A stretch of 64,000 nt of DNA, taken from NCBI GenBank assembly GCA_963755985.1, contig CAVWLO010000003.1, positions 678,537 through 742,536 of the forward strand, in the 5' to 3' direction. This DNA comes from an uncultured Acidimicrobiaceae bacterium. Lineage in GTDB: Bacteria; Actinomycetota; Acidimicrobiia; Acidimicrobiales; RAAP-2. The notes beneath the pieces are model-generated. The model saw nothing but the letters and a program-made list of their open reading frames with translations, was not told the origin of the DNA and did no database searches. Position 1 is the stretch's first letter, and the number at the start of each line of letters is the position of its first letter. The translations under genes and the position numbers were made by a program. Of this stretch, positions 1-64,000 are shown one piece after another.

Positions 1-1
1 C

Positions 2-316
2 GACGCCCCCCTGAGTGAGGAGGACGACCGGCGGCGGGGCGCCCTCCTCGCGTCTGTCTCACGCGAGACGGTGGGCTGGTCCGAGGACGAGCTGCGGATG
101 GCGTCCGGCGTCCTCGACGTGCTGTGGCACGTACCGGCCTACGAGCGGCTGGTCGACAGTTGGGAGCTGGACCCGGACGCCGCGATCACCGCGCTGGAGT
201 GGGCCCTGAGCCTGATGGTGGACGCCATCCAGAGCGGCCGGCGACCCCCGTCCGCTCGACCCGAGGCCCGACGGCGCTCCTCCGGCCGAACAGCTCGATC
301 CGAGCAGTCCACATGA
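2..316 (+). CDS. partial CDS, 3' end of a gene starting upstream of the window (possibly the C-terminal half of a TetR-like regulator)
   Basis: The frame is open from base 2 to the stop at 314-316. The helical W/L-rich tail GWSEDELRMASGVLDVLWHVPAYERLV...ALEWALSLMVDAIQSG fits such a domain. No DNA-binding part is visible, so the family call is weak. Confidence 0.3.
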   Translation, partial: DAPLSEEDDRRRGALLASVSRETVGWSEDELRMASGVLDVLWHVPAYERLVDSWELDPDAAITALEWALSLMVDAIQSGRRPPSARPEARRRSSGRTARSEQST

Positions 317-552
317 TCCGATCAAACCGACAATCCGAACAGCCAAGGAGAACCGACGACTACCTCGCCAAGGCAACCCCCCGGACTCGCTCAACGGATG
401 CCTCAACGCCTTCTCGCGCTGACGCTCGCCGGTATGGATGTTGATCAGCGAGCCGAGGCGAGGATGACCGCCTGGGGCTCAAGAACGATTGATGTGCGGT
501 TGTCGTCGGTCGTCGTCGGCGAGCGCTCAAGATGGGCAGTCGGCCAATGCGC

Positions 553-1926
553 CTAGCTTCGCTTCTTGTACGCGGCGCTCGCCGCAGCCTCCAGTTTCGC
601 AGCGATCCCGTTGACGTTCTTGGGGTTGCGCAGGAAGTCCTGGAACAGGCCCCATTCGCCCTGTCCGGCAGTGGCGCCGAAGGAGCCCGGTTGCTGGTCG
701 GACATGTCGAACACAACGGTGGGGGCGGACGCCACGGGCGCTGCTGTCGACCGGGCGATCGGGTCGGGATACGCGCTTGGGCTCATGTTCCTGTTACCGG
801 TGGCGAAGCCGCCGTGCTTGGCCCACGCCGCCGCTGCCTGCGGGGTCGTTAGGAACTTGATGAACGCTTCGATCGCAGGGGTGTCCTTGAAGGCGACGAT
901 CGTGTCGCCGCCGATCTCGACCTCGGGCCCAGAGCCGTTGATCGAGGGGAACGTAAACACGTTGTAGTCGGTGGTCGGAGTGGCATTGACGGTCGCGACG
1001 CCCGGCACGAAGTCGCCCTCCATCACCATTGCCGCCTTGGGCGGGCTCTGGAAGACGTTGTTGACCGAGGTCGGGAAGTCGGTGTGGAGCGCGCCGGTCG
1101 CGCCGCCGTAGATGTTCGAGGTGTCGCGTAGCACCGCGGCCATCGTCCTGAGCGCCTTCTTGACCGTGGGATCGGTCCACTTGATCGCGTGGGCCGACAG
1201 CGCCCGGTACTTCGCCACCCCGGCCTGGCGAAGGTAGATGTTCTCGAATAGGTCGGTGAGCGTCCAGCCGTCCGCGCCGCCGATCGAGTAAGCGGGCGTG
1301 CCCGAGGCCTTCAGGGTCTTGGCGTTGGAGAGGAACTGCCGCCAGGTCGTGGGCGGGGAGATCCCCGCGGTCTTGAACGCGTGGACGTTGTACCAGATGG
1401 TCGACTTGTTCGACGCCTTGAACACGACCCCGTACAACTTGCCGTTGATCGTGCCGAGTTTCACCCAGGCCGGGCCGAAGTTCGCGCTGTACGACGAGAG
1501 CGCGTACGTCTCGGGCTTCAGCGCACCCCTATCCGCGAACTGCTTGATCAACCCGGGCTGGGCGATGTCCGCCACATCCGGCGGATGACCGCCAGCGACT
1601 GCCTTCGCGAGCACCGTCGGCGTGTTGTCGCCGGTCGACGTGAAGTTGACCGTCACGTTCGGGTACCGCTGATGAAACGTGTTGATCACGTCCTGGAATG
1701 CCGACTGCTCGGCACCCGACCAGACGCCGTCCATGCTGATCGTGCCCGAGACGATGCTGTTGATCGGCTTAGCCGCCGAGCTCGCCGACGACTCGGACGT
1801 GCTCCCCCAGCCGACCACCACAGCCGCGAGCATCATGACCGCCGCAACTGAGGCAGGACGACCAACTCGCCTACCCACATTCCCGCCCACGTGCAAGCCC
1901 CTTTCTACCCATTGCCCTACATGCAC
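553..1926 (-). CDS. ABC transporter extracellular solute-binding protein (carbohydrate type)
   Basis: 457-aa ORF with an N-terminal signal/TM segment (AAVMMLAAVVVGWGS). Family-1 SBP features run throughout (TVNFTSTGDN, WYNVHAFKTAGI, KASGTPAYSIGGADGW). The true start may be an internal codon. Confidence 0.85.
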   Translation of the reverse strand: MHVGQWVERGLHVGGNVGRRVGRPASVAAVMMLAAVVVGWGSTSESSASSAAKPINSIVSGTISMDGVWSGAEQSAFQDVINTFHQRYPNVTVNFTSTGDNTPTVLAKAVAGGHPPDVADIAQPGLIKQFADRGALKPETYALSSYSANFGPAWVKLGTINGKLYGVVFKASNKSTIWYNVHAFKTAGISPPTTWRQFLSNAKTLKASGTPAYSIGGADGWTLTDLFENIYLRQAGVAKYRALSAHAIKWTDPTVKKALRTMAAVLRDTSNIYGGATGALHTDFPTSVNNVFQSPPKAAMVMEGDFVPGVATVNATPTTDYNVFTFPSINGSGPEVEIGGDTIVAFKDTPAIEAFIKFLTTPQAAAAWAKHGGFATGNRNMSPSAYPDPIARSTAAPVASAPTVVFDMSDQQPGSFGATAGQGEWGLFQDFLRNPKNVNGIAAKLEAAASAAYKKRS

Positions 1927-2013
1927 CGACCGGCGTCTGGATAGCTGGCGTTGTGGGACTTCTCAGTTGTCCAACCTTAGAGGTCTGAGTGCATCTGAAC
2001 TGGGACCATGCAG

Positions 2014-2086
2014 TGGGCCGTGCGAGTCTCGATCTCGCCACCTTGGGATTAAAAGTCCCCTGCTCTACCGGATGAGCTAACGGCCC
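2014..2086 (-). tRNA. tRNA-Lys (anticodon TTT)
   Basis: The reverse complement reads GGGCCGTTAGCTCATCCGGTAGAGCAGGGGACTTTTAATCCCAAGGTGGCGAGATCGAGACTCGCACGGCCCA. It has a 7-bp acceptor stem GGGCCGT/ACGGCCC, a D arm GCTC/GAGC, an anticodon loop CTTTTAA and a T stem GCGAG/CTCGC. The T loop ATCGAGA is atypical and no CCA is encoded. Confidence 0.75.
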
Positions 2087-2136
2087 ATAGAAAACTAACA
2101 GGCCCACCTGGTTGATCCGGCCGCTGCAGGGCCGGA

Positions 2137-3207
2137 TCAGGGTGGCTCTCCTCCAACCGGAAGGTCGAGTTTGCCGCACGCTTCATTCAGCGCTTCGACG
2201 GCCTGGCCGAGCTCGGCGGCAATCTCCCGGACGATCTGGCCGGCAGGAACGTCTCTGGACGACCGGAAGCCCTGGCCGGCCCACAGGTTGAGGGCCTCAG
2301 GATCGCCCGCGGCTGCTGCGGCCTGCCGCAGCGCCTTGGTCGCGTTGTTGATCTCCGGATAAGCGACCGGGGCGTCGGCGTGGTCGGTCATGAACCGATT
2401 GACCAGGCCGCGGGCTCTGCGTCCGCTGAAGGCGAGCGTCATGTCAGTGGCGGTGAATCGGGGATCGGCCAGCGCGGCCTTGTGCGTCGGACTGGCTCCG
2501 CTCTCCGGGCAACGCAGAAAAGCGGTGCCCAACGCGGCGGCAGCCGCTCCGCCGGCAAGAACTGCGGCCACGTCCCGGCCCGCCATGATCCCGCCGGCCG
2601 CGATAAGCGGGAGGTCGACCACCGCTCGCACGCTCCCGATGAGAGACAGCACGCCGAGGTCGGATTCTGGGCACCGCCGGTCGCCGAACGACCCGCGATG
2701 CCCACCGGCTTCGAAACCCTGAAGGGCCAGTCCGTCAGCACCGGCCGATGCGACGATCTCCGCCTCCGCCGGTGCGGTGACCGTCACCACGACCAGCGAT
2801 CCGGCCCGTCGCAGGGCGGCTAGTTCGGTGTGTGCCGGACAGCCGAACGTGAAACTGACGACCGGCACCGGATCGCGGCGAAGCACGTCGAGCTTGGCTG
2901 CCCAGTCGTCGTCCTCCCAGATTGCCTCTCCGATGTCGACACCCAGGCGCGTGGCTTCGGGCACCAGGCTGGCCAGGTACTGAGCAACCGCGGCCGGGTT
3001 GGCGACCGATCGGCGCGGCACGAAGACGTTCACTCCGAACGGTCTGGAGGTTCGTCGCCGGACGTCAGCGATCTCCGACTGCATCTGCTTGGCCGTCTTG
3101 TAGCCGGCAGCCAGGAAGCCCAGCCCCCCGGCCTCAGACACCGCCGCGGCCAGCTCGGGTCCGCTGGCGCCACCGGCCATCGGGGCTTGGACGACCGGGA
3201 CCCGCAT
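2137..3207 (-). CDS. nitronate monooxygenase (NMO / 2-nitropropane dioxygenase family, FMN-dependent)
   Basis: The N-terminus VPVVQAPMAGGASGPELAAAVSEAGGLGFLAAG and the later AAGGIMAGRDVAA are typical NMO motifs. Confidence 0.85.
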   Translation of the reverse strand: MRVPVVQAPMAGGASGPELAAAVSEAGGLGFLAAGYKTAKQMQSEIADVRRRTSRPFGVNVFVPRRSVANPAAVAQYLASLVPEATRLGVDIGEAIWEDDDWAAKLDVLRRDPVPVVSFTFGCPAHTELAALRRAGSLVVVTVTAPAEAEIVASAGADGLALQGFEAGGHRGSFGDRRCPESDLGVLSLIGSVRAVVDLPLIAAGGIMAGRDVAAVLAGGAAAAALGTAFLRCPESGASPTHKAALADPRFTATDMTLAFSGRRARGLVNRFMTDHADAPVAYPEINNATKALRQAAAAAGDPEALNLWAGQGFRSSRDVPAGQIVREIAAELGQAVEALNEACGKLDLPVGGEPP

Positions 3208-3280
3208 CAGGTCGGCGAACGGGTTCAGGGCCGCACCTCGTCGGAGCGTTGCCGCGACTGATAGTGCAGCGGAGTGACCC

Positions 3281-4291
3281 TCATCGCGGAGGCGGCGGGA
3301 TGACGATGGCCGACGGTTGTCCGCCGATCTCGACGGCGTTGCCTCGGTGACCGGTCGTGACGTCGATGGGGACGACAGTCCCGTTGTCGGCGGCTACCCA
3401 GGCGGTGGAACCGGCGCCCAGAGCGACTGCGGCTGCCCCCGCTCCGACTGGGATGGGTGGCCTGGCCTGCATGGTGGCCAGATCGATCGGGGTCAGCGCG
3501 TTGCCGCCGCTCACATAGGCTGTCTCCGTCCGAGGCCGTATGGCGATGTCGGTGGCGTTCCCCACCACCCCGATGGCTGGGGACGCGGTCATCGACGACA
3601 GGACCACTGGGGTGACCGAACTTGTCTCGAAGTTGGCGACCAGCGCCATCTGGCTGTCGGGCGTCACGGCCACGGCGTCGGGCTCGAGGCCGGTTGGGAT
3701 CGGAGCGCCGGCCTGGAGGGCCGGCAGTGAGATCGGCGTCACGGTGTTGTCACCGAAGTTGGTGACCAGCGCCACAGACCCGTTCGGAGCGATGGCGATC
3801 GCCGTGGGTTGAGTGCCGACGCGGATGGGTGCACCCGATCGGAGCGAGGGCAGCGAGATCGGCGTCACCGTGTTGTCCCCGAAGTTGGCCACGAGGGCCA
3901 GTTTGCCGTCGGGAGCTACGGCTACGGCGTCTGGTTCCAGGCCTACGGTGGCGGTGCCGACGATCCCGCGGCTGGCCGTGCCCAGGACGGTCAGCTTGTC
4001 CTGCGCCTGGTCGGTGGCATAGACCTGCTGGCCGTCCGAGGACGCGGCCAGGGCCGACGGCAGCGTCCCCGTCGTCATCGGCGCCGACACCGATCCGTTT
4101 GCCGTGTCGACGACGGCCACCGTGGCGCCCGGGTCGGCTTTGCTGGCCATGTTGGCCACGTAGGCGACCGATCCGGGCTGCTCAGCTGCCGATGCGCCTG
4201 ACGTGCAGCCTGCAACGCCGCCGGCCGTCGCCAGCACCAGGAGAGGGACGGCCCACGTGCGGAATAGGCGATGGGTCAGGGCACCGGGCAC
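3281..4291 (-). CDS. YVTN-type beta-propeller repeat lipoprotein
   Basis: It has a lipobox-like signal (LVLATAGGVAGCTSG). This is followed by about 40-aa repeats such as VANFGDNTVTPISLP...G..P.AIAIAPNG. Confidence 0.75.
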   Translation of the reverse strand: MPGALTHRLFRTWAVPLLVLATAGGVAGCTSGASAAEQPGSVAYVANMASKADPGATVAVVDTANGSVSAPMTTGTLPSALAASSDGQQVYATDQAQDKLTVLGTASRGIVGTATVGLEPDAVAVAPDGKLALVANFGDNTVTPISLPSLRSGAPIRVGTQPTAIAIAPNGSVALVTNFGDNTVTPISLPALQAGAPIPTGLEPDAVAVTPDSQMALVANFETSSVTPVVLSSMTASPAIGVVGNATDIAIRPRTETAYVSGGNALTPIDLATMQARPPIPVGAGAAAVALGAGSTAWVAADNGTVVPIDVTTGHRGNAVEIGGQPSAIVIPPPPR

Positions 4292-4436
4292 CGGGAGATC
4301 GTAGGCGAGCCGAAGGGAATCTGGGCACCCGGGCCGACGGGAACCTGGACACCGGCGCGGACAGAGTCGGGCAGCTCAGCCGCCGGTGCCCGGGCACAGT
4401 GGTGCGCACCTGGGCCGACCTGGGCGGGGCTTCGAC

Positions 4437-5891
4437 CTACCCGCGGGCACACGAGGAACCGAGCTCGTGCTCGGCTCCTTGCCAACCGGGCAAATCAGTT
4501 TGCGGGAAGTAGTCGCCCGTCAGGGTGTCCTGGTTGTAGGGGACAGGGGCGGGCTTGCCCGCGGCCAGCTCGGCCACCGCCGCCAAGAAGACCTCGATCT
4601 CGTCTCCGGATGTTCCCAGCCCGCCGCTGGCCCGTACGGCGCCGGGCATCGTCCGGTGGTCGCCGTGGAGCACCTGGTCCCGATAGGCGTGGACGGCGCC
4701 GGCTCCCAATCCCAGCAGCCGGATGACGTACGGGTGTGCGCAGAAACAACCATGACGGACGGCAATGCCCCATTCGGCGCTGAGACGGGCGGCCACCAGG
4801 GCGTGATGCAGCCCGTCAATCGTGAATGCGGCCACGGCCAGCGTCGGCGCGCCGCCGTCGCGGGACGCCCCGAGCAGGTTGACGCCGTCGATGGCCCCAA
4901 GTCCGTTCCGGAGCCGGAGGCCCAGTGCGGTCTCGTGCTCGATGATCGCCTCCCAACCGATCGACCCGAGCTCGTCGATGGCGGCGTGCAGGGCCACCGC
5001 GCCCACCACGTTCGGCGAACCGGCCTCCTCCCGGTCGGGCGGCGCCGTCCACACCACCTCGTCCAGATCGACCAGGTCCACCGCGCCGCCGCCGGCCAGG
5101 AATGGGTCCCCGTCGGCAAAGGTCGAGCGTGGACCGACCAGCGCGCCCGAGCCGAATGGCGCGTAGAGCTTGTGCCCGCTGAAGGAGAGGTAGTCGGCGG
5201 CCGCAGGCAGGGGGCGATGGGGCGCGAGCTGGGCCGCGTCGAGCGCCACGGGAATGCCGCGCTGGTGGGCTGCGTCGATGATGGCGTCCACTGGCGGGAG
5301 CCAACCGGTGACGTTCGAAGCCGCCGTCACGGCCAGGAGGGCGGGGCGTTGCCCTGCGTCCAGGGCGGCGGTGACGTCGTCGACGGTGAAGGTACCGGCG
5401 GGCCCGCACTCGACATACCGCCGCTCGGCCACCCGGCCCCAGGGCAACAGGTTTGCGTGGTGCTCGACCACCGTGGTCACCACCACGTCGTCCGGTGCGA
5501 ACCGCATCCGGTAGGCCAAATGGTTGATGGCCTCGGTCGTGTTCCTGCACAGCACGGCCACGTCGTCGCCATCGGGGTCCCGGCCGGCGAACCGGAGGAC
5601 AGCCTGTCGGGCGTCCTCGTAGGCGGCGGTGGCCCGACGGGAGCGGAAGCCGGCGCCACGGTGGACGCTCGAGTACCACGGGAGGAATTGCGACACGCGG
5701 TCGGCTGCGGCCGGGAGCGCCTGGGTGGAAGCGGCCTGATCGAGCTCGATTGCAGGGCGGTCGACCCCATCGAGACAGGGCACCAGCTCACCCGTTCCCA
5801 CCAGCGAGGCCAACGGGGCCAGGGCCTTCGCCTTGAACGCACGGGCTGCCGAGTGCGCCGAGGGTCGGGCCGGATCTGGATCCACCGCCAC
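4437..5891 (-). CDS. class V aminotransferase-fold PLP enzyme (cysteine desulfurase-like)
   Basis: 484 aa with SFSGHKLYAPFGSGALVG (PLP-lysine motif SGHK) and the fold-type I pattern TTEAINHLA...TAASNVTG. Confidence 0.8.
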   Translation of the reverse strand: MAVDPDPARPSAHSAARAFKAKALAPLASLVGTGELVPCLDGVDRPAIELDQAASTQALPAAADRVSQFLPWYSSVHRGAGFRSRRATAAYEDARQAVLRFAGRDPDGDDVAVLCRNTTEAINHLAYRMRFAPDDVVVTTVVEHHANLLPWGRVAERRYVECGPAGTFTVDDVTAALDAGQRPALLAVTAASNVTGWLPPVDAIIDAAHQRGIPVALDAAQLAPHRPLPAAADYLSFSGHKLYAPFGSGALVGPRSTFADGDPFLAGGGAVDLVDLDEVVWTAPPDREEAGSPNVVGAVALHAAIDELGSIGWEAIIEHETALGLRLRNGLGAIDGVNLLGASRDGGAPTLAVAAFTIDGLHHALVAARLSAEWGIAVRHGCFCAHPYVIRLLGLGAGAVHAYRDQVLHGDHRTMPGAVRASGGLGTSGDEIEVFLAAVAELAAGKPAPVPYNQDTLTGDYFPQTDLPGWQGAEHELGSSCARG

Positions 5892-5934
5892 ACCCTACGG
5901 GCTGGCGGCGGTGCCCCCCGGTACGATCTGCCCC

Positions 5935-6222
5935 ATGGAGACAGAGTCGGGAACCGAAACGGACACCGAGGCTGGGACGGGCGTGGGGTCCGGCATCGGC
6001 CCGGTGTCTGACGAGGTGGTCCTCGACCCCGTCACGGGGGAGCCGGCCGATGTGGACTCGGTCGAGGCGTTGCTCGACGATGTGGACCGGGCCCTGGTCC
6101 GGCTCGATAACGGCAACTACGGACGGTGTGAGAGCTGCGGCACGATCATCGCCGACGACCGGCTGGCCGAGATCCCCACGGCACGGACGTGCGGGGGCTG
6201 CCTGCAAGCCGCCAACGGCTGA
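5935..6222 (+). CDS. TraR/DksA-family C4 zinc-finger protein
   Basis: It carries YGRCESCGTIIADDRLAEIPTARTCGGC (CxxC-N17-CxxC). ATG 5935 was chosen because the longer ORF start would overlap the divergent gene that begins at 5891. Confidence 0.75.
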   Translation: METESGTETDTEAGTGVGSGIGPVSDEVVLDPVTGEPADVDSVEALLDDVDRALVRLDNGNYGRCESCGTIIADDRLAEIPTARTCGGCLQAANG

Positions 6223-6260
6223 ACGGCCACGTCTGGTCGGCTGAACGGCCACGTCCGGTC
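6217..6260. repeat. 22-bp x2 tandem duplication spanning the stop codon of the DksA-like gene
   Basis: ggctgaacggccacgtctggtc is followed by ggctgaacggccacgtccggtc. The TGA at 6220-6222 is duplicated at 6242-6244. Confidence 0.9.
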
Positions 6261-6511
6261 GTGGCTCGGCGCCGTAGGCCGGGGCACTTCGGACCCCATG
6301 TGGCCCGCTGATTGGGCCGACTTCTGGCCCGGTTCGGCCCACCTCCCCACCTCAGGCCAGATAACTCGACCGACTTCTGGCCGAGCCATGGGGTCCGGCG
6401 AACTGGTGACCCGACGAGGGAGCTGGCGGCCAAACGCACTGGATCTTGTGGGCTGGCTGCGGACGGATGCGCGTAAACGCACCGTCTGCACGTCAGGTCG
6501 GGTAACGACTA

Positions 6512-7539
6512 GATGACGTAATTCCAAGGGATCCTCAATGGTCATATGCGACGAGGGATCGCAATGGAGCCACACCAGAGTGGTGGTTGTGCCAGATAGC
6601 AGCGGTGAGGGCGAGGAGTCGTTGGAGCACTCTGGTGACGACGCCGCCAGGCGTGCGTCCACCATGTCGTTCCAGGTCGAGCTGGCCTTTCAGGGTGTCG
6701 TTGACCGATTCGATGAGGGGCTTCAAGAAGCGTGCGCCGGGGCGTGGCGGCTCCCCGGCTCGTGCCGGCCGAATCAATCGTGCGTCGTGGCCGGCCAGGA
6801 ACGACTCGAACTCAGCCGAGGCGTAGCCCTTGTCGGCCAGGATCACCTGCCCGGGATGGATCAGCCCGGGCTCGATCTCGAAGAGGTCCCGAGCGACCTC
6901 GCGTTCGTCCATCTTGGCGTTGGCCAGAGCGAACGTGATGGGGAGCCCAGCCGGCGTGCACACCAGGTGGAGCCGAAGGCCCCAGAAGTAGCGGGAGTGG
7001 CTGGCGCAGTAGCCATAGCCGGCGAACCCGACCAGATCGCTCCGCTTCGCTGTCGGGCGCGACCGCCCACCCTCCACCGGCGTCGAGTCGATGACCCAGG
7101 TGTCATCGTCAAAGAGGTCGGTATCGGTGGCCAGTACCCGGATCATGCTGTTGAGCAGGGATTGCGCTTTCCGGAGCCGTTTGTTGTAGCCGGGCTGGTG
7201 GGGCACGTAGGGGAAAAGGGAACGCAGATGCTTCCGGGCATGTCGGAGGAATCGCGTCTCGGAGGTGAACCCGAGCAACGCGTGGATCACGGCCATGGTG
7301 ATCAGCTCCGCGTCACTCAACTCGGGGGCGATGCCAACTTCGGGCCGCCAGATCCCAAGCGACGGGTTGGTCGCCAGCTCGTCGTCGATCTTCACGTACA
7401 GTGCGGTAACGAAGGTGTCCATATCGGCGTCCACAAGACCTCCAAGGTTGGCGTGGCTATTGAGCAACGCCGATCATGGACGCCTTCGTCGCGTAAGTCG
7501 TGGACCCCACATCCTGGGGACCCCTTGGAATCAGTGATC
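6512..7539 (-). mobile_element. IS982-family insertion sequence, apparently complete
   Basis: About 1.03 kb with a single transposase ORF. The imperfect terminal inverted repeats have core ATTCCAAGGGATCC at 6521-6534 versus the reverse complement of 7518-7531, ATTCCAAGGGGTCC. Weaker matches may extend the repeats to 6512 and 7539. No clear target-site duplication is seen. Confidence 0.7.
6535..7467 (-). CDS. IS982-family DDE transposase
   Basis: 310 aa with TALYVKIDD, LSDAELITMAVIHALLGFTSETRFLRHA, QPGYNKRLRK, VIDSTPVE, GYCASHSRYFWGLRLHLV, ADKGY and SVNDTLKGQLDLERHGGRT. Confidence 0.85.
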   Translation of the reverse strand: MLNSHANLGGLVDADMDTFVTALYVKIDDELATNPSLGIWRPEVGIAPELSDAELITMAVIHALLGFTSETRFLRHARKHLRSLFPYVPHQPGYNKRLRKAQSLLNSMIRVLATDTDLFDDDTWVIDSTPVEGGRSRPTAKRSDLVGFAGYGYCASHSRYFWGLRLHLVCTPAGLPITFALANAKMDEREVARDLFEIEPGLIHPGQVILADKGYASAEFESFLAGHDARLIRPARAGEPPRPGARFLKPLIESVNDTLKGQLDLERHGGRTPGGVVTRVLQRLLALTAAIWHNHHSGVAPLRSLVAYDH

Positions 7540-7544
7540 TAGCG

Positions 7545-7961
7545 CTATTTCTTGGTTTCCCAGAAAATCGTGGCGATCTCGTCGATCTGGTCGAGCAGGC
7601 GCTGGCCTACAGCGGCGTCGTTCCCCTTCTTGGCCTCGCCTGCCGTCTTGGTCGCCTTCCAAAACAGGTCGTGGAGCTGGGGGTACTTCTCAAGGTGCTC
7701 GGGCTTGAAGTAGTCCGTCCACAGCACCCAGAGGTGGTGCTTCACCAGGTCGGCCCGCTCCTCTTTGATGATCGTGGCCCGTGTGCGGAAGACGTCATCT
7801 TTTGAGTCGTTGAACTTGTCGATCGTGTTCTTGACCGACTCCGCCTCGATGCGGGCCTGCGCGGGGTCGTACACGCCGCACGGGAGGTCGCAGTGGGCGT
7901 AGGCCTCACTGGGTGGGCTCAACCGGTCGAGGGTGGCAAGCAGGCGGTCAACAGTACGCAT
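7545..7961 (-). CDS. sodN: nickel superoxide dismutase precursor
   Basis: A pro-peptide is followed by the Ni-hook HCDLPCGVYDP. The rest is collinear with Streptomyces SodN, up to FWETKK at the C-terminus. Confidence 0.95.
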   Translation of the reverse strand: MRTVDRLLATLDRLSPPSEAYAHCDLPCGVYDPAQARIEAESVKNTIDKFNDSKDDVFRTRATIIKEERADLVKHHLWVLWTDYFKPEHLEKYPQLHDLFWKATKTAGEAKKGNDAAVGQRLLDQIDEIATIFWETKK

Positions 7962-8026
7962 GAGCAGGACTCCTTTGGTGCAGAGTGGGGGACGATGCTG
8001 GTGCGGACCACCTTATCGAGCTTCGT

Positions 8027-8608
8027 ATGAGAATGGCCCAGCTCAGCTCATGTACCCCGCCGCGGGTGCCGGGAACCACGCCGGCGACCACAGCGGTGAC
8101 GACAGCGGTGATCAACACTGGAGGCAACACCCGAACGGCGGCCCGGTTCCCTGTCGCCAGCGCGGAGGCCCGGTTCGCCCTCGCCGGCGGGCCGACCCGG
8201 TTCGCCGTCGCCGGTGCGGCGGCCCTCGTCGGCCTGGCGTACCTGGGGGCCCGACTGATCACCCGGGTGGAGGTGGTGGGCATGTCGATGGCGCCGGCAC
8301 TGCTCCCCGGCGACCGCCTCCTCGTGTTGCGGTGGCCGAGGCTGGTGGCACCGTTGCCCCTACCGGGGGATGTGGTCGCCCTCCGCGATCCCCGTTTTCC
8401 GGCTCGAGTCCTGGTCAAACGGGTGGGAACCGTCAATCGGCACGCCGGAACGCTGGAGGTACTGGGCGACGACCCCTCGGCCAGCACCGACAGCCGCAGC
8501 TTCGGGCCCGTTTCCCGCTGGCTGGTGGTGGGCAAGGCCATCTATCGCTATGCGCCCCAGGGCCGAGTGGCCAGGGGTCCTTGGCCCCCCGGGCTACGAT
8601 CCCTCTAG
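8027..8608 (+). CDS. sodX: S26-family signal peptidase, NiSOD maturation protease
   Basis: It is divergent from sodN. It carries VVGMSMAPALLPGDRLLV (catalytic Ser), LVKRV and LGDDPSASTDSRSFGPV. The start is uncertain: the ORF opens at 7985 (GTG), and ATG 8027 was chosen. Confidence 0.75.
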   Translation: MRMAQLSSCTPPRVPGTTPATTAVTTAVINTGGNTRTAARFPVASAEARFALAGGPTRFAVAGAAALVGLAYLGARLITRVEVVGMSMAPALLPGDRLLVLRWPRLVAPLPLPGDVVALRDPRFPARVLVKRVGTVNRHAGTLEVLGDDPSASTDSRSFGPVSRWLVVGKAIYRYAPQGRVARGPWPPGLRSL

Positions 8609-8673
8609 GGCGACCCTCACGGCTGGTTCCGGTCAGATCCAACCGACAGGCCGTCCACCAGGAAGGAAAGTTG

Positions 8674-9189
8674 ATGAAGGACCCGCCACGGACGGAGAGT
8701 ACGCAGTTCGTCAAGGAGCTGCCTGAGCGCTTCAACGAGCTGGGCTCATTCATCCGGGAGCAGCGCAGCACAGCGCGGCTGTCGCTCCGCCGCCTGTCCG
8801 AACTGGCCGGCATCTCCAACCCGTACCTCAGCCAGATCGAGCGGGGATTGCGGCGGCCGTCGGCAGAGATCCTGCAACAGATCGCCAAGGCGTTGCGCAT
8901 CTCGGCCGAGACGCTCTACGTCCAGGCTGGGATCCTGGAGAAGCCCGACGGCAATACTGACCTGGCCCGGCACATCCTCGCTGATCACAACCTCACCGAG
9001 GATCAGAAGCAAGCGTTGATGCGCATCTACCTGTCGTTCCGGCACGAGAACGAGGACGCCAGCCCGAACGCCGACCCCGACACTGATGCAAACGGTGATG
9101 CGGCCGGGGAACGTGCCGACCGAGTCGCGGGCTCTGGTTCCGACCCGGCCGGGGGGTCCCGCACCCACGGGGCCCCATCTCGCGCATAG
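8674..9189 (+). CDS. XRE-family helix-turn-helix transcriptional regulator
   Basis: Only the last third of ORF 7933..9189 looks coding. The RBS ggaaggaaag precedes ATG 8674. The HTH is LSLRRLSELAGISNPYLSQIERGLRRPSAEILQQIAKAL. Confidence 0.75.
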   Translation: MKDPPRTESTQFVKELPERFNELGSFIREQRSTARLSLRRLSELAGISNPYLSQIERGLRRPSAEILQQIAKALRISAETLYVQAGILEKPDGNTDLARHILADHNLTEDQKQALMRIYLSFRHENEDASPNADPDTDANGDAAGERADRVAGSGSDPAGGSRTHGAPSRA

Positions 9190-9360
9190 GGCCGGATCCC
9201 GCACCCACGGCCCGATCTCGGGCCCGCCGGGCCAGACCCCGCTCCGACGGGGCCGGATCCCGCACCCACGGGGCCAGACCCCCGCCCGCCGGGCCGGATG
9301 CCGTTCCCGGCCAGACCCCGCTCCCGCCCGGGCCAGATCCCGTGCCGATAGGGCCGGCCC
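9155..9360. repeat. complex degenerate repeat block across the 3' end of the XRE gene and the mshA upstream region
   Basis: gg(t/a)tcccgcacccacgg occurs 3 times (about 9155, 9194 and 9254). It is interleaved with 4 copies of gggccaga(c/t)ccc-type units. Confidence 0.7.
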
Positions 9361-9427
9361 CGAGACGAGAGCAGCCCCGGGGGGTGTCGGCGAGCAGGAG
9401 TTGGCTCCCAGGTAGGCTCGGCCACGC

Positions 9428-10726
9428 ATGAGGCGCCTCGCCGTACTCTCCCTGCATACGTCCCCCCTGGCCCAACCGGGAAGCGGGGACGGTGGCGGCA
9501 TGAACGTCTACGTGCGCGAGCTTTCTTCTGCTCTAGCCCGGGCCGGGGTCCGGTGTGATGTGTTCACCCGAGCGTGGTCGCCCGACCTGCCCGAGACGGT
9601 CACGGTCGAGCCCGGCTTCCGGGTTCACCACGTACCCGCCGGCGCCCTGGCCCCCATGGCCAAGGAGGCCCTGCCCACTATCGTCGACGAGTTCACCGAG
9701 GGTGTCCTCAAGCGCATGGCCCAGGCCGATTGGTCGGATCGGACGACTTGGTCGATCGCTGCCGGTGGGGTCGATGTGGGCGACGACGCGGCTTTCGACG
9801 CCGTGCACGCCAACTACTGGCTGAGCGGGCTGTCCGGCCATGTGATCAAGCACGAGCTCAACGTGCCGCTGGTGTCCACCTTTCACACGCTGGACCGGGT
9901 GAAGGCCGAGGCCAGCCCCGAAGAACTGGAGGCCAACGCGTCCGGGCGGCGAGCCGAAGCGGAGGCCTCCATCATCCAGTGCTCGGACACGGTTCTGGCC
10001 TCGTGCTCGGTCGAGGCCGAGCAGATCGTGGCGCTCTACGGCGCCGATCCGTCCCGCATCCGCATCGTGGCCCCCGGTGTCGACCATGCATTCTTCGGTC
10101 CCGGCTTCCGCCCCCAGGCCCGCCGGGCGCTGGGCTTTGCCGCAGAGGGACCTCTGTTGTTGTTCGTCGGCCGCATCCAGCCGCTGAAGGGGGCCAACGT
10201 CGCCGTGCGGACCCTCGCCGCCCTGAACAGCGACTTTCCTGACGCACGGCTGGCGGTGGTGGGTGGCCCGAGCGGCCCCCACGGCCAGGTGGAGGTGGAC
10301 AGCCTGGCCGGCCTGGTAGCCGAGCTGGGTCTCGAGGGGAGGGTCGACTTCGTGGCGCCGCGGCCCCACGAGCTTCTCTCGACCTACTACCGGGCAGCTG
10401 ACGTGTGCCTCGTCCCCAGCCGTTCCGAGTCCTTCGGCCTCGTGGCCCTGGAGGCTGCCGCCTGCGGCACCCCGGTGGTCGCCTCGGACGTGGGAGGTCT
10501 CCAGACCCTGGTGGACCACGGTCGTACCGGGTTCCTGGTTGAGGACCCCACGCCCGAGTGGTTCGCGGCATGGACCGGCCAGATCCTGGCCGAGCCGTTG
10601 CTGGCAGAGCGACTGGGCACGGGCGCCGTCCTCCGGGCCCGACGGTACACATGGGCCCGGGCCGCCGGGCTGTTGCGCCAGATCTACGAGGAGCTCACGG
10701 CCGGCCGCCTGGTGGAGTGTTCTTGA
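9428..10726 (+). CDS. mshA: D-inositol-3-phosphate glycosyltransferase (mycothiol biosynthesis, GT4)
   Basis: The N-terminal signature is LSLHTSPLAQPGSGDGGGMNVYVRELS. The GT4 C-terminal pattern is PSRSESFGLVALEAAACGTPVVASDVGGL. Confidence 0.9.
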   Translation: MRRLAVLSLHTSPLAQPGSGDGGGMNVYVRELSSALARAGVRCDVFTRAWSPDLPETVTVEPGFRVHHVPAGALAPMAKEALPTIVDEFTEGVLKRMAQADWSDRTTWSIAAGGVDVGDDAAFDAVHANYWLSGLSGHVIKHELNVPLVSTFHTLDRVKAEASPEELEANASGRRAEAEASIIQCSDTVLASCSVEAEQIVALYGADPSRIRIVAPGVDHAFFGPGFRPQARRALGFAAEGPLLLFVGRIQPLKGANVAVRTLAALNSDFPDARLAVVGGPSGPHGQVEVDSLAGLVAELGLEGRVDFVAPRPHELLSTYYRAADVCLVPSRSESFGLVALEAAACGTPVVASDVGGLQTLVDHGRTGFLVEDPTPEWFAAWTGQILAEPLLAERLGTGAVLRARRYTWARAAGLLRQIYEELTAGRLVECS

Positions 10727-11220
10727 CGGCTGGGATCCCCGAAGCGGCCGAGCGGCAGGCGGTCTGCGACTGTATCGATGCGTGGGCCGATCGGGAGCTA
10801 TGTGCGTCCGGTGCCCTGGTGGCCGTCGATCGTCAGGAGGGCGGGGACCCGGTGACCGGTGCGCCCCGCTGGTACCTGCGGCTCAAGGGCGAGGAGAAGG
10901 AGTTCGTCACCGTCTGGCTGACCTTCCGGCAGCGGATGCTCCACCACGAGGCCCAGTTCATGCCTGCGCCCGAGACCAACATCGAAGAGACGTGGCGATA
11001 CCTGCTCAAGCGCAATGCCGATCTGGTCGGCATGAGCTTCGCCCTCGGGCTCGAGGACGCCATCTACCTGGTGGGCCGGGTGCCGGCCGACAGGGTCGAC
11101 GACGACGAGCTCGATCGGATCATGGGGGCGTCGCTGGCCTATACCGACGATTGCTTCCCCACGGCCATGACCCTCGGCTACGAGGGGATGTACCGGCGGC
11201 GCCCGCCCTCGCAGCGGTGA
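10723..11220 (+). CDS. YbjN-domain protein, the conserved mshA neighbour
   Basis: It carries WYLRLKGEEKEFVTVWLTFRQRMLHHEAQFMPAP...IYLVGRVP. The TTG start overlaps the mshA stop (TTGA). GTG 10717 is an alternative start. Confidence 0.65.
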   Translation: MTAGIPEAAERQAVCDCIDAWADRELCASGALVAVDRQEGGDPVTGAPRWYLRLKGEEKEFVTVWLTFRQRMLHHEAQFMPAPETNIEETWRYLLKRNADLVGMSFALGLEDAIYLVGRVPADRVDDDELDRIMGASLAYTDDCFPTAMTLGYEGMYRRRPPSQR

Positions 11221-11263
11221 CCGGTCCTCCCACCGACTGCTCGGGCATCGGCGGGCTGGCCAG

Positions 11264-11330
11264 CCGGCCCTCGGTCGTGGCCACCGGCCCTCGGTCGTCG
11301 CCACCCGGCCCTCGGTCGTCGCCACCCGGC
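11264..11330. repeat. 20/21-bp x3 tandem repeat in the YbjN-proC intergenic region
   Basis: The unit is ccggccctcggtcgt(g/c)gccac. Confidence 0.9.
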
Positions 11331-11347
11331 GCTGATAGCTTCGCGGC

Positions 11348-12142
11348 ATGACAGCCCCGAAACTCCTGGTCGTCGGCGGCGGCAAGATGGGATCGGCCAT
11401 GGTGGCCGGAATGCTCGACGCCGGGTGGGCGGCGGCCGACGAACTGGCGGTGGCCGACCCCGATGCCGGACAACGGGACCGGCTGTCCGAACGCCATCCG
11501 GGACTGACGGTCCTCGATGCTCCGGTCGACGCAGAGGGTGCACTCCTTGCCGTTAAACAAGACGCGGTCGACCAGGCGTGCCGGGCTCTCGGGGTCCTCG
11601 GGGTGCCCCGGGTGCTCTCGGTGGTGGCCGGCATCAACACGGCCCGGCTCGAATCTGTGCTTCCGCCGGGCACGGTGGTGGTGCGGGCCATACCGAACAC
11701 CCCGTCGCTGGTGGGGGCCGGGGTGGCCGCCATGTCGGGCGGCGGCACCGCCATCGGCGCCGACCTCGACTGGGCGGAGGGGATCCTCGCTGCAGTGGGC
11801 CAGGTCGTCCGCCTTCCCGAGCGTCACCTCGATGCGGTGACCGGCCTGTCGGGGTCCGGGCCGGCCTACGTCTTCTTGATGGCCGAGGCGATGATCGAGG
11901 CCGGGGTGGCGGCTGGCCTGCCCCGGGACATCAGCCGTGACCTGGTGGTCGGCACGCTCTCCGGCTCGGCGAAACTGCTGGTCGAGACGGGGGACGACCC
12001 CGCCGTGCTCCGGGCCGCGGTCACATCGCCCGGGGGCACCACCGCGGCAGGGCTCCGCACCCTCGAGCTCAAGGCCGTGCGCTCCGCCTTCATCGAGGCG
12101 GTGGCCGCCGCGGCCGAGCGGTCCCGACAGCTGGGTCGCTGA
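11348..12142 (+). CDS. proC: pyrroline-5-carboxylate reductase
   Basis: It carries LLVVGGGKMGSAM, AIPNTPSLVGAG, GLSGSGPAYVFLMAEAMIEAGV and VTSPGGTTAAGL. Confidence 0.9.
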   Translation: MTAPKLLVVGGGKMGSAMVAGMLDAGWAAADELAVADPDAGQRDRLSERHPGLTVLDAPVDAEGALLAVKQDAVDQACRALGVLGVPRVLSVVAGINTARLESVLPPGTVVVRAIPNTPSLVGAGVAAMSGGGTAIGADLDWAEGILAAVGQVVRLPERHLDAVTGLSGSGPAYVFLMAEAMIEAGVAAGLPRDISRDLVVGTLSGSAKLLVETGDDPAVLRAAVTSPGGTTAAGLRTLELKAVRSAFIEAVAAAAERSRQLGR

Positions 12143-12231
12143 CGTCCCGTTCCGGCACCGCTTCCAAATTCTCACTTTCCCCACCAACCACAGTGGCGTA
12201 CAGTCGCCCCAGCGGAGGGAGTGAGACACCG

Positions 12232-12423
12232 ATGGAAGACAGCGCGAGCGCCCGGTTCTTGACCGTCACTGAGGTGGCGGCCAGTCTCCGGGTCTCCAAT
12301 ATGACCGTGTACCGGCTGATCAACGCGGGCGGCCTGCCCGCCGTGCGGATCGGCAAGTCGTTCCGGATACGAGTGGACGACCTCAACCGGTATTTGACCG
12401 GGCAGTACACAAAAGCCGGCTGA
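12232..12423 (+). CDS. excisionase/MerR-type helix-turn-helix DNA-binding protein
   Basis: It carries FLTVTEVAASLRVSNMTVYRLINAGGLPAVRIGKSFRI. Its position after proC matches many actinobacteria. The start could also be GTG 12193. Confidence 0.75.
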   Translation: MEDSASARFLTVTEVAASLRVSNMTVYRLINAGGLPAVRIGKSFRIRVDDLNRYLTGQYTKAG

Positions 12424-12467
12424 TCCTGGCGGCGAGCAAAGACCCGACGGGTCCGGCGCCGAACCCA

Positions 12468-12579
12468 GTCCCGCCTGGTCAGGACCTGACTGGGGTCCCG
12501 CCTGGTCTGGTCTCGCCTGGTCCGGCATCCAGCGCGATCTCGCCTGGTCCGGTTGCGCGTACGGTCCCGCGTGGTCCGG
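12468..12579. repeat. degenerate ~27-bp repeat block upstream of the DUF62 gene
   Basis: gtc(c/t)cgc(c/g)tggtc(cgg) occurs at about 12468, 12495, 12510, 12537 and 12564. Confidence 0.75.
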
Positions 12580-12650
12580 CGCCGAGCACGGGTCGGGAGC
12601 CGGCCGTCTACTTCCTGTCCGACTATGGGCTGGTCGACGAGTTCGCCGGT

Positions 12651-13559
12651 GTGGTCCATGCCGTCGTCCAGCGCCTGGCGCCAGGCGTGCCGGTCATCGA
12701 CCTGACTCATCAGGTCCCCCCTTTCGACGTGGCCGCCGGCGCCAGGGTCCTGGAGCGTGCCCTTCCGCACCTGGGCCAGGGCGTGGTCCTCGCCGTCGTC
12801 GACCCCGGTGTCGGCTCCGATCGCCGGGGCGTGGCCGTCGAACTGGACACCGGGACCGGTCCGCGCTGGATGGTCGGCCCGGACAACGGTCTGCTGCTCC
12901 CTGCCGCCGGCCTCCTCAGGGGCCCCCGCCGAGCCGTCGTCCTCGACGGTGTCTCCACTTTCGACGGCCGGGACGTCTTCGCCCCTGCCGCCGCCCATCT
13001 GGTCGGGGGCGGCCGACCCGAGGCCCTGGGCCGGGAGGCCGAGGTAGGCACGTTGGTGGCCCTACCTGATCGCCGCCCCGAGGCCTCGGTAAGCGATGGT
13101 GTTGTGAGCACGTGGGTGACATGGGTGGACGGATACGGGAACGTCCAGCTTGCCGGCTCGTGCGGCAAGTGGGAGGAAGCGGGGGTTGTCCTTGGTACGA
13201 CGGCGCTGATCGGGCTGCGCCCGTCGCCCGGCGGCGGTCGGGACAGCGCTCGCGAGGTGCCCGCTCAGCCGGTGCCGGCTCGGCCGATGCCTGCTGATCC
13301 GGTCCCCGATCGCCACGTGCCTGCTGACCCGGTCCCCGATCGCCACGTGCCTGCTGACCCGGTCCCCGCTCGCCGCGGTCCGGCTGGCCCGGTGCCCGCT
13401 CGGCGCGTGCCGGCCTTCTCATCGCTGGCCCCCGGCGAGTTCGGCCTGGTCGTCGACTCCAACGGTCACCACGCCCTCGTCCTTGACCGGGACTCGGCCG
13501 CATCGAGGTTGGGCGACCCCGTTCCCGGCACCAGGCTGTGGGTGCGCCTGGACGAGTGA
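12651..13559 (+). CDS. SAM hydrolase / SAM-dependent halogenase family protein (DUF62); start codon unresolved
   Basis: It carries VIDLTHQVPPFDV, LAVVDPGVGS and GPDNGLL. The conserved N-terminal strand VYFLSDYGLVDEFAGV lies upstream of the first canonical start (GTG 12651), in an open frame without ATG, GTG or TTG back to the stop at 12270. It also contains an in-frame 30-bp x5 insertion. Confidence 0.7.
   Translation: MVHAVVQRLAPGVPVIDLTHQVPPFDVAAGARVLERALPHLGQGVVLAVVDPGVGSDRRGVAVELDTGTGPRWMVGPDNGLLLPAAGLLRGPRRAVVLDGVSTFDGRDVFAPAAAHLVGGGRPEALGREAEVGTLVALPDRRPEASVSDGVVSTWVTWVDGYGNVQLAGSCGKWEEAGVVLGTTALIGLRPSPGGGRDSAREVPAQPVPARPMPADPVPDRHVPADPVPDRHVPADPVPARRGPAGPVPARRVPAFSSLAPGEFGLVVDSNGHHALVLDRDSAASRLGDPVPGTRLWVRLDE
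13261..13410 (+). repeat. 30-bp x5 in-frame tandem repeat inside the DUF62 gene
   Basis: The unit is ctgctgacccggtccccgatcgccacgtgc, encoding PADPVPDRHV. The central copies are near-perfect and the outer ones degenerate. Confidence 0.9.
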
Positions 13560-13745
13560 GCGTGGAATGACCGGGTACCGGACAACCGTCATCGTTTTCC
13601 ATTCCCGGCGCACCCTCGGTACGATCCGGCGCAGTGCCCAACCCCGTCGAGCCCTCCGCCCCGGCGCCGATCCCCGAGCGCGACGCCCCCCGGGGATGAG
13701 AGCCGGCCGGAGCCAAGCGGCGAGCGCCGGATCCCAGAGGCCACC

Positions 13746-14402
13746 GTGGTTCGCCTCCCCGTGTATCAGCGGATCCTCGAGGAGCTCCTCCGTTCGGGGA
13801 ACGCCACCGTGTCCTCGGAGCAACTGGCCGCCGCGGCACGGATTAACGCGGCCAAGGTGCGCAAGGACCTGTCGCTGCTCGGTTCGTTCGGGACTCGCGG
13901 ATCGGGCTACGACGCCGCCTTCCTCATCGAGCAGATCGACCGGGAGCTCGGGCTCGACCAGGTGTGGCCGGTGGTCATCGCCGGGATCGGCAACCTGGGA
14001 CGGGCTCTGGCCAACTCCCGGGGCTTTACCACGAGGGGGTTCACCGTCGCGGCCCTGCTCGACGTCGACCCCGCCGTGGTGGGGGAGCGGATCGGTGACG
14101 TCACCGTGCGCCACATCGACGAGCTCGAGGCGGTGGCCGCTGAGCGCAGCCTGTCCATCGGCGTCATCGCCACCCCTGGCTCCGCCGCCCAGCACGTCGG
14201 AGACCTACTAATCGGGGCGGGGGTCCGCTCACTTCTGAACTTTGCTCCCACCGTGCTGGCCGTCCCACCCGAGATCCTCCTGCGCTATGTGGACCTGTCC
14301 ATCGAGCTCCAAGTCATGAGCTTCTACCAGGCCCGACTAGGCGCTACTCCGGCTGACCAGACCATGCCTTCAATCCGTTCAATCGGGTTGACCGGGGCCT
14401 GA
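13746..14402 (+). CDS. rex: redox-sensing transcriptional repressor Rex
   Basis: It carries RLPVYQRILEELL, SSEQLAAAARINAAKVRKDLSLLGSFGTRGSGY and the Rossmann motif VVIAGIGNLGRALA. Its position ahead of hemA matches Streptomyces. Confidence 0.9.
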   Translation: MVRLPVYQRILEELLRSGNATVSSEQLAAAARINAAKVRKDLSLLGSFGTRGSGYDAAFLIEQIDRELGLDQVWPVVIAGIGNLGRALANSRGFTTRGFTVAALLDVDPAVVGERIGDVTVRHIDELEAVAAERSLSIGVIATPGSAAQHVGDLLIGAGVRSLLNFAPTVLAVPPEILLRYVDLSIELQVMSFYQARLGATPADQTMPSIRSIGLTGA

Positions 14403-14429
14403 GGGGCCGCCGCCTCGGTGATCAGAGGA

Positions 14430-14645
14430 TTTGTGGCCAGGTCGGTCATCTGAGGGTTCTCGCCACGCGTGCTTTCGGCGTGTGGGGCTCCTCGTACCGC
14501 AGGACGGGCGTCTGAGGCTGTCGACCACGCCTGGGACCGGCATGGGAGGGCCGCCCGGTAGCGCTCCGACCGGCATGTGAGTGGCGCCCGGTACCCTGGC
14601 GACTGGCGATTTGTGGCCGGGACCGGCATGCTTGAGGCTCGGTTG
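14430..14645. repeat. degenerate ~35-bp tandem array filling the rex-hemA spacer
   Basis: It has 5-6 diverged copies of g(a/g)ccggcat(g/c)tgag(g/t)g...cgcc.ggt. The motif gaccggcatg occurs 3 times and atttgtggcc twice. Confidence 0.65.
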
Positions 14646-14704
14646 AGGTCCACCCGCCTGGGTGCCGGCGATACACCAAGCGACCAAGGGAGTCACCCAC
14701 AGCA

Positions 14705-15988
14705 GTGTCCGTCGTCGTCGTAGGTATCGAGCAGCGCCAGGCCCCGCTCGACCTGCTCGAGCAGGTGGCGGTAGCCGAGAACGCCCTACCGAAGGCGCTC
14801 GGGATGCTGCACGACCGGTCCAACCTGTCCGAAGCGGTGGTTCTCTCGACCTGCCTGCGCACCGAGGTCTACGCCGTGGTCGAGCGCTTTCACGACGGGG
14901 TGGCCGAGCTCCAGGAGTTCTTCGCCGCCATCGCCGGCCAGCCCGTCGAGGCCCTGGCCGACCACCTGATCACCCGGTTCGACGACGACGTGGCCGACCA
15001 CCTGTTCACGGTTGCCTCCGGTCTCGACTCGGCTGTGCTGGGCGAATCCGAGGTCCTCGGCCAGGTCCGACGGGCCTGGGAGCAGGCACGCCGCGAGCGG
15101 GCCTCGGGCCCGGTGCTCAGCTCCTTGTTCCGCCACGCAGTCGAGACCGGGAAGCGGGTCCGGTCGGAGACGGCCATTGCCCGCGGCATCACCTCCCTGT
15201 CGAACGGGGCCGTGGCCATGGCCGCTAATCGCCGGGCGGGCGGCCTGACCGGCGCCCGGATCCTCGTGGTGGGGGCGGGGGAGATGGGTGAAGGGGTCAT
15301 TCGGGCCATGGCCACGCACGATCCGGCCGAGCTCGTCGTGGCCAATCGCACCTCAGCTCGTGCTGCCGAGCTGGTCGCTGTGCTACCGGCTGAGCTCCGC
15401 TCCCGGAGCCGGGTGGGCTCGATGGCCACGGTCCCCGAGGCACTGGCCAAGGCCGATGTGGTGTTCACCTCGGTGGCCACCACGCACCCGATCGTGGAGA
15501 TGTCCGTGCTCGACTCGGCCGTGGCCCGGCGTCAGGCCGGCGATCCGCTTCTGGTGGTGGACTTGGGCGTGCCCAGGAACGTGGAGCCTGCGGCAGCGGA
15601 TCTGGCCGGTGTCACCCTCCTCGACATGGACGCCCTGAGGGCCGCAGTCGAAGGGGCGCTCTCCGGTCGCCAGGGCGAGGTGGCCCAGGCCAGGGCGATC
15701 GTGGTCGACCAGCTGGAGCGCTACCGGGTCGCGGCGCGAGCCCGGGGAGCGGCGCCGGTGGTGTCCGCCCTCCGCTCGCGCGCCGAAGAGGTGCGCCGCT
15801 CCGAGCTCGAGCGGCACCGATCCAAATTGGCTGAGCTGTCCGAGGAGCAGTGGGATCAGGTGGACGCCGTGACCCGGGCCACGGTGGCCAAGCTGCTGCA
15901 CGAGCCGACTGTGGCGGTGAAGGACGCCGCGGGCACCCCCCGGGGCGAGCGCCTGGTTGAGGCCCTCCGGGCCCTGTTCGACCTGTAG
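14705..15988 (+). CDS. hemA: glutamyl-tRNA reductase
   Basis: 427 aa with VVLSTCLRTEVY, the catalytic Cys context, and the NADPH motif ILVVGAGEMGE. Confidence 0.92.
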   Translation: MSVVVVGIEQRQAPLDLLEQVAVAENALPKALGMLHDRSNLSEAVVLSTCLRTEVYAVVERFHDGVAELQEFFAAIAGQPVEALADHLITRFDDDVADHLFTVASGLDSAVLGESEVLGQVRRAWEQARRERASGPVLSSLFRHAVETGKRVRSETAIARGITSLSNGAVAMAANRRAGGLTGARILVVGAGEMGEGVIRAMATHDPAELVVANRTSARAAELVAVLPAELRSRSRVGSMATVPEALAKADVVFTSVATTHPIVEMSVLDSAVARRQAGDPLLVVDLGVPRNVEPAAADLAGVTLLDMDALRAAVEGALSGRQGEVAQARAIVVDQLERYRVAARARGAAPVVSALRSRAEEVRRSELERHRSKLAELSEEQWDQVDAVTRATVAKLLHEPTVAVKDAAGTPRGERLVEALRALFDL

Positions 15989-15992
15989 CACC

Positions 15993-17086
15993 GTGCCTTC
16001 CCGGCCGCAGCTTCGGCTGGCCACACGCCGGTCCCCGTTGGCTCTCTGGCAGGCCCGACGGGTCGCCGAACTGGTGGCCGAGCGGTACCAGGGCGCCGAA
16101 GTCGCCCCGGAGGTGACGCTGGTCACCGTGGATACCGCGGGCGACAGGAACACCGATGTCCCACTGCACTCCCTTGGCGGTCAGGGCGTCTTTGTAAAGG
16201 AGGTCCAGGCTGCCGTCCTCCGGGGCGAGGCCGACGCCGCGGTGCACTCGGCCAAGGACTTGCCGGCCGCGCTCGGCCTCTCGCCTGAAGGACTGGTCCT
16301 GGGCGCGTTCCCCGAACGGGCCGATCCCCGGGACCTCCTGGTCGGCCAGCACTTGGACGACCTAGCCGCCGGCTCCACCGTGGCCACCGGATCGGTGCGG
16401 CGACGCACACAACTGGCCAACCTCCGGCCCGATCTCACATTCGTGGACGTCCGTGGGAACCTTGGGACCCGGCTGGCCGCTGTCGGCCAGAACGGCCTGG
16501 TCGCCGTGGTGGTGGCCAAGGCGGGAGTGGACCGGTTGGGCTGGCAACCGCCTGACGGCATCCACACCGAGGCGCTCGGCACGTTGCTGATGGTGCCCCA
16601 GGTCGGGCAGGGCGCGCTGGCTGTCGAGTGTCGGGCCGACGACGACCGTACGAGGGCTGCCCTGGCCGGCATCGACGACTCCGTCGTCCGCCTGGCGGTC
16701 ACCGCCGAGCGCGCTTATCTGGCTGAGCTCGGGGGCAGCTGCACATTGCCGGTCGGCGCCTACGCTGAGGCGGCGTCCGGCGAGGAGTCGGAGGCGTCCG
16801 GCGAGGAGTCGGAGGCGTCCAGCGAGCAGTCGGAGGGGGTAGGGCCCGGCCAGAGCGGGCAGAGCGGCCAGAGCGGCCAGAGCGGGCAGGCTGGTCGTGG
16901 CCGCCTGCTGTTGACCGCCGTTCTGGCCAGCGAGGACGGTCGGGTGGTGCTGCGCCACTCGGCGCGGGGCGAGGATCCCGGGCAGCTGGGCCGGGACGTG
17001 GCCCGGACGTTGCTCGATGACTGCGGGGGCACCTCGCTCGGGCCCTGGGGCGACGGCGAGGGCACCGGCACAGGGGGGCCGGCGTT

Positions 17087-17090
<4 letters not shown>
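15993..17090 (+). CDS. hemC: hydroxymethylbilane synthase (porphobilinogen deaminase)
   Basis: It carries LRLATRRSPLALWQA, TAGD, GGQGVFVKE and GSCTLPVGAYA. GTG 15993 sits just after the hemA stop. The gene carries an in-frame repeat insertion at 16773-16888. Confidence 0.9.
16773..16888 (+). repeat. 21-bp x3 plus 9-bp x4 in-frame tandem repeats inside hemC
   Basis: The units are gcgtccggcgaggagtcggag (ASGEESE) and cagagcggc (QSG). Confidence 0.9.
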
Positions 17091-18027
<937 letters not shown>

Positions 18028-18031
<4 letters not shown>

Positions 18032-18864
18032 GCGAGGGCCCGGCAGCCCGGCCTCTCACCGGGACAGCCGTGGTGGTCACCCGCACGCGGGCCCAGGCCT
18101 CATCGTTGGTGGACCGCCTCACTGGCGAAGGCGCCACCGTCGTCGAACTGCCCGTGATCGCCATCGAGGATCCTGCTGATGGCGGGCGGGCCCTCAGGCG
18201 GGCGGCAAGTCGGGCCGCAGCCGGTGACTACGACTGGTTGGTGTTCACCTCGACCAACGCTGCCTCTCGGTTTCTGGCTGCGCTGGGCGACCGACCCGTT
18301 CTTGCGTCCAGCCAATGGGCTGCCGTCGGACCGGGCACGGCGGCAACGCTGCGTGGCAGAGGCCATGCTCCGGACCTGATCCCTGCCACGTCGGTGGCCG
18401 AGGCGCTGGGCGACGCGTTCCCTGAAGCGCCAGCCAGGACGGAAGGGGATCCGGTGCCACGGGTCCTGTTCCCCCGGGCCGAGACCGTGTCAGGGGTGCT
18501 GGCCAGCGGTCTCCGGGCCAAGGGATGGGCGGTCGACGAGGTGGTCGCCTACCGGACGGTGGCAGGCACACCGGACCCCGGCGCGCTCGATGCGGCCGGA
18601 CGCGCCGATGCAATCGCCTTCACCTCGTCGTCGACCGTTGCGCACACCGTGTCGCTGCTCGGGCTGGACCACGTCCCGTCGGTGGTGGCCAGCATCGGGC
18701 CCGTCACCTCGGCATCGGCGGTGGCCGCCGGGCTCTCGGTGACGGTGGAGGCGGTCGATCACACTATCGACGGCCTGGTCGCCGCCATTCTCGATGCTCT
18801 TGGCCACGGTGGAGTCCCGGCGAGTGATGGGCGTCCGAGCCATTTGGGAGAGCCTGGTGGATGA
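18028..18864 (+). CDS. hemD: uroporphyrinogen-III synthase
   Basis: It carries VVVTRTRAQASSLVDRLTGEGATVVELPVI, LVFTSTNA and AFTSSSTV. GTG 18028 overlaps the cobA stop (GTGA). Confidence 0.8.
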
Positions 18865-18907
18865 CCGGTGATGGGCGTAGTCGACCGGAGTGGGGACGTC
18901 GGGTCCG

Positions 18908-18960
18908 GGCAGGGACGACAGGCCGGACAGGGAACATGGGCCGGACAGGGACGACAGGTA
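18908..18960. repeat. 18/36-bp repeat in the hemD-hemB spacer
   Basis: ggccggacaggga occurs twice and cagggacgacagg occurs twice. Confidence 0.75.
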
Positions 18961-18994
18961 CCGGATCCGTCGTCCTGCCGTAGGCTGTATTTCC

Positions 18995-20032
18995 GTGTCG
19001 CCCATCGATCCGAGCAATCCGAGGACGGCCTTGACCGTGCCGGCCTTCCCGGCCCGGCGTCTTCGGCGGCTCCGGAGGACCCCGGCTCTCCGGCGCCTCG
19101 TGGCCGAAGCGCGGCTCTGTGTCGACGACCTGGTCGCGCCGCTGTTCGTAGCTGACGGGCTCATCGAGCCCCATCCCATCGCCTCGCTGCCCGGTGTGGT
19201 CCAGCACACGCTTGACAGCCTGGCCACCGAGGCGAAGAGGCTTGCCGGCCTGGGAGTGCCCGGGCTCATCCTGTTCGGGCTGCCGCGGCCGGAGGAAAAG
19301 GACGCGGTGGGCTCCCAGGCCTTCGACCCGAGCGGGATCGTCCAGCGCGGGCTGGCCGCGGTCCGAGAGGCGGTGGGCGATGCAGTGGTGCTTATCGCCG
19401 ACTGCTGCCTTGACGAGTTCACCGATCATGGTCACTGCGGGATCGTCGACCCGGCCACCGGCGACGTCGACAACGACGCCACCCTCCCCCTGTATGCCCA
19501 GACGGCTGTCTCTCAGGCCGCGGCTGGCGCCGATGTGATCGCTCCCAGCGGCATGATGGACGGGCAGGTGGCCGCCATCCGCGATGCCCTCGATCACGAC
19601 GGTCGTGCTGACACGGCAATCCTGGCCTACGCGGCCAAGTACGCCTCTGCCCTCTACGGCCCTTTCCGAGAAGCGGTCGACGTGACCATTGCCGGCGGCG
19701 GAAACCGGAAGGGCTACCAGCAGGACCCACGAAACCGACGTGAGGCCATGGCCGAAGTCGCCCTCGACATTGCCGAGGGCGCCGACATAGTCATGGTCAA
19801 GCCGGCGCTCACCTACCTCGACGTCATCGCCGACGTCTCCGCCGCCGTCGACGTGCCGGTGGGCGCGTACCACGTCAGTGGGGAATACGCCATGATTCAG
19901 GCCGCGGCCGAACGGGGGTGGATCGATGGTCCGGCGGTGGCCCTCGAGCAGGTGACGGCGGTGAAGCGGGCGGGAGCGGACATCATTCTCACCTATTTCG
20001 CCGCGGAACTGGCTGAGGCCTTGGGTGGCTGA
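18995..20032 (+). CDS. hemB: porphobilinogen synthase (ALA dehydratase)
   Basis: It carries FPARRLRRLRRTPALRRLV, LIADCCLDEFTDHGHCG, DVIAPSGMMDG and MVKPAL. GTG 18995 was chosen, but the ORF opens at 18890. Confidence 0.9.
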   Translation: MSPIDPSNPRTALTVPAFPARRLRRLRRTPALRRLVAEARLCVDDLVAPLFVADGLIEPHPIASLPGVVQHTLDSLATEAKRLAGLGVPGLILFGLPRPEEKDAVGSQAFDPSGIVQRGLAAVREAVGDAVVLIADCCLDEFTDHGHCGIVDPATGDVDNDATLPLYAQTAVSQAAAGADVIAPSGMMDGQVAAIRDALDHDGRADTAILAYAAKYASALYGPFREAVDVTIAGGGNRKGYQQDPRNRREAMAEVALDIAEGADIVMVKPALTYLDVIADVSAAVDVPVGAYHVSGEYAMIQAAAERGWIDGPAVALEQVTAVKRAGADIILTYFAAELAEALGG

Positions 20033-21335
20033 TCACAGTTGTTCAGCCGAGCTCTTCGATCGGGCACTCGCGGTCATCCCCGGTGGCGTCAATTCTCCCG
20101 TCCGCTCGTTCCGTTCGGTCGGCGGGCATCCCTATTTCGTGGCCCGGGGTGAAGGGGCATCGGTCTGGGACGCTGACGGGAATCGCTACCTCGACTTTGT
20201 GCAGTCCTACGGCGCGTCGCTGCTCGGGCACGCTCACCCCGCCGTCATCGCTGCCATCACCGGCGCTGCCGCCCTGGGCACCACGTACGGGGCGCCGACC
20301 GAGGGTGAAGTGCTACTGGCCGAGGCGATTTGTGCCCGCGTACCGGGCTGCGACCAGGTCCGTCTGGTGTCGTCGGGTACGGAGGCGGCCATGAGCGCCA
20401 TCCGGGTGGCCCGTGGCTTTACCGGCCGGTCCCGGATCGTGAAGTTCGCCGGGTGCTATCACGGCCATTCGGACAGCCTGCTGGCCGGCGGGGGCAGCGG
20501 TGTGGCCACACTCGGACTCCCCGACTCGGCCGGCGTCCCGGCGGGGGCAGTAGGCGACACCGTGGTGGCGCCCTACAACGTCGTGCCCGAGCTCGGCGAG
20601 GACGTTGCCTGTGTCATTGTCGAGCCGGTAGCAGCCAACATGGGCCTAGTCCCCCCTGCCCCCGGGTTCCTCGAGGGCCTACGGGCCGCATGCGACGCGG
20701 CGGACGCCCTGTTGGTCTTCGACGAGGTGATCACCGGGTTCCGCCTCGGCCCCGGCGGCGCTACTGCGCTGACAGGGGTCCGACCCGATCTTTGGTGCTT
20801 CGGCAAGGTGATCGGCGGTGGCCTCCCCGTCGGGGCCTTCGGTGGCCGACGCGACGTGCTGTCCGTGCTGGCCCCCGGCGGCCCCGTCTATCAAGCGGGA
20901 ACGCTGTCGGGGAACCCCCTCGCCACCGCGGCGGGTGTGACTGTCCTGAACCTCATGGACCCGCCGGCCTATTCGGCCCTGTCGGGCCGGGTGGCGGAGT
21001 TCGGCGCCTCCCTGGCCAAGGTACTGGCCGCGACCATGGCCGGGAGCGGGTTCTCGGCCCAGGTCCCAGTGGTCGGTCCGCTCGTGGGCCTGTTCTTCGT
21101 GGCCGACGGAGAAGGCGCGGTCACCGACTACGACGGTGCTGTCCGGTCAGCAGCGACGGGCATCTATTCGCCGTTCTTCCGCAGCCTGCTCGACCGAGGG
21201 ATCGCTCTGGCCCCCGGGCCCTATGAGGTGGCCTTCCCATCGATGGCCCACGGAACAGACGAGCTGTCCTGGACAGTCGATATGGCCGGCCAGGCCGTCG
21301 CCGAGGTGCTCGAGTCGCGGCCCGAGCTCGGCTGA
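20025..21335 (+). CDS. hemL: glutamate-1-semialdehyde 2,1-aminomutase
   Basis: It carries IPGGVNSPVRSFRSVGG, SGTEAAMSAIRVARG and FDEVITGFRLG...FGKVIGGGLPVGAFGG. Confidence 0.92.
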   Translation: MADHSCSAELFDRALAVIPGGVNSPVRSFRSVGGHPYFVARGEGASVWDADGNRYLDFVQSYGASLLGHAHPAVIAAITGAAALGTTYGAPTEGEVLLAEAICARVPGCDQVRLVSSGTEAAMSAIRVARGFTGRSRIVKFAGCYHGHSDSLLAGGGSGVATLGLPDSAGVPAGAVGDTVVAPYNVVPELGEDVACVIVEPVAANMGLVPPAPGFLEGLRAACDAADALLVFDEVITGFRLGPGGATALTGVRPDLWCFGKVIGGGLPVGAFGGRRDVLSVLAPGGPVYQAGTLSGNPLATAAGVTVLNLMDPPAYSALSGRVAEFGASLAKVLAATMAGSGFSAQVPVVGPLVGLFFVADGEGAVTDYDGAVRSAATGIYSPFFRSLLDRGIALAPGPYEVAFPSMAHGTDELSWTVDMAGQAVAEVLESRPELG

Positions 21336-21503
21336 CCCAACGGACTCAACGACTGATTGCGCTATGGACACAACAGGTTAAGGGGTTGTCCGGGTGCGCT
21401 GACGTAGTCGGTCGGACAAGTGGCTGGCCGGGCGGCGCTTCACGTGCTGTCCGCGGGGATCCGGCCCGGCGGCCGCCTCCGGCCCCCGGTGGCGGCCTCC
21501 GGC

Positions 21504-21545
21504 CTTGCCGGCTCTGACAGTTACACTTGCCGGCTCTGACAGTTA
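21504..21545. repeat. 22-bp-period x2 duplication including the stop codon of the HNH gene
   Basis: cttgccggctctgacagtta occurs at 21504-21523 and again at 21526-21545. Confidence 0.9.
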
Positions 21546-21555
21546 GAAGAGCCGG
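21530..21555. terminator. candidate hairpin between the convergent hemL and HNH genes
   Basis: ccggctct (21530-21537) pairs with agagccgg (21548-21555) around a 10-nt loop. There is no U-tract, so the function is uncertain. Confidence 0.25.
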
Positions 21556-23129
21556 TCCGGTGGCGCGGCGGGGTGGGATCCGGTGGCCGGGTCGGCGTCG
21601 TCGGTCTCGGGGTGGTCGGGGTGGTCGGTGGATCCTGTCCTCGGCGGTGGCTTCTCGGGTGGGAGCCACTGCCAGGTCCCCGGGCCCCCCTCCAACCGGA
21701 AACCCTGGTGGTGGCGCAGGTAGTGGTGCCGTGAACACAGGCGACAGAGATTCCACATGGCCGTCGGGCCGTTCTCGACCACGGGGATGATCCGGTGGTC
21801 GATCTCGAGGCCGTCTCTGACGTCACAACCGGGGACGACACAGGTCTCGTCCCGGGCTCTGAGGGCCCGGGCCAGGGGGGCGGTGATGGTCCGGCCCAGG
21901 TAGGTGACCGAGGCGATGTCGGTCCCCTTCGTGATGACCAGGTGCAAGATGGCGTCGCCCAGGAGCGACCGGGCCGTCTCGAGGGGGACGGGGCCCACCC
22001 CTGGTATCTCGCAGCGCTCGTTGCCTTCGAGGCTCCCCCGAGAGAGGGCCTCGACGTCCACCCGGAGGTGCACGCTCGCCGGTGGGGGGAGACCGGTCGC
22101 CCGGTCGGTGTCGGGGCTGGTCTCGTCGGTGTCCGGGCCGATGTTGCCCGGTCCGGTCTCGTCGGCGCCGGTGCCGTCGGGGTTCGTCGTGGCCGTGCCG
22201 GCCGGCCCACCGTGGCCCGGTGGCCGGCGCCCCCCGCTGAGCAGGGCGACCAGGGCATCGGCCTCGTAGGCGTCGGGGCGCTCTCGGATCCCCAGCGTGC
22301 GGGCCTCGTCGAAGAGGACGGTGCGGGTGGGCTTCAGGGCAGCGAGCAGCTTGGCCCCGGCATCGGGGGTGAAGAGCCCCTCCAGGCGGAAGGCCCCGTC
22401 GCCGTCGGTGTAGTGGCGCAGGAAGCGGGAATCCCGGATGCGCTGGTAGGCGGCCAGGGCGTCCTCGTGGGATCGGGCCTTGGCCTTGGCCCGCAGGCAC
22501 CGGTCGGCCAGCTGGCGGTGGGACTCGTTGCTGTCCGTGGCCGCCTCGACCAGCTCGTCGGAGCTTCCCGGGTCGAGGGTCAACACCCCGGCCACCTGGC
22601 GGGCCCTCGAGTGGGAGAGCTCGCCTGTGCGGAGGGCGGCATCGAGGCCGGGGTGGTCCCCCATCTGGTCGGCCAGCCGCAAGGAGCCAAAAGAGGACCC
22701 GACCGACTCCCCGGTTCTCCTGGAGAGCCACTCGGCCGCCGAGCGGGCCCCGTCTCTTGTGTGGAGGTCGGTCTCGGCCGCCCGCTTGGCCGCCAAGGCC
22801 TTCCCGGTGGCACAGAGGTGCTCACCCCGAGAGAACCGGTCGACCAAGAGGGCGGCGTCCTCACCCGAGTAGCGCCCCGGCTCGAAGGAGGAGACGAAGG
22901 ACTCGAGCAGGCCGATGGCCTCGGTAACCGACTCGGCCATGTCCGGGGAGGCGGTGTGGGACTCGGGAGTACCGGAGGAGCAGGGGTGCGACCCGGTGCT
23001 GCTGGTGGAGCCGGTGCGCGATGGGGCGGTGTCCGAGTCGGCAGCGCCGGCCGTCCGCCGCCCACGGCGATCGCCTCTTGGCCCGGTGCTCCTCGCATTC
23101 CTGGTACTCCGCTGGTCCGTTTTGGCCAT
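21543..23129 (-). CDS. DUF222 / HNH endonuclease-domain protein (13E12-like family)
   Basis: The C-terminus CVVPGCDVRDGLEIDHRIIPVVENGPTAMWNLCRLCSRHHYLRHHQG is an HNH motif. A long helical DUF222-like N-domain precedes it. ATG 23129 was chosen because the ORF part upstream of it runs through the 22-bp array. Confidence 0.8.
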   Translation of the reverse strand: MAKTDQRSTRNARSTGPRGDRRGRRTAGAADSDTAPSRTGSTSSTGSHPCSSGTPESHTASPDMAESVTEAIGLLESFVSSFEPGRYSGEDAALLVDRFSRGEHLCATGKALAAKRAAETDLHTRDGARSAAEWLSRRTGESVGSSFGSLRLADQMGDHPGLDAALRTGELSHSRARQVAGVLTLDPGSSDELVEAATDSNESHRQLADRCLRAKAKARSHEDALAAYQRIRDSRFLRHYTDGDGAFRLEGLFTPDAGAKLLAALKPTRTVLFDEARTLGIRERPDAYEADALVALLSGGRRPPGHGGPAGTATTNPDGTGADETGPGNIGPDTDETSPDTDRATGLPPPASVHLRVDVEALSRGSLEGNERCEIPGVGPVPLETARSLLGDAILHLVITKGTDIASVTYLGRTITAPLARALRARDETCVVPGCDVRDGLEIDHRIIPVVENGPTAMWNLCRLCSRHHYLRHHQGFRLEGGPGTWQWLPPEKPPPRTGSTDHPDHPETDDADPATGSHPAAPPDRLF

Positions 23130-23197
23130 ATGGAGAGCCTGACAGATGGGTGTATCAGTCACTAAGAGCACATGTAACACCACTGAATGCAACAGAG

Positions 23198-23320
23198 CAG
23201 CTCGTCGGCGGACACAGACCAGCTCGTCGGCGGACACAGACCAGCTCGTCGGCGGACACAGACCAGCTCGTCGGAGGACACAGGGCATCTCGTCGAAGGA
23301 CACAGAGGAGCTGGTGGAAG
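23198..23320. repeat. 22-bp x5-6 tandem array in the divergent HNH / methyltransferase promoter region
   Basis: The unit is cagctcgtcggcggacacagac, with 3 perfect copies followed by progressively degenerate ones. Confidence 0.9.
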
Positions 23321-23324
23321 GAGC

Positions 23325-24260
23325 ATGGCCAGGGAGCCCCTGGACGGCATTCGGGGGCTGGGTATGGACAGGCATCCGGGTGTGGCACCATCGAGTGTGC
23401 TCACATCGCAAGTCTGCACGTACGAATCGATCCACTCGCCCCAGTTGCTCCGATGGTCGGCTCGGCTGCGGCCCATGTGGGACCCGGATGGAATCGACAC
23501 TCGCGAAGTCTTCGATCATCGGAAGATGTGGGAGTGGCTGTTCATCTGCGAATCACTGCGCGAAGCGGGCATGCTCCAGCCGGGACGCAGGGGGCTTGGT
23601 TTCGGTGTCGGCCGTGAGGCGCTGGTGTCCCTATTCGCCGGTATGGGCTGCACGCTGGTTGCCACCGACCTGGGGGCAGACGAGGCTCGGGCCGCGGGCT
23701 GGACGGAGACCGGTTCGGAGTTCGCCGGTGGGCTCGCTGGGCTCAACGACTATGGGTTCTGCCCCTCTGAGGAATTCCGGCAACGGGTCGAGTACCGCGA
23801 TCTGGACATGAACCATATCCCCGACGACCTGCGCAATTTCGATTTCACCTGGTCCTCGTGCGCCTTCGAGCATTTGGGCTCGTTGGCCGCCGGCATCGAC
23901 TTCGTCGTCAACCAGATGCAGTGCTTGAAGCCCGGCGGCCTGGCCGTCCACACCACGGAGCTGAACGTGTCGTCGGACACCGAGACCATCACCCAGGGCG
24001 GCACGGTCCTCTACCGCCGGTGGGACATCGAGGACCTGGTCAGGCGGCTTCGATCCGACGGTCACCGGATTGCCTACGACCTGTCGGAGGGCAGCCACCC
24101 CGCCGACCGGCACGTCGACGTCCCCCCGTTTACCAACACGCATCTGCGCACCAGACTGGGGGAGTACACAACGACTTCACTCGCCCTGGTCATCCAAAAG
24201 GACGGAGGTGCAGGGGCATGGCGCTCCCGAGCCAAACGCCTGCTGACCCGACAACGTTGA
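23325..24260 (+). CDS. class I SAM-dependent methyltransferase
   Basis: It carries RGLGFGVGREALVSLFAGMGCTLVATD (motif I), FDFTWSSCAFEHL and LKPGGLAVHTTE. The start is uncertain, with ATG at 23325, 23364 or 23475. Confidence 0.7.
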   Translation: MAREPLDGIRGLGMDRHPGVAPSSVLTSQVCTYESIHSPQLLRWSARLRPMWDPDGIDTREVFDHRKMWEWLFICESLREAGMLQPGRRGLGFGVGREALVSLFAGMGCTLVATDLGADEARAAGWTETGSEFAGGLAGLNDYGFCPSEEFRQRVEYRDLDMNHIPDDLRNFDFTWSSCAFEHLGSLAAGIDFVVNQMQCLKPGGLAVHTTELNVSSDTETITQGGTVLYRRWDIEDLVRRLRSDGHRIAYDLSEGSHPADRHVDVPPFTNTHLRTRLGEYTTTSLALVIQKDGGAGAWRSRAKRLLTRQR

Positions 24261-24330
24261 CGCGCTCCGATCCACCACAATGGAGCCGTGAGGGCGGATC
24301 CAACCTCGTGAACGGACTGGTGAACGGGCG

Positions 24331-25815
24331 ATGACGGGGCCCGGGACCCTCGGGGAGCGACCGTCGGCGGACCCGACAGGGTTGAGCGGCTTTCGACTCG
24401 ACGGCGTCTCGCTCATCGCCGTTGCGGGTGATGGACCCGAGACGGTCGACGGGTTGACACTGTTGCTCGACGCCATCGGCTTCGTCATCGTGGGGCCTAC
24501 GGCGGGCGCGTCGCGGCGCGTCGAATGGTCGGCGGTGGCCGGTGTCGAGGTGGGCTTGGTGGTGTCGGGAACCGACGGAGGCATCGCCACCCCGCTCGAT
24601 GTGAGCTCTGCGGGCAAGACGGTCCGGTTCATGCTTCCGGCCAGCCGGGTGTCCCCGGCGCAGGTTTCACTGCTCGAGCGCCGGCTGGTCCAGTGGAAGG
24701 CGCCAGCAGGTCGAGACGGAGGCGCGGCCCCGGGCACGGCGATGCCCTTTCCGTCCTCTGCGCCCAACTCGATGGCCGGGCCTGCGCCCAACCAGACGCC
24801 TTCGATGGGCTCGTGGCCTGCGCCCAACCAGACGCCTTCGATGGGCTCGTGGCCTGCGCCCAACCAGACGCCTTCGATGGGCTCGTGGCCACGGCCGGCC
24901 GAGAGGCTCGGACCGGCGTACGGCCGCCCCACTATGGGCCCGGTCGGGTCAGTATGGCCGATACAACCGGTCGACCACCTTGTCGAGCACTCCCGGCGTC
25001 GCCGGCACAAGGTCATGGGCATGTCACTGTCGCTGCTACTCGTCCTGGCCGGTGTTGGACTCTGGGTCGGCCTGGCCAACACTGGCCAGCCGCCGAGGTC
25101 GACGACCTCGACAACTCGACCATCGGCCGACCAACAGCTCGCTCGGAACACCATGCTGTCTCAGACCGACCTCCCGTCCGGATGGCAGATCTCCCCAGGA
25201 GGATCAGGTGGTACCAGCGCGGCCGACCGGAAGGCCGAGCGCCAAATCGCCGCCGTGTTCCAGAAGTGCATGGGCGTCACCGCCGATCAGGCCACGACGG
25301 CCCTCGGCGGCCAGAGCGCGGACCAGACGGCACAGGCCCAGTCGCCGATCTTCGTCGGGCCGGCGGCGGGGTCCGCCTCCGGCGCAGCCACGGAGCTGCA
25401 GTCGACATCCGCGGTGGTCCGCACGCATGCCGACGAGACGAACGACTACGCGGTCTATGCCAACCCCCATTACCCCCAGTGCAATGCCTCGGCGAGCGCG
25501 GCCGAGGCCCAGATCGGCGTAAACGACACCAGCGGAAGCCACGATAAACCAGGGCCGGCCGAGGGCCACATGGTGTCGATCCCGCCGTTCCCCGGCGAGC
25601 AGGTCCTCGAGGTTGAGTCGACGTTCACGCTGAACACGGGAGGCCAGGCCATAGTGGTGCAGGACTATCAGGTTCTTGTGGCGGGCGACCGGGTCGAGGC
25701 CTCGTTGGGCGCCTTCGCCGTGGGGACGGTGTTCCCGACGGACGTGCTCTCCACCTCTGCCTCGACGCTCGAGCACCGGGTTGCATCGGTTGGACCGGGA
25801 AAGGGCGCAGCTTGA
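24331..25815 (+). CDS. hypothetical single-pass membrane protein, paralog A
   Basis: 494 aa. It has an N-terminal ~130-aa domain, a Pro-rich repeat linker and the TM segment MGMSLSLLLVLAGVGLWVGLA. The extracytoplasmic domain has two Cys (FQKCMGV, YPQCNAS). Confidence 0.6.
   Translation: MTGPGTLGERPSADPTGLSGFRLDGVSLIAVAGDGPETVDGLTLLLDAIGFVIVGPTAGASRRVEWSAVAGVEVGLVVSGTDGGIATPLDVSSAGKTVRFMLPASRVSPAQVSLLERRLVQWKAPAGRDGGAAPGTAMPFPSSAPNSMAGPAPNQTPSMGSWPAPNQTPSMGSWPAPNQTPSMGSWPRPAERLGPAYGRPTMGPVGSVWPIQPVDHLVEHSRRRRHKVMGMSLSLLLVLAGVGLWVGLANTGQPPRSTTSTTRPSADQQLARNTMLSQTDLPSGWQISPGGSGGTSAADRKAERQIAAVFQKCMGVTADQATTALGGQSADQTAQAQSPIFVGPAAGSASGAATELQSTSAVVRTHADETNDYAVYANPHYPQCNASASAAEAQIGVNDTSGSHDKPGPAEGHMVSIPPFPGEQVLEVESTFTLNTGGQAIVVQDYQVLVAGDRVEASLGAFAVGTVFPTDVLSTSASTLEHRVASVGPGKGAA
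24781..24888 (+). repeat. 36-bp x3 perfect in-frame tandem repeat in paralog A
   Basis: The unit is cctgcgcccaaccagacgccttcgatgggctcgtgg, encoding PAPNQTPSMGSW. Confidence 0.95.
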
Positions 25816-27280
25816 CCGCCGAGGAACCGAGGTTGCCCCCCGAAGGCATGCTGCTCACCGGCGTCGATCTGGGCGGCGACTACGAACGCGGCACGGCGAC
25901 CGTCCACGGGCTGAGCCTGTTGTTCACTGCCGACGGCGTCACCGTGCAAGGCCCCGAGCCCGGCGCCGAGCGTCTCGTGGCCTGGTCCGGCCTCTCGTCG
26001 GCCTCGTGCCGTGCCCGGGCGCGGCAGGGGACGGGACCACAGCCATGGTGCTTATCCTGCAGGCTGGAACGCAGACCGTGCGCTTCTTTCTCCCCAGCGA
26101 CAAGGTGACGGCCGGACAGGCTGCCTACCTCGACCAGGCGCTCCCGATCTGGCTGGACCGCTACGGCGGGTCCGCCGACGGCATTGAAGGTCCCGGGCCG
26201 GGTGGGGTTGCGCCTGCTGCACAGGCCGCCACGGCGCCTGCCCCCGCCCACACGCCGCCCGCCGCCACGGCGCCAGCTCCCGCCGACACGCCGCCCGTCT
26301 CCGCACCGCCAGCTCCCCTCGACACGCCGCCCGCCGCCGCTCCGCCCGCCGCCGCTCCGCCCGCCGCCGCTCCGCCCGCCGCCGCTCCGCCCGCTGCCGC
26401 TCCGCCCGCCGCCGCTCCGCCCGCTGCCGCTCCGGCTCCTCTCGGGTTGGCCGCACCGCCCATCCAGCCGATCGATCCCGAGGCTTCACCGACGAACCCC
26501 CGACGGTTCATGCGGCGTCGCACGTTGTTCGTTGCCGTGGGCACACTGGTTGCGGCGCTGATCGCAGTCGCCGTGTACTTCGCCACCAACGACTCGGGCA
26601 CAGCCGCCGTCTCCCCGACCTCGGCGCCGGGCACGACGACTCCGACGGCCGATCAGCAACTGGTCAATACCGTCAACCTGCGCCTGTCCGACCTACCCGC
26701 CGGCTTCGGGAAGGTGCCACCAATCGGCTCCAACCTCACGCCCGCCCAGCAGCGCTCGCAGACCAGAGCAGTCAACCAGTTGGCCGGGTGCCTCGGGATG
26801 CCCGAGGCGTTCATCGGCGGCCTGTTCGGCAACCTGGCCCAGACCGACCAGACGGCGGCGGGCGATTCACCTACCTTCGCCAGCGCGGCCACCCCCACCA
26901 CCATCGCCGACTCGCACACCACGGTGGTGAAGACGACGAACGATGCCACGGCCGACGCCGCCCCATTCACCAAGGCCAACTTCACCTCCTGTTTCAGCCA
27001 GTTCCAGAACGCCTCGGTGGCTGCCCAGGTATCAGGGGGCACTGCCACCGTCACCTCGGTCCCGTTGTTCGCCCCGACTGGGGTCGGCGCCTACGGCTAT
27101 CTCACGACATCGAAGCTGCCCGGGCAGGGGACGCTGCTCACCGAGATGGCCTTCATGATCGGAGGGCGCATCGAGACCGGGCTCACGATCCAGACCACGG
27201 GCACCGCCATCTCGACCGATGTATTCGACTCGGCCTATACGGCCATGGTCCAGCGCATCGCCGACGCCGGCCGGACCTGA
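25812..27280 (+). pseudogene. paralog B of the upstream membrane protein, frame broken by a 5-bp tandem duplication
   Basis: The TTG start overlaps the paralog A stop (TTGA). The N-terminal ~65 codons are in frame 0 and the rest (ORF 25676..27280) is in frame 2. Removing one copy of CGTGC at 26005-26014 yields one 487-codon ORF collinear with paralog A. Confidence 0.65.
26327..26431 (+). repeat. 15-bp x7 in-frame tandem repeat in paralog B
   Basis: The unit is ccgcccgccgccgct, encoding PPAAA. Confidence 0.95.
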
Positions 27281-27324
27281 TCGGCGAGAGCCAGGCGCCG
27301 CGCTGGATGATCTGCACGGCGCAT

Positions 27325-27478
27325 CCCAGATGAGCCGGAACAGCGCCTGGCCAGATGTTCCGGAGCGGCGCCGGCCAGATGATCCGGAGCGGCGCCGGCC
27401 AGATGATCCGGAGCGGGGCCGGCCAGATGATCCGGAGCGGCGCCGGCCAGATGATCCGGAGCGGCGCCTGGCCAGATC
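27325..27478. repeat. 24-bp x6 tandem array in a convergent intergenic region
   Basis: The unit is ccagatgatccggagcggcgccgg. Confidence 0.95.
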
Positions 27479-27501
27479 GGTGTGTGGGGGCGAGGGTCGG
27501 G

Positions 27502-28843
27502 TCAGCCGGCGGGCTTCGGCCACGTTCGGGCCACGGCGGCAAAGGCCCGGTAGGCGGCCTCGGCCGGACCGGTCTCGTCGGGGCGCAGCAGGTTGGCCAT
27601 GATGCGGAGGATCCAGCCCATCAGGCTCTCGGAGTGCATGCCCGTCCCCACGCAGAGCTTCATGAGCTCGGGTTGGCTGATCATCCTGATGAAGGCGTTG
27701 GCCACCCGGTAGTAGAGGCCGTAGGCATCTTCGAGCCGTTGCTCGTAGCGGGCCAGTGCAACCTCGCCGTCGCCGGACAGCGCCTCACCCAGCGATGCCG
27801 CGGCCAGCCGCCCGGTCTCGTAGCCGTAGGCGATGCCCTCGCCGTTGAACGGGTTGATCGAGCCGCCGGCGTCGCCGATGACCAGCACGGTGGGGCCGAC
27901 CCGCGGGCCGACCGACAGCCCCATGGGCAGCTTGCCCCCTGTGGGCGGCCCGAGGCATGTTTCCGGCGACAGCTCCCAGGCTTTGGGCGCCCAGTCCACG
28001 AAGGCGTCCATGAGGTGGGAGGTGTTGACGCCCTTCCAGCGGCGGTCGGTGGAGAGCAGGCCGACGCCCACGTTGACCCGGCCGTCGCCGAGGGGGAAGA
28101 TCCAGCCGTAGCCGGGCACCACTTTGCCAGTCCGAGTCCCGGATGTCGAGGTGGGACTCGATGAACGTCTCGGCGTGGCCGGGTGAGCGGTAGTAGCCAC
28201 GGAGGGCCATGCCCATGGGCTGGTTCCGGTTCCGGCCCGTGCCCAGCATCCGGCCGAAGCGGGAGTTGGCCCCGTCGGCCACCACCACGTAGCGGGCCCG
28301 GACCTCCCGGGTCTGCCCGTTCTCCTTGTCCTTCACCACGGCCCCGAGGCAGGAGGGCAGGCTGAGAGCCGTCTCCCGGTCCAGAGGAGCCGAGGTCCCG
28401 GCCGCGGCGGGCGATGATCCCGGCCGCACAAGGGCACCGGCACGGTCGGGGGCATCGGCCAGGATGGGGGCGACGGCCTCGGTCCCCTGCCAGACGGTGG
28501 CCCCGGCCTTCTCGGCCCGCTCGTTGACGATCTGGTCGAGGTCGTGGCGGGTGATCACGTAGCCGTAGGAGGGGAAGCTGGGGTGCTCGGGCCAGGGCAG
28601 GTCGAGTACCTTGCCGTAGGCGTTGGCCCGCAGTCCCTGGTAGCGGTGCGCCCCGGTCAGCGAGGCCTCGATGCCCATGTCGGCGATCTGGCGGACGGCC
28701 CGGGGGGTGAGGCCGTCCCCGCAGGTCTTCTCCCGGGGGAAGACCTTCTTCTCCACCAGGGCCACATCCCAGCCGGCCTCGGCCAGCCAGTAGGCACAGG
28801 CCGAGCCCGAGGGACCGCCTCCGACGATCAGGACGTCGTGCAC
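27502..28843 (-). pseudogene. geranylgeranyl reductase-family FAD oxidoreductase (MenJ-like position next to nuo), frameshifted
   Basis: The N-terminal half is in ORF 27785..28933, with VLIVGGGPSGSACAYWLAEAG, EKTCGDGLTP and VVADGANS. The C-half is in ORF 27502..28200, with VVPGYGWIFPLGDGRVNVGVG and VIGDAGGSINPFNGEGI. The frames switch near 28125-28135 (minus strand gac tcg gac t ggc aaa gtg gtg ccc). Confidence 0.75.
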
Positions 28844-28850
28844 ATGGTCG

Positions 28851-28932
28851 TCGGCCGGGAGCACGTGGTCTCGGCCGGGAGCACGTGGTGTCGGCCGGGA
28901 GCACGTGGTCGTCGGCCGGGACCACGTGGACA
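28851..28932. repeat. 20/21-bp x4 tandem array in the divergent region between the reductase gene and nuoA
   Basis: The unit is tcggccgggagcacgtggt(c/g). Confidence 0.9.
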
Positions 28933-29083
28933 TGGTCGTCGGCGGGACGCTTCCCCGGAGCGTCGCCAGGGCTGGCCGGTTGGGCGGTCACGACCCACGA
29001 TGGTAGGCCCGGTCCGACTGGGCCGGTGCACGCCCGGCTCCGATGTGCCTGCCCCCAGGCCAGCGTGGTAAAACGAATCCGCT

Positions 29084-29620
29084 GTGGCCGATTATCTCCC
29101 GATCCTCGTGCTCTTCGTCCTGGGCATGCTCTTTGCCGGCCTCTCCTTTGTCGGGTCGTCCCTGCTCGCCCCGAAGAAGAAGCCCACGGCGGCCAAGGTC
29201 GCCCCCTACGAGTGCGGCATCGTCCCCAACATCGAGCCCCCGATGCGCTTCCCGGTCCGGTTCTACCTGATCGCCATGATCTTCATCATCTTCGACATCG
29301 AGATCATCTTCTTGTACCCATGGGCCGTGGTCTTCCACCAGCTGCGCACCTTCGGCCTGGTCGAGATCCTGGTCTTCGCCGGAATCGTCTTCGTGTCGCT
29401 CCTCTACCTGGTCAGCAACGGCGCCCTGACCTGGGGCCCGGCCAAGAAGCTGGAGGGGGCCATGCCCGCTCGCACCTCCGAGTCCACCATCGCCCGGATC
29501 AGCGGCACGCCCGAACCCCTCGCCCCGCTGGGCGACCGGCCGGCGGCCGCGGCGGCCGCCGCCACCCGACCCGCCAGCCCCGACCCGGCGAGGCCGACCG
29601 GCCCCGGGCAGGCTGCGTAG
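29084..29620 (+). CDS. nuoA: NADH-quinone oxidoreductase subunit A
   Basis: It carries YECG, FYLIAMIFIIFDIEIIFLYPWAV. An Ala/Pro-rich C-terminal extension of about 55 aa follows. Confidence 0.9.
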   Translation: MADYLPILVLFVLGMLFAGLSFVGSSLLAPKKKPTAAKVAPYECGIVPNIEPPMRFPVRFYLIAMIFIIFDIEIIFLYPWAVVFHQLRTFGLVEILVFAGIVFVSLLYLVSNGALTWGPAKKLEGAMPARTSESTIARISGTPEPLAPLGDRPAAAAAAATRPASPDPARPTGPGQAA

Positions 29621-29629
29621 GGCGGGGCG

Positions 29630-30301
29630 ATGGGCCTCGAGGACCTCCAGCACAATTTCCTGACCGGCCGGCTCGAGGACCTGGTGAAGTGGGCCCGGCG
29701 CTCGTCGATGTGGCCGGCCACCTTCGGCCTGGCCTGCTGCGCCATCGAGATGATGTCGGTGGGGGCGGCCGACTTCGACCTCGCCCGCTTCGGCATGGAG
29801 GTCTTCCGGGCCTCGCCGCGCCAGGCCGACCTCATGATCGTGGCCGGACGGGTGTCCCAGAAGATGGCGCCGGTGCTCCGGCAGGTCTACGACCAGATGA
29901 TGGAGCCCAAGTGGGTCATCTCCATGGGCGTCTGCGCCAGCACCGGGGGCATGTTCAACAACTACGCCATCGTCCAGGGCGTCGACCAGGTGGTCCCGGT
30001 CGACGCCTACGCTCCGGGCTGCCCTCCCACCCCCGAGACCCTCATGCATACCATCCTCACCCTCCACGAGAAGGTGCGCACCGGCGAGATCGCCCGCCGC
30101 CGCCCGGAATGGAAGTCAGGGGCGGCCGACGTGGAGTCGGGTCGTTTCTTGACCGACGACGAGGGTGGCGACACCGACGACGCCCGCACCCATGACGACG
30201 AGGACACGGCCGGCTGGACGCCCGAGCGGCCCGACGCCGTCCGTCTGGGCACGCCCAAGCGCAACCCGGTCATCGCCCGCAGCGTCGGAGAGCCCCTGTG
30301 A
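29630..30301 (+). CDS. nuoB: NADH-quinone oxidoreductase subunit B
   Basis: It carries [19 protein letters not shown] and PGCPPTPE (cluster N2 cysteines). Confidence 0.95.
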
Positions 30302-30340
30302 GCGGAGATTCCCTGTGAGCACGGTGGCGGGCACGGGCTC

Positions 30341-30388
30341 GGCGCCCAGCGCGTCGGCGCCCAGCGCGTCGGCGCCCAACGCGTCGGC
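30341..30388. repeat. 15-bp x3 tandem repeat in the nuoB-nuoC spacer
   Basis: The unit is ggcgcccagcgcgtc. Confidence 0.9.
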
Positions 30389-30391
30389 AGG

Positions 30392-30904
30392 GTGGCCACG
30401 GGCTCGGCCGGCGCCGCCCTGATCAGCGGATCTGGAGGCGGCTCGGTTCGCGACCTGCTCCAGTCCGACCAGGACGTCGCCTACCCCTTCCGCGACCAGT
30501 ACGTGTCGGTGGTGGAGGAGTTCCGGGACTCCGGGTTCGAGATGTGCTCCGACCTGTGTGCCGTCGACTACCTCACCCACCCAGGCCGGCGGCTGCCCGA
30601 GGGCGTCGCCCCCGAGCGGTTCGAGGTGGTGGTCAACCTGTTGTCCCTGTCCCGGTGCAGGCGGGTCCGTATCCGCTTGCAGGTGCCCGAAGGCGACCCG
30701 GTGGCCCCCTCGTTGTTCTCGGTCTATCCGGGGGTGGAGGCCATGGAACGGGAGGCCTTCGACCTCTTCGGGGTGCTGTTCGATGGCCACCCGGACTTGA
30801 CCCGCATCCTCATGCCCGAGGACTGGGAGGGCCACCCGCTCCGAAAGGACTACGGCGTCGGTCGTGTGCCGGTGCAGTTCAAGGGAGCACCGGGGCCGAG
30901 ATGA
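30392..30904 (+). CDS. nuoC: NADH-quinone oxidoreductase subunit C
   Basis: It carries EREAFDLFGVLFDGHPDLTRILMPEDWEGHPLRKDY. The N-terminus is short and the start is uncertain. Confidence 0.85.
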   Translation: MATGSAGAALISGSGGGSVRDLLQSDQDVAYPFRDQYVSVVEEFRDSGFEMCSDLCAVDYLTHPGRRLPEGVAPERFEVVVNLLSLSRCRRVRIRLQVPEGDPVAPSLFSVYPGVEAMEREAFDLFGVLFDGHPDLTRILMPEDWEGHPLRKDYGVGRVPVQFKGAPGPR

Positions 30905-32340
30905 GCGACCCGAAGTCGAGTACACGCACGGACGACGCTGCCGCCGCCGGCAAGACCAGCACAGCCACGCCCCGTCCCGACGGCATCGCCGCCGACGAGG
31001 CCGCCCTGGGCAACGAGGCCCTCATGCTGGTGGCCGAGACCTCCGAGGGCCTCCAGGAGCTGAGCCGGCGCAGCACCACCGAGCCCGGCGAGCTCCGCCG
31101 CGAGGTGGGTGCCGTGCTCCGCATGCCCGAGGGCCAGGTGATCGACCCGTCGGACATCGACATCGAACAAAGCGACGACGAGACGATGATCATCAACATG
31201 GGGCCGCAGCACCCGTCGACCCACGGCGTGCTGCGGCTCATGATCGAGCTCGACGGCGAGACCGTGCTCCGGACCAAGCCGGTCGTCGGCTACCTCCACA
31301 CCGGCATGGAGAAGACGGGGGAGGAACTGACCTACGTGCAGGGGGCGACCAACGTCACCCGAATGGACTACCTGGCCCCGCTGCACAACGAGCTGGTCTT
31401 CTCACTGGCCACCGAGGCGCTGCTCGGAGTGGAGATGCCGGAGCGGGCCACCTGGATCCGGATGCTGATGGTGGAGCTGAACCGCCTGTCCTCCCACCTC
31501 ATGTGGATGGCCACCAACGGCATGGACCTCGGCTCCACGTCGATGATGATCTACGGCTTCCGCGAGCGCGAGATGGTGCTGGCCTTCTTCGAGAAGGCCA
31601 CTGGGCTGCGCATGAACCACAATTTCATCCGGCCCGGCGGGGTGGCCGCCGACCTGCCCGACGGGTGGGAGGACGACGTGGCCGTGATCTGCGATACCGT
31701 CCTGCCCCGGACCGACGAGTACGACGAGTTGCTGACCGGCCAGCCCATCTTCCGGGAGCGCACCGAGGGCATCGGCCGTATATCGGCCGAGGAGGCCCTG
31801 GCCCTGTCGCTGACCGGTCCCATCCTCCGGTCCACCGGCGTGCCCTGGGACCTCCGGCGCTCGATGCCCTACCTCCGCTACGACGAAGTGGAGTTCGACG
31901 TCATCGTGGGCACCTACGGCGACAACTTCGACCGCTACTCGGTCCGCCTCAACGAGATCCGGGAGTCGGTCCGGATCATCCGCCAGATCGTCGAGAAGAT
32001 GCCGCTTGGCGACTACCGGGTGCAGGACAAGAAGGTCACCCCGCCGCCCCGGGCCCGCATCGACGAGTCGATGGAGGCGCTCATCCACCATTTCAAGGTG
32101 TTCACCGAGGGCTTCAAGGTCCCCGAGGGCGAGGTGTACGTCGCCGTCGAGTCCCCTCGGGGCGAGCTCGGGTGCTACCTGGTCTCCGACGGCTCGGGCA
32201 AGCCCTACCGGATGCACATCCGCGGGCCGAGCTTCGTCAACCTACAGGGCCTGCCGGTGATCATGCGGGGCGGCCTGATCGCCGACGCCATCGCCGACAT
32301 CTCGTCGATCGACCCGGTCATGGGGGAGGTGGACCGTTGA
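30901..32340 (+). CDS. nuoD: NADH-quinone oxidoreductase subunit D
   Basis: It carries NMGPQHPSTHGVLRL, with ATG 30901 overlapping the nuoC stop. It has a longer-than-usual N-terminal region. Confidence 0.95.
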   Translation: MSDPKSSTRTDDAAAAGKTSTATPRPDGIAADEAALGNEALMLVAETSEGLQELSRRSTTEPGELRREVGAVLRMPEGQVIDPSDIDIEQSDDETMIINMGPQHPSTHGVLRLMIELDGETVLRTKPVVGYLHTGMEKTGEELTYVQGATNVTRMDYLAPLHNELVFSLATEALLGVEMPERATWIRMLMVELNRLSSHLMWMATNGMDLGSTSMMIYGFREREMVLAFFEKATGLRMNHNFIRPGGVAADLPDGWEDDVAVICDTVLPRTDEYDELLTGQPIFRERTEGIGRISAEEALALSLTGPILRSTGVPWDLRRSMPYLRYDEVEFDVIVGTYGDNFDRYSVRLNEIRESVRIIRQIVEKMPLGDYRVQDKKVTPPPRARIDESMEALIHHFKVFTEGFKVPEGEVYVAVESPRGELGCYLVSDGSGKPYRMHIRGPSFVNLQGLPVIMRGGLIADAIADISSIDPVMGEVDR

Positions 32341-33263
32341 GCGCCGCCACCCATCTCAGCGCCGACACCCTGACCCGGGCCCGTGAGCTGATCTCCGTCT
32401 ACCCCGAGCCTCGCTCGGCCATGATCCCGCTGTGCCACCTGGCCCAGGAGCAAGACGGCTGGCTCACCCCCGACGCCATGGCCGAGATCGCCGACCTGCT
32501 GGGCACCACCGCGGCCGAGGTGCTGGGCACGGCCTCGTTCTACGACATGCTGCACACCGAGCCGGTCGGCACCCACGTGGTGTCGGTGTGCACCAACATC
32601 GCCTGCCTGCTGAACGGGGCGCTGGAGCTCCTCGAGCATGCCGAAACGAGCCTCGGGGTCAACAGCGGCGGCACGACGGCCGACGGCACGATCACCCTGG
32701 AGGAGGCCGAGTGCCTGGCCGACTGCGACCGGGCCCCGTGCGTGCAGGTCAACCATCGGTTCGTGGGGGCCCAGAGCGCGGAGAGCTTCGATCGCCTGGT
32801 GGCCGAGCTGCGCAGCGGCGCCCGCGACGAGGAGATCCCCCGCCACGGCACACTGAACCGGGTGCGCCGGACCGGGGGACTGGCCGTTGATGGGGCCCGA
32901 GTGGCGGCCGAGCGCCACGCCATGGCCGAGGCCATCACGGCCCGGGCGGACGAGGCCAAAGCAGCTGAGGCGGCCAAGGCAGCCGAGGCGGCCGAGGCCG
33001 CGGACCGGGCCAGCGCGGCCGAGCAGGCCAGCGCAGCTGAGGTAGCCAAGGCCGCCGACCAGTCCAGCACCGGCGACCAGGCGAAAGCCGCCGATCAAGC
33101 CAGCCAAGACATCGCCAGCCACGACCCTTCGGGCTCGGGACCGCCCACGGGCACGCCGGGGGCAAGCGGGTCCGGCGGGTCGAGCGGCGCCGCCAGCCAT
33201 CCCGTGGGAACGGACAGCCATCCCGAGGGAACGGACAGCCATCCCGAGGGAACGGACGCCTGA
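32337..33263 (+). CDS. nuoE: NADH-quinone oxidoreductase subunit E with a repeat tail
   Basis: The 2Fe-2S cysteines are VSVCTNIACLL...ECLADCDRAPC. The TTG start overlaps the nuoD stop. The C-terminal ~130 aa are low-complexity (EAKAAEAAKAAEAAEAA..., HPEGTDS x3). Confidence 0.9.
   Translation: MSAATHLSADTLTRARELISVYPEPRSAMIPLCHLAQEQDGWLTPDAMAEIADLLGTTAAEVLGTASFYDMLHTEPVGTHVVSVCTNIACLLNGALELLEHAETSLGVNSGGTTADGTITLEEAECLADCDRAPCVQVNHRFVGAQSAESFDRLVAELRSGARDEEIPRHGTLNRVRRTGGLAVDGARVAAERHAMAEAITARADEAKAAEAAKAAEAAEAADRASAAEQASAAEVAKAADQSSTGDQAKAADQASQDIASHDPSGSGPPTGTPGASGSGGSSGAASHPVGTDSHPEGTDSHPEGTDA
33194..33256 (+). repeat. 21-bp x3 in-frame tandem repeat at the 3' end of nuoE
   Basis: The unit is cagccatcccgagggaacgga. 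Confidence 0.95.
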
Positions 33264-34567
33264 TGACCATCACCGACGCGCCCAAGATCGTCACCGCCCG
33301 GCTCGGCTACGACGACTCGTACACCCTCGAGCGCTACCTGGCCACCGGCGGGTACGACGGCCTGCGCAAGGCGTTGGCCATGACCCCCGAGGCGGTGGCG
33401 GCCGAGGTGGACGCGGTCAGCCTCCTGGGCCGGGGCGGGGCCGGGTTCCCGGCCGGCCGCAAGTGGTCCATGCTGCGCAAGGCGCTGGTCACCTACCTCG
33501 TCATCAACGGCGACGAGAGCGAGCCGGCCACGTTCAAGGACCACCTGCTGATCGAGCGCGACCCCCACCAGCTGCTCGAGGGCGTGCTCATCGCCGCCTA
33601 CGCCCTGCAGGTGACCCAGGCCTTCATCTACATCCGGGGGGAGTTCGCCCTCGGGCTCGAGCGGGTGCAAGCCGCGCTCAACGATGCCTATGCCCACGGC
33701 GCGGTCGGGGCCAACATCTTCGACTCCGGGTTCTCCATCGACGTGGTGGTGCACCCGGGCGCGGGCGCCTACATCTGCGGCGAGGAGACCGCCCTCCTCG
33801 AATCGCTGGAGGGCAAGCGCGGCTTCCCTCGCATCAAGCCGCCGTTCTTCCCTGCCGCCATCGGCCTCTACGGTGAGCCGACCGTGGTCAACAACGTGGA
33901 GACGATGTCGAGCCTGCCGTGGATCATCGGCCACGGCCGGGCTGCCTTCACCGCACTGGGGGCGGGGCGTTCCACCGGCACCCGGCTGTTCGCCCTGGCC
34001 GGCCACGTCAACAAGCCCGGCGTGTTCGAGGTGGAGATGGTGAAGACCACGTTCCACGATCTCATCCACGCTCCGGTCCTGGGCGGCGGGATCCGCCACG
34101 GCCGGGACCTGAAAGCGTTCATCCCCGGCGGCGTCTCGGCCCCTTGGTTCGGTCCCGACCAGGTGGACCTGCCCCTGGGGCAGGACGAGGTGGCCGACGC
34201 CGGGTCCATGTTGGGCTCGGGCTCGGTCGTGGTCATGGACGACCACACCTGTCCGGTGCGGGCCTCGTGGCGCATCACCAAGTTCTTCGCCCGGGAGTCG
34301 TGCGGCCAGTGCACCCCATGCCGGGAAGGGTCGGGCTGGTTGCTCAAGGTGATGGAGCGGATCGAAGCGGGTCGGGGACGCGAGGAGGACCTCGACCTGC
34401 TGCTCGATGTGTGCGACAACATCTCCCCCGGACTCGCTTGGCCGCCCCAGCAGACCACGATCTGCGTCCTCGGTCCCTCGATTCCCTCGTCGATCGGCTC
34501 GGCCATCGAGATGTTCCGCGACGAGTTCCTGGTCCACATCAAAGAGGGAGGCTGCCCCTATGAGTGA
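33263..34567 (+). CDS. nuoF: NADH-quinone oxidoreductase subunit F
   Basis: It carries GRGGAGFPAGRKW, GAGAYICGEETALLESLEG and ESCGQCTPCREG. Confidence 0.95.
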   Translation: MTITDAPKIVTARLGYDDSYTLERYLATGGYDGLRKALAMTPEAVAAEVDAVSLLGRGGAGFPAGRKWSMLRKALVTYLVINGDESEPATFKDHLLIERDPHQLLEGVLIAAYALQVTQAFIYIRGEFALGLERVQAALNDAYAHGAVGANIFDSGFSIDVVVHPGAGAYICGEETALLESLEGKRGFPRIKPPFFPAAIGLYGEPTVVNNVETMSSLPWIIGHGRAAFTALGAGRSTGTRLFALAGHVNKPGVFEVEMVKTTFHDLIHAPVLGGGIRHGRDLKAFIPGGVSAPWFGPDQVDLPLGQDEVADAGSMLGSGSVVVMDDHTCPVRASWRITKFFARESCGQCTPCREGSGWLLKVMERIEAGRGREEDLDLLLDVCDNISPGLAWPPQQTTICVLGPSIPSSIGSAIEMFRDEFLVHIKEGGCPYE

Positions 34568-37307
34568 GCCCACCTCCAGTGAGGACGCCGTAACCTTCAC
34601 CCTTGACGGGCGCCGGGTCGCCGGGCGCAAGGGGGAGATGATCATCGCCGCGGCCGAGCGGGCCGGGACCTTCATCCCCCGGTTCTGCTACCACCCTCGC
34701 ATGAAGCCGGTGGGCATGTGCCGGATGTGCCTGGTCGAGGTGAGCGGCCCGCGGGGCGCCTCGCTCCAACCGGCCTGCTTCGTCGAGGTGGCCGAGGGCG
34801 GCGAGGTGGTGACCACCTCGGACAAGGTGAAGAAGGCCCAGGATGGGGTGCTCGAATTCCTGCTCATCAACCATCCCCTTGACTGCCCGGTCTGCGACAA
34901 GGGGGGCGAGTGCCCCCTGCAGGACCAGACCCTGGCCTACGGCCCGGGCGAGAGCCGGTTCGTGGAGGAGAAGCGCCACTTCGAGAAGCCCGTCCCCATC
35001 TCCGATCTGGTTCTGCTCGACCGGGAACGCTGCATCCAGTGCGGGCGCTGCACCCGCTTCGCGGCCGAGATCGCCGGCGAGGCCGAGATCGATTTCATCG
35101 GCCGTGGCGATTCCATCGAGGTGAACACCTTCCCCGAGCTGCCGTTCACCTCGTACTTCTCGGGCAACACCATCCAGATCTGCCCGGTGGGGGCGCTGAC
35201 CGCCACCCAGTACCGGTTCACGGCTCGCCCGTGGGACCTGGACCAGGTCGAGTCCACCTGCACCACCTGCGCGGTGGGGTGCCGCGTGGCCGTGCAGTCG
35301 TCGGCCAACCGGGTCACCCGGCTGATGGGCATCGACGCAGAGCCGGTCAACCACGGCTGGCTGTGCGACAAGGGCCGCTTTGCCTACGAGGCGGTCAACA
35401 GCGACGAGCGGCTGGTCGAGCCGATGGTGCGGAAGAACGGCGAGCTGGTCCCGGCCACCTGGTACGAGGCCCTCCGGGCGGTGGCCGACGGCCTGAAGCG
35501 GGCGGCCGACCCGAAGTCGGGCGGCTCGTCCGACAGCCGCGCCGGCGTGGGGATCATCGGCGGTGCCCGGCTGACCAACGAGGGGGCCTATGCCTGGGCC
35601 AAGTTGGCCAAGGGAATCCTCGGGACTGATTCGGTCGACGCGCAGCTGGGTGACGGCCTCCCGGCCGAGGTGGTGCTGGGCCTCCCCCGGGCCACCATCG
35701 ACGAGGCGGCCTCGGCCGACACCGTCGTGTTGCTGTCCGGCGACCTCCGCGAGGAGCTCCCGATCCTCTTCCTGCGCCTGCGCTCCGCCGTGGTCGACGG
35801 CGACCTTTCGGTGGTCGAGCTGTCCCCCCAGGACAGCTCGCTCACCCCATTCGCCCGCGCCGCACTCCGGTACCGGGCGGGCGAGGCCACCGCGCTGGCC
35901 GCCGCCGTGGTGGCCGCCGAGGGTGCCGCCGCTCCCGAGGGTGTCGACGCCGCCGTGCTGGCCGAGGCCAGGGCGCTGCTCGCCGCCGAGAACGTGGTGG
36001 TGGTGATGGGCCGTCCGTCCCTGGCCGAGGACGGCGCCCTGGTGACCGAGGCGGCCCAGACCCTCGCCGCCGCGCTGCCCCGCGCCCGCTTCCTCCCCGC
36101 GTTGCGGCGGGGCAACGTGCACGGGGCGTTGGACATGGGACTGTCACCGGGCCTGCTCCCGGGCCGCACCACCCTCGACGCCGGCCGCGACTGGTTCGCT
36201 GAAGCGTGGGGCTCGGTGCCGGCCGAGCGTGGGCTCGACACCGCGGGCATGCTCGGCGCGGCCGAGTCCGGCCACCTCGGTGCGCTCGTCCTTCTGGGAG
36301 CCGATCCCCGCAGCGATTTTCCTGACCGGCGCCTCGCCCAACGGGCTCTCGACAACATCGACTTCATCGTGTCGGTGGCCACCTCGCCCGATGCCTCGAC
36401 CGCCGCGGCCGACGTGGTCCTGCCGGTGGCGGCCGACCACGAGCGACCGGGGACCATCACCAATATCGAGGGGCGCATCAGCCGGGTGGGCCAGAAGCTG
36501 GTGGCGCCCGGTCAGGCCTGGGCCGACTGGATGATCGCCGCCGAGCTGGCCGTGCACCTCGGCGGGGACCTGGGCCTCGACTCGGTGGCCGCCGTCTGGG
36601 ACGAGATCGAGCGGCTGGCGCCGGCCTACCGGGGGATCACCGGGGCCGTGCTCGAGGTGGCGGCCTCGGTCGACGGCATCGTCGCCCCCATGACCTCCAC
36701 GCCGGTGGAGCTCTCCCGCCGCCAGGTGGCCGCGCCGCTCGACCCGATCGCCGTTCCCGGCGTGGAGTCGGTGGAGCGCCAGGGCGCGCCTCCTCGAGCC
36801 GGTTTCTCCGAGTTCCCGACCGCCGACGTGGCCGCCAGCCCTCGGGCCGGCAACGGCACAGGCACTGGTGGCGGCACTCGTGGCGATACGGGTGGTGGCG
36901 GCACATCCGGTGATCTCGCCGGCCGGCCGGCACTGATCACCGGCCCGGTCGAGGTCGGCGCCCCTCGGGTGCCCACCACCGACAGCTACTCCCATCGCCT
37001 GGTGGCCGGTCGCCGGCTCTACGACAACGGCGCCGTTGTGCAGGCCGTCCCGTCGCTGGCCGGGCTGGTGGGCGCGGCACCAGTACGGGCCAACCCTCAC
37101 GACCTCGATGACTTGGGCCTGGGCGCCGGCGGCCGGGTCCGGGTCAAGACAGCCCGGGCGTCGGCCGTGTTGGAGGTCGCGCCCGACCCGGCCCTGCCCC
37201 GACGGGTGGTGGCCGTCGACTTCAACGTCCCGCTGGCCGACGGAACGGCCGGTGACCTGATCGACTCCACCATGCCGGTCACCGAATTGCGGATGGAGAC
37301 GCCATGA
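34560..37307 (+). CDS. nuoG: NADH-quinone oxidoreductase subunit G
   Basis: It carries CYHPRMKPVGMCRMCLVEV, HPLDCPVCDKGGECPLQD and CIQCGRCTRF. ATG 34560 overlaps the nuoF end. Confidence 0.92.
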   Translation: MSEPTSSEDAVTFTLDGRRVAGRKGEMIIAAAERAGTFIPRFCYHPRMKPVGMCRMCLVEVSGPRGASLQPACFVEVAEGGEVVTTSDKVKKAQDGVLEFLLINHPLDCPVCDKGGECPLQDQTLAYGPGESRFVEEKRHFEKPVPISDLVLLDRERCIQCGRCTRFAAEIAGEAEIDFIGRGDSIEVNTFPELPFTSYFSGNTIQICPVGALTATQYRFTARPWDLDQVESTCTTCAVGCRVAVQSSANRVTRLMGIDAEPVNHGWLCDKGRFAYEAVNSDERLVEPMVRKNGELVPATWYEALRAVADGLKRAADPKSGGSSDSRAGVGIIGGARLTNEGAYAWAKLAKGILGTDSVDAQLGDGLPAEVVLGLPRATIDEAASADTVVLLSGDLREELPILFLRLRSAVVDGDLSVVELSPQDSSLTPFARAALRYRAGEATALAAAVVAAEGAAAPEGVDAAVLAEARALLAAENVVVVMGRPSLAEDGALVTEAAQTLAAALPRARFLPALRRGNVHGALDMGLSPGLLPGRTTLDAGRDWFAEAWGSVPAERGLDTAGMLGAAESGHLGALVLLGADPRSDFPDRRLAQRALDNIDFIVSVATSPDASTAAADVVLPVAADHERPGTITNIEGRISRVGQKLVAPGQAWADWMIAAELAVHLGGDLGLDSVAAVWDEIERLAPAYRGITGAVLEVAASVDGIVAPMTSTPVELSRRQVAAPLDPIAVPGVESVERQGAPPRAGFSEFPTADVAASPRAGNGTGTGGGTRGDTGGGGTSGDLAGRPALITGPVEVGAPRVPTTDSYSHRLVAGRRLYDNGAVVQAVPSLAGLVGAAPVRANPHDLDDLGLGAGGRVRVKTARASAVLEVAPDPALPRRVVAVDFNVPLADGTAGDLIDSTMPVTELRMETP

Positions 37308-38560
37308 CCCCGGTCGTCCATGCCGTCTCGCCCCTCTTGGCCACTGACCCGCTCTTCCCGACCAGCAACGTGGGGCTGGCCATCTTCCTGATCGTCCTCA
37401 TCAAGGTGCTGGTGGTCTTCGGCGCCCTGATGGTGGCGGTGATGCTGATGATCTGGTTCGAGCGCAAGGTCATCTCCGATATGCAGAGCCGCATCGGCCC
37501 CAACCGGGCGGGCCCCTTCGGCCTGCTCCAGACCCTGGCCGACGGGATCAAGCTCTTCTTCAAGGAGGACCTCGTCCCGGGACAGTCTGACCGCTTCGTC
37601 TTCAAGTTGGCGCCGTACCTGGTCATCCTCCCGGCTTTCCTGAGCTTTGCCATCGTGCCCATCGGCGGACAGGTCACCGTGGCCGGCCACACCTTCGACC
37701 TGCAGCTGGCCGACCCGCCCATGGGCATCCTGTGGCTGCTGGCCATGTCGTCCATCAGCGTCTACGGGATCATGTTGGCCGGCTGGTCCTCGGGCTCCAA
37801 GTACCCGCTCCTTGGGTCGGTACGGGCATCGGCCCAGATGATCTCGTATGAGGCGGCGATGGGTTTGTCCGTCGTGACCGTGGTCCTCATCACCGGGGCC
37901 CTGTCTACTCGGACCATCGTCGACGCCCAGGCCGCGCACCTGTGGCAGTGGAACGTCATCCGCCTCGGCGTCGTCCCCTTCTTCATCTTCCTGGTAGCTG
38001 TCACCGCTGAGACCAACCGGCCCCCGTTCGACCTGACCGAGGCCGACTCCGAGCTGGTCGGCGGGTTCAACACCGAGTACTCGTCGATCCGCTTCGCCCT
38101 GTTCTACCTGGCCGAGTTCATGAACACGATCACCATGTCGGCCATCGTGGTCACCCTGTTCTTCGGTGGTCCCGACGGGCCCATCCCCCACATCCCCCAC
38201 ACCTACTGGCTCTGGCCCATCCTGTGGTTCCTGGCCAAGACCATCGTGTTCTTGTTCCTCTACGTGTGGCTGCGGGCCGCACTACCCCGGATGCGTTACG
38301 ACCAGCTCATGGACCTGGGCTGGAAGCGCCTCATCCCGTTGTCGCTGGCCTGGCTCATGATCGTGGCCGGGTTCGTGATCGCCGCCTGGTGGGGGCTGGG
38401 CATCGCCGTCGCCGTGGTGGCCTGCGCCGTGCTCCTCAAACGGGCCTTCTCGGTCGGCGACACCCGGCAGGAAGACGAGCCGATCATCCCGGCCGTGGGC
38501 CGGCGGCTCTGGCACCGTCCCCAACTGGTCCCGCTCCCGCCCGAGCCGAGCGAGGACTGA
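37304..38560 (+). CDS. nuoH: NADH-quinone oxidoreductase subunit H
   Basis: It carries the ND1 pattern ERKVISDMQSRIGPNRAGPFGLLQ and GWSSGSKYPLLGSVR. Confidence 0.95.
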   Translation: MTPVVHAVSPLLATDPLFPTSNVGLAIFLIVLIKVLVVFGALMVAVMLMIWFERKVISDMQSRIGPNRAGPFGLLQTLADGIKLFFKEDLVPGQSDRFVFKLAPYLVILPAFLSFAIVPIGGQVTVAGHTFDLQLADPPMGILWLLAMSSISVYGIMLAGWSSGSKYPLLGSVRASAQMISYEAAMGLSVVTVVLITGALSTRTIVDAQAAHLWQWNVIRLGVVPFFIFLVAVTAETNRPPFDLTEADSELVGGFNTEYSSIRFALFYLAEFMNTITMSAIVVTLFFGGPDGPIPHIPHTYWLWPILWFLAKTIVFLFLYVWLRAALPRMRYDQLMDLGWKRLIPLSLAWLMIVAGFVIAAWWGLGIAVAVVACAVLLKRAFSVGDTRQEDEPIIPAVGRRLWHRPQLVPLPPEPSED

Positions 38561-39546
38561 TGGCCATCCCCGAACCTCCTCGCCAGCGGCAGAATTTCCT
38601 GGGTGGCTTCAAGCTGACCCTCGAGCACTTGGGGCGTCTGCCGGTGACCCGGCAGTACCCCGAGGAGAAGCGACCCAAGCAGCCTCGCCAGCACGGGCGC
38701 CACGTCCTCAACCGGTACGAGGACGGGATGGAGAAGTGCATCGGGTGCGAGCTCTGTGCCGGTGTGTGCCCGGCCGACTGCATCTACGTGCGCGGCCTGG
38801 ACAACCCGCCTGACGACCCCGTCTCGCCCGGCGAGCGCTACGGCTTCATCTATGAGATCAACTTCTTGCGCTGCATCCACTGCGACATGTGCGTGGAGGC
38901 GTGCCCGACCGAGGCCATCACCGAGTCCAAGATGTTCGAGTTCTCCTTCACCAACCGGTCCGACGCCATCTACACCAAAGAGGAGCTCTTGGTCGACGAC
39001 GACGGCATGCCCAAGAAGCTGCCGTGGGAGGACTGGCGGGAGGGCGACGACCTCCACACCTCGGGGTGGATGCGGGCCACCTCCCCGTCGGGCAGCGCCG
39101 CCTACGAGGGCCAGGTCCAGTGGTCCGGTGACCTGGGATACGGGGTCCGCGCCCCCGAAGCGGGCCAGAGCAGCACTCGGAACGATGCCACCACCGGATC
39201 CAAGCGCCTGCGGGACACGCTCGAGCGCCACCTGAGCCCGGTCGACCTGCCGGCGGCCAAACGCGGCCCTCGCGGCGCTATCGGCCGGATGATCGAGAAG
39301 GCCGAGCGGTTCGCTCCCAGCGCCAGTCGCAAACACAAGGCCAAAGCCGATGCGGCCTACACCGAGGCGTTGACAGCCGGAAACACCGACCGCGGAGAGA
39401 CGGCGCGGGCTGTGTCCGATGCCGCGCCCGACAGCCCCGCGCCCGACAGCCCCGCGCCCGACAGCCCCGCGCCCGACAGTGGCGCGCCCCGGCCGGACAG
39501 TGCCGACAGTGCCGACAGCGCCGGCCCGGACGGGGCCAGCCGGTAA
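38560..39546 (+). CDS. nuoI: NADH-quinone oxidoreductase subunit I with a long C-terminal extension
   Basis: It carries CIGCELCAGVCP and CIHCDMCVEACP. About 150 extra C-terminal residues end in APDSP x4 and DSA x3 repeats. Confidence 0.9.
   Translation: MAIPEPPRQRQNFLGGFKLTLEHLGRLPVTRQYPEEKRPKQPRQHGRHVLNRYEDGMEKCIGCELCAGVCPADCIYVRGLDNPPDDPVSPGERYGFIYEINFLRCIHCDMCVEACPTEAITESKMFEFSFTNRSDAIYTKEELLVDDDGMPKKLPWEDWREGDDLHTSGWMRATSPSGSAAYEGQVQWSGDLGYGVRAPEAGQSSTRNDATTGSKRLRDTLERHLSPVDLPAAKRGPRGAIGRMIEKAERFAPSASRKHKAKADAAYTEALTAGNTDRGETARAVSDAAPDSPAPDSPAPDSPAPDSGAPRPDSADSADSAGPDGASR
39424..39522 (+). repeat. 15-bp x4 and 9-bp x3 in-frame tandem repeats at the 3' end of nuoI
   Basis: The units are gcgcccgacagcccc and gacagtgcc. 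Confidence 0.95.
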
Positions 39547-40358
39547 TGCTCTCGTTCGTGAACGGGGCCCCGCTGGCCCCGCTGGCCGCCACCCACGCCT
39601 CGTGGGTTGATATCGGCACGTTCGCAGTAGCTGCGGCCATCGTCCTGGCTGGAGCCATCGGGGTGGTCATCGCCCGGAACCCGGTCCACGCCGCCTTGAT
39701 GTTGGTCATGACGCTGTTCGGGATCGCGGTGCTCTTCGTGGCCCAGCGGGCCGACTTCCTGGCCGCCGTGCAGGTCATCGTCTATGCCGGCGCCATCGTG
39801 GTGTTGTTCCTCTTCGTCATCATGTTCCTGGGGGTGGACAAGACCGAGAGCGTGAAGGCCGAGCCCCTCCGCGGCCAGCGCCCCCTGGCTGTGGCCCTGA
39901 CGGCGCTGGGCCTGGCCGGCGTGCTCATCTTGGGCCTCGTCTCCCACTGGACCACGGGCAAGGCCTCGGTGGCCGGGGCGGCCAACGGCCCCGGCAGCAA
40001 TGTGGCCAAGTTGGGTCGGTCGGTGTTCACCACCTACCTGTTCCCCTTCGAAGTGACGTCCGCCCTGCTGGTCATTGCCGTGGTCGGCGCCGTCGTCCTG
40101 GCTCGCCGCCCTCCGACATCGAGCGGCGGGACGCCCGAGCCGATCGACGCGACCACCGACGCCGACCGGCCCAGCGGCGACCGCCGCGATCCGGCCACCG
40201 GCGACCCGATTGGTGACTCGACTGGTGCCGGCGACCCAACCACCGGTGGCGGCGACCCGCCCAGCCGGGCCGACGTCCCGCCCAGCCGGGCCGGCGTTCC
40301 GGCCAGCAGGGCCAGCGATTCGCCTACTGAGACCGTCGACGAGGAGGTGGCACCGTGA
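39546..40358 (+). CDS. nuoJ: NADH-quinone oxidoreductase subunit J
   Basis: It has ND6-like TM helices ([25 protein letters not shown]). A Pro/Asp-rich C-terminal tail of about 90 aa follows. Confidence 0.88.
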
Positions 40359-40660
40359 CCATCGCCGGGGCCTGGTATCTGGGACTTGCAGCCGTGCTGT
40401 TCTCCATCGGCGCCCTCGGGCTGCTGGTCCGGCGCAACGTCCTGGTCATGTTCATGTGCGTGGAGCTGATGCTCAATGCCGCCAATCTGACCTTTGTCAC
40501 CTTCGCCCGGATGATGAACGACATCGGCGGGCAGGTCTTGGTCTTCTTCGTGCTGGTGGTGGCCGCCGCTGAGGTAGTCGTCGGTCTCGGCATCGTCGTA
40601 GCCATCTTCCGACGCCGGGCCAACGCCACTGCGGACGACCTCCACCTGATGAAGGGCTGA
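40355..40660 (+). CDS. nuoK: NADH-quinone oxidoreductase subunit K
   Basis: 101 aa with the ND4L pattern [17 protein letters not shown]...[18 protein letters not shown]. Confidence 0.95.
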
Positions 40661-40668
40661 CCGGGCCG

Positions 40669-42588
40669 ATGTTGCACCTTACGTACCTCATTGTCCTGCT
40701 GCCCCTGGTCGGTTTTGCCTTCCAGGTGCTGTTCGGCCGGCGGATGGGCGACCCCCGGGCCGGGGCGGTGGCGACCGCGTTCGTGGCCGCGTCCTTCGTG
40801 GTGTCGGTCGTGGTCTTCTTCGCGCTGTTGAACGTGCACACACCGGTGCGGTCGTACACCCAGACCCTCTACACCTTCCTGCCGGTGGGGGGCCTCCACG
40901 TCAACGCGGCCTTCACCGTCGACCCGCTGTCAATGACCATGGTGCTGTTCATCACCGGCATCAGCACGCTCATCCACCTGTACTCGATCTCCTACATGAA
41001 AGGCGACCGGGACTACCCCAAATTCTTCCTGTACATGAACCTGTTCGTCGCCATGATGCTGATCCTGGTGCTCGGGTCCAACATGTTGATGACCTTCATC
41101 GGCTGGGAGGGGGTGGGTGCCTGCTCGTACTGGTTGATCGCGTTCTGGTTCACGCGGGACTCGGCCGCCAGCGCAGGCAAGAAGGCCTTCATCTACAACC
41201 GGGTCGGCGACGTCGGATTCCTGTTGGCCATGTTCCTGACCTTCGAGAAGGTGGGCTCGCTCAACTACTCGACGGTCTTCTCCCACCTTTCGGAGATCGG
41301 TCCGGGCAACATCACGGCCATCACCCTTCTGCTGTTCCTGGGCGCAGCGGGCAAGTCGGCCCAGCTCCCGCTGTTTCCCTGGCTGGCCGACGCCATGGAG
41401 GGCCCGACGCCGGTGTCGGCTCTCATCCACGCGGCCACCATGGTCACAGCCGGCGTCTACCTCATGTGCCGGGTCAACCCGTTGCTGGCCGCCTCACCCG
41501 ACGCAGCCCTCACGGTGGCCATCGTCGGCGCGGTGACCGCGTTCGTGGCCGCCACCATCGCTTGCGCGCAGAACGACATCAAGAAGGTGCTGGCCTTTTC
41601 CACCGTGTCCCAGCTCGGGTACATGTTCCTGGCCATCGGGACGGGCGCCTACGAGGCGGCCATCTTCTTGATGGTGGCCCACGCCTTCTTCAAGGCGCTC
41701 CTGTTCCTCGGAGCAGGCTCGGTCATCCACGGGCTGCACGACGAACAGGACCTCAAGCGCATGGGCAACCTGCGCCGGTACATCAAGCTGACCTTTTGGA
41801 CCTTCACCGTGGGCTGGCTGGCCATCGCCGGCATCCCGCCCCTGTCCGGGTTCTGGGCCAAGGGCGACGTACTCGATGCGGCCTGGGCCCGGCACCCCGC
41901 TCTCTGGGGAGTGGGACTGGCGACCGCCCTCCTCACCGCCTACTACTTGAGCCGGCTGTCGGGGCTGGCCTTCTTCGGCAAGGACCGCTGGAACAAGGAA
42001 CCCATCGACCCGGGTGACCCGGGCGTCCATGCTGCTGGGCCCATGACCGCGCCCCACGAGCCAGCGTGGCCTATGCGCATCCCCCTCATCATCCTGGCCG
42101 TCCTCGCCTTCTTCGGCGGGGTGCTCAGCTTCCCGTGGACGACCCGTTACTCCCTGTTGAAGTGGGTGGACCCGGTGTTCGGGGCCAACCTGTACAACGC
42201 GCACGAGAGCACACGGGTCCAGTGGGAGCTCGCCATCACCGACTCGGTCATCGCCGTCATCGGCTTGGTCATCGCCCTCGTCTTGTGGACGCGTCGGGCC
42301 GATCGACCGGAGCTGGAGCCCACCTTCTTGCGACGGTGGTGGTTCATCGACGCCCTGATCGACTTGGTCTTCAGCCGGACGGGTGCCCGGCTGGCCCAGT
42401 TCTCGGCCACGGTGGTCGAGGACGGGATCATCGATGGCGCAGTCAATGGGGTGGGCACCCTGGTCCGCCGGACCGGGGGCCTGGTCCGCAAGGCCCAGTC
42501 CGGGTACGTCCGCAACTACGCCTTGGCCATCGTGCTCGGGGTGGTCGGCGTGCTCGCCTTCATGCTGTCGCGACTGTGGTGGTCGTAG
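40669..42588 (+). CDS. nuoL: NADH-quinone oxidoreductase subunit L
   Basis: 639 aa with the ND5 pattern GWEGVGACSYWLI, AGKSAQLPLFPWLADAMEGPTPVSALIHAATMVTAG. Confidence 0.95.
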   Translation: MLHLTYLIVLLPLVGFAFQVLFGRRMGDPRAGAVATAFVAASFVVSVVVFFALLNVHTPVRSYTQTLYTFLPVGGLHVNAAFTVDPLSMTMVLFITGISTLIHLYSISYMKGDRDYPKFFLYMNLFVAMMLILVLGSNMLMTFIGWEGVGACSYWLIAFWFTRDSAASAGKKAFIYNRVGDVGFLLAMFLTFEKVGSLNYSTVFSHLSEIGPGNITAITLLLFLGAAGKSAQLPLFPWLADAMEGPTPVSALIHAATMVTAGVYLMCRVNPLLAASPDAALTVAIVGAVTAFVAATIACAQNDIKKVLAFSTVSQLGYMFLAIGTGAYEAAIFLMVAHAFFKALLFLGAGSVIHGLHDEQDLKRMGNLRRYIKLTFWTFTVGWLAIAGIPPLSGFWAKGDVLDAAWARHPALWGVGLATALLTAYYLSRLSGLAFFGKDRWNKEPIDPGDPGVHAAGPMTAPHEPAWPMRIPLIILAVLAFFGGVLSFPWTTRYSLLKWVDPVFGANLYNAHESTRVQWELAITDSVIAVIGLVIALVLWTRRADRPELEPTFLRRWWFIDALIDLVFSRTGARLAQFSATVVEDGIIDGAVNGVGTLVRRTGGLVRKAQSGYVRNYALAIVLGVVGVLAFMLSRLWWS

Positions 42589-44168
42589 TGAGCCACTCGG
42601 CCACCTTTCCCTTTCTCACCGTCTTGGTGCTGGTGCCCGCCATCGGCGCGGCAGTGGTGGCGCTGATCCCCACCGCGTCGGTGGCCAAGTGGTTCCACGA
42701 AGCGTTCGGGCTGGCGGTGACGGTGGTGACCCTGGTCGTGGCTGTGACCATCGCCTTCAAGTTCCGCACCGGGTTCGGCGGCTACCAGCTCACCTCGGAC
42801 CACGTGTGGGCCAAGGCACTCGGCATCCACTGGTCGCTCGGAATCGACGGGATCTCCCTCTTCCTGGTCCTCTTGTCCGCCCTGTTGTTCCCGCTCTGCA
42901 TCCTGGGGGCCAGGTCGAAACGAGACCCTCGCAGCTTCGTTGCCTGGCTGCTGGTGCTGGAGACGGCGTGCCTCGGGAGCTTCGTCTCGCTCGACTTGAT
43001 GTTGTTCTTCCTCTTCTTCGAGCTGACCCTGGTGCCGGTGTACTTCCTCATCGGCGGCTGGGGCTATTCCCGCAGGGGTTATGCCGCAGTCAAGTTCTTC
43101 ATCTACACCTTCGGCGGCTCGGCCTTCCTGCTGGTGGGGATCCTGGCTGTCGCCTTCATCCACCAGTCCCAGACCGGCGTGCTGACCTTCGAGCTCCCGG
43201 CCCTCATGCACACCCACTTCTCGGGGACGGCCGGGGTCCTCTTGTTCCTGGCCTTCACCGCCGCCTTCGCCGTAAAGGCTCCACTCTTCCCTTTCCACAC
43301 GTGGTCACCCGACGCCTATGCCCAGGCGCCCACGGCCGGATCGGTCATCTTGGCCGCGGTGATGGCCAAGTTGGGGACCTACGGGATCATCCGGTTCGAC
43401 CTCAACTTGTTCCCCCAGGCCACCAGGACCCTGGCCCCCATCCTGTTGACCCTGGCCGTCATCGGCATCCTCTACGGTGCCGTCGTCGCCTGTGCACAAA
43501 GGGACATGAAGCGCCTGGTGGCCTACTCCTCACTGGCCCATATCGGGTTCATCGCTCTGGGCACGTTCGCCCTGACCACCCAGGGGGTCTCGGGCGGTGT
43601 GCTCCAGATGGTCAACCACGGGTTGATCATCGCGGCCATGTTCATTCTCATCGGGTGGATCTACGAGCGCAGGAAGACCTGGCAGGTGTCCCATCTCCGC
43701 GGGCTCCAGTGGTCGGCCCCGGTGCTGGCCGGCATCTTCACCCTGATCGTGATGGCCTCCATCGGGCTCCCCGGCCTCAACGGCTTCGTGGGTGAGTTCC
43801 TCATCCTGTCGGGCACGTTCCTCGTCCACCGGTGGTGGGCGGTGGCGGCCACCATCGGCGTGATCCTGGCTGCTGTGTACCTGCTCTGGATGTACCAACA
43901 GGTCTTCCACGGCAAGCCCGACGCCGCCAACGAGAAGATGCACGACCTACGGTGGAGCGAACGGCTGATCATGGTCCCGCTCGTCGCCGTCATCGTCTTC
44001 CTCGGGGTGTACCCGAAGCCGGTGCTCGACCGGATCACCCCGTCGGTCAACCAACTGCTCGTGCACGTCGAACAGGTCACCCATGTCCGACAGCCGCCAG
44101 TGGCCACCGGCGGCCCGTCGTCGCCGCTCGCAGCCACCTCGACCAGTAGCTCGGGGGGGCAGCGCTGA
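42588..44168 (+). CDS. nuoM: NADH-quinone oxidoreductase subunit M
   Basis: It has the ND4 pattern FAVKAPLFPFHTWSPDAYAQAPTAGSVILAAVMAKLG. GTG 42588 overlaps the nuoL stop. Confidence 0.93.
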   Translation: MSHSATFPFLTVLVLVPAIGAAVVALIPTASVAKWFHEAFGLAVTVVTLVVAVTIAFKFRTGFGGYQLTSDHVWAKALGIHWSLGIDGISLFLVLLSALLFPLCILGARSKRDPRSFVAWLLVLETACLGSFVSLDLMLFFLFFELTLVPVYFLIGGWGYSRRGYAAVKFFIYTFGGSAFLLVGILAVAFIHQSQTGVLTFELPALMHTHFSGTAGVLLFLAFTAAFAVKAPLFPFHTWSPDAYAQAPTAGSVILAAVMAKLGTYGIIRFDLNLFPQATRTLAPILLTLAVIGILYGAVVACAQRDMKRLVAYSSLAHIGFIALGTFALTTQGVSGGVLQMVNHGLIIAAMFILIGWIYERRKTWQVSHLRGLQWSAPVLAGIFTLIVMASIGLPGLNGFVGEFLILSGTFLVHRWWAVAATIGVILAAVYLLWMYQQVFHGKPDAANEKMHDLRWSERLIMVPLVAVIVFLGVYPKPVLDRITPSVNQLLVHVEQVTHVRQPPVATGGPSSPLAATSTSSSGGQR

Positions 44169-45883
44169 TGCCCGCCAACCTCTTTGCCGTTGCCGGTTCG
44201 GCGACCACGGCCATCCACACCCCCCACATCAACTACCTCAGCATCCTTCCCATCCTCATCATGATGGGTGGTGCCGTGCTCCTCATGGGGGCGTCCTCCC
44301 TACTGCGCAAGGTGTTCGGGGTGGGCGTGGGCACCTGGGGGGCGGTGGCGGTCTCGGTCGCCGCCCTCGTCGCGGCCCTCGTCCAGTGGTACGACGTGAC
44401 CACCCACGGGCCGAAGGTCACCATTGCCGGGGCCGTCGCCTACGACGGCTTCAGCGTCTTCATCCAGATCGTGGTGTCGATCACCGTGCTCCTCACCGCC
44501 CTGATCGGGGACGGCTACCTCCGTCGTGAAGGGGTTGAGGGCGCTGAGTTCCACGTGCTGGCCTTGCTGTCGGCGTCGGGGGCGATGCTCATGGGGTCGG
44601 CCAACGACCTGATCGTGGTCTTCCTCGGGCTCGAGATCCTGTCGATCGCGCTCTACGTCCTGGCTGCGTTCAACCACAAGCGGGCCGAATCGGGCGAAGC
44701 CGCACTCAAGTACTTCGTGCTCGGCGCCTTCTCGTCGGCCATCTTCGTCTACGGGATCGCGCTCGCCTACGGGGCGACCGGTACGACCAACCTGCCCCAG
44801 ATCGCCAACTACCTGACCAAGAACGTGGTCGCCTCCAACGGGGTGCTGTTGGCCGGGCTGGCCCTGTTGCTGGTCGGCTTCGGCTTCAAGATCGCCGCCG
44901 TGCCCTTCCACATGTGGTCGCCCGACGTCTATCAGGGATCGCCCTCGCCGGTCACCGGGTTCATGGCCGCCGTGGCCAAGGCCGGCGCCTTCGCTGCCTT
45001 GTTACGGGTGTTCGTATCGTCCTTCGGGGTGGTGCGCACGGACTGGCAGCCCATCGTGTGGGGACTGGCCATTCTCAGCCTGGTGGTCGGGGCGGTGCTC
45101 GCCCTCGTCCAACGGGACGTCAAGCGGATGATGGCCTACTCGTCCATCAACCACGCAGGTTTCATCCTGCTGGGCGTGCAGGCGGCGGACGCCCGTGGCG
45201 TGTCGGCATCGCTCTACTACCTGTTCACCTACATGTTCATGGTCATCGGTACCTTCGCCGTCATCACCGTCATCGGCCGGGTGGGGGACACCGGGCATCA
45301 ACTGTCGGACTACCGGGGCCTGGCCCGTCGGCAACCCCTCCTGGCCGGAATGTTCGCCATCTTCTTGTTGGCCCAGGCCGGGATCCCCTTCACCACCGGC
45401 TTCCTGGCCAAGTTCCAGGTGGTGGCGGCCTCCGTCGACGCCCATTCCTACGCATTGGCCGTGGTGGCTATGGTGTCGGCTGCGGTGGCCGCTTTCTTCT
45501 ACCTGCGGGTGGGGATCACCATGTACTCGCCCGTGGGCCTCGTCGCCGACCCGGTCCCCGGCGAGGTCGACTCGGCTGTGTCCCTGGGCACCGGCGCCGG
45601 GGACGTTCCCGAAGTCCCGGCCGGATCGTTGTCAGTGCCCGATGGGGCCCCGGACGGCCCGGCCGATGGAGTGGCCCGCCGGGGCGGCGAGGTCGAGCGG
45701 GCCAGCCTGGCCTTGATGACCGACGCACCGGCGGAGGCAGACGTGGCCACTCGGGTGGTCAAGGTCCCCGGGCTCACGTGGGTGGCCATCACCATCTGTG
45801 CCGCTTTCACCGTGGTGTTCGGCATCGTCCCCGAGCCGATCATCGACTTCGCCCACCAGGCCACCCTGTTGTTCGTCTCCTGA
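44168..45883 (+). CDS. nuoN: NADH-quinone oxidoreductase subunit N
   Basis: It has the ND2 pattern FKIAAVPFHMWSPDVYQGSPSPVTGFMA. A low-complexity insertion of about 80 aa sits before the last helix. Confidence 0.93.
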   Translation: MPANLFAVAGSATTAIHTPHINYLSILPILIMMGGAVLLMGASSLLRKVFGVGVGTWGAVAVSVAALVAALVQWYDVTTHGPKVTIAGAVAYDGFSVFIQIVVSITVLLTALIGDGYLRREGVEGAEFHVLALLSASGAMLMGSANDLIVVFLGLEILSIALYVLAAFNHKRAESGEAALKYFVLGAFSSAIFVYGIALAYGATGTTNLPQIANYLTKNVVASNGVLLAGLALLLVGFGFKIAAVPFHMWSPDVYQGSPSPVTGFMAAVAKAGAFAALLRVFVSSFGVVRTDWQPIVWGLAILSLVVGAVLALVQRDVKRMMAYSSINHAGFILLGVQAADARGVSASLYYLFTYMFMVIGTFAVITVIGRVGDTGHQLSDYRGLARRQPLLAGMFAIFLLAQAGIPFTTGFLAKFQVVAASVDAHSYALAVVAMVSAAVAAFFYLRVGITMYSPVGLVADPVPGEVDSAVSLGTGAGDVPEVPAGSLSVPDGAPDGPADGVARRGGEVERASLALMTDAPAEADVATRVVKVPGLTWVAITICAAFTVVFGIVPEPIIDFAHQATLLFVS

Positions 45884-45918
45884 GGTAGCCGTCGCCCTAA
45901 GATCCGCGCCGTGGCAAG

Positions 45919-45975
45919 GAGCGTGGTCGTGGGCAAAGAGCGTGGTCGTGGGCAAGGAGCGTGGTCGTGGCTGAG
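45919..45975. repeat. 19-bp x3 tandem repeat whose third copy carries the start codon of the next gene
   Basis: The unit is gagcgtggtcgtgggcaa(a/g). Confidence 0.9.
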
Positions 45976-47385
45976 GTCCTGATAGTGGGCGGCGGCGTCG
46001 TGGGGATGGGCCTCGCCATGCTGCTCGCCGCCGACGACCACGCGGTCACAGTGCTCGAGCGGGACGCGCAACCCCCTCCCCGAGACTGGGAGCAGGCCTG
46101 GGACGGGTGGGAGCGCAAGGGGGTCAACCAATTCCGGTTGCCCCACCTCTTCCTGCCCCGGTACCGCCAGATCCTCGAGTCCGATCTGCCCGAAGTGGTC
46201 GCCGCCCTGGACAGAGACGGCGCCCGGCGCATCAACCCGGTACGTGACGCTCCCGAAGCGTTGACCGGCGGGTCTCGTGACGGAGACGAGCGTTACCAGA
46301 TGCTGTCAGGGCGCCGTGCCGTGGTCGAGCGCTCGGTGGCGTCGGTGGCCGAGGACGCCCCGGGGCTGAGCCTCAGGCGGGGGGTGGCCGTGGCCGGGCT
46401 CCTCCAGGGGACCGAAGCGGCCCGTGGGATTCCACACGTGAAGGGGGTCCGCACCTCCGATGGAGAGGAGATAGACGCCGACTTGGTCATCGATTGCAGC
46501 GGTCGGCGGTCAGCGCTTCCGGCGTGGTTGGAGGGACTCGGCGCCCGACGCCCCGATGAGGAGCTGGAGGACAGTGGGTTCACATATCGGGGGCGACACT
46601 TCCGTTCCCGTGATGGGGGGATGCCGGTCGCCCTCGGGGGCTTCCTCCAGGCCTACGGCTCCATCTCCGTCCTCACCCTCCCTGCTGACAACGACACCTG
46701 GTCGGTCACCCTCGTAGCCCGCTCGGGCGATCGTGCCCTCCTCGGGCTCAAGGATCTCGAGCGGTGGGAGAACGCCGTGCGGTCGCTTCCCACGGTGGCG
46801 CACTGGCTTGATGGGGACCCGATCGAGGACCGGATAGCCACCTTCTCGAAGATCGAAGACCGGCACCGGGATCTGTGCCCCGACGGCATACCGGTGGCCA
46901 CCGGGGTGCTGGCGGTGGCCGACGCATGGGCATGCACGAATCCGTCGGTGGGACGGGGCGTATCCATCGGGATGCTGCACGCCCAGACCCTGCGGGACAC
47001 CCTCCGCCAGACAGGACCCGACCGTCCGGTCGAGCTTTCCGAGGCCTTCGCGGTGGCTACCGCGGCCACAGTCGAACCCTGGTACCAGAGCACGCTGTCG
47101 TTCGATCGGCACCGTCTGGCCGAGATGGCGGCCATCGCCGAGGGAAACACCTACGACCCCGGAGATCCCAGCTACGAGATCACCATGGCGCTCGCCGAAG
47201 CCGGCATGAAGGACCCCGACGCCTTTCGGGCGTTCATGGACATCGCCGGCGTGATCGAGCTGCCCGAGGTTGCCCTCGGCCGCCCAGGGGTGTTCGACAA
47301 GGTCATCGAGCACGGAGCCAACTGGCGCGATCAGCCGACACTCGGGCCCAGCCGGGACGAGTTGATCGCCTTGGCGACGGCGTGA
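45961..47385 (+). CDS. FAD-dependent oxidoreductase
   Basis: The N-terminal dinucleotide fold is VLIVGGGVVGMGLAMLLAADDHAVTVLERD, with a later DLVIDCSGRRS. Confidence 0.75.
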   Translation: MVVAEVLIVGGGVVGMGLAMLLAADDHAVTVLERDAQPPPRDWEQAWDGWERKGVNQFRLPHLFLPRYRQILESDLPEVVAALDRDGARRINPVRDAPEALTGGSRDGDERYQMLSGRRAVVERSVASVAEDAPGLSLRRGVAVAGLLQGTEAARGIPHVKGVRTSDGEEIDADLVIDCSGRRSALPAWLEGLGARRPDEELEDSGFTYRGRHFRSRDGGMPVALGGFLQAYGSISVLTLPADNDTWSVTLVARSGDRALLGLKDLERWENAVRSLPTVAHWLDGDPIEDRIATFSKIEDRHRDLCPDGIPVATGVLAVADAWACTNPSVGRGVSIGMLHAQTLRDTLRQTGPDRPVELSEAFAVATAATVEPWYQSTLSFDRHRLAEMAAIAEGNTYDPGDPSYEITMALAEAGMKDPDAFRAFMDIAGVIELPEVALGRPGVFDKVIEHGANWRDQPTLGPSRDELIALATA

Positions 47386-47438
47386 TCGCCCTGGACAGGG
47401 CCTGAACTCATTTCTCGAGACACCAGGAGGAAGCGGAT

Positions 47439-48254
47439 ATGGCGCGCGCAGACAGCAGCGGGGTGGGCATCGAATACCAGGTCGCCGGCGAGGGACGGCC
47501 GGTGGTGCTGCTCCACGGCTTTCCTGACTCCGGATCGCTCTGGCGCCATCAGGTCCCCGCCTTGGCCGACGCCGGCTTCAAGGTCATCGTCCCGGACATG
47601 CGGGGCTACGGCGCCTCGGACAAGCCGGCCGAGATCGATGCGTACAACATGCTCTTCTTGGTTGCCGACGTAGGAGCAGTGCTCGACCACGCCGGTGTGC
47701 AACGGGCCCATGTGGTTGGCCACGACTGGGGAGCCGCGGTGGCCTGGGTGATGGCGGCCACCGCTCCCGACTACGTCGACCAACTCGCCACCCTCTCGGT
47801 CGGCCACCCGTCCAGCTTCCGAGCCGGTGGGTTCGAACAGCTCGAGAAGTCGTGGTACATGCTCTTGTTCCAATTCGAATCCGTTGCCGAACGCTGGCTC
47901 TCGGACGACGACTGGGCCAACTTCCGAGCATGGGGCCATCATCCTGATGCCGACGCCGTCATTGCCGACCTGGAGTCCACCGCTTCGTTGACTCCCGGCC
48001 TCAACTGGTACCGGGCCAACGTTCCCCCCGAGTCGTATCTGGGGCCGCCCCTCGAGTTGCCCGCCGTCCAGGCTCCCACCATGGGGGTGTGGAGTAGCGG
48101 AGACCCGGCGCTGACCGAGGGGCAGATGACCCGCTCGTCGGCCCACGTCTCGGGTCCATGGCGCTACGAGCGGCTGGACGGCCCCGGCCATTGGATGCAG
48201 CTCGAGGCGCCCCAGGAGGTCAACCGGCTGCTCTTGGACTTCCTACCCGCGTAG
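47439..48254 (+). CDS. alpha/beta hydrolase (epoxide hydrolase-like)
   Basis: It carries VVLLHGFPDSGSLWRHQ, PDMRGYGASD, the nucleophile elbow VVGHDWGA and a C-terminal GHWMQLE. Confidence 0.85.
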   Translation: MARADSSGVGIEYQVAGEGRPVVLLHGFPDSGSLWRHQVPALADAGFKVIVPDMRGYGASDKPAEIDAYNMLFLVADVGAVLDHAGVQRAHVVGHDWGAAVAWVMAATAPDYVDQLATLSVGHPSSFRAGGFEQLEKSWYMLLFQFESVAERWLSDDDWANFRAWGHHPDADAVIADLESTASLTPGLNWYRANVPPESYLGPPLELPAVQAPTMGVWSSGDPALTEGQMTRSSAHVSGPWRYERLDGPGHWMQLEAPQEVNRLLLDFLPA

Positions 48255-48354
48255 ACCGCGGCATCAGCCCTCGTCCCGGGCCAACCGCCGCCCGGCGTCC
48301 CTGTACCGGCCAGGCGTCGGCATTATTGTGAGCTTCCAGAGGCACACAGAGGGG

Positions 48355-48639
48355 ATGTCGATCGTGAGCACTGTCCCAACCGGCCTGCCGAGCCCACCCG
48401 CGTCAGAGGACCAACAACGGAACCGACGAGATATCGCCCGTGTGGTCGCTGCGCTGGTCATCGTGGCCATCCTCGTCGCTTTCGTGGTGAAGAACAGCGA
48501 AAAGGTGAACGTCAGCTTCGTCTTCTTCAGCGCGAACGTGCGGCTCATCTGGGTGCTGCTGATCACCGCTGTCCTCGGTGCGCTGGCCGACCGGCTCTTC
48601 CTGTGGCGAAGGCGACGGAAGAGGAGCGACGGGGTCTAA
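48355..48639 (+). CDS. small LapA/DUF1049-like membrane protein
   Basis: The RBS gagggg precedes ATG 48355. It has two TM helices with KNSEKVNVSFVFFSANVRLIWVLL. The region has lower GC. Confidence 0.6.
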   Translation: MSIVSTVPTGLPSPPASEDQQRNRRDIARVVAALVIVAILVAFVVKNSEKVNVSFVFFSANVRLIWVLLITAVLGALADRLFLWRRRRKRSDGV

Positions 48640-48816
48640 GGGTTGGGACGCGCCGCGCCGGCTGACCCTGGCCGCCGGGCGCCCGACGCGACGCCTTCCT
48701 GATCAGGCCCAGAGACGATAGCGGTATGGCATCGGCACGACATCGGCACGGCGCAACCCGGTGAGGGAGCTGTACGCATCACCCAACGCTCCTGGTCGCC
48801 CTCGTAGTGTTGGCCC

Positions 48817-50127
48817 GTGCCCGCCGAAGACGAACAGCCCGACGGTGTCCGGGTCGAAGTCGACGCTCCGCGCCGGGAGGACGGGCAGCTCGGAGAGGCC
48901 GGGGGAGACGCTGCGCCCTCGGTCCCGCGCCGCCCGGGCCGGTGGCGACGAGCTTCGGCATGGGTGCTCGTGTTTCTGGCCAGCCTGCTGGCCATCGTCT
49001 CGATCCTGGTCGTATTCGCTCGCAACGAGGTGCTGGACACCGACACCTATATCGCCACTGTCGGGCCATTGGCCTCCGACCCGGCGATCCAGTCGGCCGT
49101 GGCCGGTGCGCTGAGCCAGCATCTGGTGGAGAAGGTTGACGTAAGCGGTCGGGTGTCCAATGCCCTGCCGCAGAAGGCCGGGTTCCTGACCGCTCCGATC
49201 ACATCGGGCCTCGAGTCGTTGACCAATCGGGTCGCCCTTACGGTCGTCCAGTCGCCGGCCTTCGAGAGACTCTGGGTCTCGGCCAACCGTGCCGCCCACA
49301 AGCAGGTGGTGGCGCTGTTGACCGGCGACCAGTCCGGAGCGCTCACCGCGGACCGGGGCAAGGTCTCGCTCGACTTGGGCAATGTTCAGGCGAAGGTCAA
49401 ACAGGCCCTGGACAAGCGGGGGATCACCATCTTCGACAAGGTCCCGACGGCCAACGGCACGAGCTTCGTCCTCTTCGAGTCGGACCAGCTGGTAAAGGCC
49501 CAGGGGTGGATCCGTACCCTCAACCGCCTCGCCTATCTGCTGCCGGTCCTGTCCGTGCTCTGTTACGCCGGCGGAATTCTCCTGAGCGCGAACCGGCGGC
49601 GAGGCCTGGTGCGGGCTGCCGTCGGGTTGGCGGTGGCCATGAGCCTGCTGCTGGTGGGCGTGGCCCTCGGACGTGACCAATACCTGAACGCCCTCCGGTC
49701 CTCGATTCCTCGGGCGGCGGCGGCCAATGCCTATGACGCGGTGACCGCCTTCCCGCTGGGCACGACGCGAGTCGTGCTCCTCGTCTCAGTGATCATCGCT
49801 CTGGTTGCCATCGCCGCCGGGAACGACCGCCTCCGCTCCTGGGTGCGGTCGGTCAACAAGCCGAGATGGTTCGCCGACAGCGCCGTCCATCGCTGGACCC
49901 GCGCCCATCGTCGGCTCCTGCAATGGTTGACGCTGGCCGTGGGTTTCGTCGTGCTCATCGTGTGGGACAACCCGACGCCCCGGGTCGCCGTCATCACCGT
50001 GATCATCGCCCTGGCCATCGTGGGGTTGATCGGCGCTTTGGCCAGGCCACGAGTGGGTCTGGCTCCCGGCGCCGAGGCCAGGACCTCCACCGGGACCGGG
50101 CCCGCCACCGACCCCGACGGCAAGTAA
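48817..50127 (+). CDS. hypothetical integral membrane protein
   Basis: 436-aa ORF with several hydrophobic helices (WVLVFLASLLAIVSILVVF, AYLLPVLSVLCYAGGILL, VAVITVIIALAIVGLIGAL). No recognisable catalytic motif. Confidence 0.55.
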   Translation: MPAEDEQPDGVRVEVDAPRREDGQLGEAGGDAAPSVPRRPGRWRRASAWVLVFLASLLAIVSILVVFARNEVLDTDTYIATVGPLASDPAIQSAVAGALSQHLVEKVDVSGRVSNALPQKAGFLTAPITSGLESLTNRVALTVVQSPAFERLWVSANRAAHKQVVALLTGDQSGALTADRGKVSLDLGNVQAKVKQALDKRGITIFDKVPTANGTSFVLFESDQLVKAQGWIRTLNRLAYLLPVLSVLCYAGGILLSANRRRGLVRAAVGLAVAMSLLLVGVALGRDQYLNALRSSIPRAAAANAYDAVTAFPLGTTRVVLLVSVIIALVAIAAGNDRLRSWVRSVNKPRWFADSAVHRWTRAHRRLLQWLTLAVGFVVLIVWDNPTPRVAVITVIIALAIVGLIGALARPRVGLAPGAEARTSTGTGPATDPDGK

Positions 50128-50209
50128 TCCTGACTCCGTTCGTGGTCCAGCGCCCACGATCCGATCAGCGTCGTGCCGCCGGGCTCTCGAAGCCACCGTG
50201 GTGGGCTCT

Positions 50210-52157
50210 TCACCGTCGGGGCTCGTAGCGCAACTGGGGAGGTCGGTTGCTCCCACAGACTCCGGGTCGGACGCTCCGTTGGATGCCGGGTCTGACGCTC
50301 CGTTGGAGGTCGGGTCGGGCGCGGTGTTGGCCTCGCCCTGTCGCTCGGCGATGGCCTGGTCCGTCTCCCGCCGGGCCGCCTGCATCCGCTTCTCGGCCCC
50401 GACGGCCAGGAGGCGACCGAGGACCGGGATCTCCCACAGGGACTCGGCCCGGAGGATGGCCATGATGACGGGCACCAGATGCTCGGCCGTATCGAAGGCC
50501 ACGTAGCGCGGGAGCCAGTCGGGGTCGTACTTTGCGTTGAACCGCCACAGCGTCTCGATCTGGGCGAAGCTCGACACCCGCTTGAGGAACCACCGCTCCG
50601 CCCGTTGCACGGTGCCGTCGCCCTTCTCGCCGGCCAGGGTCGACCGGAGGGCGGCGAAGTTGAGGCTGAGGCCGCCGTAGCCACCGGACTTGAGGTGCTC
50701 GATGGTGGAGCACAGGGCGAAGTCCAGCAGCCCGTTGGGGTGTTCGCCGGGATCTCGGCGCATGAGATCGAGGGAGTAGCCGTTGATGCCCGTGGCCGGG
50801 ACGAACTGGCACATGGCCGCCGGACTTCCGTCGGGGCCGTGGACCACCGCCAGGAGCAGACCCTGGTCTCGGGGATCGAAGATGCGGCCCAACATCATGG
50901 AGAACCCGCGCTCTTGGTCGCCCCGACGACTGAGCCCCATCAGCGAGATGAGCTCGGCGGCCATCTTCATGGTCGAGTCGGGACGGGTCATGGAAAGTGG
51001 CTGTATAGCCGTACTTCTTGATCCGGTTGTGGGCCTGGCGCAGTCCCTTCTTGCCCCCGCCGGCCAGCGAGAAGTTCTGAACGTCCACGACGGCTTCGTC
51101 GCCGATGTACACGTTGTGCATCCCCGACTCGCGGTAAATGGGTAGCCAGTCCTCGCCGGCACCCATGATGGCCGGCACCCAACCGTGGTCGTCGGCAAAG
51201 CGTCGGAAGGCGCCCCACACCTGCTCGCGCTCGTTGCGCGGTCCGATGGGGTCGGGGGCGATGAGGCAGATGCCCCCGTAGATGGCGTAGGCCACCAGGC
51301 TGTCCCGAAAGAAGAACCACTGCTTGTCGGAGCGAAGGGCGAAGTAGTCGAGCGTGCTCCGCCCGTGCCGCCGCACGATGTCCCGGGCCCGGAATTCGGC
51401 AGCCCGACCTGTCGTCAGGCGCCGGTCCACTACCGGGCGGGAGAGGAGGAACAGGGCCACGCCGACCAAGGTGATGCCGATGACCAGCAGGCTTGGGGAG
51501 AAGAATCGGTCGAATCGGTTGGGCAGAGCCACGGTGCGGATCCCGATGAGACGCTCCGACGCGGCATGGAACGCCTGGCCCCACGAGATGTGGAACCGAT
51601 GGTACCGGCTGAAGTGGGCGGAGATCTCGATGGACGCGGCGGCGACGACGATGATGGTCACGGCTCCGCCCACCAGGGCCACGATGGCCGACCGCAGCGA
51701 GGACCAGTCCGAGGCGGCCTGGAATTCACGGCGGTTGACGAGCAGGACGATCAGGACGGCCAGGGCGAACAATGACTCCTCGATGTCGCCCCCGGCCAGC
51801 AGGTGCAAGAACAAGGTGACGGTGAGCAGCGTGACGCAGACCCGCCAGGCTCGGCGCTGACCTCGGAGCACGCCCCGGCCCAGAGCCAATAAGCCCATGC
51901 CGGCCAGGGCGACCAGCGCGCCGGCCAACTCCGAGGCCTGCAGCGGCAGCACCTCCAACACCACGTGCAGACCGGGCACGGAGGGGAGGGGTGATGGCGT
52001 CGAGGAGGTCGATCACCCCGGCCACCAGAATGGCGGCGGAAGCCAGGCGGCGCACCCGGCGGGTCCGGCGATGGGCTTGGCGCAGATCCGACGCCGGGGG
52101 CCACGATTCGCCTTTGGGGTACGAGGCCACCACGGTGGGATGCAGGCTGCGGACCAT
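50210..52157 (-). pseudogene. MprF-like phosphatidylglycerol lysyltransferase-domain (DUF2156) gene with multiple frame breaks
   Basis: Three collinear pieces lie in different frames. Piece 1 is MVRSLHP...AILVAGVIDLLDAITPPLRAR (ORF 51726..52178). Piece 2 is LHVVLEVLPLQ...NRIKKYGYTATFHDPS (ORF 50210..51979). Piece 3 is STMKMAAELISLMGLSRRGDQERGFSMMLGRIFDP...LPRYVAF (ORF 49786..51198). The breaks are near 51971 and 50985. A third break may lie in the 24-bp repeat tail. Confidence 0.65.
50262..50309. repeat. 24-bp x2 tandem repeat in the tail of the MprF-like gene
   Basis: The unit is ccgggtc(g/t)gacgctccgttgga(t/g)g, encoding SNGASDP(A/E) on the minus strand. Confidence 0.85.
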
Positions 52158-53583
52158 GCGACGGATCGACACCAGCACGTTCGAGCAGGCTGTGCGAGGG
52201 AAGATCGGTCTGGGCGTGGAGCAGCCTGACGTGTAGCTCAGCGCCTGTCTCGAGCTCCACCCAGCTCAATCGCTGGCGGTGTAGGAACACCGGCGGAAAG
52301 CCGAGCCGGCCGGCCTGCTCCTCGACTACTTCGGCGGTTGCACCCACGTTGGCGTAGAAGCCGATTCCGAGGCTGGTCAACTCCGGTTGGAACGTGGCCG
52401 CGGTGATCAGCCCGGTGTGACCGGCAGCCACCAGCGCCCGAGCCGCGTCCCGGGCGGTGTCGTTGGCCGCGCCCTCGGTGCGCACCGCATTGAGGGCCCC
52501 GCCCCCGAGCACGGACCACACGCGACGGCTCAGCAACCCGAGGGCCAGGGCCAACACGGCGAACACGGCGATGGCGAACAGGGCGGCCACCGACAGCCGG
52601 CTGGCCCATCCTGCCTCATGGACGTGCCGGAGGGCCCGGCCGGCAACCCCGGTCCCGGCGTGGCGGAGGACGGTCGGCGTCAGGAGGAACCTCAACGCGA
52701 TGGCAACGGCGAACGGGACCAGGAGCCACCAGGCGTAGCGACCGAGCCTCCGGTAGAGCAGGCGCGAGGTGACGAACCGGGAGAGCGTGGACGGATCGCT
52801 CAGGCGGTGCAGTCCTTCGAGCCAGGGGGCGTCGCCCTCCGATCGCTCGGCCAAGTTCCGCCAGCTCTTTCCGGCCAGGGAGCGCTCGACGGCTCCAGGC
52901 TTGGCATCTGCAGCCGGATCGAACTCCGATTCGGTGGCGCTCGATGGTGACGCGTAGGCGTGCTCGCCCGGTTCGACCCGCACCGTACGGGTGCCCGCCG
53001 CAGTGTGCAGGATGAGGTCGACGCCGTCAGCCCGCTCCACTCCCATGTCGGCCACGGCCGCCATGGTGAGGGGGTCGGTGTCAAAGCCGGGCTCGTGGGT
53101 GCCGGTCTGCCGGATGACCCTGCGTTCGTCGTCGTCGAGGAACCGCGCCAGCGCGTCCCGCAACCTGGGGTGAGCGTCCATCGCCGCCTGTGTCTCTTCG
53201 AGCGTCGGGCTGTTCCCGGTCAGGTCGAACAGGTTGCCGGCGATGATCAGGATCCCGGGTCCGTCCCAGGCATCGAGGGTCTGGGCCAATTCGCCCGTGA
53301 GCACCAACGTCGACGGAGTGGCCTCGCCGGTGAGCAAGAGGTCGCTGACCACCATGACCCGTCGCCCGATGGGAACCTCGATGACCGCGTCGACCTCACT
53401 ATCGTCTTTCACAGGACTTGCACCGATCGTCGACATACCGCCGACGGTCGAGTCACTGTCGACCTCGGGGAGGTTGTCGGGAGCGGTGTCGGAGCCTGTC
53501 CGAGGCCGGGCGGCGGGGGTACCGACCGTGGGGGCCTCCGGTGTCATGGTCGGTCCCACCTGTGGATTTCCGTATGCACGCAA
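52158..53583 (-). CDS. hypothetical membrane protein with a degenerate metallophosphoesterase-like N-terminal domain; 3' end unresolved
   Basis: It carries RRVMVVSDLLLTGE...ILIIAGNLFDL, then TM helices (YAWWLLVPFAVAIALRFLL, LSVAALFAIAVFAVLALALGLL). Beyond about 52200 the frame stays open to 51751 but reads as non-protein-like Cys/Arg/Trp-rich sequence. Confidence 0.5.
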
Positions 53584-53919
53584 CCCTCAATCGTAGAGTT
53601 CTCGTGGCGTTAGGCTCGCCTACACACTTAGAGAACCCTGAACCAGCACGAAACGTGCGGTCAACGAGCAGAAACTACCGGTGAAAAGGTGAATCGCTGA
53701 TGGATGGGTCGGAGGGGGCTGGGGCGGCCCAGGCCGGTAGGCCGCAGGCCTGGGCAGCGCAAGACGGGGTCGTGCTGGCTGCGATAGCCCGAGGGGGCCG
53801 AGGGGGCCGAGGGGCACCGCGCCGGCCGGCGCCGCTGGACCGGCCGTCCACGGGGCAAATCGAGGCCGTAGCCCCGGGATCGGGCTCGACCGAATCCGGC
53901 CCGCCTCCACGGATCAGGG

Positions 53920-54408
53920 GTGAGGACCCCGTCCAACTGGGCCTGGCGCGACGGTCCCGTTGCTCAGCCGGGGGAGGCCGTCGTCTTCGACATGGACGGC
54001 GTGCTGTCCGACGCCGCCGGCCGTCAGCACTTCTTGGAGCGGGGCCACCGAGATTGGGACCGGTTCTTCGAGGCGTGCGGCGACGATCAGGTTGTCGAAG
54101 AGCTGGCCCGATTGCTCGAGCTGCTCGACCCCCGCCTCCAAGTGGTGCTGCTCACTGGACGCCCATTCCGTGTGCAGCCTCAGACGCTGGCATGGCTGGC
54201 TCGGTACGGGTTGCGGTGGGACCTTCTCGTCATGCGGTCGAGGGGCGACTACGCCCAGGTGACCATGTTCAAGCGCGACGCCGTCGAGGAGCTGCGGGCG
54301 TACGGGTTCGACCTGCGACTCGCGTTCGAGGATGATCCCAACAACTTCGCCATGTTCCACGCCGAAGGAATTCCGTGCGTGTACATCCACTCCGGCTACT
54401 ACGACTGA
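53920..54408 (+). CDS. HAD-superfamily phosphatase-like protein
   Basis: It carries VVFDMDGVLSD (DxDG motif I), LLTGR and FEDDPNN. Confidence 0.65.
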   Translation: MRTPSNWAWRDGPVAQPGEAVVFDMDGVLSDAAGRQHFLERGHRDWDRFFEACGDDQVVEELARLLELLDPRLQVVLLTGRPFRVQPQTLAWLARYGLRWDLLVMRSRGDYAQVTMFKRDAVEELRAYGFDLRLAFEDDPNNFAMFHAEGIPCVYIHSGYYD

Positions 54409-54448
54409 CGCTGCACAGGTACGACGATTGATCCTCTGGAGGTGAGAC

Positions 54449-54506
54449 GACTCTTGCTCCGGAAGGCGACTCATACTCCGGAGATCCGACTCATTCTCGG
54501 AGATAC
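54449..54506. repeat. 19/20-bp x3 degenerate tandem repeat in a convergent intergenic region
   Basis: The unit is gactca(t/a)(a/t)ctc(c)ggagat(c/a)c. A separate 18-bp x2 repeat (caccgccggtgacgccg.) lies at 54535-54570. Confidence 0.8.
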
Positions 54507-54602
54507 GGGGCGTGACCACCGGGCCGTCTTCGCTCACCGCCGGTGACGCCGTCACCGCCGGTGACGCCGGTGACCTACGACGACGGTGAACAAACTTCCG
54601 TC

Positions 54603-56459
54603 CTACGGCTCGTATGGCGATCCTTTCCGGCGTTCTTCCCAGGCGAACATGATCCAGCCCCCGACGAATGCCAATCCGGCCAGGATCAGGATCGGGGCGT
54701 CGCCATAGCGGACGAAGAGTGTCTGCCCGGTCCGTCGGTCGAGGGTGGCCGTCAGCACTTGCTGCGCCCCGAGGGTGGAGCGACTGACCAGCTGACCCCG
54801 GTGGTCGACGACCGCGCTGAATCCGGTCGGTGCCGCCTGGAGCAGGTCGCGGCCCTGTTCCACTGCCTGGACCTCCGAGGCCGCGATCTCCTGGCTGGGC
54901 ACCTGGGCGGAGGCGTACGACGAGGCGTTGGTCGGGACGATGAGGAGCTGGGCACCTGCTCGGACCGAGGACCGCCCGCGCTCGGCGAAGAAGTCCTCAT
55001 AGGACACCAAGGTGCCCAGTGGGGCGGCCGGAGTCGGCATGAGGCCGGTGCCGCTGCCCGGGATGGCGTCGAGGGGAACCCCGGACAGGTCGGCCAGATG
55101 CTCGAAGAACCCCCGGTAGGGAACGTATTCGCCGAACGGTACCCGGTGGACCTTCTCGAATCGGGACACCAGATCGCCGTTCGGGCCCCAGGCCACTACC
55201 TCGTTGCGGAAGGCGGTCGACGACACGTCCTCGGTGACCCCGACGACCAAAGTGGTGTGCAACGTTCTGGCCAGCCCACTCAGCGAGGCCTCGGTCGCCG
55301 AGCCGTCGAGGGGTGAGGACAAGGCGACGACGTCCTCGGGCCACAGGACGAGTCGGGGCGCATGGCCGTGGTCGAGCTGCTGGAGGTGGGCGGTGGCTGC
55401 ACGCTGGGCAGCGAAGACGACGGCGGGACTCACCTGAGACTTCCTGAACCCGCGGACCCCACCTCCTTGGACCGCCGCCGCGGTAACCGTGCCTCGGGAT
55501 GGACCGCCGTCGGGGGCATGGTCGGCGACGATGGTGACGACGACCACCCCGACGAGGGCAACGGAGCCCGCCCGAGCGAGGGCCACGAGCCCCGTCGACA
55601 CTCGCGTAGCCGCGAAGGCGGCCTGGACCAGCCCGGCGACGGCCACACCTCCGGTGAAGACGGCGGCAGTCAGGAGGAGGGGTCCCCCCAATCGGGCCGC
55701 GCCGAGGACCGGACCTCCGGCCTGCCCCAGGAAGACGCCGCCCATGGGAAGGCCGCCGAAGGGCCACGACATACGGGCTGCCTCGGCGAGGGTCATGGCC
55801 GCCGGGAAGGCCAGCGCCCGGGCCCCGATGAACCGGGGGGGCACGGCCAGGCAGGCCACGGCAGGGAACAGCGCTTCGATCACGATGAGGGCGATCGCAC
55901 CGGCGAGGGTGAACGAACGGGCCCACATGAGCCCAGGGACGAAGCAGCCGAGCCCGGCCAACCAACCGGACCACAAGCGGGCACGGGGCCGGAGGCCTTC
56001 CAAGCGCCACCACAGGAGTCCGGCCGCGGGAAAGGCCAGGATCCAGAACCCCCACGGAGGGAGGGAGAGGGCTAGCCCGACCCCGGAAAGGATCGACGGC
56101 ACCGCCACCCCACCGCGGCGGGGCGATCGGGGCCGTTCGTCGCCCTCGGTCGGTCCCGGCTGCTCGACCTGCGGGGGCTCAGGTTGGTCGTCCCACGGGG
56201 GCCCCCTTTTTCCGGCCTCGGGGAGCCCCGGTTGCTCACCTTCAGGGTTTCCTCTCTGCCCGGCCTCGGGGAGCCCCGGTTGCTCACGCTCACCCTCACC
56301 GTTTCCTCTCTGCACCCCCTCAGTGGTTCCTTGGTGGACCCCGCCCCCGGTGGCCGTGGATTCATCCGGTTGGGCGGGGCCCGCGCTCACGGGCTGTCCG
56401 GATGGCGACGGGACGTCCGGTGCCGGGCCACCGAGGCGGCCCGACTGGGGTGTGGTCAC
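54603..56459 (-). CDS. lnt: apolipoprotein N-acyltransferase with a ~125-aa low-complexity N-terminal extension
   Basis: It has multi-TM N-region LPPWGFWILAFPAAGLLWW and a CN-hydrolase domain with VLWPEDVV, KVHRVPFGEYVP, LVSYEDFF and IVPTNASSY. GTG 56459 overlaps the hemY stop. An internal start closer to the first TM helix is possible. Confidence 0.85.
   Translation of the reverse strand: MTTPQSGRLGGPAPDVPSPSGQPVSAGPAQPDESTATGGGVHQGTTEGVQRGNGEGEREQPGLPEAGQRGNPEGEQPGLPEAGKRGPPWDDQPEPPQVEQPGPTEGDERPRSPRRGGVAVPSILSGVGLALSLPPWGFWILAFPAAGLLWWRLEGLRPRARLWSGWLAGLGCFVPGLMWARSFTLAGAIALIVIEALFPAVACLAVPPRFIGARALAFPAAMTLAEAARMSWPFGGLPMGGVFLGQAGGPVLGAARLGGPLLLTAAVFTGGVAVAGLVQAAFAATRVSTGLVALARAGSVALVGVVVVTIVADHAPDGGPSRGTVTAAAVQGGGVRGFRKSQVSPAVVFAAQRAATAHLQQLDHGHAPRLVLWPEDVVALSSPLDGSATEASLSGLARTLHTTLVVGVTEDVSSTAFRNEVVAWGPNGDLVSRFEKVHRVPFGEYVPYRGFFEHLADLSGVPLDAIPGSGTGLMPTPAAPLGTLVSYEDFFAERGRSSVRAGAQLLIVPTNASSYASAQVPSQEIAASEVQAVEQGRDLLQAAPTGFSAVVDHRGQLVSRSTLGAQQVLTATLDRRTGQTLFVRYGDAPILILAGLAFVGGWIMFAWEERRKGSPYEP
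56213..56314. repeat. 48-bp x2 in-frame tandem repeat in the lnt N-terminal extension
   Basis: ccggcctcggggagccccggttgctcac occurs at 56213 and 56261, each followed by ...gtttcctctctgc. Confidence 0.9.
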
Positions 56460-58000
56460 CGAATGGAGCCGCGCCGGTCGGGCGAGCCCAGGGCGCTAAG
56501 GACGGCGCGTGCTGCAGTGCGCCCCGACCCGATGCAGGCGGGGATGCCCACGCCGTGCAGATGGGCTCCGGCCACGCCCACTGCGCCCAGGGTGGCGACA
56601 TCGCCTTCGATCATGGCCACCTTGATCAGGTGGCCCACCCGGTACTGGGGGAAGGCGTCGGGCCAGCGAGTGACGATGTACTCGGTGGGAGGCGCCGAAA
56701 TGTGGAGCACCGATTCGAGCTCGGCGACAACGGCCGCGCGCAACGCCTCGTCACTGAGCTGATCCTGCCGTCGGTCGCCGAACCGACCGACCGATACCCG
56801 CACGAGCACGTCGTCTGGACGGTCCAGGTGCGGCCACTTCTCCGACAGGTACGTGCAGCCCGTCATCAGGGCGGCCCCACCGTCGATGGTGCCCGTGCGC
56901 GGGACCAAAAAGCCGGTGCCCCCCGGTGGGCCGGCCAGGGCGGCCCGCGGAAATGCCATCGTGACCACGGCCACTGATGCGTACTCCACGGTCGAGAGCA
57001 GCTCGGCGGCCACGGCGGCGTGCGGGCCCAGCAGCGCACCCGCGTCGCCTGCGGGGCTGGCCAAGACGACGCCGTCGACCGCCAGGCAGTGGTCGCCGGG
57101 GCCGGACAGGGCCAGGTGCCACTGATCACCGTCCCGGCTCAGCCCGATGACCGCCGTCCCCGTCCGTATCTCGACGTTCCAGGCCGAAAGCTGGTCCACC
57201 AACCGGTCGACCAGGCTTGCCGTTCCCTCTCGCAGGGACCAGAAGACCGGGCCGTGATTGGCGCCAGTGGCTTCGGCCCCGCCAGAGGTGGCCTCGGACT
57301 CGGCGGTCGGGAGGGTCGCGGCGGTCGCCCGGGCCGCGGGGGTCCGGCGCGCTGGCGGCGGACGCAGGTTGCGCATGAGGCTTCCGGCTTGCTGGGAGGC
57401 GGTCACCAGTAGGGGGAAGGTCGCCGCCGCACTCAGATGGTCTACCCCTCCGGCATTGATGCCGCCGACCAGGGGGTCGACCAACCGCTCGACAACCGCT
57501 CGCCCCAGCCGTTCGCCCACGATGTCCCCGACAGCTCGGTCGCCGGGCACGTGCTCGGGCCGCCGGGGACGGACCAGGTCCCTCGTGACACCGCCCAGTT
57601 CGGACCAACAGAGGATTCCCGAGCGGGCGAGCGGCCCCCAGCGGGTGGGAACGCCGAGGTTCAACCCCGAGGGGAGCGCCCTGAGCCGGCCCCGCGCCCA
57701 GACGGCCGCCCCGATCGCCCCCACCGGGACCAACTCGTCGGCGATGCCAAGTTCCTCGCACAGCTCGGTTGCCTCGGGCCGGCGCGCCAGGAATGCGTCG
57801 GCAGCCAGGTCGACCGTGCGCCCGGCGAATCTCGTCCGCTGGAGCTTGCCTCCGAGCCGGTCGTCTGCTTCGAGGATCACGACCGAGGGGGAGTCGGTGC
57901 CGACCGGAGAGTCCCGGCCGGTCACCAGCTCCCACGCCGCCGCCAGTCCGGCGATGCCGCCGCCGACCACGGCGATGACCGGTCGCCGGTCAGGGCTCAT
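56456..58000 (-). CDS. hemY: protoporphyrinogen/coproporphyrinogen III oxidase (HemY/CgoX family)
   Basis: It carries the FAD fold PVIAVVGGGIAGLAAAWEL, LEADDRLGGKL and a C-terminal GAHLHGVGIPACIGSG. ATG 58000 overlaps the hemH stop (ATGA). Confidence 0.85.
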   Translation of the reverse strand: MSPDRRPVIAVVGGGIAGLAAAWELVTGRDSPVGTDSPSVVILEADDRLGGKLQRTRFAGRTVDLAADAFLARRPEATELCEELGIADELVPVGAIGAAVWARGRLRALPSGLNLGVPTRWGPLARSGILCWSELGGVTRDLVRPRRPEHVPGDRAVGDIVGERLGRAVVERLVDPLVGGINAGGVDHLSAAATFPLLVTASQQAGSLMRNLRPPPARRTPAARATAATLPTAESEATSGGAEATGANHGPVFWSLREGTASLVDRLVDQLSAWNVEIRTGTAVIGLSRDGDQWHLALSGPGDHCLAVDGVVLASPAGDAGALLGPHAAVAAELLSTVEYASVAVVTMAFPRAALAGPPGGTGFLVPRTGTIDGGAALMTGCTYLSEKWPHLDRPDDVLVRVSVGRFGDRRQDQLSDEALRAAVVAELESVLHISAPPTEYIVTRWPDAFPQYRVGHLIKVAMIEGDVATLGAVGVAGAHLHGVGIPACIGSGRTAARAVLSALGSPDRRGSIR

Positions 58001-58965
58001 GACCCGGGTCTCCGGGAGCGAGCGCTCTCGACGGGGGGGCGGGCGGCGGCACGGACTGCGTCGGCCAGCACGGCGACGAAGGCCGGATCGTCGTTCAACG
58101 AGGCCGTGCGGACAAAGGCGACGCCGGCCGAGTGCGCAACCCCTGCGGCCTCGATGTCCAGGTCGAAGAGGACCTCCATGTGGTCCGACACGAATCCCAC
58201 TGGGCACACCACTACGGCCGGTGCTCCCTCTGCGCCCATGGACCGGATCTCGTCGAGCAGGTTCGGGCCGAGCCACTCGTCGCCGGTCCGTCCAGCACTT
58301 TGCCAGGCGACCCGCCAGCGCTCCAGCCCGGCCCGGTCGGCGATCATCGCAGCCGACTCCTCGACCTCCCGTCGATAGGGGTCGCCCTGGTCGATCGCGG
58401 CGATCGGCACGCTGTGGGCGGTGAAGACGACCACGGCCTCGGCGCGATCGGGCCCGGGCAGCGACTCGAGTCCGGCCCGTACCCGATCGGCGAGCACCTG
58501 GGCGAAGCCAGGGGCCCGAAACCAGCTGTCAACGCGTACGAGCTCGATCGACGGGTCCATCGCCGAGGAGGCCCGAGCCGCCCGTTCGAGGTACTGGGCC
58601 GTGCCCGCCGAGGAATAGTGCGGCGTGAGGACGATGGCCACCGCCCGGGTCACCTCTGCGCCGGCCAGCTCGGCCACGCCCTCCTCGATGGTCGGTGTCG
58701 TGTGCTTCGACCCGTAGCGGACAACGAAGCAACCCGGTGCGGCGGCGTCGAGCGCGGTGGCCAGGGCTTCGACCTGCGCCCTGGTGCGCTGGCGTAGGGG
58801 CGAGGTGCCTCCGATGGCCTCGTAGCGCCCGACCAACTCGGCCAAGAGCTCGGGTGTCGGTGGCCGGCCCCGCCGGATCGAGGTGTAGAACGACTCGATC
58901 TCGCCCGGTGCGGCCGGCGTGCCGTGGGCCATGACCAGCACGCCGGTCGGCGGTTCGGGCGTCAC
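57997..58965 (-). CDS. hemH: ferrochelatase (coproporphyrin ferrochelatase type)
   Basis: It carries VLVMAHGTP, YEAIGGTSPL, FTAHSVP and VCPVGFVSDHMEVLFDLD. Confidence 0.9.
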   Translation of the reverse strand: MTPEPPTGVLVMAHGTPAAPGEIESFYTSIRRGRPPTPELLAELVGRYEAIGGTSPLRQRTRAQVEALATALDAAAPGCFVVRYGSKHTTPTIEEGVAELAGAEVTRAVAIVLTPHYSSAGTAQYLERAARASSAMDPSIELVRVDSWFRAPGFAQVLADRVRAGLESLPGPDRAEAVVVFTAHSVPIAAIDQGDPYRREVEESAAMIADRAGLERWRVAWQSAGRTGDEWLGPNLLDEIRSMGAEGAPAVVVCPVGFVSDHMEVLFDLDIEAAGVAHSAGVAFVRTASLNDDPAFVAVLADAVRAAARPPVESARSRRPGS

Positions 58966-60203
58966 CCCTCGACCTCGGCACTGCTCGCTTCGCCGCTCTC
59001 GGCACTGCCTCCCACGCCGCTCTCGACGCTGCCTCCCACGCCGCTCTCGACGCTGCTTCCGACGCCGCTCTCGACGCTGCTTCCGACGCCGCTCTCGACG
59101 CTGCTTCCGACGCCGCTCTCGACGCTGCCTCCGACGCCGCTCTCGACCCCGGCCCGGCCCTCTCGGTGGACCAGCTCGACCAGCTGCTCGAGGATGCCCG
59201 GATCGGTCTCGGGGAGCACGCCATGACCCAGGTTGAACACGTGTCCGGGCTCGACTCCGGTCCGGCTGAGGACGTCGCGGGCCTCATCGGCCACAACCTC
59301 CCACGGCGCCAGACACAGGACCGGATCCAGGTTGCCCTGGACAGCCAGGTGGGGCCCGATCCGACGGCGGGCGGCGTCGAGCGGCACGCGCCAGTCGACC
59401 CCGATGACGGTGGACCCGGCCATGGCCATCAATGGGAGCAACTCGCCCGTGCCCACGCCGAAGAGGATGGTGGGCACGTCGGGATGGGACCGGCCGAGCT
59501 GGGTGAAGAGGCGCCGGGTGGCGGGGAGGACGAACTCCTCGTAGTCACGGGGGGTGAGGATCCCGGCCCAGCTGTCGAAGACCTGGGCCGCGGAGGCGCC
59601 GGCGTCGAGCTGTGAGCGCAACGAGGCGACGGCCAGATCGGTCAATCGGTCGACCAGGCTGTGCCAGAGCTTCGGGTCGGTGTGCATGAGGGACTTGATC
59701 CTGGTGAAGTTCTTCGAGGGGCCGCCCTCGACCAGGTAGCTGCCGACGGTGAACGGGCCGCCGGCGAAGCCGATCAGCGGCACGGTGAGCTCGCCGGCCA
59801 GGATCCGAACGGCCTCGGCCACATACGGGGCGTCCGTCCCTGGGTCGAGCGGGCGCAGTCGCTCCAGATCGGCCGCCGAACGGAACGGCTGGTCGACCAC
59901 CGGGCCTACGCCGGGGGCGACGTCCACGCCGAAACCGATGGCGGCGACCGGGACGATGATGTCGGAGAAGAAGATGGCCGCGTCGGTGCCGTAGCGGCGG
60001 ACGGGCTGCTGAGTCAGCTCGGCCACCAGCTCGGGCTGGGCGATCGCCTCCAGGATGCTTCCGGGGCCCCTGGCCGCTAGGTACTCGGGGAGCGAGCGGC
60101 CGGCCTGCCGCATGAACCACACGGGCACGTGCGATGTCGGCTGGCGTCGGCATGCCCTGATGAACGGCGAGTCATCGTGATTGACGCGGGCGGGAGCGGG
60201 CAC
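58962..60203 (-). CDS. hemE: uroporphyrinogen decarboxylase with a repeat tail
   Basis: It carries PVWFMRQAGRSLPEY, FSDI, FAGGPFT and FNLGHGV. The C-terminal ~60 aa are VESGVG(S/G)S repeats. Confidence 0.92.
   Translation of the reverse strand: MPAPARVNHDDSPFIRACRRQPTSHVPVWFMRQAGRSLPEYLAARGPGSILEAIAQPELVAELTQQPVRRYGTDAAIFFSDIIVPVAAIGFGVDVAPGVGPVVDQPFRSAADLERLRPLDPGTDAPYVAEAVRILAGELTVPLIGFAGGPFTVGSYLVEGGPSKNFTRIKSLMHTDPKLWHSLVDRLTDLAVASLRSQLDAGASAAQVFDSWAGILTPRDYEEFVLPATRRLFTQLGRSHPDVPTILFGVGTGELLPLMAMAGSTVIGVDWRVPLDAARRRIGPHLAVQGNLDPVLCLAPWEVVADEARDVLSRTGVEPGHVFNLGHGVLPETDPGILEQLVELVHREGRAGVESGVGGSVESGVGSSVESGVGSSVESGVGSSVESGVGGSVESGVGGSAESGEASSAEVEG
58992..59154. repeat. 24-bp x6.5 in-frame tandem repeat at the 3' end of hemE, ending at the hemE/hemH overlap
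   Basis: The unit is gccgctctcgacgctgc(c/t)tcc(c/g)ac. Confidence 0.95.
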
Positions 60204-60393
60204 CCCCTGACGCTACCGCTGGGCCCGCGCCCCGGCGGAGTCGGCAACGGCCCCCCGACGGAGGTCCCGGCCGAGGGCCCCGGATGATCACGGTGCGAGT
60301 GGCGGCTGCGCTGGGGACAGCGACGTTCACCGCGGCCCGTGGGCGCACCGCCGTCACGGGGACCGGCTTGGACGGGCGGCCTCGCCGAGGGCG

Positions 60394-60399
60394 TAGAAT
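60394..60399 (+). promoter_or_regulatory. candidate -10 hexamer upstream of the helicase gene
   Basis: TAGAAT lies 47 nt before the GTG start. A hairpin tccccg(aagccggta)cgggga follows, then the RBS gaaggagg. No well-spaced -35 is present. Confidence 0.2.
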
Positions 60400-60726
60400 C
60401 GTAAGTTCCCCGAAGCCGGTACGGGGAGTTGCGAAGGAGGTGCCGGTGGGGGTCGAGCGCGAGCTGCAGGCAGAGCAGGAGTTCGTTGACCTGGCCTACG
60501 CGCGCCTCGACGCCATGCGCTCGGACGCCAACCGCATGCTCGAGGGGGTTCTCGACCTCGGCAAGGGCGGGACGTTCCAGTCCCGGACCGAGCGGGACGT
60601 GATCGTCCGAACCAGCCTGGCCCGGCTCGAGCAACTCGATATCGGCGATCAGGCCCTGACCTTTGGGCGGATCGACCGCGTGGTGGGCGACCAGAACGGT
60701 TCGGCCTCAGGAAACGGGGCTGACTC

Positions 60727-60795
60727 CGGCCCGACCCAATCAGGCCCGACCCGATCAGGCCGAGACCGAACCCGGCCCGACCGAGCCCGGCCGGG
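60727..60795 (+). repeat. 15-bp-period degenerate repeat insertion in the HelD-like gene at the frame break
   Basis: The sequence runs cggcccgacccaatcag / gcccgacccgatcag / gccgagaccgaaccc / ggcccgaccgagccc. Confidence 0.8.
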
Positions 60796-61022
60796 GCCCC
60801 GCCGACGAGCTGAGGACCGAGGTGTTCCACATCGGCAGGTTGGCGGTGCACGGCGCCGATCACGAGCCCCTGGTCGTCGACTGGCGGGCTCCGGTGGCTG
60901 AGCCCTTTTACCGGGCCACCGGACGTGATCCCCAGGGTCTCGTGCTCCGGCGTCATCTGGCCCTCGACGGCCGATCGGTGGTTGGGGTAGAGGACGAGTG
61001 GTTCGCCATTCCCGGCGGCGGT

Positions 61023-61112
61023 ACAGATGGGGCCCCCGCAGACGGGGCTGCCGCAGACGGGGCAGCCGCAGACGGGGCAGCCGCAGACGGGGCAGCCGCA
61101 GACGGGGGCCGG
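61023..61112 (+). repeat. 15-bp x6 in-frame tandem repeat in the HelD-like gene
   Basis: The unit is gcagacggggcagcc, encoding ADGAA. Confidence 0.95.
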
Positions 61113-63046
61113 TCAGGTGGTGTAGCCGGGAGCGCCGACGGGGTTGCCGGTTCCAACGGAGCACGGGCGGAAACTGCTGAGCCGGGCACGGACGGCCAGG
61201 GCTCGGGCGAGCTGATCCTGGGGGACGGGACCCTCGGCGGCCCCGGAGCCCTCCTGGCTGCGCTGGACCGGGCTCGCTCGGGACGGATGCAGGACATCGT
61301 CTCCACGATCCAGCGCGAGCAGGACGAGATCATCCGCTCCCCGCTGCCCGGCGTCATGGTCGTCCAGGGGGGCCCCGGCACCGGCAAGACCGCCGTGGCC
61401 CTGCACCGGGCCGCCTACCTCCTCTATACCCACCGCTTCCCCCTGGAGCGACAGGGTGTCCTCGTCGTCGGCCCGAACCCTCTATTCCTCCGGTACATCG
61501 AGCAGGTCCTGCCCTCGCTGGGCGAGACCGGAGTGACCCTGTCAACCGTGTCGGGCCTGGTGCCCGAGGTCCGAGCCCGGGAATCGGAGCCCGAGGACGT
61601 AGCCCGCCTCAAGGGCGACATCCGCATGGCCAAGTTCATCGGGCGTGCCGTTCGGACCCGCCAGCGCCCGCTGGCCGAGGATGTGACCATTCCCTATGGC
61701 GCCCTGCTGCTTCGGCTCACCGCCGAGGACACCAAGGAGATCGTGGCCCTGGCCCGCCGCCGCCCCGGCGGCCACAACGCCCGGCGGCGTATGGTCGAGC
61801 AGGGAGTGGTCGGGGTGCTGGCCGACCGCGCCCGGCGGACCCAACAGACACTGAGCGCGGGCCCGTCGAGCACTATTGCCGCCTTTCCCGGCTACGAGGA
61901 CCCCTCCGAGCTGGCCGAGGACGAGTTCGACCTCGAGGACTTCTCCCGCAAGGTGCGGCGGGTGCCGGAGCTGGCTACCGCCCTCGACCGGATGTGGCCG
62001 CGCCTCTCGCCTCACGAGCTGCTGCACGATCTCTTCGGGGCTCCCGCACTCGTCCGTGCCGCCGGGAGAGGGAGCCTGTCACCGGCCGAGGAGGCCCTTC
62101 TCTTCCGGAAGCGGTCGGAGTCCTTTGACGCCGTGCCCTGGACCCCGGCCGACGCCGCCCTGATCGACGAGGCCCGCCACATCCTGGGTCCGCGGAACGG
62201 GAACAGCGAAGACGCCGTCCGCAACTACGGCCACATCGTGGTGGACGAGGTCCAGGACCTCTCACCGATGCAGCTCCGCATGCTCGCCCGGCGCTCGCTG
62301 TCGGGGTCGATGACGGTCGTCGGCGACATCGCCCAGGCCACGGCGCCCTGGGCCCCACGCCGCTGGAGCGACATCACCGACCATCTCCCCAGGCGCCGAC
62401 CGCCCAAGCTGGTCGAGCTGACGGTGAGCTACCGCACCCCGGCCGAGGTGGTCGAGGTGGCCGCCCGGGTCCTGGCTGAGGCCGCCCCCGAGCTCAAGCC
62501 GCCCACGCCCGTCCGCAAGACGGGTGTCCCCCCATGCGTGGTCGCCGCCGAGCCGACGGCCGACCACGTCTTGCTGGCCCGCCGGGTTGCCCAGGCGGCG
62601 ATCGAGGAGGTGGCCGCCGTCGGGTCGGGCCGGGTCGCCGTGCTCGCCCCCGAGGAGCTCTTGACCCCCATCGCCGCCGCCCTGGCCGAGGCGGGGTCCC
62701 CGGTGGTCGATCCCCGGGACATGCGTCGCGGCGGGCTGGCCGACCCGTTGGTCCTCCTGGCTGCCGGGGCGGCCAACGGCCTGGAATTCGACGCCGTGGT
62801 CGTGGCCGAGCCCAGCATGATCGCCGGGACCACGGCCCGCGGACTGCGGACCCTGTATGTCGCCCTGACCCGGCCGACCCAGCGCCTGACCCTGGTGCAT
62901 GCCGCACCCCTCCCCTCCCCGCTGGCCGGCCTCGACTGACACACGATCGTCACACCAGGTTCACCCTCCGGGGCCGGCCTGGCGGCTGACACCGCCCCAG
63001 GCTCAGTGTTGGCCCCAGGTGCACCGTATCGACTAAGAAATACGCC

Positions 63047-63640
63047 GTGACTGAGGCTCTGGCGGTCGAGCAACCTACGCCTGTCCGGCATCGCCCGGAC
63101 CGCCCGCCCATGCTCGCCGTCGGCGTCATGATCTGGCTCGGTTCAGAGGTCATGTTCTTCAGCGCCCTGTTCGCGGCCTTCTTCACCATCAGGGCCCATG
63201 CCTCGGTCTGGCCGCCCAGGGGCACCGAGCTCGACACCATTCAGGCCGCAGTCTTCACCCTCATCCTCCTGGCATCGAGTTTCACGATGCAAAAGGCCGT
63301 CTTCGACCAGGAGAAGGGGCTGCGCAAGAGCGCAAAGGTCTGGGTGGTGATCACCATCTTCATGGGTGCGGCCTTCGTCGGGAACCAGTTCTACGAGTGG
63401 ATCACGCTCACCACCCGACCGGGCACCAACGCCTACGGCTCGCTGTTCTTCATCATGACCGGGATCCACGGGCTCCATGTGTTCTTGGGCCTGGTAGCCA
63501 TGGTGTTCCTCCTCGGCCGGTTGAAGGGGCCAAAGGGCGACCCGGGGGAGACCGCGGTCTTCCAGGGAGTCAGCTACTACTGGCACTTCGTGGATATCGT
63601 CTGGGTCGGCCTGTTCAGCTGCCTCTTCCTCCTCAAATAG
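63047..63640 (+). CDS. ctaE: cytochrome c oxidase subunit III
   Basis: It carries WLGSEVMFFSALFAAFF, GIHGLHVFLGL and YYWHFVDIVWVGLF. Confidence 0.9.
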   Translation: MTEALAVEQPTPVRHRPDRPPMLAVGVMIWLGSEVMFFSALFAAFFTIRAHASVWPPRGTELDTIQAAVFTLILLASSFTMQKAVFDQEKGLRKSAKVWVVITIFMGAAFVGNQFYEWITLTTRPGTNAYGSLFFIMTGIHGLHVFLGLVAMVFLLGRLKGPKGDPGETAVFQGVSYYWHFVDIVWVGLFSCLFLLK

Positions 63641-63652
63641 GTGCGACGAAGC

Positions 63653-64000
63653 ATGCGCCGTCTCTTCCAAGGTCGATATCTGGTCCCAGGCCTCCTCTTG
63701 GTGAGCGTCGGACTGTTCGGGCTCCTTGCCTTCTCGCCTTCGTCGGGGGCGCAACCCAGTTCGTCCTCGTCCAGCGCTTCCAACTCGGGGTCATCGGGTT
63801 CGGGGCTGAAGACCTCGTCGGGCAACTACCCCCAGACCCCCGGGTCCTCCTCGTCACCGAACCAGAGCCCCTCGGGAGACGGCATCTACAACGTGGCCCT
63901 GCCCAACTCGTTCATCGCCCCTGGCCAGGCGCTCTTTGAGGCCAACTGTTCCAGTTGCCACGGGGACGACGCGGCGGGCACTGCTCGCGCCCCGAACCTC
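63653..64000 (+). CDS. qcrC: cytochrome bc1 complex diheme cytochrome c subunit, 5' partial (runs off the window)
   Basis: My own translation from ATG 63653 gives the signal/TM segment LLLVSVGLFGLLAF and a Ser-rich linker. The first heme motif is ANCSSCHGDD. The position after ctaE is typical for actinobacteria. Confidence 0.75.
   Translation, partial: MRRLFQGRYLVPGLLLVSVGLFGLLAFSPSSGAQPSSSSSSASNSGSSGSGLKTSSGNYPQTPGSSSSPNQSPSGDGIYNVALPNSFIAPGQALFEANCSSCHGDDAAGTARAPNL

Follow-up and report, generated by a model that had tools for sequence, protein, structure and literature searches.

A high load of locus-specific minisatellite-type tandem arrays in an uncultured soil Acidimicrobiales bacterium

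Arrays and their host genes

The window, i.e. the whole 64-kb stretch of DNA that was analysed, comes from an uncultured soil Acidimicrobiales bacterium and has a GC content of about 70%. It also contains an IS element, and two of its genes look frameshifted. Tandem repeats were detected with TRF (match 2, mismatch 5, indel 7), where an array is called strong at a score of at least 80 and a score of at least 50 is used as the lenient threshold. This resulted in 36 merged arrays at the lenient threshold, with a summed length of 3,110 bp (4.9% of the window), and 25 strong arrays. The units are 9-54 bp long and present in 1.9-6.6 copies, up to about 14 in composite arrays, and 15-18 arrays are near-perfect (at least 90% matches). 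The arrays include the following:

6216-6261: 22 bp x 2.1 (95%), over the stop codon of a zinc-finger gene of DksA/TraR type (5911-6222), otherwise non-coding
8136-8225, plus strand: 27 bp x 3.3 (77%, old), in frame, S26 peptidase (SodX-like) ORF, N-terminal part
9149-9357: degenerate 20-21 bp with indels, about 10 copies, from the tail of an HTH_3 gene across its stop codon (9189) towards the start of a GT4 gene
11259-11330: 21 bp x 3.5 (94%, one indel), intergenic, YbjN-like gene / proC
12468-12591: 15- and 27-bp units, intergenic, small HTH_17 gene / DUF62
13247-13411, plus strand: 30 bp x 5.5, PADPVPDRHV-type decapeptides, in-frame insertion in DUF62 / SAM hydroxide adenosyltransferase, past the N-terminal domain
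16772-16836, plus strand: 21 bp x 3.1 (95%), SGEESEA repeats, loop of the HemC C-terminal domain directly past the GAYAE strand
16847-16889, plus strand: 9 bp x 4.8 (91%), GQS repeats, same HemC loop
17803-18022, plus strand: composite Gly-rich, periods 15-42 bp, CobA tail of about 75 aa, directly 5' of the overlapping hemD start
18893-18958: 18 bp x 3.6 (75%), between hemD stop and hemB start
21465-21555: 20 bp x 2.0 and 22 bp x 1.9-2.2 (100%), convergent intergenic, hemL / DUF222 gene
23192-23306: 22 bp x 5.2 (92%), divergent intergenic (promoter), DUF222 gene / methyltransferase-like gene
24779-24890, plus strand: 36 bp x 3.1, perfect, encoding PAPNQTPSMGSW three times, linker 5' of a transmembrane helix in the membrane protein 24331-25815
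26225-26434, plus strand: 15/30 bp, PPAAA repeats and older 18-36-bp periods, linker of the tandem paralogue (about 26040-27280)
27326-27477: 24 bp x 6.2 (92%), convergent intergenic, immediately past the stop of a geranylgeranyl-reductase-like (GGR-like) gene
28840-28929: 20 bp x 4.4 (91%), start codon and 5' region of the same GGR-like gene (minus strand), and the region upstream of nuoA
30286-30320: 17 bp x 2.1, across the nuoB stop codon
30339-30388: 15 bp x 3.3 (97%), nuoB-nuoC spacer
32946-33094, plus strand: 18/54-bp Ala/Glu/Lys-rich repeats, older (73%), NuoE C-terminal tail
33194-33257, plus strand: 21 bp x 3.0 (97%), SHPEGTD x 3, extreme C-terminus of NuoE
39422-39479, plus strand: 15 bp x 3.9, perfect, PAPDS repeats, NuoI C-terminal tail
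39496-39523, plus strand: 9 bp x 3.1 (94%), DSA repeats, NuoI tail
40256-40313, plus strand: 21 bp x 2.8 (89%), NuoJ C-terminal tail
45913-45970, plus strand: 19 bp x 3.1 (94%), 5' end of the second GGR-like gene (45961-47385)
50262-50322, minus strand: 24 bp x 2.5 (86%), ASDPxSNG octapeptides, C-terminal tail of a DUF2156 / LPG_synthase_C gene
53789-53814: 9 bp x 2.9, perfect, upstream of gene 53920-54408
54448-54504: 19 bp x 3.0 (82%), convergent intergenic, adjoining the lnt 3' end
54534-54574: 18 bp x 2.0, perfect (alternatively 9 bp x 4), convergent intergenic by the lnt 3' end
56192-56287: 48 bp x 2.0 (79%), upstream of lnt or in its N-terminal extension (the LNT_N domain begins near 56087)
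58991-59147, minus strand: 24 bp x 6.6 (94%), VESGVGxS octapeptides, HemE C-terminal tail past the URO-D domain
60726-60792: 15 bp x 3.6-4.4 (78%), upstream of a HelD-like helicase or within its first codons
61024-61107, plus strand: 15 bp x 5.6 (94%), DGAAA repeats, N-terminal region of the HelD-like helicase, 5' of the UvrD domain

A first-pass annotation of this DNA had placed arrays at about 25 positions, and 24 of the 25 correspond to an array found by TRF or repeat finding, including 9155, which is the degenerate array at 9149-9357. At position 14430 there is no tandem array; a 33-bp x 2 pair lies at 14535-14600 (76% identity), together with a 22-nt pair whose copies are separated by 180 bp. 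Arrays overlooked earlier include 8136, 16847, 32946, 39496, 40256 and 54534. The same annotation described perfect copies beside decayed ones, and decayed outer copies do flank perfect inner ones at 13247, 23192, 27326 and 61024.

Non-coding DNA makes up 9.6% of the window and yet holds 18 of 37 arrays, a 9-fold per-base enrichment, with arrays covering 20% of non-coding DNA against 3% of coding DNA. This enrichment fits a mutational origin followed by purging from coding DNA. The unit is a multiple of three in 18 of 19 coding arrays and in 10 of 18 non-coding ones (Fisher p=0.008), so that the earlier statement that every coding unit is divisible by three holds with a single exception. Non-coding units of 19, 20 and 22 bp were reported correctly, and units of 17 bp occur as well. 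Coding arrays are carried in tails, linkers and loops of NuoE/I/J, HemC, HemE, CobA, DUF62 and HelD. Pfam scans of the window ORFs placed all dynamic coding arrays outside Pfam-defined cores; the avoidance of enzyme cores in favour of tails, linkers, loops and start/stop junctions had been recognised from the beginning. Weak TRF rows inside conserved cores, at 29704 (nuoB), 38346 (nuoH) and 42230 (nuoL), were rejected as dynamic arrays since their length is identical in every relative.

Turnover among relatives

Among relatives at 80-96% identity, 19 of the 22 comparable arrays differ in length, and the turnover suggested by the first reading is therefore real. The differences frequently amount to whole units: 87 bp (about 4 x 22; array 23192, shorter in L081), 45 bp (3 x 15; 39422, shorter in L086), 42 bp (2 x 21; 33194, shorter in L085) and 150 bp (5 x 30; 13247, shorter in L083, and by 105 bp in L084). 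L083 is also shorter at 8136 (36 bp), 12468 (102 bp, and 141 bp in L082) and 24779 (172 bp), while the CobA array at 17803 is 201 bp shorter in L082, L083 and L084 alike. In L085, 28840 is shorter by 67 bp and 30339 by 61 bp, and 40256 is longer by 24 bp. The HemC array at 16772 is missing from L082 and L083, and 23192 from L083.

Several sites carry arrays recurrently, with unlike units. In L083 the HTH_3/GT4 junction has an unrelated 33 bp x 3 array, the YbjN-like/proC junction has 20 bp x 2 and 30 bp x 4.3 (112 bp longer), and the PPAAA linker has 33 bp x 3.3 instead; the HemC loop is a further such site. On the nuo side, L088 has 24 bp x 3 in the nuoC N-terminus and 42 bp x 2.2 in the NuoJ tail, the NuoE tail holds other arrays with 45-51-bp units in L085, L088 and L089, and the NuoI tail of L086 has its own 24 bp x 2.7 array in place of the PAPDS repeats. 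The DUF2156 tail carries 24 bp x 4.1 in L088. Another array, 24 bp x 5.2, is found in the hemL/DUF222 interval of L083.

At 33194 and 45913 (both in L085, the latter 26 bp shorter), at 39422 and in the HemC loop, the unit exists as a single copy in relatives. The unit is often single-copy in relatives, so growth is by local duplication.

Nearly all arrays differ in relatives at 80-90% identity, and all three that can be compared do so at about 95% (L081 and L086); the 24779 array of L081, for example, has three diverged copies without the degenerate fourth. The short-read contig of L081 stops about 20 bp short of the 26225 array. No copy-number change was found at about 8 window arrays, among them 28840 and 45913, in L087, which is 98.7% identical over 21 kb. 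Turnover thus takes place on a scale of 1-5% nucleotide divergence, which is fast for sequence evolution and far slower than at phase-variable loci.

Array density and alternative explanations

Dinucleotide-preserving shuffles (n=50) gave 1.1 arrays at a score of at least 50 and 0.02 at a score of at least 80; for local codon shuffles (n=50) the figures were 3.5 and 0.04. Head-to-tail units are thus far commoner than chance: the window's 36 and 25 arrays compare with 1-3.5 and about 0.03 after shuffling. The comparators were 69 loci (1.31 Mb) including long-read MAGs and cultured Nocardia, Rhodococcus, Streptomyces and Arthrobacter. A comparison with related high-GC Actinomycetota had been proposed as a check at the outset, and the window lies well above both related loci and other high-GC actinobacterial ones: its 0.39 strong arrays per kb exceed all 69 (mean 0.05, maximum 0.24), and each overlapping 21-kb chunk of it contains 4-12 strong arrays, where comparators average 1.1.

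Two sister genomes at about 85-90% identity are array-rich as well, their units mostly different and their sites often shared. ERZ25039590 contig_24839 (L083 and L088) has 22 arrays, 19 of them strong, in 42 kb, and ERZ25039468 contig_42513 (L091 and L089) has 18, with 9 strong, in 42 kb. The load varies within the clade, with only 5-6 arrays (1-2 strong) in the nuo region of L085, L089 and L090 and none found by TRF in 11 kb of L082. As part of the overall explanation given below, we consider it probable that the genus-level clade as a whole has a high array load, several-fold above other Acidimicrobiales and high-GC actinobacteria. A genome-wide excess would be an extrapolation from 64 kb here and 42 kb per sister, all in hem/nuo neighbourhoods.

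It could be argued that low-complexity repeats are always common in high-GC actinobacterial DNA and that the window is merely its upper tail. At the lenient threshold the window (0.56/kb) is indeed close to Streptomyces L080 (0.54/kb) and Rhodococcus L069 (0.51/kb), and high-GC comparators average 0.20/kb, so the clear excess is one of strong or young arrays. Since the strong-array density of the window exceeds every comparator, each chunk lies above the comparator mean and both sister genomes show an excess too, an ordinary background is unlikely. Published figures point the same way, although detection criteria differ: 70-102 arrays/Mb in B. pseudomallei, which is deemed repeat-rich (PMC1853098), and 0-3 satellites/Mb, by stricter criteria, in most bacteria (PMC6749651). 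Long-read consensus errors, which might create or inflate arrays, might be suspected because the DNA probably stems from long-read metagenome assembly, two window genes look frameshifted and the near-identical L087 has many 1-2-bp indels. Such an artefact is hardly credible, as decayed copies adjoin perfect ones, coding arrays keep frame, and L087, an independent assembly from another sample, gives identical copy numbers; moreover, arrays occur in short-read contigs of relatives (L081, L084, L086), and long-read Acidimicrobiales MAGs of similar projects (L001, L002, L007 and others) have normal density.

A selected function, in the form of contingency loci, regulatory iterons or adaptively kept disordered tails, is suggested by units of 19-22 bp, about two helical turns, in promoter or 5' regions (23192, 28840, 45913), by the 45913 array, in which the second GGR-like gene has its ribosome-binding site (AAGGAG) and GTG start three times over, and by the recurrent NuoE, NuoI and NuoJ tails in sister lineages. 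We regard it as quite improbable, because relatives at 85-95% identity share neither unit sequence nor copy number, no variation was seen at the about eight arrays compared at about 99%, the non-coding enrichment fits mutation and purging, and long in-frame units in housekeeping hosts cannot switch by frameshift. The excess may instead reflect weak purifying selection, slightly harmful insertions being tolerated in a small effective population, and not a higher duplication rate. Both the IS element and the apparently frameshifted genes would agree with this, as would insertions tolerated even within HemC, DUF62 and complex I subunits. Yet the frameshifts may be sequencing errors, the near-perfect arrays indicate recent events and not slow accumulation, and the strict multiple-of-three and position filter on coding arrays indicates that selection is acting; we therefore find this explanation rather doubtful as a whole. 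The first-pass annotation spoke of an unusually high rate of duplication; this is one reading of two, as less efficient purging of insertions would fit these data too.

Origin and relation to known repeat systems

The arrays are real minisatellite-type tandem repeats with an unusually high load across a group of close relatives. As the first-pass annotation held, they are locus-specific and neither CRISPR nor a dispersed family of the MIRU/REP type. An all-against-all comparison of units was no better than for shuffled units, and within the window dispersed copies of units were not found. MIRU, REP/BIME and MITE-borne satellites were rejected as no unit recurs across loci. CRISPR was rejected because the TRF period equals the unit length, leaving no spacers, and Pfam scans of the window ORFs gave no Cas family. 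Structured RNA or tRNA-derived repeats were likewise rejected; the sole Rfam or ARAGORN match is a tRNA-Lys at 2013-2086, remote from every array.

As in bacterial VNTR/MLVA loci (Burkholderia pseudomallei, Mycobacterium tuberculosis), the arrays consist of head-to-tail locus-specific units and vary in length between related genomes. Intragenic units that are mostly multiples of three and intergenic enrichment are known for bacterial VNTRs, both as here (PMC1853098; PMC6749651). The units here are mostly 15-48 bp, unlike the 6-9 bp of B. pseudomallei, the array density is several-fold higher at the present TRF settings, and MIRU-type VNTRs form a dispersed family whereas these arrays do not. 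MLVA loci vary among near-clonal isolates, while no copy-number difference was seen at the about eight arrays compared with L087, at about 99% identity.

Contingency loci have units of 1-8 bp, act as on/off switches by frameshift or promoter spacing, belong to surface or restriction genes, and differ even among members of one clone. Those of Neisseria, Haemophilus and Campylobacter resemble the present arrays in repeat-mediated length change by gene starts and inside ORFs. The differences are the 9-54-bp units, in frame in coding DNA but for one of the 19 arrays, the housekeeping hosts (nuoE/I/J, hemC/E, cobA, DUF62, helD) and the stable copy number in the 98.7% strain, so on/off switching is not expected. 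The arrays are not contingency loci of the phase-variable kind, and the suggestion of VNTR loci is weakened. Minisatellites of yeast cell-wall genes and other eukaryotic loci share units of 10-60 bp, homogenised inner and decayed edge copies, low-complexity and probably disordered peptide repeats, and a quickly evolving repeat number. In contrast to these, the arrays are short (50-220 bp), reside in a bacterial chromosome without meiotic recombination, and have core metabolic enzymes as hosts instead of surface adhesins.

Local duplication, a selective filter, a clade-level load and turnover at 1-5% divergence together make up the best explanation, which we consider probable. The data show that the arrays exist at high density, derive from local sequence, are filtered by frame and position, recur at given sites and turn over on the stated timescale, whereas the molecular mechanism of duplication is inferred. 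An array is born when 9-50 bp of sequence already in place are duplicated in tandem, likely through strand slippage or template switching in replication or repair, and later expansion, contraction and homogenisation probably proceed through slippage or unequal sister-strand exchange. Most arrays are then eliminated by selection, the survivors being units that keep the frame and lie in disordered tails, linkers or surface loops, and arrays of any length intergenically. Selective survival at permissive sites would let sister lineages fill those sites independently with unrelated units. The excess itself may stem from more duplication or from weaker removal.

Duplication mutators (yeast rad27/FEN1; E. 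coli mutants of the Pol I 5'-nuclease or of ssDNA exonucleases), and likewise paired nicks repaired by end joining, produce tandem duplications of about 5-100 bp whose ends often carry short direct repeats. Both may serve as mechanistic analogues only; the genes concerned lie outside the window. It is conceivable, and we put it forward tentatively, that this genus-level clade of soil Acidimicrobiales carries a heritable bias to 10-50-bp tandem duplication; possible causes are a changed handling of flaps or ssDNA ends at the replisome, or end joining of closely spaced nicks. If so, such a bias would continuously rewrite about one fifth of the intergenic DNA and supply new disordered tails and loops to core enzymes of respiration and haem synthesis; the clade would then be a natural system for the birth of protein sequence and regulatory DNA de novo in bacteria.

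Junction microhomology, unlike in the often direct-repeat-bounded events of duplication mutators, is confined to some of the young duplications. It is lacking in some of the few clean two-copy births (54534, and 5281 in L083), and slippage is therefore a candidate mechanism of birth. Between L089 and L090 (99.9% identity) there is one 12-bp unit difference, which has a 7-nt direct repeat at its bounds.

Array detection and density

Tandem Repeats Finder (TRF) was run on the whole 64-kb window with a score of 50 as the standard cut-off, and arrays are named below by their start position. The program returned 109 rows at a score of >=30. Merging at >=50 left 36 arrays covering 3,110 bp (4.9% of the window), 25 of which score >=80 and are called strong. 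The chance level was 1.1 arrays at >=50 and 0.02 at >=80 in 50 dinucleotide-preserving shuffles, and 3.5 and 0.04, respectively, in 50 codon permutations within 300-bp blocks. Units are 9-54 bp long and each array holds about 2-7 copies.

Twenty-five array positions had been listed by eye in the first-pass annotation, and 24 of these match an array. At the remaining one, 14430, there is no array; a weak 33-bp x2 pair lies at 14535-14600, together with a 22-nt pair 180 bp apart. The listed position 9155 corresponds to a degenerate 20-21-bp array at 9149-9357. The same annotation had described the arrays as locus-specific and as neither CRISPR nor MIRU/REP-like, with perfect copies beside decayed ones, and both descriptions hold. 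Compared all against all, the unit consensus sequences are no more similar than shuffled units, no dispersed copy of any unit was found elsewhere in the window, and there are no spacers between repeats. The sole Rfam or ARAGORN match in the window is one tRNA-Lys, far from the arrays. CRISPR, MIRU/REP and Rfam explanations are therefore ruled out. Identical inner copies with decayed edge copies are common, e.g. at 13247, 23192, 27326 and 61024.

For comparison, 80 loci were taken from a HemB scan of species representatives, each comprising hemB and 10 kb per side. The closest HemB among these representatives, from uncultured Acidimicrobiales, has at most 77% identity. Density was compared on the 69 loci of >=10 kb (1.31 Mb in total), which include long-read Acidimicrobiales MAGs and cultured Nocardia, Rhodococcus, Arthrobacter and Streptomyces.

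Array density at TRF scores of >=50 and >=80
69 comparators, mean: 0.18/kb; 0.05/kb
69 comparators, maximum: 0.54/kb; 0.24/kb
Window: 0.56/kb; 0.39/kb

When the window is cut into overlapping 21-kb chunks, each contains 4-12 strong arrays, against a comparator mean of 1.1. From these densities and counts, weak arrays are in modest excess, and strong or young ones in an excess of about seven-fold. The suspicion of a density above that of related or high-GC actinobacterial loci is thus confirmed for strong arrays, which exceed even the comparator maximum.

Published densities use other criteria, and the quantitative comparison is the internal one only. Burkholderia pseudomallei, called repeat-rich, has 70-102 arrays/Mb by its authors' own criteria (PMC1853098), and most bacteria have 0-3 satellites/Mb by stricter criteria (PMC6749651). 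If genome-wide, the load of about 400-560 arrays per Mb would rank among the highest reported for a bacterium, and it would fall in housekeeping operons, not surface genes. In the literature searched, we found no report on tandem-repeat richness in Acidimicrobiia.

Position in genes and reading frame

Gene content was obtained from Pfam scans, and a gene map was drawn from third-position GC content, Pfam matches and the gene calls of relatives.

Gene blocks of the window
Haem cluster: proC, DUF62, rex, hemA, hemC, cobA, hemD, hemB, hemL
29084-45883: nuoA-N
Second haem block, minus strand: hemE, ferrochelatase, protoporphyrinogen oxidase
Other genes: lnt and a HelD-like helicase

Of 37 arrays, 18 fall in non-coding DNA, which makes up 9.6% of the window; the per-base enrichment is nine-fold (binomial p = 1.5e-9), and 20% of non-coding and 3.2% of coding bases lie within arrays. 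It had been claimed that every array inside a coding frame has a unit length divisible by 3. This applies to 18 of 19 coding arrays, the exception being a doubtful 23-bp row with indels, compared with 10 of 18 non-coding arrays (Fisher p = 0.008). The other eight non-coding arrays have units of 17, 19, 20 or 22 bp, in keeping with the 19-, 20- and 22-bp units noted earlier. All dynamic coding arrays lie outside Pfam cores, and the proposed avoidance of conserved cores is upheld.

Sites of arrays in coding regions and at gene ends
HemC: loop of the C-terminal domain, shortly past the conserved Cys and the GAYAE strand
DUF62: inter-domain region
CobA: Gly-rich tail of about 75 aa
NuoE, NuoI and NuoJ: tails
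HemE: tail, VESGVGxS x6.6
DUF2156: tail
HelD: N-terminal region, DGAAA x5
Two tandem paralogous membrane proteins: pre-transmembrane linkers
DksA/TraR-like gene: stop codon, overlapped by 6216
HTH gene: stop codon, crossed by 9149-9357
nuoB: stop codon, overlapped by 30286
Two gene starts: overlapped by 28840 and 45913

The 19-bp array at 45913-45970 repeats the Shine-Dalgarno/ribosome-binding site and GTG start of a geranylgeranyl-reductase-like gene three times, the last copy alone being in frame. Judged from the sequence, this repeated start may affect translation initiation.

The 22-bp duplication at 6216 was considered as a target-site duplication of the neighbouring IS and ruled out; the terminal inverted repeats of this IS are at 6521 and 7531. 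The element itself (6521-7531), located between the dksA-like gene and sodN, is small, with a DDE_Tnp_1 transposase and 17-nt terminal inverted repeats, and is missing from the syntenic loci of two relatives (L083 and L091). The paralogous membrane proteins (24331-25815 and about 26040-27280) have no Pfam match and share a layout of cytoplasmic domain, repeat linker, transmembrane helix and extracellular domain, with a different array in each linker.

Array load and turnover in close relatives

Relatives were gathered by HemC and NuoI protein searches, a metagenome scan and contig look-ups.

Matching loci of relatives, with nucleotide identity to the window
L087: 98.7%, matching window 28638-49540, other sample
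L081 and L086: about 95%, short-read contigs
L085: about 90%, short-read
L083 and L088: 85-88%, two regions of one 638-kb contig
L091 and L089: 87-90%, two regions of one 1.27-Mb contig
L090: near-identical strain of L089
L084: about 86%
L082: about 80%

In addition, the NuoI of another relative (P0284, on a 1.23-Mb contig) is 100% identical to that of the window.

The L083/L088 genome holds 22 arrays per 42 kb, 19 of them strong, and the L091/L089 genome 18, of which 9 are strong. Low loads were seen in the nuo region of L085, L089 and L090 (5-6 arrays), and L082 has none across 11 kb. Sequencing technology is not the cause of the low values, since the long-read L089 and L090 agree with the short-read L085. 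A lineage difference or short-read artefact in L085 was also discarded as an explanation, as L089 and L090 are low too and the hem region of the L089 genome (L091) is array-rich. One genome being low in nuo but rich in hem, the excess is clade-wide and regionally uneven. In the two genomic neighbourhoods sampled (hem and nuo), the array excess characterises this genus-level clade, with an uneven load.

Continuing turnover, as the first-pass annotation had suggested, is evident from length: among the 22 window arrays whose flanks could be aligned to a relative, 19 differ, often by whole units.

Examples of length differences
23192: 87 bp shorter in a relative, about four 22-bp units
39422: 45 bp shorter, three 15-bp units
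33194: 42 bp shorter, two 21-bp units
13247: 150 bp shorter, five 30-bp units
CobA tail array: 201 bp shorter
11259: 112 bp longer in L083

The three invariant cases are weak TRF rows within NuoB, NuoH and NuoL; these are old internal similarity and not dynamic arrays. Other units occupy the same sites in sister genomes, namely the HTH/GT4 and ybjN/proC junctions, the Pro/Ala linker at 26.3 kb, the nuoC N-terminus, the NuoE, NuoI, NuoJ and DUF2156 tails and the HemC loop, where more distant Acidimicrobiales also have unrelated repeat insertions. L085 has single copies of the 21-bp NuoE C-terminal unit and of the 19-bp unit at 45913. A PDS-type unit present four times in the window occurs once in L086, which has duplicated another 24-bp unit nearby. 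Such alignments show that the arrays arise out of local sequence. A 36-bp unit has three perfect copies in the window and three diverged ones in L081, which indicates homogenisation or re-expansion.

Between the window and L087 (163 mismatches per 21 kb), about eight arrays are alike in period and copy number, including 28840, 30286, 30339, 33194, 40256 and 45913; array 39422 has 3.9 copies versus 4.5, within an error-prone tail. The only indel cluster above 4 bp in these 21 kb is a non-repetitive stretch of about 50 bp at the NuoG N-terminus, the extra sequence being that of L087 (5953-6028, against window 34575-34593). L089 and L090 differ by 28 mismatches per 21 kb and one 12-bp unit (GCCGGCCGTGAT), located at L089 15665 in the nuoM/nuoN junction and flanked by a 7-nt direct repeat. 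At about 95% identity, 3/3 comparable arrays differ. Arrays being unchanged at 98.7% and all three differing at about 95%, fixed length changes build up over roughly 1-5% divergence. Array length change is thus much faster than point substitution per site and orders of magnitude slower than at classical phase-variable or MLVA loci.

Origin and consequences of the arrays

In the process we propose, arrays would originate by local tandem duplication and then expand, contract and be homogenised, with selection on reading frame and protein structure acting as the filter. Such duplication plus filtering fits the data. Clean duplication junctions are few: one is flanked by a direct repeat of 7 nt, which slippage would predict, and two perfect two-copy cases are blunt. 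The excess may come from more frequent duplication or from insertions being purged less strongly. The suggestion that the arrays are contingency loci is not sustained: the repeats have long, in-frame units, their hosts have housekeeping roles, no variation is seen at 99% identity, and the conservation of units or copy numbers that would point to a selected switch is missing. That the arrays were created by assembly is unlikely: an independent assembly has identical copy numbers, short-read contigs of relatives also hold arrays, coding arrays keep the frame, and array density is normal in long-read MAGs of other Acidimicrobiales.

Arrays of tandem repeats, their multiple-of-3 rule and their enrichment between genes are textbook knowledge. 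New here are the load that this uncultured lineage carries and its location in genes for complex I and haem synthesis. At matched loci the load differs among sister lineages of 85-90% identity, all of which exist as long-read MAGs, and this offers a concrete comparison for what sets bacterial tandem-duplication rates.

Owing to the arrays, orthologue tails are hypervariable within a single 90% cluster. Listed NuoI lengths in one such cluster span 284-347 aa, part of which may be truncated gene calls, and the tails of aligned full-length members differ. HemC lengths of 309-354 aa in one 90% cluster were considered as strain-level loop variation and set aside, the alignment showing N-terminal truncations. 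Short-read contigs break at arrays; that of L081 ends at about window 26204, about 20 bp short of a 210-bp composite array at 26225.

Arrays plus indel errors can also mislead gene calling. A 29-bp x3.1 array within nuoG (L088 6872-6961) lies exactly at the split of the gene call; either an assembly error or a frameshift linked to the array may be behind this split. The gene for a geranylgeranyl-reductase-like FAD oxidoreductase (27502-28845, minus strand) has a +1 frameshift near 28130, one extra T between ...DIRDSD and GKVVPGYGWIFP..., and is either a real pseudogene or the product of a long-read indel error. The DUF2156/LPG_synthase_C gene (50210-51979, minus strand) switches frame near 50970, and its 3' frame reads on without a stop for 340 bp into the convergent neighbour gene. 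Between hemL and a methyltransferase-like gene lies a DUF222 (HNH-endonuclease-associated) gene (21543-23129, minus strand), which is present in L083, where it contains two arrays (33 and 36 bp), and absent from L082. In this Acidimicrobiales group, NuoI (38560-39546 in the window) is extended at its C-terminus by about 100 conserved aa, SPSGSAAYEGQVQWSGDLGYGVR...KRGPRGAIGRMIEKAERF, ahead of the hypervariable tail.
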